From positions 10,478,001-10,542,000 of the forward strand of contig JAGIQG010000040.1 in the NCBI GenBank assembly GCA_024679065.1: a stretch of 64,000 bases of DNA. Reading direction: 5' to 3'. This DNA comes from Sphyrna mokarran. Its lineage: Eukaryota. The translations under genes were made by a program, and so were the position numbers. Shown one piece after another: positions 1 through 64,000 of the stretch. Position 1 is the stretch's first letter; the number at the start of each line of letters is the position of its first letter. The notes beneath the pieces were generated by a model that saw only the letters and a program-made list of their open reading frames with translations, had not been told where the DNA came from and ran no database searches.

Positions 1-11292: not shown

Positions 11293-12754
11293 GTCAGAAA
11301 CAAGTCTTCTCCTAGCCTTGATTCTTACTCTGGCACGATGACAATGATTAATGTGAATCCTTTTAAAATTCTATCAATTCCTACAATGTCATCGAGAAAC
11401 ATACAAGGCAGAAGCTCTTACAGAGCTTGATGTTAATCATGCATGAACTGCACTATCAGAACAACTGAACCTGAGTTTTTTTTCCTGAACTGAGCAGTTT
11501 ATGGGAGATTTGGTACAACATTTCAAAGCTATGAACGGGAATGCGTTACTCATTCAGAAAAACATATTATCCACTGGCAAGCGGACCAGTTTACAGAAGA
11601 CACTGCTTTATTAATTGTGAATTAATGGAACCATCCCTCTGATTACATTACACCAGTCCATACTTGTATTTATTCTGTACAAGATCCAATATTTAATTAT
11701 ATGACAATAGACGCTATCTGGAATGTTATTCTTGCACTTATTCAATTCTCTCTCTTTCTCTCTCTCTTTCATTCTCCTTTCTCAGTCAACATCGCAGTTC
11801 ATCCTCCCTGATTCATAACATTAGATCATATATCGTTACTATTGAATTAGGTTATGATTCTTTGGAAGAAATGGTTGACCTTTTCTAATTGGTTTCCAGA
11901 GTGGGCAATGTATATGTGTATATTTTACTAAGTCCTGACTTCAGATTTATCACACTATACCTCCTTCAGTTATTACTGCATTTTACCATGTTAATACTTC
12001 ATCTTGCACAGGAGTTGTCTCAGTAATGTACGAGGCCATGACTCTTTTTTTTCTTTCTTAAAGCACTGTATTTGTGTGTATCACACAATTGAAGTTTAAT
12101 TTATTAATGCGCTGAACCTTGTTTCTATAAGGGATACAATTAATCCTATCTCAGTTATTACTGCATTTGACAATATTCAGTGCAATAACACATGTGGTGC
12201 ATTCTTGTACAGTAATGCACTCGGCTATGTCTCTTTATACACTGCATTTATCTCATTTGAATTTACATTATTGCAATAAACCTTGAATCTGTAGACACTA
12301 AATTATGCGCCACTTCATTTATGAATACATGAACACATGTCGTGATAAATGCTGCAAATCATCACTTCTGGCACTTACGTTATATGAAATTGTATCTCGG
12401 GTATTATTGTGCTGGGCTCTATGAACGCATCCGTGCGTTACTTTGTATCACACTGATTCCTCATAATAAAGCAGGCACTATTTCAATAATTGTTTTTCTG
12501 TAAAATGCGTCTGATAGATGGAATGAAAGGAAAAGTGATTGAGAAGAATAGATGTATATTAACTTAAAAATCAGTATAATTATGTGGATGAAAGGAGTTC
12601 ATTAGTTATTGTTACTAACTAATAAGTGTCGCGTATAATGCCTAATTACTCTCATATTGTGTGTAATATTTTCTTGAAAACTTGCGATGAATCGTGCAAC
12701 ATGTTTTTGTTTAAAGGGGATTGAGGAACAGATCAAACTTATGCCACGTTGCAT

Positions 12755-12925
12755 TAAGGGGCAATTCAGCGTGGCCACTCCAATTAACCTTTACATCATT
12801 GAACTGTAGGGGGAAAGTGGTAAACCTGGAGGAAACCCAAGCACACACGGGGAGAATATGAACACATCACACAGTTACTCGTGCCGACATGGAACCTGGG
12901 TCAGTAACTGGGTAAGGTACCACTG
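12755..12925 (-). mobile_element. HE1-like SINE, degraded
   Basis: ggaggaaacccaagcacacacggggagaatatg core. Confidence 0.6.
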
Positions 12926-14449
12926 TGTAAATAACTACAGTTACGTTTAAACATTCTATGGGTAACTTATTCAGTATTCAGTTACACATTTCATGTCTCA
13001 GTCAATACCCAAAGTTAATGAATTGTCCTGGACGCTCCTGAATGTGATGTACAGCTGGCCATTCTGCCGCCAAGGCAACGCAGCTTTCAAATGACTCACT
13101 GAACTTTTCTCCTCTCTCTGTTTCAGACTGCAACTAAATTACATAACTTCTGCTGCTCTGACAGTCTCCATTAATTCACTTATACAAATGCACAGAAGCC
13201 GATCTGGCTACTAGTTGGTGGGGGAAAAGTTCTTTTTTGTTGTTTAAGGCGCCTTGTGACTGAAAAGGTGAAGGAAAAAGTCTCATCAGAGGAAAATTCA
13301 GTGCCGGAAACAGGCCAGTTCACTCACTTAATCTCTCTCCTCTATTTCTGTCACACAACAAATAAAACACTGTAAGTTTCTACTTTAGAATACCTCCGAA
13401 GGGAAAAAATGGCTTTAATTTTCCCTCTTTTCTATTAGTGATAATCTTCAGTCCATCTTCCCTTCAATCAATATATGAAAACCACAAATATGATAATTTT
13501 CTTGATAAATTAAAATGGGAATGGAGGTGAATGTAATGCTGAGACCGGCAGCAATCTGTGTGACTGTTCTTGGTGTTTTCAGAGTGAGTTCACCCTCACA
13601 GGCAGGAAGATTGTTCACGGTGATAACATCAAACTGGCCCCGGTTGTTTCATTCTCAGGTAACACAACTTCCTGTTTCATGCTGCCGCTTCCAAACCGCA
13701 CATCTCACTTCTGAGCAGAAAATAAATCCAGAGACCACAATCTGGTGAGAACATCTGTCAGTGCGGCCTATATCTGTCCACAGAGTCAGGGCAGAGTCAC
13801 ACAGATCACATTGCGGTGACATTTACATATGAGTCTGGTGTGATCTGTTCAGAGTTTCCATTCCCAGACATAACTGGATGGATCACTGAGTTACCCCGGG
13901 TTCTGTGAAGAAAGGGAATGATAGTTATTATCTTTCATTGTTTGATCATTTTCTCTCCATCTGCTATTTATTTTTTGTTCCCAAGCATTTATCTTTCAGA
14001 CTCCATTTTTCTTTCCCCGAACTCTCGGTGTCGTTCTCCACTCCTTGTCAGTCTTTTGAACACTTTTATTAGTATTTAAAATCGCGAAGCTGCCAGTGGG
14101 TTAAATAAAGAGAGAATATTTCAATTGGGAGGATGGTCAGCAACCCGTGGGCACAGGTTTATTTTATTGAGCAGAGAGACAGAACCGGGACTGTTTATTT
14201 TACACAAGTGTTGTTATGAACTAGAATGAACAGCTTGAAAGATTGATCGAGCTGATTTCACAGAAGCTTTGGAAAATAAATTAGATATGTTCTCCATGAG
14301 GCTAAAATTTGAGAATGGGACCAGTTTGATGATTCGTCTGTATAACTGGCCTGGCATTCGCTTTGTGTCTCTCCCTATCATTCAATTAAGACTGAATAAA
14401 ATACATTTTTTAACAGCTATCGTCTTTTCTTATATCTTTTGACAACAAT

Positions 14450-14512
14450 TGTGTGTGTGTGTGTGTGTGCGTGTGTGTGCGTGTGTGTGCGTGTGTGTGC
14501 GTGTGTGTGTGT
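14450..14512. repeat. (TG)n/(TGTGTGTGCG)n microsatellite
   Basis: Direct inspection. Confidence 0.95.
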
Positions 14513-17500
14513 AATTGCCAGGAACCATTCCGAAATTCAATTCTATTTACAAGCCATCACTTTGAACATATGAGCATTGGATCGAAGTTGCCTAGGAAAA
14601 ACGCAGATTCCCTTACCATTTATTGCACTGTTTTTTTTTCATCGGATGAAGTGTCTCATATTAGTTCCTAATTCTGCTATAAATGTGGAACTGCCTGCAA
14701 GAATGAGAAGGAGCAGATTATTTTCTGTTCCTCTGATAGATTCGCTTTTGTTATCTCAGATAACAAAACTTTATGGAGTCCACCATGATTAACACCCTTC
14801 CTCCAACCGCCCCACTCCTTGGGACTAACAGCTCTTAGTCTGGTGGAGTCAGTCACTCCTGCGATTGTCATAGGATTTCCAGACCGTGATTGGCACACAA
14901 ATCCCTGCAAGGCCAACTCAACTAATACTATGTATCCTAAGATAAACGTGGGATGGGTTGTGTGAACTAATACAGAGACAGAGCCAAATGCAACAGATAT
15001 CGATACACCTGTACTAATATGAATGCAGTTCAGTCATTACTGAGAGAATGTATGCAGTATATTACTAAACAGTATGGTGTTTTCTCATATAAACAGAGAC
15101 ATGTCATACTCAGTTTTGACAAAAGACATGGTCTATTTCAGTACACGCAGAGACAAAGTGCATTCTAATTTAAACTGAAACTGGTTCCAGCATGTCAGCG
15201 TTATCAGAAAATAGGGACATGATCTAGTGTGATATAATCAGAGATGTAGCCCAGCGGAATAAAAAGCGAGGCAACGCAGAGTAAAGCAATAATTGAGAAA
15301 GGATAATGTGTAAAATGAACAGAGGTATGGTTTGGCGCATTAATAAAGGAGAAAGCATCTAGCGCAATAAAACTGTCACCGGGCCCAGTGTAATTTTGAC
15401 TGATTCTGGCCATTGTGCAATATAAACTGAGAAAAAGCCGAGGCAGTAATTCCAAACCAAGCCTTTTGATTGATATATACTTTGACAGGGACAATTGCAG
15501 CAATAAATAAATCATGAAATAGAATAATAATTACAGACAGGTTATTATTCGGTATAAGTAGGGACGTGGACTAGTGCAGCTGTGATTGAGATATTGTCAA
15601 TGTTTCTTTATACCACGCAGTTCCAGCAATGTAATAACTGAGTTTGAGACTCGTATAATGCAAACAGTAATATGTCCTGGTTCATTATCAGGAGAGAGAG
15701 GGTCTAGTGAAGTAACAGCGGAGATAAGGAGTTTCATGTCATTAGACGAGAATGAATTCCTTGCTGTCATAACTGCCAGACTGAACGGTGTAACGTCAAA
15801 TGAGGCTTGGTGCAGTATATAACAACTGGGGTTTTGCTGAGTACAGAATCAACTAAGAATTAATGTCAAATAATCTGAAATATGATTTTCTGTCATATAA
15901 ACTGGGTCACGTTTAGGATGGACAAAGACTGAGTCTATTATAGAAATGACCGAGATGATCATCTGGATCGCGTCGTGCTTAAAAAAAAACACTGTTTTAC
16001 TGCCATCTCCTGGACTAATTTTGCCATTGCAGATGTTGCGAAATGCTGATTTCAGTTGCTGCTTCTTATTCTTTTTTGAGATGTCTCCCAGCTGGTAAGG
16101 GCCGGCATATATTGGCAATCGGTAATACACTGAATTTACTGGTTTTCTAGACCATAATAGAAGGCACATAATCGCCAAGCGCGTGTACCCCTAGAGTTAC
16201 CTCTGGGCTAAACTGGGGAATGTTGGAAGGTTTCCTTTTCTGCAGGGCATTAGAGAATCTGATACATTTCTTGTCATGGTCGCAATTACAGAAACGACCT
16301 TTAAATTCAAAATTGTAATTGCATTTTAAAACCTGTTGTAGTTGGATTTGAATATCTATCTTGAGAAATTTGACGACCTTCGGAATTACTCTCGCAGAGA
16401 TATTACCACTATGCCACTGTCTCCCTTTCAACATTGATGGAGTATTTACAGCAGAGAAGGCCATTTTGAATCGTCATGTTATGTATTGGCCCTGTAAAGG
16501 GTCAATTCATCCAATAACAATCTGTACCCCACAGACCAGTATTTTGTTCGTTTTCAGGCAACAATTCAATCCCAATTTGAAACCATTAATTGGCGCTGCC
16601 TACACGACACTTAAAGAGCACATTCCAGATCAGGATCACTCACTGTCCGAAAATGTTTTTCGTGATGTCTCCATGCTCCTTTCACCAAATTACTTCAAAC
16701 CGCGCCCTGTGTGTCAAGATCCTTCTGCCATTGAACAGTTTCTCTCTATCTACTCTGTCAAGACCCCTCAGGATTTTGAATACCTCATTAAAGTCACATC
16801 AGCAATTTCCTGTCAAGGAAATTAGTCCGGAATGCTCCAAAATGTTTTGGTCACTGGAGTTTTTGATCTCAGGAATTTTTCTCCTGTTTTTCTTCCCCCT
16901 GCACCCAGCCTATCGACTTTACATTCTGCCTTTCGTTCGGTTGTCTATTTTCCAAATGTTATCTACAAATTTAACACAATTAGCTTGCATCTCTATTTTC
17001 CCCTCTAGATGAGTCACTTTTTATTTTACCCGCTGTCTAAACCTGCCTTGCACCATGAATGATTTGTTCACATCTTCACTCATGTCCCTCGGCGTCTATA
17101 TTCAATTTCATACCGTTTTCATTAATTCCATTTGTCTCTTCACATTCTGTTTAACAAAACCAGTCATGTAACTTTTCTCGGCAATAAGTTAAATATCCAA
17201 ATTACTCGTCCATTCCACCAATTAGTCACTTAGTTCATGATTCCCCTCTCTTCCATTGAGAATACATCAGTATCTGTTAACTCTATTTCTCTTTATCTCT
17301 GGCTATTTTCCTCTGTCTCACTTTCTGCCTCCCATTTCCCCTTCATCTTCCTTTCAATACCGTATTTCAACCTCAAAACTATCTTCTCTGTCTCCCTTTT
17401 TCATTCCCTGTACATCACCCTCGCCATTTCCTCTACCCCCTATTCCTGTCTCTTCTCGCTCTGTGAGACTCTCTCTCTGTCTCTGTTATCTCTCTGTCTG

Positions 17501-17607
17501 CACCTGTTAGAAAATATTTCAAACTTTGTTGTTCTCCATGTCTTTGTGCCTTTCCCTCTGCCAATCTCTCTCTCTCTATCACTCTCACAGTTGCTAACAC
17601 TGCCATC

Positions 17608-17638
<31 letters not shown>

Positions 17639-17735
17639 GTGTGTATGTAATTATTTCTGTTGCTGTGATGCTGTATTGTTGTTTACAATGAATATTAACA
17701 GGAAGAGTCAGGTACCTTCAGGTTGCAGTTTCAAG

Positions 17736-18637
17736 TCAGAATGTATTGAGATGAAGAATTGCAGTAAGAGGGTATTTCAGAAGGTCTTTTAGCTGCTTTC
17801 TAAAGTGAGTCTGTGTCACAGCATAAATGGCAGTGTTTGTGCAGCAACATGTGAGTTGCAGCATAAACCCCAATTCCATAACAAAGAGATGTAACATCAT
17901 CGACTGATAGCCCAAGCTATACATCCGACTCCATATTGAATAAAACATTAATGTCCACCATAAGACGATGAAATTCGCTGAGATGACAAAAAGTAAAATG
18001 ATGGATTTCCTTCGACTCTCCATTTCTGGGTCACTAGGATTCTCCCCACTGCTGTGAGCCCGGAGTCTCCTGCGGGCACTGCTGCTCACTAAAATGTGTC
18101 TGACGGTGAGAGCATTGAGCAGCAGAATCAGAACAAATGGGACACACGGTGTTATAATGTTGTGGAGAAACTCGATTGTTGTCCAGACTGGAACACCAAC
18201 AACATCCCATGTGAAATCACAAAACCAGGGGTTGTTCACCAGCGCATATCTCTTTAATAACATAAAGTACCAGAAAATGTTCTTTAAAAAGCTCAACACC
18301 ATCACTGTTCCCAGAACCACAGCCACTGATTTCTCAGTGCAATATTTATTTTTCAGCTTGGGGCAGCAAATGGCCACAAATCGATCAAAGGTGAAAGTGA
18401 CGGTGAACCAGACAGAACAGTCAGTGGCTGCGTAAAGCAGGACTGCGTGGATGTTACACACGGGGACTGAGAGCAGGAAAGAAAACCTTCCCCAATAAAC
18501 AATGGGAATCTGTCTCAATATCAGGTCGAGGATAATAACCAGCAGATCCCCCACTGACATGGCCACCAGGTAACGAGTGACACATTTGGACAGACCACAG
18601 TTTCTGCTCATCAGTGTCACAATTGTGATTATGTTCA
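17736..18637 (-). CDS. GPR139/GPR142-like class A GPCR, coding exon 2 (end of TM1 to C-terminus)
   Basis: Acceptor cctgacag| at 18638-18639, phase 1. TM1 Asn, LVAMSVGDLL (TM2), SVWFTVTFTFDRFVAICCP (TM3 DRF), PCVPF (TM5) and TNTAIY (TM7). Joined to exon 1 it gives 372 aa without a stop. Confidence 0.93.
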
Positions 18638-18769
18638 CTGTCAGGAAGGGAAATACAGAATAAAACTAGATATGATTCAGGCAGATTTTACCATTTAAAA
18701 TGCAGATGGATCAAAATTTTAAAAGAGTTTGCACAAACACTGTATTGAAAAAATCTCCTTTTGATGAAC

Positions 18770-18932
18770 CAGCACGTCTTTTGGAGTCTGAGAGAAAGTG
18801 GAACATCTGGAGGAAACCCACGCAGACAGGGGGAGGAAGTCCAAACTGGACACAGACAGTGATCGAATCCTGGGATTGAAGCCAGGTCCCTGATGCTGTG
18901 AATCAGCAGTGCCAACCACCGTGCCACCATGC
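18770..18932 (-). mobile_element. HE1-like SINE
   Basis: tRNA-derived head (ggcacggtggttggcactgctg...) and ggaggaaacccacgcagacaggggg core. Confidence 0.75.
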
Positions 18933-19310
18933 ACTATGGTCCGTTATTCATAAATGATATTCATTTCGGAAAGACTTTTCTGTGGATTCCTCAACATTGA
19001 CCCTCACTCAGCTGCAGGTAAATAGTCTCTCTACCCTCTTGGGATTTGGAGAGTGAGAAGGCTGTGGAGGTAATCATGAGAGAAAATTCAGAGTGGAGTC
19101 CTGTGGGTAGTAATCTGTGAACTTTCAGACAGCTTACAGACAACCCCAGAAGCAGAGCTGGTACCAAAGAGTGCTGGTTTCAGCCTTTCCTCTGGAAACT
19201 GCCAGCACTTGGCAGCGAAACATTCTAATGCCTCGACAGCTCAGAATTTCGGTTATATTTACAAAAGACTATATCCTGGAGAGGAGACCACAGCATTGTG
19301 GTCGCCGTTT

Positions 19311-19750
19311 ACACAACACAAGAAGAAATAGTAACCCCACACTCAAATGACACAGAACACTATTACCAGGGGTTGCTTTCAAAGCTTCAGGTTTCAGTGT
19401 ATAGCTACTGTCAATTGTTCCCAGTGTATTTCCAGCTGGCCCACTATGACTTACTGGACCAGTGAAGCTCAGTAAGTCCTCTTTCAGTAGGAAAGTTGCC
19501 GATCTGTGCACCAGATAAAAAAAAACTCCAACCAAGGAACCAAGGCCATTACCAAAGAAAAATCAAGCAGCATGCCTTAATGACTATTGTCCAGTGACAC
19601 ATATAACAACACAGGAAGAAGTCATTATCTCATACCCGAATGACACAGAACACAGCCACCAGGGTTTGCTTTCAAAGCTTCAGGGTTCAGTATATAGCTA
19701 TCATCCATTGTGCCCAGTGCATTTGCTGTTGCCCGCTATGACCTACTGGA
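19311..19750. repeat. Diverged direct repeat pair (~19311-19460 and ~19603-19750) in the GPCR intron
   Basis: Both contain aatgacacagaacac...ttgctttcaaagcttcagg.ttcagt.tatagcta...cccagtg.attt. Confidence 0.75.
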
Positions 19751-20609
19751 GCAATGATTCATGCCATACCTAATCTTAATCATACCAGCTGACCAGGTGA
19801 CTAGGATAATTAAGAAGCCGCTGGGGTTTGTGGGAGCTTGAAATGGCCCAGGGTGAGGCCTCGAGTGTTGGAGTAATGAAGTTTCTTTATTAAAGCTTTT
19901 TGTTTGCTTTACAAGTTGAAGTAAAATTTGTTTCATTTTATTGCCAAGAACTAAAGAATCCCTTCTAGAGTGAATGGGGCTGTCCCATAGGGGCACCGTC
20001 TGCACCTTTAAAAAAATCCAAAGTTACAAGAGCTTTTCGCCTCTATTTTGCTTTCAGTGAATCTATGACCGGATGTAAGTTGGCCAGATGGTAGCAGGCA
20101 CAGCACAATTCTCCAGTGGAATAGGCCTTCTGGATAATTGGCAAGTGAATCCTTAACAATCAGGAGCACAACAAATATGATACCAGGCAGCCCCCTTCCC
20201 TCTTCCCATTACCAAACACCCCTCCTTTACGAGCTGCACCCCCAGCCCATGCTCTAATCCAACTATTCAAAACTCCGCCTGTCTCCTCAAGTTAATCATT
20301 TCCTAACATCTACCACATTCTCAGGTAATGAATTCAACAGATTCATCACTCATTGAGAGAAGTGATTTTTCCTCATGTCTGTCTTAAATCTAACTGCTTC
20401 AGGTGATCGAGCCCTGCTTCTGGTTGTACTCAAGAACTGGTGGATCTGCCCTGAAGGTAGTTGTGTTTTTTTTATATATAACCCTAATGATTAATAACAA
20501 CCCCGTACTCAGATTGGCTTGAGGTTGGCGACAATAATAACTTCAAATAGGTCCCTTTTAGCTGTGTGTTTTATTTAAATTCATGGGCTGGCACAATGCA
20601 AAACCATGA

Positions 20610-21437
20610 TTTGGAGATGTCGGCGTTGGACTGGTGTGAGCACAGTAAGAAATCTCACAACACCAGGTTAAAGTCCAACAGGTTTATTTGGCAGCACAAG
20701 CTTTTTGAGCACTGCTCCTTCATCAGGTGAGTGGAGTTCTCTTCACAAACAAGGCATATAAAGACACAAACTCAATTTACAAAATAAAGGTTGGAATGTG
20801 CGTCTTTATAGGTAATCAAGTCTTAAAGATACAGACAATGTGATAGGAGAGAGCACCAAGTGCAGGTTAAAGAGTTTTGTATTGTCTCCAGTCAGGACAG
20901 TTAGTGAGAGTTTGCAAACCCAGGTTTGTCGATCACCAGAAACGTTCTCTTCCAGTTGGGGAGTACTTCAGCAGTCACCGGCATTCAGCCTCAGATCTCC
21001 AGGTAAGAATTCTCTAAGGAGGCCTTCATGACACACGGCAGTGCAGAATCATTGAACAGAGACTGATAGCCAAGTTCCACACACATGAAGACAGCCTCAA
21101 CCGTGATCTTGGGTTTAAGTTACATTATCTGTAATTCTCACGACTTGGCTGGACTTGCAAAAATTTCACTAACTACCCTGGCTGGAGACAATATACACTT
21201 CTTTACCGTGTGTTTAACCCTCTCTCCATTCACATTGTCTGTATCTTTCAGACTTGCTTACCTGTAAAGACTCACATTCGAACCATTATTTTGTTAATTG
21301 AGTTTGTGTCTTTATATGTCCTATTTTTGAACACAACTCCTCACTCGCCTGAAGAAAGAAAAACATTCCAAAAGCCAAAGGTGCCAAATAAATCTATTGG
21401 ACTGTAACCTGGTGTCGTGAGACTTCGTACTTTGCTG
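20610..21437. mobile_element. Non-autonomous Penelope-like element with long inverted arms
   Basis: ~20640-20865 is reverse-complementary to ~21215-21437. Same family as 29440-30330, which retains a GIY-YIG fragment. Confidence 0.72.
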
Positions 21438-21826
21438 ACCACAATGCAAAACCTGCCATGCCCGTTACCAAGACAACCCCTATGTTTTTGGCCCCTGGAA
21501 TAAATGTTGCAACTTAAAGTTTCAGTGTACTCTGCAATTTAAGCATCTTAGCGTCAAACAAAAACACATATTTAAAAAGATCGCATACTTTTTCCCCCTC
21601 CTACCGGTTTTCACAATTCTTTTTCATCTTTCTAAACATCTTTTACATCTTTACAAACTTAACTGCACAACACAAGCATCATTAACATGGTGATCAGCGC
21701 TTTGTACATGTGATAACCCAATAAGGACGCAGACCATAAGCAACTGTCGAAACAGGGTAGAGCAGACGGCAAGAGTGGCAGAGTTAAACACAGTCTACAT
21801 CATTAACAATCAGTGGAGATACTTAC

Positions 21827-22043
21827 CAGGGACACCAACAATAGCCAGGATTGGATAGTAAAAGTATCGAATCAGATGCATTATATATGCAACACGCACA
21901 GTTGTATACAGCCAATCTTGAGAAAGAACGTAAAGTATCGAGGATAAACTCCTCCCAATTGTTGTAACATTCTGATCTGTGTCCCTCAGATTCTGAACCA
22001 TTGTGGGAACATCCAGATCTACTTTTCGTGGATTCAGATCCAT
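21827..22043 (-). CDS. GPR139/GPR142-like GPCR, coding exon 1
   Basis: ATG at 22043 gives MDLNPRK...YFYYPILAIVGVP (72 codons plus 1 nt). Donor g|gtaagt at 21827/21826, in phase with exon 2. Confidence 0.9.
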
Positions 22044-22559
22044 TGCCGAAAGCTTGCAATTTCTTTCTCCCAATTTTGATACCCCGACTCCCTCTCTGTG
22101 GAGCTGCTTATCACTGTGACGCTCCCAATGACACCGTGCATAACTCCTTTATGAAGCATGGATGGGAATGCTCCAGAGACACGATTACTACTGTTGAATT
22201 AATTCCGACATTAATTACAATCACTGAACAAACAGGTTAATATTTTCCATCCAAAATATTTTTTGTAAATGCATCCCAAAAAAAGTCAGGGTTTGTGTGA
22301 GCGTTCCAGACGGAAGGAATTTTGGGAAAAAAAATCGGAAGGATTGACCCGTATCTTTTAGTGCTGCTGGGAGATAGGATTGTGATAAAAAAGGAACACA
22401 TTATGCAAAAGTCCCCCTAACCTGGAGGAACATTTTAAACCTGGAAATGTAGAGCTGTCAGCATCGCATCAGTGAAAAAGTGGGGAAAGTCTGAACCCAA
22501 AATCTTGGAGAAAATACCTTGTGACTTCTAATACCATGGGTGGATCCATTGTGATTTGC

Positions 22560-22935
22560 CATTTATATTAATGATTTGGTTGAGAATTTAGGAGGTATGG
22601 TTAATAAGTTTGCAAATGACACCAAGATTGGTGGCACAGTGGATAGTGAAAAAAAAGTTATCTCGGATTGTAAAGGGATCTTGATCAATTGGGCCAGTGG
22701 GTTAATGAAAGGCAGATGGAGTTGAATTTGGATAAATGCGAGGTGATGCATTTGATAGACTGAACCAGGACAGCAATTAGTTAATGCTGAGGTATTGGGG
22801 ACAGTTAAAGAACCAAGAAATCTGGGAGAGTACAGGTTCATAGCTCCTTGAAAGTGAAGTCACAGGTGGCTACAGTGGTGAAGAAGACATTCGGTACACT
22901 TGTTTCATTGGTCAGAACAGTGAATAAAGGAGTGG
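22560..22935 (+). mobile_element. Degraded CR1 RT fragment
   Basis: tttgcaaatgacaccaagattggtgg (FA.DTKIGG) and CEVMH-type sequence. Confidence 0.75.
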
Positions 22936-23342
22936 CGACAAATATTTCACATCAATAATAAAAAATAAATGGTGATGATCATGGCTAAGAAGGGAGCTGC
23001 TGGCTGCGTATTAGGAGATCAAAATGTACAAATTCCAGGAGAAAATAAATGTAAGGGACAGTGTGATGAAAGCAGAGCTGTGATAAGCTGATGTTGGTCA
23101 GTAGATTTACCACAGTAAGGTCCCGATCAGTTCGATCTTTTTGAATGTGGGCAGCTACAGTGAAATTTAATGCAGTTGAAAGCAACTTACTCAGTTTTTA
23201 CAAGAGAAACCAGCAAGGGCAATGTAAGTGTGAATTGGTGTTGGTCATTGACGGGATTGTTTAACGGGACTCACATTTCTCTCTTCTTATTTATGGTAGC
23301 AGAAATATTGAATCACGATTTTCAGGATATTACTGCGTACTG

Positions 23343-23414
23343 GGTTCTGTGGTGTAATGGTGAGCATTCTGGACTTTGAATCCAGTGATCCGAGTTCAAA
23401 TCTCGGCGGGACCT
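23343..23414 (+). tRNA. tRNA-Gln(TTG)
   Basis: GGTTCTGTGGTGTAATGGTGAGCATTCTGGACTTTGAATCCAGTGATCCGAGTTCAAATCTCGGCGGGACCT followed by cgtttt. Confidence 0.9.
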
Positions 23415-23672
23415 CGTTTTCATATGCAGATGGTTGATTTGCTGAAGAGCGTTTCGTTTAAATTTATTACAAAGCACCAAAGGAGAGCATAATTTGTCAG
23501 CCAGTTCAATTGGTATGAGAATGCACAGTATGACAACCCTCTGGTGCCTGATGCGTGCAACGTCAGTGTTTTTCGTGCATTCGCTGCTCTTTAACTTCTC
23601 TGTGGCAAAAGAAAAGAAGCGGTTGGTGTCACACAATAACAATTCGACTGGAGCCTGGCAGTTATTGAGCAA

Positions 23673-23721
<49 letters not shown>

Positions 23722-24373
23722 TAAGTGTGTGTGCATGTGTGATGCCCCCGCCTTGCCCCAAATCTCATAAATTGCCGCCCCTCTTCTAAACGTGCCCTAA
23801 TCTCGTCCATCTCGATTAAATCACTCTTCAATTTCCTTCGCTCCAATGGACAAGAATCCCAGCATCGCAGACCAGAAACTTCTGGCTAAGTTGAACTTTT
23901 TAAATAAAATTTACTCCAAAAAATTCCTCCATTTGTTTTAACTGAAACTTTTAAAAAACAATTCTGTGTATTTTGCTTCTTAAAATTAAACATATTTAAA
24001 AGAAACTCTTCAACAGATTTTGTCAACTTTTTTTTAGAAACAGTCTTCACCATTCTGAAAAAAATGTAGTTTCCATTTCTTTTCGAGAAATTTCCAACTT
24101 TTTAGAAGGTAACTTAAACTTGCTGAAGTATTTTTCCCAAACACTTTAATGAGAATTTGTCATTTTAAAAAATCTTTTTTTTTCAAAAGGACTTAAAGTA
24201 TTTCAGTCTTTTTAGTCAACATTGTTTTTGAAAAATAAGTAGCTAAGATAAATATCTTCATAGAAGCTGCCTGCATTTGGTCAACATTTCTTTGAATTGG
24301 TTGAAAATTATTGAAAATATACTTTTCATCAGCAATAATATGGAGTTTATGAACGAATGTGAAAATTACACAA

Positions 24374-24446
24374 CGAGCCAACCAGGAGTCGAACCTGGAA
24401 TCTTCTGATCCGTAGTCAGACGTGTTATCCATTGCGCCACTGGCCC
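24374..24446 (-). tRNA. tRNA-Arg(ACG)
   Basis: Reverse complement GGGCCAGTGGCGCAATGGATAACACGTCTGACTACGGATCAGAAGATTCCAGGTTCGACTCCTGGTTGGCTCG. Confidence 0.9.
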
Positions 24447-24751
24447 ACATTAAAAAAAACACTGCAGCAATATTTACACATCGGTCGGACGCTTCAAAAT
24501 TGGCAGAAACGTGGTCAAAATATATTCGATCTAATGAGGAAATGTTGCATAATTGAAATTTTCTATTCTCACTCACAGTCATTCTACTTTGCCTTGAATT
24601 CAGTTAACTTGCTGTGTTGGAATTCGAACCCTGGTTCTCAAAGCTTCAGCCTGCTTCTCCGAATTATCAATCCAGCGTCAACAACATGACTTGAAACTGT
24701 ACCCTCCCGCCAGTGAATCCACGACTGAATATTACCTGAATATAGTATCTT

Positions 24752-26117
24752 ACAAAGAACAAAGAACAAAACAGCACGGGAAACAGGCCCTTCGGCCCAA
24801 CGAGCCCGTGCCGTCACCCCGATGTTCCCACCTCTACCCGTGATCCCTGTCTATGTTTATAGATCTATGGATTAAAAACCAAATTTGAGACAATTTAGGG
24901 AGAATTTGTTTTGCCAATTAGCCTAAGAGCACATCTTTGGGATGTGGGAGGAAACTGGAGCACCCGGAGAAAAACCCACGCAAGCACAGGGAGAATGCGC
25001 AAACTCCCACAGACACAGGCCCAAATCCATGTATCTGCACAGCACAGCGATAGTCACTGAGCTGTCGTGTTGCCCATCAAATGGTCCAGGTCAAACGTAC
25101 ACTAATGACGTGAAGCACTAGGATACTCTCGAAAAAAATCCAAGAGCAGCCCTCTCACGACCCATTGCTCTATGCCCCTCGTTACACAACAAGGTGGACA
25201 AAGCACATATAGGATAAAAACAAGTACATCAATATCATTATCTATATTCACACTTCCCAAGATTCATAATCCCTATTTTAAATCAGTTTTCTATACCCTT
25301 CCATTCCCATTCTGTTCATGTGCCCATCTAAGTATTTCTTAAATAACTCCAGAGTGCCTGCCTCCACCACTTTACTTGGCAGCGCATTCCATATCCCCAT
25401 CACCCTCTGTGTGAAAAAACTCCCTCCAGTATCCAAATTATTCCTTACCCCTCTCACCCTAAGCCCAGGACCCCTCGTGCTATTCGAGTCCTTCCTAGGG
25501 AAAAGCTTAACCCTGTCTACTCTACCTATACCCCTCATAATCTTGTACACCTCTATTAGATCTCCTCTAAGTCTACGATTTTCCAAGGAAAACAGTCCCA
25601 ATTTGCCTAACCTCTCCTCGTAACTCAGGCCTTCCATACCACGCAGCATCCTGGTAAACCTCCTCTGCACTCTCTCCAGAGTCTCCACGTCCTTCCGGTA
25701 GTAAGGCGACCAGAACTGGACGCAGTATTCCAAATGAGGTCTAACCAACGTTTTATACAACTGCAACATTAAAAGGCCAGCTCTTGTACTCTATACCCCT
25801 TCCTATAAAGGCTAGCATACCATATGCTTTCTTCACAACCTTCTCCACTTGCTCTGCCACCTTCAGAGACTTGTTCACCTGCACCCCCAGGTCCCTCTGC
25901 GTTTCTGTACTCTTAATAGGTCTACCCTTTATCATATACCTCCCCCCCACACATTCTTTCTCCTGAAATGCATCACCTTGCATTTACCAGGATTAAATTC
26001 CATCTGCCATCTGTCTGCCCAAGCTATCAGCCTATCTATGTCCTGCTGCATCGCCTGACAGTGCCCCTCACTATCCGCAAGTCCAGCCATCTTTGTATCG
26101 TCTGCAAACTTGCTGAT
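24752..26117 (-). mobile_element. 5'-truncated CR1-clade LINE with long 3' UTR (includes HE1-like core) and (ttctttg)n tail
   Basis: ORFs 25278-25769, 25753-25983 and 25932-26126 (FADDTK, RPHLEYCVQFWSP). Tail acaaagaacaaagaac at 24752. Confidence 0.92.
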
Positions 26118-26200
26118 CACAATCATATAACATTGGCTCTTACTTGGGCCTCAAAATACATTCAGAAAAAGACAAAAGTGCTGAAAATTCACGACAAAAA

Positions 26201-26300
26201 NNNNNNNNNNNNNNNNNNNNNNNNNNNNNNNNNNNNNNNNNNNNNNNNNNNNNNNNNNNNNNNNNNNNNNNNNNNNNNNNNNNNNNNNNNNNNNNNNNNN
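26201..26300. other. Assembly gap (100 N; probably an unsized scaffold join)
   Basis: Exactly 100 n characters. Confidence 1.
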
Positions 26301-27239
26301 CTCAGATAATGGAGCTTCTTTGTCCGCTTATTTGAAATAAGAAAGCTTATGGTATCAAATCCTAATGGTTAACATTTGGGTTCAGTATCTCAAATGTCTA
26401 TTTGATGTGTAGAAACCTTGGGAGTTCTCACTGGGGCTGGTGACTATCAGTATATTTTGGTTAAAGAAAGTGTTTGTTGGTTTTTGTAGTGGTTGCCAGA
26501 GCTTGGAACACAGTGAATTAAAAGGACACATAGTGACACACAATCTTAAACTAATACAGAAATTATGAAGTTATTTCAGATCTGAAATCCAAAGAAGGTG
26601 GACATTAAATCAGTGTAAAAAAGCTGAAACAGCAGGAAACACATATAAATACAATAGAATACCTTCAATTAATAAAAGTTCAAAACTAATGAATCAGAAT
26701 AACTTCTGAACTATAAAAATTAAACTGAAACCTTTAGTTTTTCAAACTAAATATAATTATAGAGTGTGAAGGAAAGTGAGTGCTTCTTTTAAGATATTAC
26801 AAGATAAAAGTTTAAACTAATTTACGACACAGTGCTGAAGTTTGAACCTTCACAGCTGATTTCTTCACACAATATGGCCTGAAACTCAAATATAACTGTT
26901 ATTGTCAATGGATGATGAGTTCACAGTTCCAGATCTTAGCTCATCCAGAGTTGATGGGATCCACAGGACTCTGTAATTAAAGTATAAAAGTGTAAATTTA
27001 CATTGGTCCACAGTCACGTGATATATTACACTTGTCAAATGAAAATGCAATTACAGACAAAACCAGTGACATGATACTAATATATTATAATGAAGCACAA
27101 TTTGACATCAGGTTAATTGATTAATAAGCTTCAATTATGAGATCATTACACATGACTAAGCTACAAACGACTAAACATGAGCATTCCTGCAGTCGAACAA
27201 CAGGCTAAGACAGTCACACATCTCAGTGCTAATGTTTTC

Positions 27240-27890
27240 ACAGGAACAAGGAGTAGGATTCGACTATTTGACCCCTTGAGTCTGCTCCATCATTTAATCA
27301 GATCACGGCTGATCTGATTATAACTTTAAATCTACATCCTGCCTACCCCCAATCATCTATTGCCAAGAACCTATCCTATAACAGCATTAAAAATATTCAA
27401 AGATTCTGCTCCCACCGCTTTTTCTGAAGAGCATTCCAGATGACTGTCTGAAAGAAGATATTTCACCTCCTCTGTTTTAAATGTGTGAACTTTTTTTTTA
27501 AACAGGAACCTCTATCTCTGGATTCTCACACAAGAAGAAACATCCTCTCCACACCAATCTGTCAAGACCCTTCAGAATCTTCAATGTTTTGATCAAATTT
27601 CTCTCACTCTTCTAAACACCAGCAGACACAAGTCGAGCCTATTCAAGTTTTACCCATAGTCCAATATTTCTGGCATTAGTCTGGTCAATTGACTGCTTCC
27701 AATGCATTTACATCCTTGCTTAAACAAGATGACCAATACTGTACACAATACTTCAGATCTGGTCTCACTGGTGCTCTGGGTAACTGAAGCATAACCTCCA
27801 TATTTATGTAACCAATTCCCCTCAAATGATAGCTTTCCTAATTACTTGCTTTAGCTGCTTATTAGCTTTTTGTGATTCATGCAAAGAACA
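27240..27890 (-). mobile_element. Old CR1/L2-type LINE 3' fragment
   Basis: acaggaacaaggagtagg...gacccttgag 3' end and degenerate ORF2 3' sequence. Confidence 0.55.
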
Positions 27891-27899
27891 GCAAGGAAG

Positions 27900-28152
27900 C
27901 CAGGTTCGATTCCCGGTTTGGGTCACTAGCTATATAGAATTTGTGCATTCTCCCTGTGTCTGCGTGGGTTTGCTCCGGGAGCTCTGGTTTCCTTCCACAG
28001 TTTGAAAGACGTGCTGGTTAGGATGCATTGGTCATGCTAAATTCTTGAATGGACCTGAACAGGCACGGAATGTGGCAACTGGGGGATTTTCACTGTGATT
28101 TCATTGCAGTGTTAATGTAAGCCGACATATTAGTGACACTAATAAATAAACT
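27900..28152 (+). mobile_element. HE1-like SINE
   Basis: ggttcgattcccgg B box, tctgcgtgggtttgctccgg core, actaataaataaac tail. Confidence 0.8.
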
Positions 28153-28359
28153 TAAACTGCAGGTCTAGGTGCCACTGTGACAATGCACCCTTTTGTTTAA
28201 ACACTCTGCAATGCTGAGACTGGGGAGAGGAGTGAACAACAGGGAGCAGCATTGCAGCTTCTCTCCCCACATTGAAACTGGGATTGTTGCTCCATCTGCT
28301 GCACCATCCCCACCACATCCACTGGGGGCTAATCTGGACAATAGGCTGCAGGCAGGACT

Positions 28360-28975
28360 TCACTGCGCCTGCGCTGCAATCAAGCCCGCCGCCGCGGCCA
28401 TCTTGCATTGCCAGGGGATACGGTCAGCGGCCATTTTGCGTTGCCAGGGAGACGGCGTCCCACGCGCTGCACTCTGGGGGAATTCCACTGCCGCACATGC
28501 GCCCAGGCAGTTACATTTTAATCTTTTAATATTTTGAATCTTGATGATTATTTTTCACATCCTCACCCGACAGACTTTCGGTTCCTTCTCCATTCGGGAA
28601 TATCGTTTCTTTTTTTTAATTACGTCTCTTTTTAAAACAATCACAAAGCGCGGTGTACGCTGGGAAAATACTACAGCACATGCGCAGTTCCACTACTTGC
28701 CTCTTTATAAAAATATGTATTTTGTTTAATTTTAATTCCGCTCCCGGTGGGATTTCCGGGTGGGAATTTCTCTCACTTTCTACATTTCTGAACCGTCCTT
28801 TTTTCCTCGACCGGGGGGGGGAGGGGTTGATGGTGACGTCACGACAATATGGCTACTGTTCCCTCCTCTCTATAGGCCCCGTATGTTCCGCCAACGAGCA
28901 GCAATTCGGCCGAAGCGGGCAAGAGTTGACACTGGGCGGAGCAGTGCCCGGGCGTGTCACAACGACGACTGATGG
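28360..28975. promoter_or_regulatory. CpG-rich promoter-like island
   Basis: YY1-type cggccatcttg (28395) and cggccattttg (28428). Two gcacatgcgc motifs (~28493, ~28677). Full CRE tgacgtca (28834-28841). GC box gggcgg. Locally high CpG. Confidence 0.5.
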
Positions 28976-29439
28976 TCAGGAAGGGAAATAGCAGCAGCAC
29001 CGTGTCTGCCCAAAGGCTTCCCCAGTTCAGCTGCTCAGAGACACTGGGAACCTCTTCAACTGGAAACTTCAGCTTCTTACATTCACCTCGATCCACTTGT
29101 CTACCCCTCCATCCATCTCACCCTCCCTCCTTCTTTCCATCCATCTCTCTCTCTCCCATCCACACATCCTTCTCTGCAATAAAACCATTCATTCGGAACA
29201 GCTGCTTCAATCTCATTACCTCAGTCTGTCTTCCAGTCTGTGTCAAATCGCTCTGTTCCCAGATACTTTATACATTAGATATTACTATTCAAATATTATA
29301 ATCTTTCTAATTCTGTATTTGTTCAAAGATCACAGACAACAGAGAAATCATCAATTGTACCCCCATTCTGAGCTATGAAAATTTATACATTTTCTCATTT
29401 CACAAACTTTTGATTTACTTCTGTTATGATTTTAGTGAT

Positions 29440-30330
29440 GACGTGGCGATGCCGGCATTGTACTGGGCTAAACATAGTCAGAAGTCTCACAACACCGGGT
29501 TAAAGTCCAACAGGTATATTTGGTAGCAAAAGCTTTTGGAGTACTGCCTTCGTCAGATAAGTGAGAGTTCCATTCATAAACAGGGCATATAAAATACAAG
29601 CTCAATTTGCAAAATAATGGTTGGAATGCGAGTCTTTACGGGTAATCAAGTGTTAAAGGTACAGTCTCACATAGAGCACCATCCACCCAGTACACGGTGC
29701 ATATCCTTGCAACTTGGCCAACGTTGTCTACCTGAAATGCTGCAGGAAAGGATGTCCAGAGCATGGTACATTGGAGAGACCATGCAGATACTACCACAAC
29801 GGTTGAATGAAAACCAGTCGACAATCATGAGGCAAGAGTATTCTCTTCCTGTTGGGGAACACTTCAGCGGTCACGGGCAATCGGCCTCTGATCTTCAGTA
29901 CACTTTGTCCAAGGCAGCCTTCACCACACACGACAGTACAGAATCACTGAGCACAGACTGATAGCCAAATTCTAAACACATGAGAACGCCTGAACCGGGA
30001 TCTTGGGTTCACGTCACGCTAACTGAAACCCCCATGACTTTCCTTGTTCTTGCCAAATCTCACTTACTGTCTCGGCTAGAGACAACGCACATCTCTTTAA
30101 ACTTGCTGAACCCTCTCCGAACTCACATTATCTGTATGTTTAAGACCTGATAACCTACAAAAATTTGCATTCCAGCCATTATTTTGTAAATTGAGTTTCT
30201 GTCATTATATGCCCTGCTTGTGAACAGAACTCCCACTCACCCGAGGAAGGAGAACCTCTCTTAAAACTTGTGGCTTTTGCTACCAAATAAACCTGTTGGA
30301 ATTTAGCCTGGTGTTGTGAGAGTTCTTATA
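29440..30330 (+). mobile_element. Penelope-like element remnant with GIY-YIG endonuclease fragment and inverted arms
   Basis: ORF 29617-29961 contains AWYIGETMQILPQRLNE...LPVGEHF. Ends 29478-29530 and 30278-30328 are reverse-complementary. Confidence 0.75.
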
Positions 30331-30399
30331 TTATTTTAGTTTGCAGCAGGTGGATTAGAGAATAACATCAACTGGTCATTGTCTCAGTTTATCTCTTTG

Positions 30400-30640
30400 T
30401 TTGTGAGAGTGTGTGTGATAGTTGTATGTCTGCGTGTGTCACTGCTTGTGTTTGTGTAAGTCTATGTTTTTGTGTGCATGTCTGTGTGTGTTCGTGAATG
30501 TGATTGTGTGTGCCAGTTTGTCTACAGCTATTTGTTTGAGATTGTGTATATCTGTATATGTTTGTGTGTGTGTGCCTGTGAGTTTTCCTGTGTCGGTTTG
30601 AGAGTGCATATCTGTGAATGTGTTCGTGTGTGTATGTCTT
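30400..30640. repeat. Degenerate TG-rich simple repeat
   Basis: Direct inspection. Confidence 0.8.
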
Positions 30641-30779
30641 CGAGTTCACTGTCACTGTTCCTGAGATTGGTATAGATTATGTGAATAGGTTCATCTGCAT
30701 TAAATTATATTAAAATAAATACAATAGGAATAAGAAAAAAAAACACAATCCTCCAATACAATCCTTCATTTGTCTGAAG

Positions 30780-32740
30780 ATATCCCCGTGATTCATATAT
30801 CTAAAGCCCTTCCTCAAACACCCGGTCTTTAGCCACAGATTCAATTATACTATCTCCCTTTTGCAAGCCTTACTAGCAAGTAGCATGGAGAATAATCCTG
30901 AGATTACTATCCCAGAGGTCCTGCTCTGTCTAACTCCCTGAGTTGTCTTCACAGGCCCTCTTCCCCTTTCATTCTTTCCCCTTTCCCCTCTGTCATTAAT
31001 GCCAATGTGGACAATGACATCTATCTGTTCACATTCCCGTTTCAGGATGCCCTGTACCTGCTCAGAGACACCCAGGATTCTGAAACCATTGAGACCACAC
31101 AACATCCTAGAATGTCGTTCGCTGCCATGAAAACGCATGTCTATGCTCCTGACTATCGAGTTCTTCTACGACTTTCATTCACTTGGACCTAGCTCGATCC
31201 TTCTCTACAGTAGAACTAGTCATGGTGCCAGAAGTCTGGCTGCTGCTGGTATTTTCCCCTGAGAGGCTATTTCCCCTCCCCCAACATTATCCAAAACAGT
31301 ATATCTGCATGAGAGGGAATTGTCACAAAACTGCTGCAATACATGCCTGTCTATCCTGGCAGTCACTCTTCTATCTATCTGGATGTGGACTTGTGGTGTG
31401 ACACCTTCTTGAAGCTAGTTCTATCACACTCACTTCTCCCTGTATGTTCGGCAGCCATAGAGTCATAGAGGTTTACAGCATAGAAACAGGCCCTTTGGCC
31501 CAATTTATCCATGTCACCCTTTTATTAAACACTAAGCTAGGCCCACTTGTCATGTTTGGTCCATATCCCTCCATACTCATTTTACCCATGTAACTGTCCA
31601 AAATATTTTTAAAAATACAAAGTTGTACCCGCCTCTACTACTACCCTTGGTAGCTTGTTCCAGACACTCACCACCCTCTGTATGAATAAATTGTCCTTCT
31701 GGAACATCTTGTAACTCTCCCCTCTCAGCTCAAATTTACACACTTTAGTTTTAGACTCCCCTACGTTTTGGAAAAAATTTTGCCCATCAAACTGATCTAT
31801 GCCCCTCATTATTGTATCGACCCCTTTAGGCGACATTCACCCCTATAAGATCACCGCTCAATCTTATACAGTCCAGGGGAAAAAAAGCCAACCTTTCCTT
31901 ATAACTCAAACCATTAAGTCCCGGTAGCATCCTAATAAATCTTTTCTGCATTCTTTCTAGTTTAATAATATCCTTTCTATAATAGGATGATCAGAATTGC
32001 ACATAGTACTCCAGGTGTGGCCTTACCAATGTCTTGTGCAACTTCAACACGAAGTCCCAACTCTTGTATTCAGGTTCTAATGATTAAACGAAACATACTG
32101 AATGCCTTCTTTACCACTCTGTCCACCTGTGACTCCACGTTCAATGAGCTACGAACCCGCTACCGCTAGATCTTTTTGTTCTATAACTCTGCACAACACC
32201 CTGCCATTAAATGAGTAAGTTCTGTCCTGGTTTGATTGACCAAAATGGATCACCTCGCATTTATCTAAATAAAACTCCATCTTCCGTTCATCAGTCCACT
32301 AGCCCAATTGATAAAGATCCCGTTGCAATCCGTGATAACCTTCTTCACTGTCCACTATGTCACCAATCTTGGTGTCATCTATAATCTTACTAACCATGCC
32401 TCTAAATTTCTCATCCAAATTATTAATAAAAATGACAAATAACAGTGTACCCAGCACCGATCCATGAGGCACACTGCTCTTCACTGTCCTCCAGTTTGAA
32501 AAACAACTCTCTAGAACCACCCTCTGGCTTCTGTCATCAAGCCAATTTTGTATCCATTTGGCTCCCTCACCCTGGATCCAGTGAGATTGTTTCCAGCCGC
32601 TGCTCCAACAGGACCCTGCGGTCTGTGAAGAAGTGCAGATGATCACACTTCCCACAAACAGTTACCAGGGATACTAGAAAGTTCCCTAATCTCCCACACC
32701 TAGCAGGAGGAGCATATCACAGCCCTGACTGCCATCTCTA
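30780..32740 (-). mobile_element. Mosaic of CR1 LINE fragments (ORF1 esterase remnant interrupted by an ORF2 3' fragment at ~31455-32585)
   Basis: VIVHIGIND (ORF 30845 -), VPHGSVLG..DDTKIG (ORF 32299 -), (ctctatga)-type tail near 31455. Confidence 0.8.
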
Positions 32741-33040
32741 CACTTGGACACGGAAATAAAAGAAGTTTCCTTACTTTTGACAAAGAGGGACAATCACAAA
32801 CCCTGAGAGACAACACCCAGAGGAGTGACGGGATCAGATTTTGGGGTTGGGAGCTCCGAGTCAGTGATAACTGTGGAGCCTCGACTGAATCTTCCCAGCT
32901 TTCTGTCACCTTTCCATTCTCGAGTTTTATTTTAAACAATGGGCGTGGCCTAAATTAACAATGTCCAGGCCTGAGGTATTTCAGTTCAGTTCTGAGATCC
33001 AGTGTCCCAGAGCAGCCAGACTCTGCAGTCTCCAGCTCCC

Positions 33041-33051
33041 CGTCACATAAA
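33041..33051 (+). promoter_or_regulatory. Candidate V-segment promoter core (half-CRE CGTCA plus TATA-like CATAAA)
   Basis: cgtcacataaa lies 25-35 nt upstream of the leader ATG. GC box gggcgtggcc at 32941. No Ig octamer seen in the ~300 nt upstream. Confidence 0.45.
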
Positions 33052-33075
33052 CCATCAGCTCCGGGCAGCAGAGAG

Positions 33076-33118
33076 ATGGGAATCCTTCTTGTTTTCACTC
33101 TGTGTGCCTGTTTACCCC
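33076..33118 (+). CDS. Leader exon of the NAR-type V segment
   Basis: ATG at 33076, hydrophobic MGILLVFTLCACLP, phase-1 donor c|gtgagt. 148-nt intron to the V exon. Confidence 0.92.
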
Positions 33119-33266
33119 GTGAGTATCGATCAAACTAACCCACATTGTGTGGATTGGATATAAAGCTGTCCCAGCCCATCCCAATTACAGACACTGTTTG
33201 GGGTTTTAGCCCCGTTGTGTGGTTCGGATCTGATGGTCCATTAAACTCTCTGTGTTTAATTTCCAG

Positions 33267-33556
33267 GATCTTTCAGCCAGTCGGTGGTACAGAGCCCAGA
33301 AGCGGTGACCAAGAAGGAGTGTCAGTCTCTCACCATCAACTGTGTTTTCTATGGCGGATTCTTTGCTCGCCCTTTGGTTAACGGCGAGTTCTTCAAACAA
33401 ACCCAGCCCGGGAAGGAGTGGGAGCCGATCCCCAGCGGAGGGAGATTTATTGTTTCTGTGAACGAAGCAGGAAAGACATTTTCGCTGGAAATTCGGGATG
33501 TGAGAGTTGAAGACGCCGCCACCTATTACTGTAAAGCTCATTATAAATACAAGACA
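33267..33556 (+). CDS. NAR-type (IgNAR-like) V segment of a NAR-TCR chain
   Basis: Acceptor ttccag|, in frame with the leader: SFSQSVVQSPEAVTKKECQSLTINCVF...PSGGRFIVSVNEAGKTFSLEIRDVRVEDAATYYCK. Short FR2/CDR2 typical of VNAR. Extra FR1 Cys. Followed by an RSS. Confidence 0.93.
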
Positions 33557-33595
33557 CACAGTGATGGGCCTCGGCTTCCCGCGATACAAAAAACT
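33557..33595 (+). other. 23-type RSS of the NAR V
   Basis: CACAGTG (33557-33563), 22/23-nt spacer, ACAAAAAAC/CAAAAAACT (33586-33595). Confidence 0.93.
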
Positions 33596-33956
33596 CTCGC
33601 TGCAGATTCTCACAGAACCAAAGCAAAAACCGGAGTTTATCTACCCTGAACAATCCCCCCACCCCCCACTACCCCTCCCACCTGCCAATTCCCACAATTG
33701 TACCTCACACTCTCGGTGCCACAGTTTATTTTTAATAAGACCTGATTATCACCGTTGACATGTTGAGTTTTATAAATACGGAGTGTGAGTGGATGGGGCT
33801 GTCATTCCCGGGAGTGCTGTCGGTGAATTGAGAATGGAAATGACTGATCCCAGTTACAAACCCTGACCCCAGATGGGATCCTCGGCTCACAGCCGGAACT
33901 GGGAGCCACTTTCCGCGCTGTTTAATTCATGTTCCAACATCCCACCCAGTCCCCGA

Positions 33957-34028
33957 GGTTTTGATGCTGAATTGTAACACTGTGGAACTATTGGGACCAT
34001 CACGATGGAAAGAAGCTGAACAAATACC
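33957..34028 (+). other. D segment (33985-34000, GAACTATTGGGACCAT) flanked by 12/12 RSSs
   Basis: 5' side: GGTTTTGAT-12-CACTGTG (33957-33984). 3' side: CACGATG-12-ACAAATACC (34001-34028). Confidence 0.92.
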
Positions 34029-34339
34029 TGTACATAATTAAACATAAGTGCTCAGTACCCAGAGAGTGAATCATTGGTTTGATGATATTATCGCTGTGAT
34101 CGGGATTATTTCTAATGTAATCTCCACCATTCACATCTTTCCTTGATTTTTTTTGCTATATATAAAGTGAATATTTCCTTCCTGCGGCCATTTACTTAGA
34201 GCTAAGGCCTCAGAAAATTACAATTTGAACCGACAGAGACGTTAAAACCTTGAATATTATTTATTGATTTTAAATCCCCCGAATAATTGGACACTTCCGA
34301 ATGTGTGGTGATGGTTTTCCGGCAGATTGAGATATCGGT

Positions 34340-34436
34340 GGTTTTTGTACCGGGGAAATTGAAGGCGGAGTCACTGTGTATGAATGGAAAAATGCTGATG
34401 CGGATGGACCCGGGACGGTGGTGACTGTCACAGCCG
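34340..34436 (+). CDS. NAR-type J segment (coding 34379-34436) with 23-RSS
   Basis: Consensus GGTTTTTGT-23-CACTGTG (34340-34378). Encodes YEWKNADADGPGTVVTVTA. Phase-1 donor g|gtatgt. Confidence 0.93.
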
Positions 34437-35170
34437 GTATGTGACTACAAATCCCCTCTTGTTACAGTCTGTCTCGTTTAATGCCCCCCTTAACTTTATC
34501 ATTGTGATCGGTCTCGTTACAATCCCATCCAATCTTCCTGTGGAAAATCATCTCTAACAGATTACGAGTTGAGAGCAGGGTGGGATTCTGGAACCGGCTC
34601 CATTTCAGTCTCGGGGAAAGTCTGTTTGAGAGCTGATGGAGTCGGCGGTCAGTGGGATAGGGATAGTGGGACAAGACTTCGAGGGGAGAGGGGTGCGGGG
34701 GCGGAGTGGCTTCAGGGGAGAGGGTGGTGAGGCACGGGGTGGGGGTGCCAGTGTTAGGTGTAATATGGGAGTTGAGAATCTGGATGATTATCGGTTTAAG
34801 GGGCATCTAGAACTCTGACACCTCTGACAGCTTTTAACACACTCAACACTCGGGAATCCACTCTGGATGTTAACTGTGACTGAGGGAGATCTGGCTGTCG
34901 CTTCCAGCCCGATAACAGGAGCACAAAGCTCTCTCTCCTGGGCAGTAGATTACAGTCCTAGCCCTGGAATGTCAAGGAAATACCGGCTGACTGAGATCAG
35001 TGTCACTGCGGCCGGTTTATTTAACCGCAGCGACTCATTCAATACCTGAACCAGGAGACAAAAAAAGGAAAATGACACAACGGACCACAGGTGGGAATGA
35101 ACTGATTGTTGGCCCGGAGGAAAGTTGTAACAGAGAAATCAATGACTGAATTTACTGACATTTGTATAAA

Positions 35171-36177
35171 ATTAATCGACAGGGAGAGATAGGTCGGATT
35201 ATCTCTGGAGAATGCTAAAAATATAATTATCACGATTTGATAATGAGACTTGTGGAAGTTCGGAGTGAAATGGACTCCTGTGGGGAATACTGTGTAAAAT
35301 TTGGTCTTCTTTGTTATAGAAAGGTCTACATACATTGGAGGGAATTTACATTGCCTCCGTTTAATTTTGTTTTCTTATTTCCCACCGCTAGTGGTTAGTT
35401 CTGGAGCATAGATCTTCAGTAATTTTGCCAGGATATTTTCAGGGTCCATAGATTTTGCAGAATTCAGTACCTTCAGCCGGTGCTGAGTTTTGTGAATTAA
35501 TTAAACTGGATAAAGACTAACATCACTGATGTTGGGGATCTCTGGAGGAATTCCAGATGGATCATCCAAAGGATTCCTGTGGAGGAAGAATATTGGCACT
35601 GATGTAGCTTTATCTTCAGCAGACTGACAACTCACTTATAGGGATACGGCTGGGATTGCTCCTGAAGTCTTCATTGAACAAGTGTTACTCTCTTGTTCGC
35701 TAATGTCAATGCAGGGGACATGCTGGGTCATGAGGTTACAGATTATGTCTGAGTACAATTTTGCTATGCATGGCCCACAGTGCCTCAGGTTGCCAAGCAT
35801 CATGTTGCTAAATCTGCTGGAAATCTGATCTGAAGGCGATGCCACACTACAAGATGGAGTGTAGATCAATGTGAAGTTAGGACTGAGAGAGGGGGATGAG
35901 GTGGAAGTCGTTGAGGGAGAACAGGAGAATAGCAAAGAATTGTGAAGAGAATTTCTTTGAACAAGCAATACATGATTAATCGACAGGGAGTGACAGACTG
36001 GATTATCTCTGGAGAATGCTAAAAATATAATTATCGCGATTTCATAATGAGACTTGTGGAAGTTCGGAGTGAAATGGACTCCTGTCGGGAATACTGTGTA
36101 AAATTTGGTCTTCTTTGTTATACATACATACATACATATATATACATATCTACATACATTGAAGGGAATTTACATTG
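35171..36177. repeat. ~180-bp direct duplication (35171-35353 and 35975-36177)
   Basis: Both copies read attaatcgacagggag...gagacttgtggaagttcggagtgaaatggactcctg...ggaatttacattg. Confidence 0.9.
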
Positions 36178-36815
36178 TCTTTTGTGAAGAGATTGAAGAC
36201 CCAGATTTTAATTTGAGGTTAGAGGAATTAGGAGTGATCTCATTAGAATTTATCACATTCTCAAAGGACTGGACAAAGCAAATTTTAGGTGTTTGTTTTT
36301 TTTTCCTAGGCGGGTGAGTCTATAACTTGAGGTCACATTTTCAGATTAACAGTTCAGTCAGTTGGATTAAGAAGAGGAGAAATTTCTTCAGTCAAAGCCA
36401 TTGTGGTGAATCTGAGAATTCTGTACAGCAAAGAGCAGTGGTAGTCAGTGTTAAACACATTCAAGGCAGCGTTTGTGATATATCTGTACCGTGAAATAGT
36501 CAGGGGGAATGGGTCAACGCAGGAATTTCTTGTTGAGGCAGAAGATAAACTGCAACATTACTGATCGATGGCGCAGCTTTGAAATGTGAAACGGCCGCTC
36601 TTGCTTCTATTAGTTGGAAATTTTGCTTCGATTTCTGCATTTCTCAAGAAATCAATCCGCAACAATGTCTGGGGTCTCTTTACATCTAGATATTAGAGAA
36701 CAGTGAAGAGGATTCATGGAAATGGTTCATGTAATGAACATGTTAATGAGATGGATGTCACCAAATTATTTATTTTTGGGTGTGTCTGGAGCAAGGGGCT
36801 ATTAATATCTGATAG

Positions 36816-38092
36816 TGTTACAATCCCAGTTGATGTTACTATTGGATGGGAAGCTCCCAGATGAAAATTTGACTGGAAATAATGTAGTGTATTCTCCTGT
36901 TTTAGAACAATGGGGGGAATTGAATAATTGGATGGCCAATTAGATTTTAGTAATAGAAGATAAAAACATTTATCAATCATGAAAAAGTTTTCTTTGACAC
37001 AATTTACTATGACAGCCCAACTCTTCAAGACTGTACACAGACTTTAAGGATAACACAGATTGCAAAATAAATCTTTGCTATCATGTACCCTGTAAATGCA
37101 ATCCCTGTAAAACAAAAGGTCATTGTCTTCAGCTACACCCCATTCCAATACCCAGTGGTAGATACCATCCAATCAAATTTCTGTGAATTGCTCCTCAAAA
37201 CCCCACAGATCATTAAAAGCTGTGAGCCAACTGGCCTCTCCAGACTCTCACATAGACACGAGTGTTTCCCATTCCCCACGTTTGAAAAGTCATGTCTTTG
37301 GTAAATTCTACCAAATAACTCTTTGCCTGCTCTACTTTCATCAAGGATCCACTTCCAGAATTTCGCATTTTGTTTTCACTATTCCTCTGTCTTGAATTCC
37401 CATATGAATTCAAGTTTCCATACAAGCTCAGAGGTGTGTCGCCATGCCAATACTGCTTCACTGGCCTCACCAATATTATGATTATATCTGAAAGCTGGCT
37501 GGCCAACTTCACCAGGTCTGTGCAGTTCAGCTCTGCATTTAGCTGGGGTCCTTTGTCTCTGCCCCGTCTTCAACTTTGAGAATCAGTACATAGTTCAGTT
37601 TCGAGTTCCTTTGCCCCCCCAACCACCCCCACCCTCTCAGTTCAGTTGTCCTGGAACGTTTTCATTTCAGTTCCTTGGTTTCCAAAACTATGTGTTTTTT
37701 TATTATCTGGGATTTTTTTTTCTTCTTCTCCTTACTCCACTTATTGTTTCTGCTTTGACAGAGCAGGTGTTTTTTGTCTCATTGCGTATCTCCTAAAGCC
37801 TTGGGCCCAGTTAAACGCCTTCCTAATACAAAGGTGGCTCCTGGTTCCCAAGGAACAGCCTATTCCTACTTTACAGCATTTTATTTTTCATGTCATTAAC
37901 TCCCTCGGCATAATACAGACACCGTTTAAAATGAACGAAAAACCCGAAACACATTTGTTTGATATCAAGCTAACTAGAGTTTTACCCTAACTTATACAGA
38001 AACACTAAACTAAACTCAATTAAATCTATACCTCATTTCTAATATTCAATAATACAATCACAGATTGCAGAAACCACCTCTGCCTCCTGACA
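36816..38092. mobile_element. Solo LTR (or short LTR element) with 4-bp target-site duplication
   Basis: Begins TGTTA (36816) and ends TGACA (38092). Flanked by ATAG on both sides (36812-36815 and 38093-38096). Confidence 0.65.
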
Positions 38093-39099
38093 ATAGTGAT
38101 TCAGAGAAAATCTAAATATCAAGAAGCAAAATTTAAAGTATCAGCCAGGATGTGAAACTCACTGTCATTTTGAATGTTTGGAGCAGCAGGTACTGATACA
38201 TCTATAGGAAAACTTGAAAATATCAGAGGGAGAAGAGATCAGACTGACACAGGGAGCTGGATGGGAAAGATCAATTAGAAAACGGCGGGTTGAGGTTGGT
38301 CTGGAATATTTACACAGACATATCTGTGTAGGTCGAATTGTCTCTTCTTCTGCTGCTGTCCTATAAAAATTATAACTTATAGGAAACTCTGCCCAGAGAC
38401 GCAGGGAAAGAGTCAGTTAATGAGCAGAAAAAAATGAAATAGTCAGAGATCCAGTGAGTCACAGTAAAACCACTGCGGAAACTGAACAGAATGAACACAA
38501 CTGACAACAAGTATGAAATTTTCGGGCATGTTTCCACAACACAAAAAACGCAAACAACAAAAAGTAAATGAAATGCATCTGATTAGAGATTTCAATGTAA
38601 AGTGAAGGAGGGAAAACAATAGACTGACAGAAAATAAATAAATAGATTTAAAAGAAAGGCTTCCAGAAAGTGTTAAATTCAATTAAATGTCTGTACATTT
38701 GGCCACCGTTGTTCGGCATGTTTCTGCCCTGTTGAAGCTGATTAATCACAATCATTTTTGTTGGATCTTGCTGTGCATTGTGATGTGAGCAGTTGGGTTA
38801 CGCTTTGACAAGCATTTCTAGAAATGGATTGCGTCACTGATAATAAAATATTCCCTCAGTTTGTGTCCCAACATGGAACTGGAAGCTGAAATCGAGTATA
38901 TATGGTAGAATCATTTAGCATGGAAGGGTGACATTCGGCCCCTCGGGTAGATGCTGTCCCTTTATAAATGAAATCTAATTCTTCCACAAGCTATGAATAT
39001 TCCTGATAAACCTGTTGTTTTCCTGTTCATGTATGTGATCATTCCTCATTCATAATTGACTGTTAAACCAGCTCTTACTAAGCTGACAGTGTGTTCATA

Positions 39100-39575
39100 A
39101 ATTCACAGAATTTACAGCAAAAAAACAGGCCCTTCTTTCCAAACTGATCCGTGTGCCGATCAAAATGCCCATCTAAGCTCAACCATTCGCCTGCTTTTGG
39201 CCCATACCCTTCTAAAACTTTTCCCTCCATGTGTCAGTCCAAATGTCTTTTAAATGTTGTCAATGTCTATGCCTCAACCACTTCCTCCGGCAGCTCATTA
39301 TACGTATCACCCTTTGTGTAAAAAAAGTTTTCTTCCCTGCAGAGTCCCGTTAATTCCTTCTTGTTCTCGATTCTCAACCCTGGGAATAAAATTGAGTTCA
39401 TTCGCTCTATCAGTGCCTCTTATGATCTTGTACTCTTTTACAAGCTCACCTGTCTGTCTCCTATGCACCAAAGGAAAAAGTCCAATCTCTGCCTGTAACT
39501 CAGTCCCTTGAATCCTGACAACATCCTTGTTAATCTCTTCTGCAATCTCTCCAGTTTAATAACATCGTTACAGAT
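39100..39575 (-). mobile_element. Degraded CR1 LINE 3' fragment
   Basis: KLERLQKRLTRMLSGFKGLSY (ORF 39438 -) and CR1-type 3' UTR. Confidence 0.7.
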
Positions 39576-39775
39576 CATTTGTGCATTTGTGTTTGTTTGC
39601 GCAAAATAGAATATCATCTCATTGTACACTGGTTTATAGAGTAAATGAATCTCGTTCCATTGGAATTAAAATAATAACGACACCGCACAAAACTGAGCTA
39701 CTCCCGCAACTGTCACAATCCCTGGGTAAAAAGTGGTAAGGCCTTAAAAAAAAGTGTTTTTTTTTAATCTGGCAG

Positions 39776-40080
39776 ATTCCCTGGTATCCAAGAATCCGCC
39801 TCTCCAAATCTCTGCTGCCGATGACACGGTTACTTTAAGCTGTGAATATTCAGGAATCTGTCAGTACACAGTGTACTGGTACAGTCAGTCCCCAGGACAG
39901 GGTCTGAAATACTTGCTTCAGAAAGACACTTCCGGACGGAACAATAAAGAAAACGCTGCCGGAGAGAGAATTTCTGCTTCTATCGATTCTGTCGAGAAAA
40001 TCAGCCGGTTAAAGATCTCCGAACTGCAACTAAACGACTCGGCTACCTATTACTGCGGACTGAGTCGGCACAGCCTGAAC
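39776..40080 (+). CDS. Leaderless supporting TCR-delta-type V segment
   Basis: Acceptor ggcag|, phase 1, in frame with the upstream J: DSLVSKNPPLQISAADDTVTLSCEYSGICQYTVYWYSQSPGQGLKYLL...LQLNDSATYYCGLS. Canonical C, W and YYC plus an extra CDR1 Cys. No leader exon seen upstream. Confidence 0.93.
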
Positions 40081-40119
40081 CACGGTAGTTGAATCTCCCT
40101 TAACACCCGTACAATAACC
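40081..40119 (+). other. 23-RSS of the supporting V
   Basis: CACGGTA (40081-40087), 23-nt spacer, ACAATAACC (40111-40119). Confidence 0.85.
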
Positions 40120-40346
40120 TCCCAGCATCACGGGAGAAAACCAAGCTCTCTAAATAACACCCTCCCAACACCACTCCCACCACCATCTTCCATCTCCACC
40201 GAGTGTACACAATTATTTATCCCCCACCCTCTTCCCCCGTTCCCCACCCCACCCCATCCACCCATTCCCGGTGCTGGGACACGGCAGAAGGACAGAGAGA
40301 GGTGGACAAGATCACAACAGATCTGGTTATGGAATCAAACAGCGTG

Positions 40347-40407
40347 TAACATGGAGAGACTAGAAAGCTCATCTTTGGCAATGGAAGCAGGCTGATTGTG
40401 GAACCCA
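40347..40407 (+). CDS. TCR-delta-type J segment 1
   Basis: HGETRKLIFGNGSRLIVEP with phase-1 donor a|gtaagt. Heptamer CAGCGTG (40340-40346), 12-nt spacer, weak nonamer AGATCTGGT (40319-40327). Confidence 0.9.
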
Positions 40408-40515
40408 GTAAGTAACTAATCCTGGATAATGATTACTCAACATGTTAGTTCCCCTCCGTGACTTCATGGAGCCATACAGTCACTGCGTTATTTCAATTAA
40501 CACTATTTTTATATG

Positions 40516-43500
40516 GAACATAGAACATAGAACATAGAACATTACAGCGCAGAACAGGCCCTTCGGCCTTCGATATTGCGCCGACCAATTAGGAAAAAGC
40601 AATGACCCTCTAACCTAAACCATTCCCTTTTCGTCCATAAACTTATCTACTAACCTCTTAAACGCCACCAAAATTGGCGCATCTACAACTGCAGCAGGCA
40701 GGGCATTCCATACCCTTACCACCCTCTGGGTAAAGAACCTACCTCTGACATCTGTCCTATAACTACCACCCCTTATTTTAAAGCTATGTCCCCTCGTGCT
40801 AGCTTTCTCCATCCGAGGAAAAAGGCTATCACTGTCCACCCTATCTAAACCTCTAATCATCTTATATGTTTCAATAAGGTCTCCTCTTAGCCGCCTTCTT
40901 TCTAACGAAAACAACCTCAAATCCCTCAGCCTTTCTTCATAAGACCTGCCCTCCATACCAGGCAACATCCTGGTAAACCTCCTCTGTCCCCTCTCCAATG
41001 CCTCCACATCTTTCTTATAATGCGGGGACCAGAACTGCACACAATACTCCAAGTGCGGCCGCGCTAGAGTTTTGTACAGTTGCAACATGACGTTGCGGCT
41101 CCGAAATTCAATCCTCCTACCAATAAAAGCTAAGACTCCATATGCCTTCTTAACAACCTCATCGACTTGATTGCCAACTTTCACGGATCTATGCACATAT
41201 ACACCAAGATCCTTCTGTTCTTCAACGCTATTAAGAGTTCTACCATTAGCCCTATACTCTACACATTTGTTATTCCTGCCGAAGTGAATTACCTCACACT
41301 TTTCCGCATTGAACTCCATTTGCCACCTCTCGGCCCAGCTCTGCAACTTGTCCAAGTCTCTGTGCAAACTATAACACTCCGCTTCACTATCTACCACTCC
41401 TCCGACTTTGGTGTCGTCCGCAAATTTACTAATCCATCCTTCAATACCCTCATCCAGATCATTTATAAAGATTACAAACAGCAGGGGTCCCAAAACAGAT
41501 CCCTGAGGTAATCGAACTCCACAATGAATAATTTCCATCAACCACCACCCTCTGTCATCTATCAGCTAGCCAATTCCTAATCCAATTGGCTAAATCACCC
41601 TCCATACATCTGCATTTTCTGCAGAAGCCTTCCATGGGACACCTTATCGAACGCCTTACTAAAGTCCATATATACCACATCAACTGCCTTACCCCCATCC
41701 ACCTCTTTGGTCACTTTTTCAAAAAACTCAATAAGGTTAGTAAGGCACGACCTACCCTTCACAAAACTATGCTGACTATTCCCAATCAATTCATTTCCCT
41801 CTAAATAACTATAAATCCTATCCCTAATAATTCTTTCCAATATTTTGCCCACAACAGAAGTAAGACTCACCGGTCTATAATTCCCAGGAAAGTCCCTATT
41901 TCCCTTCTTGAACAATGGGACCACATTCGCTATCCTCCAGTCTTCCGGCACAATACCAGTAACCAACGACGACCTGAAGATCAGAGCCAGAGGTTCTGCA
42001 ATTGCCTCTCTCGCCTCCCAGAGAATCTTAGGGTAAATCCGTCCGGCCCAGGGGGCTTATCTAACTTCAAACCCTCAAGAATATCTAGCACATCCTCCTT
42101 ATCTACTTCAATACTTTGAAGTTTACAACCCTGTATCCCAGTGTTCTCCACTACTAGATTTGCATCTCCCTGCGTGAATACCGAAGAGAAATATTGGTTC
42201 AGTGCCTCTCTAATCTCTTCAGGCTCCACGCACAACTTCCCACTGCTGTCTCTGACTGGCCCTAATCTTGCCCTAACCAATTTTCTATTCTTAACATATC
42301 TAAAGAAAGCTTTAGGATTCTTCTTGATCCTATCAGCCAAAGTCTTCTCGTGTCCCCTTTTAGCTCTTCTCAACTCACTCTTCAGCTCCCTCCTGGCTAA
42401 TCTATAGCTATCCAGTGCACTAACTGAGCCTTCAAGCCTCATCCTGACATAAGCCTCCTTTTTCCTTTTAACCAGCGAATTAACTTTTTTAGTACACCAT
42501 GGTTCCCTTACTCGACCATTTCCTCCTTGCCTGACAGGGACATACTTATCAAGGACTCGCAGCAGCTGCTCCTCGAATAAGCTCCACATTTCAGATGTTC
42601 CCAGTCCCTGTAGTTTCCTAGTCCAATCTATGCACCCTAATTCTCTCCTTATGGCCTCATAATTACCATTCCCCCAGCTATAACTACTGCCCCCAGCTTC
42701 ATGCCTATCCCTATCCATCACTAAGGTGAACGTAACCGAATTGTGGTCACTATCACCAAAATGTTCACCAACTTCCAAGCCTAACACCTTGTCTGGCTCA
42801 TTGCCCAGCACCAAATCCAATGTAGCCTCACCTCCAGTTGGCTATCTACATACTGAGTCAAAAAACCTTCCTGCACACTTTGTACAAAAACTGACCCCTC
42901 TAACGAGCTAGAGCTATAGCTATTCCAATCAATATTAGTAAAGTTAAAGTCCCCATAACAATTACCCTATTACTTTCATTCCTGTCCAGAATCGACTTTG
43001 CAATCCTTTCCTCTACCTCTCTAGAACTTTTAGGAGGTCTATAAAAGACTCCCAACAGGGTGACCTCTCTTCTTCTGTTTCTAATCTCAGCCCATACTAC
43101 CTCAACAGACAAGTCCTCATCAAACTCCCTTTCTGTCACTGTGATACAGTCTTTGACTAATAATGCCACTCCTCCCCCCCTTCTACCTCCTTCTCTACTC
43201 TGACTGAAGCATTTGAACCCCGGAACCTGCAACAACCATTCCTGTCCTTGCTCTATCCATGTCTCTGAAATGGCCACAACATCGAAGTTCCAGGTACTGA
43301 TCCAAGCTGCAAGTTCCTCCACCTTATTGCGAATACTTCTTGCATTAAAGTATGCGCATTTCAAACCATGCTCTACTCCACCCGTACGCTGCTGTGCTTT
43401 ACAGTTCTCATTTATGACCCCCCCATTCTCGTCCCTCTTAACATCCAAGCTACTCAGGATCCCACCCTCCCTCTGAATCAGTTTAAACCCCCCTGCATAG

Positions 43501-44470
43501 CCTTTGCAAATTTTCCCTCCAAGATATTGGTTCCCCTCTGGTTCGGTTGTAGACCATCTCTCTTGTAGAGGTCCCACCTACCCCAGAATGAGCCCCAATT
43601 GTTCAAGAACCTGAACCCCTCCCTCCTGCACCATCCCCTCAGCCACGAGTTCAAACATTCCCTCTCTCTGTTCTTCTCTAAACTATCCCGTGGCACAGGC
43701 GAGAGTCCAGAGATAACCACTCTGTCGGTTTTGGCCCTAAGCTTCCACCCCAACTCCATAAATTTCTGTTTAATATCCCCTTCCCTTGTCCTACCTACAT
43801 CATGTGTCCCTACATGAACTATGACTTGGGGCTGACTCCCCTCTCCCTTAAGAATCTTGAAAACCCGCTCTGAGACGTCCTGGACCCCGGCCCCTGGTAG
43901 GCGACACACCAGCCCTGAGTCCCGTTTATTACTATTTACTCTTCTATCTGTCCCCCTAACTATGGAGTCTCCAATTACCAGGCCCAATCTCTTATTTCCC
44001 CTACCCACCTGAGCCTTCCCAGCAGACTCACCCCCAGAGACCTGCTCTCTTTGGCTATCCGAGTTGATTCTTCCTGAACTGTAGCCTCCAGGACAGAAAA
44101 CTTATTTTGGAGGGGAACAGCCCCAGGGGATTGTCTCCCCGATTGCTTCTTACCCCTCTTCCTAATAGTTACCCAAGAATCTCTTTTAGGAGTGACTATC
44201 TCTTTGTAACTCCTGTCAATATCAGCCTCAACCTCCCGAATTATCCGGAGTTCCTCTAATTCCAGCTCCAGCTCCTTAACATGATCCTCAAGGAGCTGCA
44301 AATGGGCACACTTCCTGCAGGTATGTTCAGCAGGAACACTACTGGTGTCCCTCACCTCGTACATACCGCAGGGGGTGCAACGTACTGCCTGCACTGCCAT
44401 CCCTGATACTTTAATTTCTAGGAGAAAAAAAAACTTCCCACACACGGGGGAAGCACACGGGGAAACGGGT
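40516..44470 (-). mobile_element. Near full-length CR1-clade LINE (ORF1: zinc finger, leucine zipper, SGNH esterase; ORF2: APE endonuclease and RT), frameshifted
   Basis: ORF1 motifs CTPC..CRKC, LELELEEL, GDSIVRG, HVGTHD. APE motifs YFNARS..ISETW..YRPP. RT motifs [21 protein letters not shown]. (gttctat)n tail at 40516-40540. Split over six ORFs. Confidence 0.95.
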
Positions 44471-45744
44471 GAGCAGTTCTCATTGGGAATCCAAAGAACA
44501 GCTTCACTGGGCATTGAGATAGAGCAGATGAGAGCTTTATTTCCACAATTCAAGATTGTTTCCTTAAAACATTTAACTGGCCTTTATCATAAAACCCACC
44601 TGATAGCTGGCAAGGAGATGTATTGATGAAATTGTTGTTTGTAATGCAATTAAATGAGAATGAGAGATAGAGATAGAGAGAGAGAGAGAGACTCCTGCTC
44701 AGCCACGCCTAATATATAACATGGCTTTCTCAAGCTTTCAGCTCTTCACAAAAAAATCTAGCGTCTTCGTCCAAAAATAGCTATCACTGAAAGCAGAGCA
44801 ATTCTTTCACTGGGCGAAGCGAGGCAATTTGGTTTTTAATTTGTGCTTGGCTGTGCGTATATTTGAAGGATTTTATAAGATCCATTGTCCCTCTCTTGGT
44901 GGTAGATAATTTTTAAGGTTTACTATTCGCATACGATGGCAGTTGTCGAAGCTCCCACTCACATTTATGAACATGCCAGTATCCTTATTTTCAATATTGG
45001 TTGGAATCTGAATAAGTTGCTGCGCTTGTAGATTTCTGCTGGTAACTGTTCACAGTGCTCATTACTATGTCGGTACTTAGAAACTCAACTTTGGGTGCGG
45101 GAACTAACTGAATGTTGTACCAATTAGATGCCAGCTGATTTATCTTTACCCTTCGATGGACATTTCTGGTAAACCCGTGTCTGGCGAATGGTGACAAAAA
45201 GCGAAGGCAATGCTTAAAATTAAAAGCAAACCGTTAGATGGATTAATGCATCATTAGATATTTAATTAGAACGGTAGAGATCCAAAGAATATAAATCAGT
45301 AAATTCGTAGATATCACACAAATTGGTGTTGTGATGAGTAGCGAGGAGGAAAACCTTACATTATAGATCGATATAGAAAGTTTGGTTAAATGGACAGAGA
45401 AGTAGAAAATTGAAAGTGAACCTTTAAAAGTGTAATGTGGTGCATTTTGGCAGGACTAACAGGGCAAGGATATATACAGAAATTAATGAAAACTGCATGG
45501 AAGGGAAGTTAAACTGCTGGCTATGTCTTCAACTTTTTTGAAACAGAGAAAAAACAAATAAAACAAAATACCTAAATGGGGATGGGTTTCAGGGAAATGA
45601 ATAGTTGCATTTCTTCTTTGGAGATCACCTGGCATTATAATTTGAATCCTAATCTATGGTCAAATCACCAAGCAGGTCAAAAACAACCTCTTGCATTACT
45701 GTCAGCACGGGACTAATAGATTTGTGTAGCGTCTGTTATGATTG

Positions 45745-46390
45745 CTCAGACATTGAATACAAGAGTTAGGGCGTTTTGTTGAAGTTGTACAAGGCATTGG
45801 TAAGTTCACACTTGGAATATTGTGTACAATTCTGGTCACCCTATTATCGAAAGGATATAATTAAACGAGAAAGAGTGCAGAAAAGGTTTACTAGGATGTT
45901 ACCGGGACACATGAAGGTTTAAGGCTGGATAGAGCGGGACTGTTTTCTATGGAGTGTACAAGGCTGAGGGCGGTCTTATAGAAGTCCGTAAAATAATGAG
46001 GGACTCAGATCAGCGAGATAGTCAATACATTTTCCCAAAGGTAGGAGAGTCTAAATCTCGGGGTGGAAGGCTGGGCAGGGGAAGGGTGAGGGGGGACATA
46101 ATTTACGGGTAGAGTGGAAAGACACAGAAGTGTCCAGAGAGGCATTTTTTATATATACAGAAGGTGCTGAATGTAACAACTTGCCAGAGGTAGTAGCAGA
46201 GGCGGGTACAATTTTATCTTTTAGAAAGCATTTGGACAGTTACATTGGGTAAGGTGGGTATACAGGGAAATGGGGCAAGTGTGGGCAATTGGGTTTAGCT
46301 TATGGGTTTAAAAAGAAAGTCTGTATGAACAAGTTAGGCCGAAGGGCCTGCTTCCATGCTGTAAATCTCTATGATTCCTTGACTCTATGA
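45745..46390 (+). mobile_element. Degraded CR1 LINE 3' fragment
   Basis: cacttggaatattgtgtacaattctggtcaccc (HLEYCVQFWSP) and ctctatga tail. Confidence 0.8.
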
Positions 46391-47714
46391 TTGTGTCATC
46401 CCCACAACTGAAAGATTGATCCTTGGTACTTGAACAAAACTCACTGTGGAAAGTCGTATGCATCTTCACAAAGTTACATTACAAAGCACTTATATAGCTC
46501 GTCCCTAAATGTGGAAGGCAGTGGGGTGTTGCCTTGTTGAATCTGCTGCACTCATCCACGTGTTGTGTGTATTATTCCATCCTGCTTATAAAACATTTCC
46601 ATTGTGTGGAGAGATTGAGGGGAGTGCGGTGGCCAGTTGTTATTTGAGGTTAGCAAATGCATTAAGATTCTGATCATTCTTCCCCTCAAAGTTCTTTTTT
46701 ACACGATCCCAGTAAATAATGTATTGGCCTGTTACGTTCAAATGGATGGGAAGTGAGAGCGTTTATATTCTTACCTGGATATAACCTGCCCTGGCTATTG
46801 CAGTCAGCAAAATCTGAAATTGAATTCGAACTCACTTAGGAGAGATATATAAATAAATCATATTTCTGCTCATGTGGTTGGGTTTAGTTTTTTTTATCCC
46901 ATTATGTACAGATGTGCTGGCACCAAAACTTTAAAACGTGTCTTTGGCAAATTCATTTCACGACCTAACAAGACGTTTAAAAACGTCAGCTTGGATCTGG
47001 TTGGGACTTAAGTAATTGGCGTTCCTTAAAGATTCTCAAGGACTCTTCCTCATGTGAACTTTGTGTATTCCCTGCCTCTGAATTATTGAGTATGTTTCAT
47101 CAATACTAAATGACACTGCAGTTTCACTCCAATGGAAGGTGCTTTTTATACAGGATATTATGACTTTACTGTGAAGCTGCGGCAGCCAGTTGACAGTTTT
47201 GCCAAGTGAGGACGATTGGAAATTACTGCCATTCTCCTTCATGTCGATTATTTTTTCGCTGTATTGTGTCTGACAACTAGCAAGCGGGCAATGATACAAA
47301 GTATTATATGAAATACAAGTTAAGGCATTCTGTCCGTAAAATGAACTTCAGAAAGATAGATAGATAATGAACTCGTGTCTCAATGTTCAGTTAGACATTC
47401 CGCAGGTGGCAGACCAATCTCTGGGCTTCAGCAATGTGACAGATATTGATGCGTGACTTACCGGTGGACCTTGCATCATGGTGAAGTTATGCAACTGGGG
47501 GGAAGCGATGTCCTGGTCGTATTATCGCAAAATTATTAACCCCGAGACTCAGCGAATATTTGAGGGAACTGGGTTCGAATTCCGTCACGGCAGATTTTGG
47601 AATTTGAATTCAATAATCTGGAATTAAGAATTTACTGGTATCCAGGAAAACGATTGCCGATTCTTGGGGGAAAAAAAAGCTATCTGGTTCCCTCATGTCC
47701 CCTGGGGAAGGAAA

Positions 47715-48800
47715 CATAGGAACATTGAATATGGGAGCAGGAAGAGGGGTTTGGCCTTTCAAGCATGATCTGCCATTTATTATGATCATGATTGAGCATC
47801 CACTCAATAGCCTAAACCCGCTTTCTCTCCATAACCTTTGATCCCATTCGCCCAAGTGCTATATCCAACCGCTTCTTGAATGCATTCAATTTTCTGGCAA
47901 CAACTACTTCCTACTTTCACAGGCTCATCACTTTTTGGGCGAAGAAATGTCTCCTCATCTAATATATCTTGTCCTGTTCGAATTTTATAAGTCTCTATGA
48001 AATCCATTGTCATCCCTTTCAGTAAGTCTCCCGAATATATGAAAGTCAAATCACGCCTCATATCTTCATAGTCTCCTTTATTAAGATTCAGCACAGTAAT
48101 CTCCGAGTCAACTGCTTCACTCTCACCTTGATTAAAAAAAAAAAATTCTCATGTTATGTTCACTAACCCCCAAGGGGTCACACGCAGCTAGATTGGCAAT
48201 TATCACTTTCTCACTACACAGTACCCAGTCCAAGATGGCCTGCTCTCTAGTTAGTCCTTCACATATTGATCAGGGAAACCATCCCGTATCGGATTCAGGA
48301 AATCCTCCTCTACAGCATTGTGCTAATTTGATTTGCTCAATCAATGTGCAGATTAAAATCACCCTTTATCACCGATATTTCCTCATCACATGTATCTCTA
48401 ATTTCGTGTTTAATGTCATTTCCAACATCACCACTGCATTTTCGTTGCCTGTATATGACATTCACTGATATTTTCTGCCCGTTGGTATCTCTCAAATCTA
48501 CTCATATAGATTCCACATTATCAGACCTAATGTCGTTTCTCACCAGTTTGCTAATTTCCTCTTTACCAGCAGTGCCACTCCAAAACCTTTTCCTTTTTGT
48601 CTATTCATCCTAAATATTGAATACTCTGGGACATTCAGTTCACATCCTTGGCAACTCTGCAGCCATGTCTCCGCAATCCCAATTATAGCATGCCCATTTA
48701 CATCTATCTGCAAGATTAATTCATCCACTTTGTTGCAAATGCTCTGTGCATTAAGGCACAGAACCTTTAAGTTTGTCAATTTCACATTGATTGTCTCGTT
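47715..48800 (-). mobile_element. CR1 LINE fragments (3' end joined to an APE fragment)
   Basis: LCLNAQSICNKVDEL...IAETWL (ORF 48540 -). aaacataggaacattgaa tail at ~47715. Confidence 0.75.
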
Positions 48801-49915
48801 CTCAGTATTTTTCTCTATAGCCCTTTACGAGTGTTGTCTTTGGTTTCTCTGCCTATCATGTTTTTAATCCCTTTTCGACCCCTTTTTTTATACTTGTTCC
48901 CTCCTTCCCTGACTCCTTACATAAGTTCCCAACCACCTGGCATATTAGTTTCTTTGCGTGACCTTGTAGTATTGTGAGGTGGTGAAACTGAAAGGAGGCA
49001 ATGCCCCAGTGGTGTTATCCTAGATTATTAATCCGGGAAATCAATCAGTGTTCTGGGGACCCTGCGTTCGAATCCTACCATGGCAGATGGTGGAATTCAA
49101 ATTTAATAATCTGGAATTAAGAATCTACTGCTGACGATGAAAGCAACTGTTGGAAAATCACATCTGGTTTAGGAATGTCCTTTACAGAAAGAAATCTGCC
49201 ATTCTGATCTGACCTGGCCTATATGTGCAATTTGGATGACTCTCAAGGGCAGTTGGGAATGGATAATAAATTCTGGCCAGACAATGGTGCCCATGTCCCA
49301 CGACCAAATAAACATCTCTCTCTCTTTGAAAATAAGTCCGAGTAACTGTTGATGCAACTAAATGTAAACGCATCTTTCAGACTCAACATGTCTGCTTACC
49401 TCTTCGGAATCTAACAGGATTATGAAAATAAGAACAGATAATACTGGTTAAAACCCCAGCAGGTCCGGAAACATCTCAAAGGAGAGAAAGCTTAGCTAAC
49501 AAATTAAGTATTATTCATTGAATTGTATTTATTTTCTACCAGATGTTGAGGCACCACTGGCAAGACCATGTTGCAAATTGCTGTTAAGCCATTTCAGAGA
49601 TTGGCAGAGCAGGAGCGAAGAGCTGAATGGCCTTCCCTTGTTCCCATGGTTCCTAACAAAAGTTCAGAGGCAAAATATCTCTGTTGCAGGGGGAGGACAT
49701 GGATTGCTTTATTTGACCAGTGGCTACCCTGGCTCAGAAATTCTTCACATTGGTAGAATCCTAGAGCATCCAAGGAGGCCTTTCGGCCCACTTAGCCTGT
49801 GATGGTGGGAAGGGATAAGATATGCAATATCTGTTATCTGCAGCGAATCAGTGACTGTTCCAACTTTATCTTTGCCGTGAATTGTCTGAAATCTGAAACA
49901 GCTATCACAATAGAA

Positions 49916-49993
49916 GGTTTCTGTCTGAGCAATTGTTTCTGTGATATGAAAAGCTGACGTTCAGCAGCGGCACCCAGGTGACAGTTATACCAA
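49916..49993 (+). CDS. TCR-delta-type J segment 2 (coding 49944-49993) with 12-RSS; non-canonical FSSG motif
   Basis: GGTTTCTGT-12-TTCTGTG (49916-49943). Encodes YEKLTFSSGTQVTVIP. Phase-1 donor a|gtgagt. Confidence 0.88.
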
Positions 49994-50399
49994 GTGAGTG
50001 TGAAGTCAGTGTGTTTTTATTCTTTCACTCCACATCTCCTCTGTGATCTAGTTTTCTGTTGTAAGTAGTCTAGTCAAGTTGGGCAGAGTGCCAACATGAC
50101 ATGTGGCATGCAGGCGAGGAGATTGGTTAGTTTTGAGTCAGTTTTGATCTAGCTCAGTTTACCCAGGCATTAGAGGCACATTGGAAAGGAGTTGGGACTG
50201 CACGCCTCAGTAATATGGTATTGAACTGAGAAACAGATTTGTGTCGTGTGAACGGGATAGGAAGATTCCATTCAGAGAGTTGATTTAAATGAGAGAGGGG
50301 AGACGAATAAGCATCATTGTTCTGTTTAAACCGTTGTAATTGTGAATTACACAGGATTTTCATTCTCTTGGCGAAAAATAAACTCTCCTCATATCAGTC

Positions 50400-51150
50400 C
50401 CATACTACTTGAATATGAACCCTGGTTCTGGACCCTGCCTCCACTCTGCATCTACCCTGTCTAATCCTGCATTATATGTTTTAGTGACATCTTCTCCTCC
50501 TGCCTTCCTTCTTCTGAACCCCAGACAATAAAATCCTAACCGGCTCAATCTCCCCTCATATGTCAGTCCTGCCACTCCAGAATCTGTCTGGTGAACTTCT
50601 CTCCACTCCCTCTTTAGCATCAACTGCACTGCACTAGTCTACCTTTTTGGCTATCCCTTCAAAAATTCATTCAAATTTATGAGATACGATTTTCCACTCA
50701 CAAAGCCATGCTGAATGTCCCTAATCAGTCCTTGCATCTCTAAATGACTGTAAATCCTGTCTCTCAAAATATATTTCAACAATTTACCCACCACAGATGT
50801 GAGGCTCACTGGCCTGTAGTTTCCAGGCTTTTCCCTGCAGCCCCTTTTAAACAAAGACACAACATTTGCCACTTTCCAATCTTCAGGCACCTCACCTGAG
50901 TCTAACGATGATTTAAATATCTCTGCTAGGGAACCCGCAAATTTCTCCCTCGCCTCCCATAATATCCTGGGATACACCTCATTAATTTTCGGGGATTCAT
51001 CGATCTCAATGCGCTGTTAGACTTCCAGCACCTCTTTCTCTGTTATATGTACACTCCCAAAGACATCACTATTTTTTCCCCAAGTTCCCTAACAACGATG
51101 CTTTTGTTAACAGTGAATACTGGTGAGAAATATTCAATTAGGATCTCACC
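50400..51150 (-). mobile_element. CR1 LINE ORF2 fragments
   Basis: GEVPEDWKVANVV...PGNYRPVSLTSVVGK (ORF 50651 -). Confidence 0.88.
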
Positions 51151-51152
51151 CG

Positions 51153-51272
51153 CGTGTGTTCGTGTATGTGTGTGTGTATGTGTCTGTGCATGTATGTGTG
51201 CCTGCTTGTGTGCACAGGCATGTGCGCACTGTGTGTGTGTCTGTGTGTGTGTGTGTGTCTGTGTGTGTGTGT

Positions 51273-51317
<45 letters not shown>
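51153..51317. repeat. (TG)n/(GA)n microsatellite
   Basis: Direct inspection. Confidence 0.95.
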
Positions 51318-51497
51318 GGCGTTTTCTGTGCCAGGGGAAAAGGATTATTTATCCAGTCTCAGCATTCGGTAAGTTAATGGAGAAACTTACATAGGGTTAA
51401 GACACAGGAAAAATGTGGTCTAATCGAATGGCACAGCAGGTTGGGGGATGTCACCCTGTTGGATTCTGATTTTTTTTCCTTTTATTTTCATTTTTAG

Positions 51498-51800
51498 AGG
51501 CGAAAGGCCCGGAAGAACCAAAATTGAGCGTCTTTTACCCGCCAGTGCCACCGGGAGCCACCAACACCAGCACCGCTGCAGTCTGCTTGGCCTCGGACTT
51601 CTCCCCCAAGGCAATCCAGCTCTCCCTGTACACGGGATCCGGCCAGGAGGTCAATGTGACAAGATCCAGTGTCCCATTGGAGAGCGGGAATTACAGGAGC
51701 TCGGGTTTCCTCTCTTTCCCCCAATCCGGGAAATCACCAAACATCACGTGCAAGGCATTTCACAATAATCAGATTTACTCAGTAAACATCCCGCCCACTG
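51498..51800 (+). CDS. TCR-delta-like constant (C1-set) domain exon
   Basis: Acceptor tttttag|, phase 1: AKGPEEPKLSVFYPP...TAAVCLASDFSPKAIQLSL...NITCKAFHNN. Donor g|gtaagt at 51800/51801. N-glycosylation sequons NTS, NVT and NIT. Confidence 0.92.
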
Positions 51801-52451
51801 GTAAGTTTATTTTAGTTCCGTTCATGTGATGTGGTTTGACCAGCATTTATTGCCCATCCTAAATTGCCCTTCAGCAGAGGGCATTTAAGATTCACTTACC
51901 GGCCAGACAGTGTAAGAACGGCAGATTTCCTTCCCTAAAGGATATTAGTGAACCAGATGAGTTTTAATGATAATCGACAATAATTCCGTTGGTCATCATT
52001 AGACTTCTAATTCTATTTCTTTAACATTCAAATTTCGCATCTGTCATGGTGAATTTCGAACACACATCCCCATATCGGTATTCTGTGTCCTTGGATTGAC
52101 AATATCACTGCGCAACTGCCTCCTCTGAGAGTGTTTTTGGATAGGAAGAACGTCCATTAAATATTATCCATCCTTTTAACACTCTCGGTGTCATCGTCCC
52201 TCAGAATGTTGTCTTTTAAGGTCAGATGTTGGGATGTTCGTTGATAACTGAACAATGTTCAGCACCATTCATGATCCCTCAGATCATGAAGTAATGCATT
52301 ACAAATGCAGCAATAGCTGGACAATATCTAGGCTTAAACTGACAAGCTGCAAATAACATTTGCACCGCCCATGTTCCAGACAATGTTCAACTCCAACAGG
52401 AAAGAAGGCAACAATCGGCTCTTGTCATTTAATGGCATTACCATGACTGAA

Positions 52452-53050
52452 ACAAAGAACAAAGCAAATGACAGCACAGGAACAGGCCCTTTGGCCTTCC
52501 AAGCCTGCATTGGATATGCTTCCCAGCTTAACTAAAACCCCTTACACTTCCGGGGACCATAACCCTCTATTCCCATCCTATTCATGTATTTGCCAAGATG
52601 CCCTTAGAACTCACTACCGTATCCGCTTCCACTACCACTCCGGGTAACAAAATCCATGCACCCTCCACCCTCTGTGTAAAAAATCTGCCTCACGCATCTT
52701 CAAACCTTGCCCCTCGCACCTTAAACATATTGGTGCTAACAAATTGTCCCTAAATGAGACCTCCCTCAATCTGGCACACATAAAAATTCTCTAAATTTGT
52801 ACACCTTTTTTGTTGCGTCCAAGAGGCGTGGGCAAAAATCATAGGTAGAAGAAAGATTGGAATGAGGCGCCCACTGAATGTTAAAATGGCGGTGCGGGCT
52901 TGGTGGGCCGAAGGGCCTGTTTCCTGTGCTGTGTTGTTCTTTGTTCTTTGTATATGATCACTAGTAATTGAATTTTCCACTCTGGGGAAAAAAAAACTTC
53001 TAACTATCCCATCAGTACATGCCTCTCACAGTCTTGTAGACTTCTAAATG
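52452..53050. mobile_element. CR1-type LINE 3' ends (two opposed fragments)
   Basis: aacaaagaacaaag...ggaacaggcccttt at 52452 and ggccgaagggcctgtttcctgtgctg...ttctttgttctttg at ~52905-52950. Confidence 0.7.
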
Positions 53051-53324
53051 GTCAACGCCCACTATTTGCATCCTGAGGATTAACGTTGCTCAGAAACTGA
53101 ACTGGATTATCCGTATAAGTCTCTGACTGCAAGAGGATGTCGGAGATTGGGAATCCTGTGCTGAATAAGGTTCCTTGTAATCTCCCAAATCCTCTGCACC
53201 ATCCACAAGACATAATGATGACTGTGGTAGTGTATTAACCACTTGCCTGGATGAATGTAGCTCCAGCAATAGATAGAAATTTGACACAACCCAGAACATA
53301 GCAGCTCCGCTTGATTAAAAGTCT

Positions 53325-53575
53325 ATTTATTAGTGTCACAAGTCGCTTTACATTAAACCTGCGATGAAATTACTGTGAAAATTCTCTAAATGCTATCCTG
53401 TGCGCCTGTTCGGGGAAGCTGAGGGAGAATTTAGCATGGTCCATGCATCTTATCAGCACGTCTTTCAGACTATGGGAGGAAACCGGAGCACCCGGATCAA
53501 ACCCACGCTGACACGGGGAAACATGCAGACTCTGCACAGTCAACCAAGCTGGGAATCGAACCCAGGTCCTTGACG
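53325..53575 (-). mobile_element. HE1-like SINE
   Basis: gggaggaaaccggagcacccgg core and gggaatcgaacccagg B box. Confidence 0.8.
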
Positions 53576-54539
53576 CTATTGGTGGACTGGAGGGAAGGTG
53601 GGAGAGGTGGGGGTAGGGATGGAACAGTACTAACCATTGTGTTGCTCCAGCATTAAGTGCTCCATTCTCAGACATCCACTCTTTTTCTACTACCGAATCA
53701 CAGTGGTAGCAGTGTGTGCCATTCACCAGATACACAGCAGTCATTCCCCAAGTCTCATTCCGCTGAATTTTCCAAACACATGGCCGTTATCATCTCGCAG
53801 GACAAGGGCAGTAGATACCTGGGAACACCATTATCACTCAATATCCTGACTTGGAAATATTTCGGCAGTTCCTTCATTGTCTCTCGGTTAAAATGGTGGA
53901 ACTTCTTCCTTAAGAGCATTGTGTGTGTATGTACATCTCACAGACTCCTGAGATTCAAGCAGGAGACTCACAACCATCTTCTGAAGGGGGCAATTAGGGA
54001 TTGGCAGTAAATGCTGACATGCCAGTGAAGTTCACACCGTAAATGAGTAAAAAATAATAAGAGCGAACCATTATAGTTCAGGGCAGTGTCCAGGACCCGC
54101 AGCTGCTGGTGTATCACCGAATTTAGGAAAGTATTAAATACTAACCAGGGTACTGGAGAATCCCGCTCCTCTGGAGAAATGTCCTGAAATCATTAATCCA
54201 CTGCAGAGCTGAAATCAGACCTCGGTTTCACCACTTCTTCGGAAGACAGTGAAATACCGCCCCGATGGAATGGTCTGGATTCTGGGGTTTAATCCCTGAT
54301 GGGTAATCGAACCTACACTCTTTGAACTCAGATTTGGGCCGAACTAAATGGCAGAGTTACCAATGTTTCTCCGTTTTGAATAATCAAGTGAATAACTCCA
54401 ATCGTGCTGTTTGATTCTCACTTTCTTCGTGGCTATTGGTTATAACAACAACATTATTGGAAATGATATTGAGAACAAACATGGTCACAGTAATGTCACT
54501 TGTTCACTGAATAAGTCAGTTTGTTTTGTGTCCTTCCAG

Positions 54540-54587
54540 ATCAAACTAAATGCCTTAAAAATGGATATGATTCCTCAACAGAAAACG
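54540..54587 (+). CDS. Connecting-peptide exon of the TCR-delta-like C region (interchain Cys)
   Basis: Acceptor ccttccag|, encodes DQTKCLKNGYDSSTEN, donor g|gtatgt. 48 nt, phase 1-1. Confidence 0.88.
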
Positions 54588-54805
54588 GTATGTGTTTTAT
54601 TCAACATTTATCAATGGAAAATACTGCAAATAGACCGATTGATAATTGAGAGATAGGCAGGGGTACAGACCCGGATATCGCATGATAAAGAGAAAGAGAG
54701 ATGGAGAGAAAGATAGATCGTCACACAGAGTGAGGGAGAGAGAGGTATAAATCGAGGAATGGGGTGTATGGAGTGGAGGTGGGGGGCAAGAAAGAGTGAG
54801 GGGGG

Positions 54806-54869
54806 GAGAGAGAGAGAGAGAGGGAGAGAGAGAGAAAGAGAGAGAGAGAGAGGGAGAGAGAGAGAGAGA
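54806..54869. repeat. (GA)n microsatellite
   Basis: Direct inspection. Confidence 0.95.
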
Positions 54870-55076
54870 TTCAGAGTGAAAGACAGATGAAGATAGGTCG
54901 ACAGCAGGCACGTAGGCGGGCTGGTGGACAGACGGGCGGACAGGATGGACAGACAGACGAAAGTCAAGCAGTTAGATAATGGAAAAGAAACACATTAATG
55001 TTATACATTTCTTTTCCAGTTCCAAGTGATATATGTACCAAACCAGATCTATCATTTGTTTCTCTCATTTTGGCAG

Positions 55077-55186
55077 ATCGACTGAGGGCGAACTTTTTGT
55101 CTTTGATGGTGATGGGGCTAAGAATTTTGTTTCTCAAGAGCATTGTCTTCAGTGTCCTGATGACGGCCAGGGTGTGGTTATTTTGA
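55077..55186 (+). CDS. Transmembrane/cytoplasmic exon of the TCR-delta-like chain
   Basis: Acceptor tggcag|, encodes DRLRANFLSLMVMGLRILFLKSIVFSVLMTARVWLF*. The intramembrane R and K at i and i+5 are diagnostic of TCR alpha/delta chains. Donor 1 nt after the stop. Confidence 0.95.
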
Positions 55187-55684
55187 GGTAAGATCGGTCA
55201 CCTAAATGCCTGCCCAGAAAGACAAAGTGTCATGGACACAGTCCATTGACGGGATCTCGGGAGGTCACTGTTAAGGCAGCGCTGAAGCTAACCCGTGGAG
55301 TGAACAGTAACTTGGATACATTTAGACAAACGGACTCTTCCCCTAGTGCCCCATCCTCATCGCTTTTCATCCCGTCAACCCCCGCCCCCAATCGCAACCT
55401 TAACTTCTTAAACCTCTCCAGAGTTGTGTTTAATTATGGGTGTCACTGATAGACCAGCCTTTTACACCCATCATCTGGTCTTGCGCTGTGTGGCACTTTC
55501 AGAGAGTCGGTGCAGACTCTGTGGGCCAAATCGCATCCTTCTGCACTATCGGGATTTTTGTGCACTTGCATTGGCTTCTGAGAATATTAATGGAGCAGGT
55601 TAATGGAGACTTTAAAGATAAAACGTGTTCTTTTTTTGCTGATCTTTGATGTTCTCCCATTGTCGTTCCTTTCATTCCAAACAG

Positions 55685-56985
55685 AACTGCGTTGGAAGAT
55701 TAAATGGATTCAGATATGAACTCATTGACTGGAACATCAAAATCCAGACACTTCCTGATCATAGATTCCACTTCAAGCAATTCAAACTCGCTTGTTTTAA
55801 ATGGCAGCTTAACTTTTAAACATCCTCATTCGGGTAACATTTTTCCACTGTTATTTTGATTTGAAACTTGTGCTTCTGCATGAATTCTACTGCTTATGCG
55901 ACACAAACATTTCAATTATGCATTTCAGCAACAGCGTGGATCTCACATTTATATGGTTTCTGCCTACATTAGTGTCGGAGACATTTTTGAAAGCAGCATT
56001 TTCAATTTTAGGACACATAGAACTTCGATTTTTATATTCTTTGCTTAGAATAGTAGAATTCTATTACAGAAAAAAAACAGCCACTCAGCCCATAGTGACA
56101 GTCCCAGCATCTTCACAGGGCAATCTAGCTAATGACACCTCAGCTTTCCCTTTTGGCTGTTTTATTCTGGTAGTTATTGTAAACGTTGCATTTTTATTCC
56201 ATATAATTTAAGAGCGTAAGATATATTTAATCAGCAAGGGTCTGATCGGATTTTCATCAAACTCAATAACTCAGTAGTTAGATTTGAATGGTGAGGAGGG
56301 AGGCTGGTTTTAAAATGCCCCCTAGCTGATCCACTCAGTTTTAATCAGTCTCTGTTTTTTTTAGTATTTCAAGAGCTAGTGAAGGAAAGGGTGAGTTTGA
56401 CAGCCTGGAGTTACTTCTCTGAATCAAAGGAATTCAATCAGAGCGAATATCAGGCGGTTAGTGGGATGCCACCCGCTTTTAGATTGTAGCCAAGGTGATA
56501 TTCTCACTTCCGTACTGAATCTTGGAATCCAGATTTTCCTCCCAGTGCCACGGAGGCACCAAACCCCAGGCTGTACATCCGGCTCCTCAGAGGTAATCGA
56601 GCCCCCCTCTCCCACTGTGCAGAGCTTCATCATTACACGGCATCTCACAAATAAGATGAGCAAGAGTTTTTAAATATCTCGCCATTCGCTTAGCCTAAAA
56701 TCAGGTTATTGCGCTCAGGTTATTTCACAGATGGGACATTCAGACACATTTAAGACCGTCTGGTTAATCAGGGGAAGAGAGAGCACTGGGGAGAAGGTGG
56801 TAAAGTGGAGTTGGGGATGATATTAAATCAGCCATGATTTCATTGAACGGCGAAGCAGAGCCGATGGGCTGAATGGTCCACTTCAGCTGCTTCGCCTTAT
56901 GCTCTTCTGGTTCGTTAATCACACTTTTGTTCATATCTGTAACCTTGTTCTTTTATCATGTGCATTGTTATTAATATTGAATAAA
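55685..56985 (+). other. Probable untranslated last exon with polyadenylation signal
   Basis: Pyrimidine-rich acceptor ...ttccaaacag| at 55684 and AATAAA at 56980-56985. A separate 3' UTR exon is standard for TCR alpha/delta C genes. Confidence 0.6.
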
Positions 56986-57199
56986 TCTGCAGTCTTCACT
57001 GAAGGATGTCTTCTGTCTCTTTGTTAACGCGATGGTAAGACATGCATTTGGTTTGGTCAACAGAGCGCACTTGACGTCGTGCAGCGCAAATAGAGGCCAT
57101 TCGCTCCATCATGAGAATACTGGCTCCTTATGGCAGATCCCGTCAATTGAACCCTGGTCTCAGGACTGAGGTTCATTCGTTCAATAGCCATTCCAGTAC

Positions 57200-58145
57200 A
57201 AAAAACAACAAGAAAAGAAAATTACAGCGCAGGAATAGGAATGTTGGCCCTCCAATCCTGCACCAACCACACTGCCCGACTGAACTAAAACCCATTACTC
57301 TTCCTGGGACCACATCCTTTTATTTCCATCCTAGGCATGTATTGTTAAGGCGCCCTTTAAAACTCACTACTGTATCCACTTCCACCTTTTGTGTAAAAAA
57401 AAATGCCTCTTATAAACCTTGCTGCTCACACCTTAAACCTGTACCCCCCAGCAATTGAATTCTCCAGTCTGGGAAAAACCTTCTGACTATCCTTTCTGTC
57501 CATGCCTCTTATAATCTTCTAGCTAACTATCAGGTCACCCCTTCAACCTCTGTTGTTCCAGTGAGAATAATCCAAATTTCTCCAACTTTTCCTCATCGCG
57601 AGTGCCCTCCACACCAGGTAACATTCTGGTAAATATTTTGTGGACCCTCTCCAAAGTGTCCACATCTTGCTGGTAATGTGGCGACCAGAATTGGACACTA
57701 TATTCCAAGTGCAGACTAACTAAGATTCTTTAAGTCTGCGACATGACTTGCCAATTTTTAATCTCATTGCCCCGTGTGCCTGCTTGACTACCTTCTCCAG
57801 CTGGATTGTCATTTTCAATGACCTGAGTATCTGTACACCCAGATCTCTTTGTCTATCAATACTCTTAAGGGTTCTGCCATTTACTGTATATTTCATTTCT
57901 GTTTTAGTCCTTCCAAAATGCATTACCTCACATTTGTCCTGATTAAGCTCCATCTGCTATCCCTTCGATCAAGCTTCCAACGGATCTATATCCTGCTGTA
58001 TTCTCTGATGGTCCTCATCACTATCCACAAATGAAGAACCTTTGTGAAGTATTCAAATTACTAATCAATTCAATTAGATATATGTACATATATTTGCAAA
58101 CAGCAATGGTGCCAGCAGTGATCCCTGAGAAAAGCCCTTGTCACA
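57200..58145 (-). mobile_element. Degraded CR1 LINE 3' fragment
   Basis: DKCEVMHFGRT...RDLGVQ (ORF 57720 -). Confidence 0.8.
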
Positions 58146-58879
58146 GCCCTCCATTCAGGAATGTTTGGTTTTGGTGGTCTTATCACTATTCTGCTGTCTC
58201 CACAACCCCCTTCTCCCCCACCCAGCCCCTTCCCCCCACCCACCTTAAAATATAACAACGAAAAACAATGGGAATTAAGGTAATGGGAGAGGGGAAGCTT
58301 CCTAATAGGAATGAGGGAATTGAGGAGCTAACCACACCAGGCTGGGAAAGCGAGAAGAATCCCAAAATGTTCCCAACACCCAAAGGGAAACGTTCTTCCT
58401 CTGCCCAGTTTAACTACAACGGCCAAAGTGGTAATTCGGACCGTTTGGGATGGGCTATAAATGTTGGCCAGGCCAGCGACTCCCACACACAATGTATTTG
58501 TTACTTCACTCATTGGTAAGTGCATTGTGGGCAGGGCCAGAATCTATTTCCCATCCCGAATCACCATTGAACCGTATGGTTTGCATTGACCGTGATGTTG
58601 TACGTGAAGTGAACCAGATGGGTTTTAACAACAAGTGACTCATGGTTCGATTGTTGAATTCCAGATTGTTTTTATTGAATTCAGGTTTCTGTAACTGACA
58701 TGGCTGGAATTCAATTCTCATGTGTGCTCAAAACATTAGCTCTGGCTTTCTGGATTAATCACCATGCCATTATAAGATGCTGTTATAACACCCCTGAAGG
58801 GGAAGGGAAGAACAATTTATCATGATGGGTTTTGTGTCCGTGTTAAAATAGAATTGTAGAAACAGTACATTGCAGAAAG

Positions 58880-59160
58880 CGGCCATTCATTCCAATGAGT
58901 CTGCACTGACTCTCCGAAAGAGAAATCAATCCAGACCCTACCCTCAATCCTGGTCAATCCTGCACATCTGTGGGACACATAGGTCCATTTTAGCATGGCC
59001 AGTACACCCAACCTGTACGTCCTTGGGCTGAGGTAGGAGACTAGAGCATCGGGATAAAACCGATGCAGATACGGGGAGAACGTGCACATTTAAGACAGGC
59101 AGCTCCTCAAGGCTGGATTCGAACCAGTGTCTCTGGCACTGCAGAGTTAACCGCTGTGCT
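58880..59160 (-). mobile_element. HE1-like SINE
   Basis: tttagcatggcc...gcagatacggggagaacgtgcac...ggattcgaacc. Confidence 0.7.
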
Positions 59161-59459
59161 TAGGACTCTGGATGACTTGCCCAGAGACAGTTCTTCCCAA
59201 CATCAAACTTTAGTGTGACTGCTCAACCTGTATTTGGTATTTTGAGAGGAATGATCCAGCTCTCTTACAGGAATGACACAAATTACATTCTCAGTCTTGA
59301 AGTTCATATTCTGAAAATCCTACCAGTGTTTATTTTTTTTCTGCTTCTTGGCAGCGGGAGGGTTAATCGACTTTGGGTTACTTATTTTGATAGAAACTGT
59401 TGAGATGTAATGATACATGCGTTCACTGCTGATTGGGGGAACCAGGGTCTGGTTGACAA

Positions 59460-59645
59460 GGCGACCAACGTCAGAAAGAAGTCCGCCCAGTGTACGGTTT
59501 CACTCAACAGCTCGCTGAGCCTCTCAGTTTGTTCAAAGAGCGGAACTTGTGGTTTAATCACCCGGGACTGGAAACTCCAGCAGCGAGATGGCAGTTAGGC
59601 AGAGCCGGGGGCAGTGGTGAGAGGCCAGATGTTGCCAACTGTCAA
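59460..59645. promoter_or_regulatory. Candidate T-cell enhancer 3' of the C region
   Basis: Clustered half-CRE acgtca (59468), TCF/LEF ttcaaag (59532), ETS ggaa (59542), RUNX tgtggtt (59548), MYB cagtta (59592) and E-boxes cagatg (59626) and caactg (59636). Confidence 0.45.
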
Positions 59646-62600
59646 CAAGCCTGAATCTTTTCAGAGACTTTCCCAGCGACTGAAGCTGCAGGAGATTTCT
59701 GCAGAAGGCAGTTCCAAAGGCACGCAGGCATCTGAAAGAAGAAACAATTCTTTACTTCTCTCTCTTTCCAATCTGTCCCGGAAAGTTAAACATTCCGTTA
59801 GCTTCCACTCTAACACCGCTGCTCCCATCACCCCTTCGACTCCCCCCCCGGCCCTCCAAAGGATCAGATATGTTTCAAAAATCATCACTCAATCTTCTGT
59901 ACTCCAATGGATTCTATCCGATCTTTGCTCGTATAACCCCGTCCCAAGTCCCCAATCAGGTTGAGCGGAAACACTTTCTTACCTGCCTTAAGAAAGAAAA
60001 TCTGCGGTCTTTCCACAGTCTGGCCTTCATGTGACTCCCTGATACACAGCATTTTTATTCCTTCATGGAACATGGACGTTTATTGTCCATCTCCAGTTGC
60101 TCTTAGAGGGCAGCTTACAGTCAACCACATTGATGTGGCTCCAGATTCACGTGTTGGCCAAACCAGGGAAGCACGGCAGGTTTCCTTCCCTAAAGGACAC
60201 AGTGACCCAGATGTTTTTTTTTCTCTGACAATTGACAAAGATTTCACTCTCATCAGTAGATTCGACGTTTCAGATATTTTTATTGAATTGGGTTTCAACC
60301 AGGGGAACCCAGAAGATTGGCTGAGTTTATGAATTGATACTCTAGTGATAATATCACCACACCGTTCCCTTCCCTGTTTGACGGTAAACTATCATCTGAG
60401 ATGCTCATTAGCAAACTACACTGTTCAAATGCAATTAGCAAGAGCCAAAACAAAACCAGAAAATGCAGGAAAAGTTCTGCAGCTCGAACGTCATTTGTGA
60501 AGAGAGCATAGTGTTAACTTTCAAGTCCAGATGGCCCTGACGAATTCTCATCCGGACTCTAAACATTGGTTCTATTCTCTCTCCGCAGATACTGTCAGAC
60601 CCACTGAGATGTTCCAAAACGTTCTGGTTTTGTTTTGTATTAAGGATTCCGCCATAATTTGCATTTCAGGCTAGCAACAATTTTTGGCCCTGCGAACATC
60701 AATCCTCGACAAATGAATGAAAATTATTGAGAAAGAATCTAAGAATTAACAAGTTCCCGTTTAGCCGGTTATTTAGGGAACAACCATTAATGAATCAAAT
60801 GAAAGTGTTACACTCCAGTCAATCCTGATACTCATCCAATTTATATATTCAGAAACGAGGCAAATTGGCCTAACGAGCACTATTGCTATCTCAATGAGCT
60901 AACAAAAAAATGTATTTGCTGTTGGGACATGTCCCTCTGCATGTTATATTTTCCAATTTGTAATCATTCTCGTTTGAAAGTCACCGCAGAAAATGTTTAC
61001 TCTGGTCTTTGAGACAATGAATCATCGAGCCTAACAGTTGGCAATGTAAACCCAACTTGCTCATTATCGATTTCAGGAACAGTTTTTGTTACGTCTGTTA
61101 CACGTGCACCTTACTAAGCCGCTACGAAATTTTGATATGTATACAGTAACATACAGGCTACTGAGAAATAACAGTTTGCAACTTGGCCTCTTTCTCCCTG
61201 CTCTGCCAGTAAACAAGATTACAGCTGATCTTGTTATAAGCTTCTGCCAACATGAGCACATTTCACCCTTCTTGTTTACTAAGAATCCAGTTCCCTCTGC
61301 CTTTAGAAATATTGAAAGTCTGCTTCCACTGCCTTCTGAGGGAGGGACTTCCAGGGACATATGACCCTCTGAGAGGAAAATCTTCCCATGCTTCTCTCTC
61401 CCAAATGTGCCACCCCCTTTTTTTCTAAAGACTGTCCTTGGGGCTTCACTGGAGCATTGGAGCAGACTAAGGAGGGACTCGTAGGCAGGGAGAGCGAGGA
61501 TGAAAACAGGCTGAGTTGGAATTCTAAAAAATGAGCCCCACATTTCTTTTCAGGGAAGAAACCAGCACAGGCCAAAGTGCAGCATTTCAGACAAAAACAG
61601 GAAACGCTGCCTGCATTAAACCAGCCAGTAACTGTGCAAGTGAGAAACCGAGTTCAGGTTTCAGATTAACGTATTTGCATGAGGGTTGGAAGATGTAAGA
61701 GATGAACAGTTTATTTTTAATTTTTCTACACCATATGGTTGCTGCAGCCTCTCGCCTCTTGTGTAACTGGATGTTTCAGAAGATAGGCAAATGTTGGTCA
61801 CATTTCTCGAGGTCTTGTCTCACACACAATCCAGGTTGTAGGCAGATTTCCTTTCTGAAAGAACAGAAAAACTGGAAGCAGGAATAGGCCTGATGCCTTT
61901 CAATAAAAACATAGCTGATCTTTTTATAGATTCAACTCCACTTACTCTCCTGCTTACCATAACCCTGAATACCTTTACTGCTCAAAAATCCATCTTTACC
62001 TTAAAACTGTTTAACGATGTAGCCACAGCTATTTCACTGGGCAGGAATTTACACAGAGTCACAGCCATTTAGGTGATGAGGTTCCTCCTCAACACAATCC
62101 AAAAGACTTATTTTGAAGTCTTGTCCCTTAGTTCTAATTTCATCTGCCAGTGGAAACAGCATCCTTGCTTCTCTCCTATTTATTCCCTTGTTTATATAAG
62201 ACCACCCTCACCCCAATTTTCTTCCAAACCCCAATGAGTATTGGTGCAGAACTGGTGCACAGAAAGTGCTATTGCAACAATAGATGACAATTTTCTTAAG
62301 GTATCTAATATTCAGCCGAATTTTCAATTCTACATTTTTATTAATTAAATTTAAGTTACATTTGTCACCGTTGGTGGGATTTGAATTCGTGGGCCCAGAG
62401 CGTTAGACAATACTTTCTCAAGACACAGCCATTACCACGATAAAATCATAAGGTCAGCAGATACCTGGGAACATCATCAAAAGGAGATTCACTCTCCAAG
62501 TCACTCACCATCCTGACTTGAAAATATAGCGGCCGTTCCTTCGGTACTATTGGGTCCTAATCCCGGAATTGTCGGAATTTTATATCTTTCAATAAGACCT

Positions 62601-62734
62601 CCTATTCTTCCGAATTTCATTGAATGCACGTCTCAATCTCTCTTCAAAAGACATGTATCAGTCTGGTGAACTATTGGTGCACCCCATCTATCCCAAGCAT
62701 ATTCTTTCTCACCTTCCTGTGTATACCTGGATTG

Positions 62735-63028
62735 ACGGCGCACTGACATATTGGTTAGAACTATTGTATCATAGCATCAGGAACCCAGGTTCGATTCCAG
62801 GCTTCGGTCGTTGTCCGTGCGGAGTCCGCATGTTGTCCCCGTAGGTTTTCTTTGAGTGTTCTGGTTTCCTCCCACAGTTTGAAAGATGTACTGGTTGGGA
62901 ACATTGGCAATGCTAAATTCTACACCAATGTACTTGAACAGGTGCCAGATTGTGACCAATAGAGGATTATCACAGTGACATTATTGCGGTATTAATGTAA
63001 GCCTGCCTATGACACAAATAAATAAACT
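62735..63028 (+). mobile_element. HE1-like SINE
   Basis: ccaggttcgattccagg B box, ggtttcctcccacag core, aaataaataaac tail. Confidence 0.8.
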
Positions 63029-63631
63029 TAAAAGAGATTTTTGAATTCAAAAATTCAAATTGCATTCGGTGCACTGAGGGTGCTATGTGGGGAAATGAAT
63101 CGAACCCGTATGCCCATAATATTAGTTTGGGACAGTTCAGTGACATGGTCACTGTCCTACCATCTCTACCTTCCAAATATGCTATTCAGTTTTGAATGAA
63201 TGATTGAACAACCTATATGAATGCATGAACATTTCTGTTTCAGTGTCCAGATGTGCCCTACGTCCGCCCCCTGCTGACTATCCTTTGCACAGCGGGAGCA
63301 GGCGGATGTCACGATTCTCTCCGTTTTTTTCTGCCTCTGGATGATCAGAAATGCAGAAATTAATACAACTCAAACATTCAGCTGCAGACAGCCAGAACCA
63401 AAATTACAGCTACAGAGTCCAAAAGCAGAGCTCCAAAGGCATATATTGGGCTGTTTCGATAGTTTCAGGACATGGAAATTAATCTGTGCTCATGTATGCT
63501 GTATATTTGAACTCATGGCTCAGCGCTGAAAGAGTTAATGGAAAAGTGAACATGCGCGAGGCAAGAGCTACTATAAATGTTTCAGTGCAAGTAAGAGCAG
63601 AAGCTTTGCAGCCATGGAGTATAGTGAGCAA

Positions 63632-63985
63632 TCTCTCTCTCTCTCTGTCTCTCACACACACACACATACACACATTCTCTCTCTCACGCACACATAATTT
63701 CACACACGCATTCAAACAAACACGCACACAGAAAAATGCACACTCAACCATGCACACACACTCAGACAACAACGCAAACTCTCTTAGACAAAAGCTGACA
63801 CACACACACACACAGATACGCACACATTCTCAGACAACACATATATAAAGAGAGTCAAACAATAAACACGGATACACAGAGCAGACACTAATGCTGAGAC
63901 AAACTCAGACACACATACACAAACACACTGCCTGTCAGCTAAATACACACACTCAGATTAAGAAACAGGCACAGACACACACAAG
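63632..63985. repeat. (CT)n followed by degenerate (CA)-rich simple repeat
   Basis: Direct inspection. Confidence 0.85.
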
Positions 63986-64000
63986 CAGAGCTTCCGAAAT

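Follow-up and report, generated by a model that had tools for sequence, protein, structure and literature searches.

A probable germline NAR-TCR minicluster with its own J segments and TCR-delta-type constant gene in 24 kb of shark DNA

The NAR-TcR of cartilaginous fish is reportedly described in Criscitiello et al. 2006. As far as the published excerpts go, the shark TCR alpha/delta locus is a translocon and NAR-TCR uses the TRD constant region (PMC5931798, PMC3149040, PMC6795676, PMC12227049). The chain, in the excerpts of PMC1845163, PMC5931798, PMC2275272 and PMC3149040, begins with a leader-bearing NAR V whose a-b loop contains a Cys and whose WYRK motif lacks the Trp, and which has its own D and J; this J is spliced to a supporting V-delta that has no leader and carries a CDR1 Cys. 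A constant region of the delta type follows, and two separate V(D)J joins are required. Three other systems come close. TCR-mu (TRM) of marsupials and monotremes (PMC3457774, PMC7615758, PMC2275272) forms repeated clusters, in each of which V-D-J for an unpaired, VH-related N-terminal V is accompanied by a second V, the supporting one, and by a delta-derived C of the cluster's own; the second V is germline-joined in marsupials and rearranges without D segments in platypus. The shark IgM, IgW and IgNAR miniclusters (PMC2191167, PMC12227049) are self-contained V-(D)-J-C units, each about 20 kb long, which are dispersed in large number and diversify by duplicating en bloc. The second TCR-delta locus of galliforms and duck (VH-delta-D-J-C-delta; PMC5278385, PMC3457774) has, apart from the main alpha/delta D-J-C region, an extra C-delta with J segments of its own and an antibody-like V. 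A cluster layout with its own J and its own C-delta is not found in the excerpted literature on shark TCR loci.

The window (the whole stretch of 64,000 nucleotides analysed here) contains, at 33076-56985 on the plus strand, a leader, NAR V, D, NAR-J, supporting V-delta, J1, J pseudogene, J2, C, CP and TM, in this order and in phase, such that 24 kb of shark DNA hold every piece for a three-domain TCR delta chain, its own constant gene included. The elements and their flanking features are:

6192-6477, plus strand: V-alpha/delta-type pseudogene with stops and frameshifts
33076-33118, plus strand: leader exon, MGILLVFTLCACLP + 1 nt; 43 nt; phase 1; GT donor at 33119
33267-33556, plus strand: NAR-type V exon, intact; Pfam V-set E 6e-8
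33557-33595, plus strand: NAR V RSS; CACAGTG, 22/23-bp spacer, ACAAAAAAC
33957-33984, plus strand: 5' 12-RSS of D; GGTTTTGAT-12-CACTGTG
33985-34000, plus strand: D segment, 16 nt, flanked by a 12-RSS on both sides
34001-34028, plus strand: 3' 12-RSS of D; CACGATG-12-ACAAATACC
34340-34378, plus strand: NAR-J 23-RSS; GGTTTTTGT-23-CACTGTG; 0 mismatches to consensus
34379-34436, plus strand: NAR-J, YEWKNADADGPGTVVTVTA; ends in phase 1; GT donor at 34437
39776-40080, plus strand: leaderless supporting V-delta; AG acceptor, phase 1 start; Pfam V-set E 6e-14
40081-40119, plus strand: supporting V 23-RSS; CACGGTA-23-ACAATAACC
40340-40407, plus strand: J1; weak heptamer CAGCGTG (40340-40346); coding 40347-40407, HGETRKLIFGNGSRLIVEP; phase 1; GT donor at 40408
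40615-44553, minus strand: broken non-LTR retrotransposon between J1 and the J pseudogene; Pfam RVT_1, Exo_endo_phos and GDSL matches on separate ORF fragments
45031-45123, plus strand: J pseudogene with RSS-like flank (coding 45058-45123); KLNFGCGN*LNVVP, with in-frame stop and without GT donor
49916-49993, plus strand: J2 with 12-RSS; GGTTTCTGT-12-TTCTGTG; coding 49944-49993, YEKLTFSSGTQVTVIP; phase 1; GTGAGT donor at 49994
51498-51800, plus strand: C exon, TCR-delta-type C1-set Ig domain; 303 nt; phase 1 to phase 1; both Cys; Pfam C1-set E 3e-5
54540-54587, plus strand: connecting-peptide (CP) exon, DQTKCLKNGYDSSTEN; 48 nt; interchain Cys
55077-55186, plus strand: TM exon, ...FLSLMVMGLRILFLKSIVFSVLMTARVWLF; conserved R and K; TGA at 55184-55186, then G and a GTAAG donor
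55685-56985, plus strand: putative untranslated last exon, ending at AATAAA (56980-56985); exon and poly(A) site both predicted from sequence only

All splice junctions of the unit are in phase 1. The sequence-only reading had placed all elements in this order on the plus strand, which the coordinates, frames and splice sites bear out; its list of J segments is right for NAR-J, J1 and J2 but missed the third, dead J at 45058-45123, and its claim of intact RSSs throughout holds for most segments but not for J1, where the heptamer is CAGCGTG and the nonamer poor. The unit is probably a complete germline NAR-TCR minicluster, one of a multi-copy family in which each copy has its own J segments and TCR-delta constant gene.

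The traits of the NAR-TCR chain given above recur throughout the unit. The first V has its a-b loop Cys in KKECQSL and FFKQ in place of WYRQ, finds shark VNAR domains as its best PDB matches (E 3e-17), and is 70-80% identical to the NAR V of six gene models of Mustelus asterias; the leader is near-identical to those of M. asterias models P0006, P0038 and P0042, and NAR-J was matched by tblastn to Heptranchias P0046. The supporting V carries its CDR1 Cys in SGICQY and matches its counterpart in entry P0029, which is of the NAR-TcR type, at 67% identity and those of M. asterias models at 77-89%, but four chains with ordinary V-delta (P0008, P0024, P0045) or VH-type V (P0007) at only 33-38%. An alternative heptamer for it, CACAGCC at 40069, has a poor nonamer; only CACGGTA at 40081 has a good one at 23 bp. 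J1 has an in-frame TAA at its extreme 5' end and is of a type also present in M. asterias models (KLIFGNGTRLIVEP), while the type of J2 adjoins C in M. asterias P0041 and P0044. The NAR D is the sole D candidate of the whole window with both RSS at 13/16 or better, and a relaxed scan of the whole window finds nothing beyond it, hence no D between the supporting V and its J segments; in P0029, by contrast, the CDR3 of the supporting V is long (about 17 residues, CALS to KLIF), which suggests D use there. The window has four matches to the 23-spacer RSS consensus at up to three mismatches, against 0.94 expected (four are reached in 2/100 shuffles), and three to the 12-spacer consensus against 0.80 expected (three are reached in 5/100 shuffles). 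Six of these seven adjoin predicted V, D or J coding ends, and the seventh (26479-26517) has no coding segment next to it; the RSS pattern of the window exceeds chance.

By sequence comparison the constant exon is of the TCR-delta type: its relatives include ray proteins named T cell receptor delta constant, and a profile built from nine sequences, the window C among them, brings up human TCR delta chains first in the PDB (seven of the first ten distinct sequences are named delta; best E 3e-28). The C tree is poorly resolved, with 10/19 inner branches open. For the TM, identity is 83-86% with 12 M. asterias models, 81% with P0006 (across 31 residues) and 64-79% with delta chains from other elasmobranchs.

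From these elements, RAG would join twice in cis, independently. In the first join the NAR V (23-RSS) would go to D (12-RSS on both sides) and D to NAR-J (23-RSS), the D being obligatory under the 12/23 rule because both V and J carry a 23-RSS; in the second, the supporting V (23-RSS) would go directly to J1 or J2 (12-RSS). As this join is D-free, a short CDR3 of low diversity is expected, which would fit a structural role. Transcription would start 5' of the sole leader, and splicing would proceed in the order leader, NAR VDJ, leaderless supporting VJ, C, CP, TM and untranslated exon, as the exon phases allow. The product would be a delta chain of three Ig domains, in which the CP Cys would bond to TCR-gamma and the Arg and Lys of the TM would assemble with CD3.

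Thirteen M. asterias RefSeq models, spread over 12 contigs, have a C with 80-88% identity to that of the window, and six of the 13 models show its leader-NAR V-J-supporting V-(J)-C layout; the same two J types recur across them. The models are computational, and since the V-J 'splices' in them rely on cryptic sites of germline DNA, they prove neither rearrangement nor transcription. In three paralogue pairs (P0006/P0038, P0003/P0042, P0043/P0044) identity is 92-99% for NAR V, 92-96% for the supporting V and 94-99% for C, which supports growth of the family through en-bloc duplication of whole clusters, as these sequences would have it. In Heptranchias perlo two C paralogues lie on one contig, one of them behind NAR-J-supporting V-J-J. 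A distinct 'ordinary' C-delta was not found in Mustelus, where the closest relatives of catshark C-delta are the cluster C copies themselves. NAR-TCR in the houndshark genome thus seems, to judge from these models, to be organised as antibody-like clusters and not as one shared locus, and the window unit, given the 13 C-bearing models and their six double-V members, is a member of a multi-copy family rather than a lone second locus. An only C-delta, the outcome against which the sequence-only reading had set its dedicated cluster-type NAR-TCR locus, is not what is found, there being at least 13 related C-bearing models in M. asterias; of that dedicated locus, the own J and TCR-delta-type C stand, and the single, separate second locus does not.

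The unit thereby departs from NAR-TCR as excerpted, with its TRD constant region in a translocon, in ending in its own J and C-delta and in being repeated many times. With TCR-mu, as partially described, it shares the traits listed above, down to the D-free rearrangement of the second V in platypus. Its N-terminal V, however, is NAR-type rather than VH-related, its C is nearest to shark C-delta sequences, and its supporting V still needs V-J joining, whereas that of marsupials is already joined. The proposed shark counterpart of TCR-mu is thus one of convergent architecture and not of homology. The excerpted traits of the shark Ig miniclusters recur as well, but the constant gene is TCR-delta, with TM and CD3-assembly motif, instead of an Ig heavy chain, and there are two V domains per unit. 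With the second TCR-delta locus of birds the unit shares the extra C-delta, own J and antibody-like V; as excerpted, however, birds have just one such locus, whose chains carry one V domain each, against many copies and double-V chains in the shark clusters. The likeness once drawn to it as a single extra locus fails, since the window unit is one copy of a repeated cluster family.

The architecture could be real and the window copy nonetheless a silent or decaying duplicate, with other members of the family functional, which we consider unlikely. The copy has no exact match among the 13 M. asterias models (0/13) and is the most divergent member of the family; its CP exon is shortened, by about eight residues relative to the M. 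asterias paralogues; and its J region has a weak J1 RSS, one dead J and a retrotransposon. RNA support is absent in the runs examined: none of the runs listed is recorded as RNA, and of four aligned to the window, only one small run (X16) was guessed to be RNA, its kind uncertain; its coverage is confined to repeats and misses the C, CP and TM exons. Splice joints seen in the four runs are zero. Against decay, all coding exons are open, with canonical Cys and the Arg and Lys of the TM in place, six of six splice phases are compatible, and the NAR-J RSS is a perfect consensus, with four others at three mismatches or fewer. Moreover, contigs from a DNA run labelled as another organism (X2) align to the C exon, with four substitutions and one 15-base gap over 402 bases, which suggests retention of the copy in a relative or in another individual.

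It is improbable that the unit is simply the part next to C of a conventional TCR alpha/delta translocon, in which the NAR V and supporting V would be the last V before a shared J-delta/C-delta, with ordinary V-delta arrays beyond the gap and J-alpha/C-alpha beyond the window. The excerpted literature does place NAR-TCR in the TCR-delta locus, and shark TCR loci among translocons (PMC5931798, PMC3149040, PMC6795676, PMC12227049), and Cetorhinus model P0012 has NAR V-J-supporting V-J1 followed by further V segments before one J-C. The window itself contributes the pseudogene at 6192-6477, so that the earlier statement of no other V upstream holds for functional V only. The approximately 27 kb 5' of the leader, however, consist of tRNA genes, a 7TM receptor ORF and this one dead V, no D-delta lies between the V and J segments, and within the window no other D or further functional V was found that would feed the unit. 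The absence of J-alpha downstream, as first read, held up in a motif scan and tblastn, a weak test over only about 7 kb. A single shared C-delta cannot account for 13 C-bearing M. asterias models, six of them with this private layout, on 12 contigs.

It is scarcely credible that the repetition of clusters arose in assembly, through haplotypes left uncollapsed or contigs of one locus joined wrongly: most M. asterias models do lie on small unplaced contigs (34 kb to 1.8 Mb) and the window has two N runs (5620-5748 and 26201-26300, its only ones), but protein-level divergence between copies is 1-20% for C and up to about 30% for NAR V, an allelic range fits no pairs except the closest (C differing by about 1%), the whole 24-kb unit is gap-free, and independent DNA-run contigs (X1) cover 30/30 bins of the stretch examined.

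All elements listed by the sequence-only reading are present where it had placed them, within 33076-56985 of the + strand; reading phases were computed arithmetically for each exon, and the exons were translated and searched singly, not as a spliced protein. The features of this cluster, the segments lying between them and one V relic upstream are the following:

6192-6477, + strand: V pseudogene of V-alpha/delta type, with an RSS-like tail and at least three stops
33076-33118, + strand: leader exon, 43 nt, ending in phase 1, GTGAGT donor
33267-33556, + strand: NAR V exon, AG acceptor at its start; 3' CACAGTG, 22/23-bp spacer, ACAAAAAAC
33985-34000, + strand: D, 16 nt, with a 12-RSS on both sides
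34379-34436, + strand: NAR-J, its 23-RSS a perfect match to consensus; ends in phase 1, GT donor at 34437
39776-40080, + strand: supporting V, AG acceptor directly before 39776; 23-RSS CACGGTA-23-ACAATAACC
40347-40407, + strand: J1, about 230 bp past the supporting V with its 23-RSS; ends in phase 1, GT donor
40615-44553, - strand: fragmented non-LTR retrotransposon, between J1 and the dead J
45058-45123, + strand: dead J-like relic, with an in-frame stop and without a donor
49944-49993, + strand: J2, 12-RSS; ends in phase 1, GT donor
51498-51800, + strand: C exon, 303 nt, in phase
54540-54587, + strand: CP exon, in phase, Cys kept
55077-55186, + strand: TM exon, in phase; stop codon one base 5' of a GTAAG donor

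Judged from its translation, the leader-bearing V at the N-terminus of the cluster is of NAR type. VNAR domains of shark are the top PDB matches of 33269-33556 (E 3e-17 to 1e-9), and the translation contains KKECQSLTINC, whose Cys falls in the a-b loop, as well as GEFFKQTQPG, in which the Trp of the WYRK motif is gone; an a-b loop Cys and a WYRK motif without Trp are the two hallmarks of NAR-TcR V domains named in PMC1845163, and the V of the cluster has both. Pfam V-set is found in this exon and also in that of the supporting V. The RSSs of the NAR half run V-23, 12-D-12, 23-J, and are thus compatible with one another under the 12/23 rule, by which a 23-RSS joins a 12-RSS. Counted over both strands of the window at up to 3 mismatches, the consensus 23-RSS has 4 matches against 0.94 expected, and the consensus 12-RSS 3 against 0.80 expected; predicted coding ends adjoin six of the seven. 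The remaining RSS-like site (26479-26517) has nothing J-like and no coding segment alongside and was rejected.

The supporting V follows after a 5.3-kb intron, in which no leader exon for it is found, and its translation, CEYSGICQYTVYWY, carries a Cys in CDR1; it thus shows both features, leaderlessness and the CDR1 Cys, that the same paper gives as hallmarks of the V-delta associated with NAR-TcR (PMC1845163). Its counterpart in P0029, a NAR-TcR-type entry laid out as NAR CDR3-J / supporting V / J / C-delta, shares 67% identity with it, against 33-38% for the V domains of the chains P0007, P0008, P0024, and P0045, whose V is either an ordinary V-delta or of VH type. The intron preceding it also contains, on the - strand, two similar repeat copies that bear an ORF (35039-35335 and 35636-36133; …ITKKTKFYTVFPTGVHFTPNFHKSHY…). 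Of its two J segments, J1 has a weak RSS, with the heptamer CAGCGTG and a nonamer matching at 5 of 9 positions. A second D was sought by a relaxed scan of the whole window, which yielded the NAR D and two marginal non-coding sites only, leaving the supporting V no route but a direct join to J1 or J2; the two sites, at 26516 and 53924, have marginal scores within non-coding repeats and were rejected. A J-like string at 32840, DFGVGSSESVITVEP, was likewise discarded: its spacing is wrong and it lacks both RSS and donor.

The constant region is, by the comparisons below, of TCR delta type. The C exon contains a Pfam C1-set domain, the alpha/delta motif for CD3 assembly retains its Arg and Lys in the TM exon, and an untranslated last exon ending with the AATAAA at 56980-56985 is plausible from the sequence that follows. 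Searched alone against PDB, the C exon matches the CH1 domain of IgM best, with Ig constant domains ahead of any TCR, and the only TCR among the 60 PDB sequences listed is a delta chain (1ypz_E) at E 6e-4; a profile of the family is thus required. With a profile of nine sequences including the C of the cluster, human TCR delta chains come out on top: of the ten best distinct PDB sequences, 7 are named delta (E 3e-28 to 3e-26), and no chain named alpha C occurs among the 60 PDB matches listed. A search of 1.84 billion proteins with the C exon at E <=1e-3 returns 31 representatives; among the ten examined by name, the name 'T cell receptor delta constant' belongs to two (from Hypanus and Leucoraja) and the automatically assigned 'T cell receptor alpha chain MC.7.G5-like' to three, one is an 'Ig heavy chain Mem5-like', and four are uncharacterised, hypothetical or without a name. 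Proteins of Hemitrygon, Hypanus, and Leucoraja named TCR delta constant are relatives of this C.

A tree of C domains (23 rows, none dropped after selection, without an alpha, beta or gamma outgroup) is too short to order the lineages and shows only that the C of the window lies nearest to the C copies of Mustelus asterias; the fork joining it to these and to other shark delta sequences (84/92, 17 rows) is drawn open. Just upstream of the C exon (51150-51330) and in the CP-TM intron (54681-54882) there are extended (TG)n and (GA)n microsatellites, at which contigs from public sequencing runs break.

Upstream of the cluster, the sequence-only reading had seen no other V segment, and this holds for live segments throughout the 33 kb; it does not hold for dead ones, as the pseudogene at 6192-6477 matches ordinary shark V-delta in two or three frames (best E 3e-6). 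The pseudogene is enclosed by an inverted repeat pair (1-634 / 6739-7352). The surrounding DNA, 1-25000, is a dense tRNA field with nine genes called by ARAGORN, seven of them confirmed by Rfam; two 92-nt calls of 'tRNA-Lys(ctt)' (221-312 and 7041-7132) fall below the Rfam gathering score. The tRNA segments are nested inverted duplications (8207-8604/24307-24704, 91%; 1-316/7037-7352, 91%; 395-634/6739-6978, 96%), and between such inverted segments lies an intact intronless ORF for a rhodopsin-family receptor (17736-18638, - strand, 300 aa, Pfam 7tm_1 E 1e-16).

The closest relatives of the C exon are found in 13 RefSeq models of M. asterias, which lie on 12 contigs, told apart by their lengths, and are 80-88% identical to it. 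The layouts of these paralogues, and of those in Heptranchias and Cetorhinus, are read from the proteins of computational gene models. Six of the 13 (P0003, P0006, P0038, P0042, P0043, and P0044) have the order leader-NAR V-(D)J-supporting V-(J)-C-CP-TM; among the others, P0039 reads supporting V-C, P0041 reads J-J-C, P0005 and P0040 have an odd V-like exon followed by J-C, and P0001, P0002, and P0004 are fragments of C. Each of the window's two J types is found again in these models. The window copy matches none of them exactly (NAR V 70-80%, supporting V 78-89%, C 80-86%), and is shorter in CP by about 8 residues. Three pairs within M. asterias are near-identical in all three domains (NAR V 92-99%, supporting V 92-96%, C 94-99%), as predicted by en-bloc duplication of whole clusters; the deeper relationships of V and C among the copies disagree, which suggests exchange between copies. 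The sequence-only reading is thus borne out in proposing a NAR-TCR locus of cluster type with its own J and C, and needs amending in its picture of one extra locus, since 13 C-bearing models in a single shark make this a multigene family.

A C-region query from catshark has 13 matches, eight of them from Mustelus, all with cluster-type C and 56-61% identical; no separate 'ordinary' C-delta of Mustelus is found with this query among candidates of 0.55-1.75x its length. In Heptranchias perlo, two differing C copies occur on one contig (P0046, P0010), one of them behind NAR-J-supporting V-J-J, and in the Cetorhinus maximus model P0012 the order NAR V-J-supporting V-J1 leads into three additional V segments and then one J-C; cluster layouts may thus differ between shark orders. 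Among public sequencing runs aligned to 49900-55890, X1 is represented by DNA contigs in each of the 30 bins. A contig of X2 over the C exon region shows 4 substitutions and one 15-base gap in 402 bases, and thus represents a near-identical copy carried by a different individual or by a near relative. The splice joints between J2, C, CP, and TM are not seen in X1, X2, X6 or X16, none of which is recorded as RNA; X16, guessed to be RNA, gives only interspersed repeats and no exon over this stretch, and is uninformative on expression either way.

Three known systems bear comparison with the cluster. With NAR-TCR it shares a leader-bearing NAR V with its own D and J, a leaderless supporting V, and a delta C. 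It differs from the translocon layout of that system, in which D-delta, J-delta, and C-delta are shared with ordinary V-delta, by having J1, J2, and C of its own; there is no D for the supporting V, and no live V in the 33 kb upstream. The 13 C-bearing paralogues of M. asterias on 12 contigs, together with the private J and C, set the cluster apart from the shared-locus arrangement. Shark TCR genes are described as translocons in PMC6795676 and in section 6 of PMC12227049, and the cartilaginous-fish reviews and genome papers covered here have NAR-TCR use the shared TRD constant region. In them, clustering is presented as the mark of antibodies in sharks and, within the TCRs, of TCR-mu in mammals. 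Within the body of literature searched, none of the papers describes NAR-TCR clusters that have a C to themselves, and an earlier description outside it is possible.

TCR-mu (TRM) comprises the C-mu lineage with VH-related V and is confined to mammals; the cluster, in contrast, has a V of NAR type and a C closest to M. asterias and other shark delta sequences. What it shares with TCR-mu is the layout, V-D-J / second V without D / own C, with repeated paralogues. PMC2275272, PMC7615758, and PMC3457774 describe TCR-mu as organised in clusters, with the second V of the platypus gene rearranged without a D, which is the same solution as that of the supporting V here. As predicted from its segments, the cluster works like TCR-mu without being a member of it. 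The third likeness is to the Ig miniclusters of cartilaginous fish, many self-contained V-(D)-J-C units of about 20 kb: the present unit measures 24 kb, and M. asterias has six models with the full layout and seven more with C, spread over 12 contigs.

What the sequence shows directly is the type of each RSS, the phases of the exons, domains and motifs that are intact, and the lack of a second D; from these we infer joining and splicing in the following scheme. RAG would join NAR V to D and D to NAR-J, the D being obligatory because NAR V and NAR-J both carry a 23-RSS; in a second, separate join it would link the supporting V to J1 or J2. A single promoter 5' of the leader would then drive a transcript spliced as leader / NAR VDJ / supporting VJ / C / CP / TM / UTR, and the resulting chain would pair with TCR-gamma via the Cys of CP and with CD3 via the charges of TM. 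As the supporting V has no D, its CDR3 is expected to be short and little varied, fitting a scaffold role. The 12/23 rule would also permit NAR V to be joined straight to J1 or J2, which predicts a two-domain NAR V-C chain.

It is possible, though on balance somewhat doubtful, that the TCR-delta translocon was rebuilt in houndsharks, and perhaps as early as in cow sharks (Heptranchias), into dozens of miniclusters of antibody style, every one of them a self-sufficient NAR-TCR gene that rearranges twice, with V-D-J, D-less V-J, and its own C-delta. Were this so, it would be the first TCR organised in clusters to be found outside the mammals, and the layout of platypus TCR-mu would have been re-invented independently; the miniclusters would need Ig-like exclusion among copies, and would form a natural source for a NAR V-D-J cassette moving into an Ig cluster to give IgNAR. 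A self-contained NAR-TCR family with a private C-delta would blur the boundary between translocon TCR and clustered Ig in the oldest jawed vertebrates; the V-D-J / V-J / C design would then be known from two independent cases, which would argue that this design is selected for. The transfer of NAR V between TCR and Ig has long been debated, and clusters of this kind would give it a concrete genomic setting; they also raise the testable question of how a single T cell chooses among many delta clusters.

Annotators should be aware that genes of such clusters currently go either under 'uncharacterized' or under 'T cell receptor alpha chain MC.7.G5-like'. Further fragments of the retrotransposon family of 40615-44553 lie at 1580-1942, 3041-3394, 10962-11303, 25278-25769, and 32299-32655; fragments of these non-LTR elements carry RT, endonuclease, and GDSL-esterase domains, and in the M. 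asterias model P0003 an RT fragment of such an element is wrongly included as an exon.

Follow-up and report, generated by a model that had tools for sequence, protein, structure and literature searches.

A shark NAR-TCR cluster with its own C-delta and a supporting V germline-joined to the 3' end of a D-delta segment

The supporting V of described NAR-TCRs reportedly joins D-delta as well as J-delta elements that are shared. According to the accessible parts of the published descriptions, this V-delta carries a cysteine in CDR1 (PMC1845163), and the two variable domains of the receptor are generated by separate V(D)J rearrangements (PMC1845163, PMC5931798). The NAR-TCR entries in Table S1 of PMC12227049 are V-only cassettes from four species, without a C of their own, and germline-joined NAR-TCR distal Vs are already marked there as 'V(gj)'. 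The locus analyzed here resembles these receptors, as far as the accessible parts of PMC1845163 and PMC12227049 describe them, in having a supporting V-delta behind a NAR V-D-J, a predicted in-phase splice and a delta-type C. It differs in that a J set and a C belong to each cassette individually, and in that the supporting V is fused to the 3' RSS of a D. NAR-TCR and the germline joining of shark Ig are already known, and what is apparently new is a V-D-fused supporting V in a cluster with its own C. Neither own-C NAR-TCR clusters nor such a supporting V were found described in the literature searched, which excluded Criscitiello 2006, Deiss 2019 and Ott 2021, whose figures and supplements could bear on this point. 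A term search of the elephant shark supplement gave no match.

A comparable design is known from TCR-mu. In the accessible text of PMC7615758 and PMC3457774, platypus TCR-mu is organized as V1-D-J1-V2-J2-C with a second V that lacks D, and in marsupials this V is germline-joined, for which retrotransposition has been proposed; the domains are VH-like and of independent origin, and the D is reported as lost. An earlier note on this DNA had drawn the parallel with platypus TCR-mu, and these sources bear it out. Like TCR-mu as described there, the shark clusters are tandem and self-contained, with their own C, a diverse distal V and a D-less supporting V of predicted low diversity. Unlike TCR-mu, their Vs are of NAR type and shark V-delta, with neither a VH relation nor TRM orthology, and the RSS of the D survives and would serve the V. 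By analogy, the cluster may work like TCR-mu without being a member of it.

Germline joining by RAG has been described for shark Ig: in the accessible parts of PMC2193153 and PMC5192425, partly joined VD-J clusters that show trimming and P bases are attributed to germ-cell RAG activity. To that extent the germline-joined shark Ig genes (VD-J, VDJ and VJ) share with this locus a partly joined V-D that retains an RSS and, probably, the involvement of germ-cell RAG, but they are Ig genes joined within one cluster, whereas here a TCR supporting V is concerned and the join is likely also to have built the cluster. For TCR-delta of the newt Pleurodeles, the accessible part of PMC12698447 reports that no D genes were found and that one V-J is pre-joined in the germline. 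This system is likewise D-less with germline joining, but it is a single-V receptor with a fully joined exon, and a D-derived RSS is not reported in that part of the source.

A complete NAR-TCR unit

One complete NAR-TCR unit was found on the forward strand of the window, which is the whole 64,000-nt stretch of shark DNA analyzed (C994:10478001-10542000; positions without a contig name are those of the window). The NAR V leader exon (33076-33118), located from the sequence and by tblastn with the rearranged NAR-TCR record P0013, is the single leader-like match within the window. It is followed by a NAR-TCR V exon (33267-33556; to 33594 with its RSS, which has a 22-nt spacer) that is 65% identical to the NAR domain of P0013. 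This membrane-distal domain retains a free D (33985-34000), which lies between two 12-RSSs scoring 20.8 and 17.1 (33957-34028 in all). A 23-RSS and the NAR J (34379-34436) occupy positions 34340-34436, and the J ends in a phase-1 donor that is in phase with the acceptor of the supporting V and keeps it in frame. With a second V located downstream of a NAR-type V that possesses a D and a J, the unit has the genomic organization of a NAR-TCR.

The supporting V exon (39776-40080) has an open frame and a V-set match. Its V-derived part (39776-40073) is a TCR-delta V with the CDR1 cysteine of NAR-TCR supporting Vs (motif SGICQY), and it stops 2 nt before the end of the closest-ending free V. Behind it lie a 7-nt germline junction (40074-40080) that is open and in frame, a 23-RSS (40081-40119), a spacer without an RSS-flanked D (40120-40318), and a weak 12-RSS (40319-40346) with J1 (40347-40407), which opens with a TAA codon in frame; RSS and J1 together span 40319-40407. 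Directly behind J1, a LINE-type retroelement on the reverse strand (40516-44460, approximate ends; RVT_1 and GDSL-like Pfam matches) breaks the collinearity with the TCR-delta blocks described below. This insertion is missing from older copies of the unit. Three decayed Js (45030-47210; near 45060, 46400 and 47160) are again collinear with those blocks, and they are followed by J2 (49944-49993; 49916-49993 with its 12-RSS, which scores 19.4), in which FSSG replaces FGxG.

The unit is completed by an open TCR-delta-type C Ig exon of its own (51498-51800), a connecting-peptide exon with a cysteine, recognized from sequence and phase-compatible (54540-54587), and a transmembrane/tail exon with charged R and K and a stop (55077-55186). 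Every exon frame of the unit is open and the splice phases are compatible. The C is of C1-set type, its connecting-peptide and transmembrane exons are intact, and its protein is 79-81% identical to the Cs of two D-bearing blocks elsewhere in the genome; the label 'delta' is a reading from the 12/23 D upstream of those intact blocks and from the likeness to the start of the P0013 C. The cluster is a self-contained NAR(VDJ)-V(D)-J-C unit with its own C-delta.

The supporting V is 68-90% identical to 36 shark homologues, of which the closest named ones are Mustelus asterias gene models (up to 90%). Among the Mustelus models, which are predicted proteins only, eight have this C and six of these also have a supporting V, so this genome is probably not the only one with more than one C-delta block. 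A tree of C proteins that included the Mustelus models was mostly unresolved and not converged, and the V protein tree contained one V row that is out of frame.

Origin of the 23-RSS behind the supporting V

The earlier note had proposed that the supporting V carries an RSS of its own and rearranges directly to J with no D. The 266 nt that it gave between the end of the supporting V and the start of J1 were confirmed, and a search of 40120-51497 for a D with an RSS on either side found none. This interval was scanned on both strands, with spacers of 11-13 and 22-24 nt and facing pairs 3-45 nt apart, using a weight matrix for heptamer and nonamer (rather than an RIC model) that was derived from 39 RSSs in the same genome (score range 11.0-28.4); one training RSS assigned to the wrong strand was discarded. 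The weaker side of the best facing pair scored -2.4 overall and -4.4 among 12/23 pairs, compared to 17.1, 25.6 and 17.1 for the weaker sides of three real Ds, and 100 shuffled sequences gave a median best-pair score of 1.4. The 12-RSS of J1 scores 11.0, the lowest value in the training set. The score of 17.1 for the RSS at 40081 is partly circular, since the matrix was trained in part on the homologous D RSS. The proposal stands in that there is no separable D and that a single join of V-to-J type is predicted from the sequence, although 'rearranges' is itself a prediction.

Two candidates were rejected: the word ctggga (40274-40279) as a D, since its sides score -23.5 and -18.4 and the same word recurs between D and J in one of the intact blocks, and a heptamer-like site at 40069 as the V's own RSS, with scores of -0.6 and -4.9. 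Two D-like loci at 4.46 and 3.13 Mb were excluded from the comparison as invalid D controls. These loci (C994:4461981 and 3129551) combine a good 5' 12-RSS with a 3' RSS that has a 15-nt spacer, and each lies upstream of J-alpha-like segments.

Two intact TCR-delta D-J-C blocks are present on C994 in opposite orientation (3.85-3.87 Mb and 5.36-5.38 Mb), in each of which one D and five to six Js were found. The spacer of the RSS at 40081 matches those of the 3' 23-RSSs of their D-deltas (C994:3851834 and 5380995) at 20/23 and 19/23 positions, versus 4-9/23 for the RSSs of all eight other supporting Vs compared, and the entire RSS is 36/39 identical to that of the D at C994:3851834. The 61 nt after the RSS show the same pattern, with 48/61 and 45/61 matches to the intact D blocks and 10-17/61 to the supporting-V RSSs. 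From 40079-40081 onward the sequence is homologous to the intact blocks, a homology that includes the D-J1 spacer and continues collinearly to 56000 via J1, the three dead Js, J2 and the C exons. The DNA 5' of the D was absent in 11/11 fused units matched.

The coding end of the V therefore adjoins D-derived DNA, in which the 3' RSS of the D is retained while the RSS of the V and the 5' RSS of the D are gone. Because both the RSS and the downstream DNA match an intact D-J-C block, these comparisons lead us to conclude that the supporting V is germline-fused to the 3' end of a D-delta. The breakpoint lies no more than about 2 nt from the V cleavage site and within 0-7 nt of the D heptamer. The 7-nt junction itself is ambiguous: it could represent N bases plus a D tail, with the V trimmed by about 2 nt and a D core of at most 2-7 nt, or leftover flank of a V RSS. 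That the 23-RSS is the supporting V's own, as had been supposed, does not hold, since the RSS and the 266-nt spacer are D-delta-derived and the V is already joined to the D 3' end. An alternative in which the V kept its own 23-RSS and the D was deleted from the interval fits the outcome in a second type of cluster (see below), where the V's own RSS faces J1 without a usable D; for the window unit it is refuted by the D-type RSS, and we give it next to no weight. With the V fused to the D end, the remaining step is predicted to be a join of D-to-J type.

Two cluster types and the origin of the fusion

Thirty matches were obtained when the V-J1 region was used to query the genome. When 20 supporting Vs were compared, 13 ended in the V-type RSS family (intact or decayed) and seven, all of the window type, in the D-type family. 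The fused units comprise these seven and four of a second type. At least 13 C exons of this kind are present in the genome, two behind a free D and 11 in one clade (96/97), of which six lie behind a window-type unit, four behind the second type, and for one only J2 was found upstream. No C was found for the unit at C994:12.147 Mb, and no V-J1 for the C at 11.96 Mb. The frames were open in all copies translated (V 7/7, C 11/11). An assembly artefact as the source of this cluster type was rejected, since the copies are 93-100% alike and lie on both strands, although redundancy or allelism may account for three copies at 99.7-100% and for those on C47 and C180. A repeat of the unit lies 78 kb upstream of its position in the window (C994 10432807 vs 10511260) with V exons that are 99.7-100% identical, and the NAR D of the upstream repeat differs from that of the window (90% over 80 nt).

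In the second type, the V keeps its own RSS, accompanied by one or two RSS repeats in tandem; the flank of the last repeat leads into a decayed D remnant, with the junction inside the D and 2 nt before a repeat heptamer. The RSS of this remnant has a 22-nt spacer in 4/4 units and a broken CAC in 3/4, whereas CAC and the 23-nt spacer are intact in the D RSS of 7/7 window-type units. This difference suggests that the D RSS is perhaps in use only where the V has no other. Conservation of the RSS in excess of its spacer was observed for the three near-identical copies against one intact D (p=0.022), and it was not significant for the other four copies or against the second D. Supporting Vs that retain an RSS of their own precede arrays in which a 61-nt unit with an internal 23-RSS is repeated in tandem, in two to about ten copies (C994 3400624-3401330, 3406600-3407263 and 3607276; C1271:53493-53675).

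A RAG-mediated V-to-D coding joint in germ cells would have removed the 23-RSS of the V and the 5' 12-RSS of the D, and would have placed the NAR-TCR cassette right before a D-J-C block. The location of the breakpoint, at the V cleavage site and abutting the D heptamer, supports such a joint, which we consider the likeliest and a reasonably probable cause of the fusion. A large deletion or duplication independent of RAG, with its breakpoint between V end and D end by chance or through short homology, would be in keeping with the many duplications and inversions of the region and with the short homology shared by repeat flank and D at the second-type junction. However, out of kilobases, both junctions fall at V-side RAG cleavage positions and in a D of 15-16 nt, and such an event is improbable.

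The germ-cell joint also has to be weighed against a two-stage route, in which an ancestor like the second type lost its V RSS and D remnant by two small deletions that left the D 23-RSS beside the V; present function would be the same as under a direct joint. The second type does exist in four copies, the C exons of the 11 clusters group together to the exclusion of both intact blocks, and the 7-nt junction matches the end of a V-RSS nonamer and its flank exactly (7/7), with a chance probability of about 0.013 for one repeat array and 0.09 for all seven. The D coding remnant, by comparison, is nearly unrecognizable (last 2 nt exact, 4/7 ungapped). Two extra deletions would be required, though, each ending about 2 nt from a heptamer, and the Vs of the two types form separate clades (100/99 each). 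Between the types, the upstream intron is 69-77% identical and is thus more diverged than most of the DNA behind the junction (77-93%), which favors separate capture of two Vs, although the step in identity from 5' to 3' could reflect gene conversion, with 88-90% identity between the types in the NAR module. We regard the two-stage route as possible but doubtful.

Germline joins are also seen on the NAR side, where four V-D fusions and additional fully joined VDJ copies occur among the nine NAR V ends listed. The four fused NAR Vs (C994 near 3.397, 3.411, 3.418 and 3.602 Mb; L041-L044) retain a 12-RSS that resembles the 3' RSS of the NAR D. Fully joined, in-frame NAR VDJ exons are found in the second type, where they lie behind the NAR cassette that rearranges and ahead of the supporting V (C994:10983470-10983607; C1271:42.2-50.0 kb, in four tandem copies; C180; C47). 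A chain with these exons could have more than two V domains, or splicing could bypass them.

More generally, we tentatively propose, at less than even confidence, that supporting Vs were joined into D-delta by germ-cell RAG on two or more occasions, each time creating an own-C NAR-TCR gene with one junction fewer, that these genes expanded into an expressed TCR-mu-like family, and that the V-mu2 of platypus, which lacks D, may be explained by the same one-step passage from translocon to cluster. If so, the TCR-mu design, in which own-C clusters combine a diverse distal V with a constrained supporting V, was reached independently in sharks, and the intermediate can still be read in the DNA; germline RAG joining would extend from shark Ig to the supporting domain of a TCR; and a concrete route from translocon to cluster would be at hand. 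It also raises a question for mammals, namely whether the RSS behind platypus V-mu2 is a V RSS or a D RSS. The earlier note had viewed the locus as a possible intermediate toward a pre-joined support V, which is closer to the sequence than could be recognized at the time, but 0/20 supporting Vs are fully V-J joined, and a direction of evolution toward such a V cannot be shown.

Predicted use in T cells

In T cells, RAG would be expected to join the fused V(D), via its D-derived 23-RSS, to the 12-RSS of J1 or J2 in one step. Since it is already fused to a D tail and RSS, the supporting V would need only this single join and would vary less, with one junction instead of two in the supporting domain, while the NAR domain would retain V-D-J diversity. 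The predicted product is a three-domain NAR-TCR chain on the cluster's own C-delta. When joins were computed for trimming of 0-6 nt on each side and without N bases, 14/49 were open for J1 (CDR3 of 13-16 residues) and 16/49 for J2 (10-13 residues), and a J1 join without trimming reads a stop. The supporting CDR3 of P0013, a single case whose source is not stated, has 19 residues. The proximity of J1 is no sign of preference, because the RSS of J2 is stronger (19.4 vs 11.0).

A protein search for short rearranged V-J products, which is a weak test, found none. Reads of one sequencing run (0.10 word share) mapped to 33000-51000 at 80% likeness were swamped by repeats, and no V-J joint was present among the 15 of 80 joints listed. 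The cluster could instead be a recent duplicate that rearranges rarely or never, so that the missing D is functionally meaningless, as might be argued from the weak J1 RSS, the three dead Js, the LINE insertion, the non-canonical J2, the near-identity of the copies, and the V-J1 unit and C at 12.147 and 11.96 Mb that lack a found counterpart. Yet all exons are open and in phase, V and C remain open in the seven and 11 copies translated, and the coding DNA of J1 shows a single silent change among seven units that are 93-100% alike. We therefore consider a non-rearranging duplicate unlikely.

A cryptic 23-RSS (score 16.2) is also present within the supporting V itself, at 39867-39905 near the conserved tryptophan.
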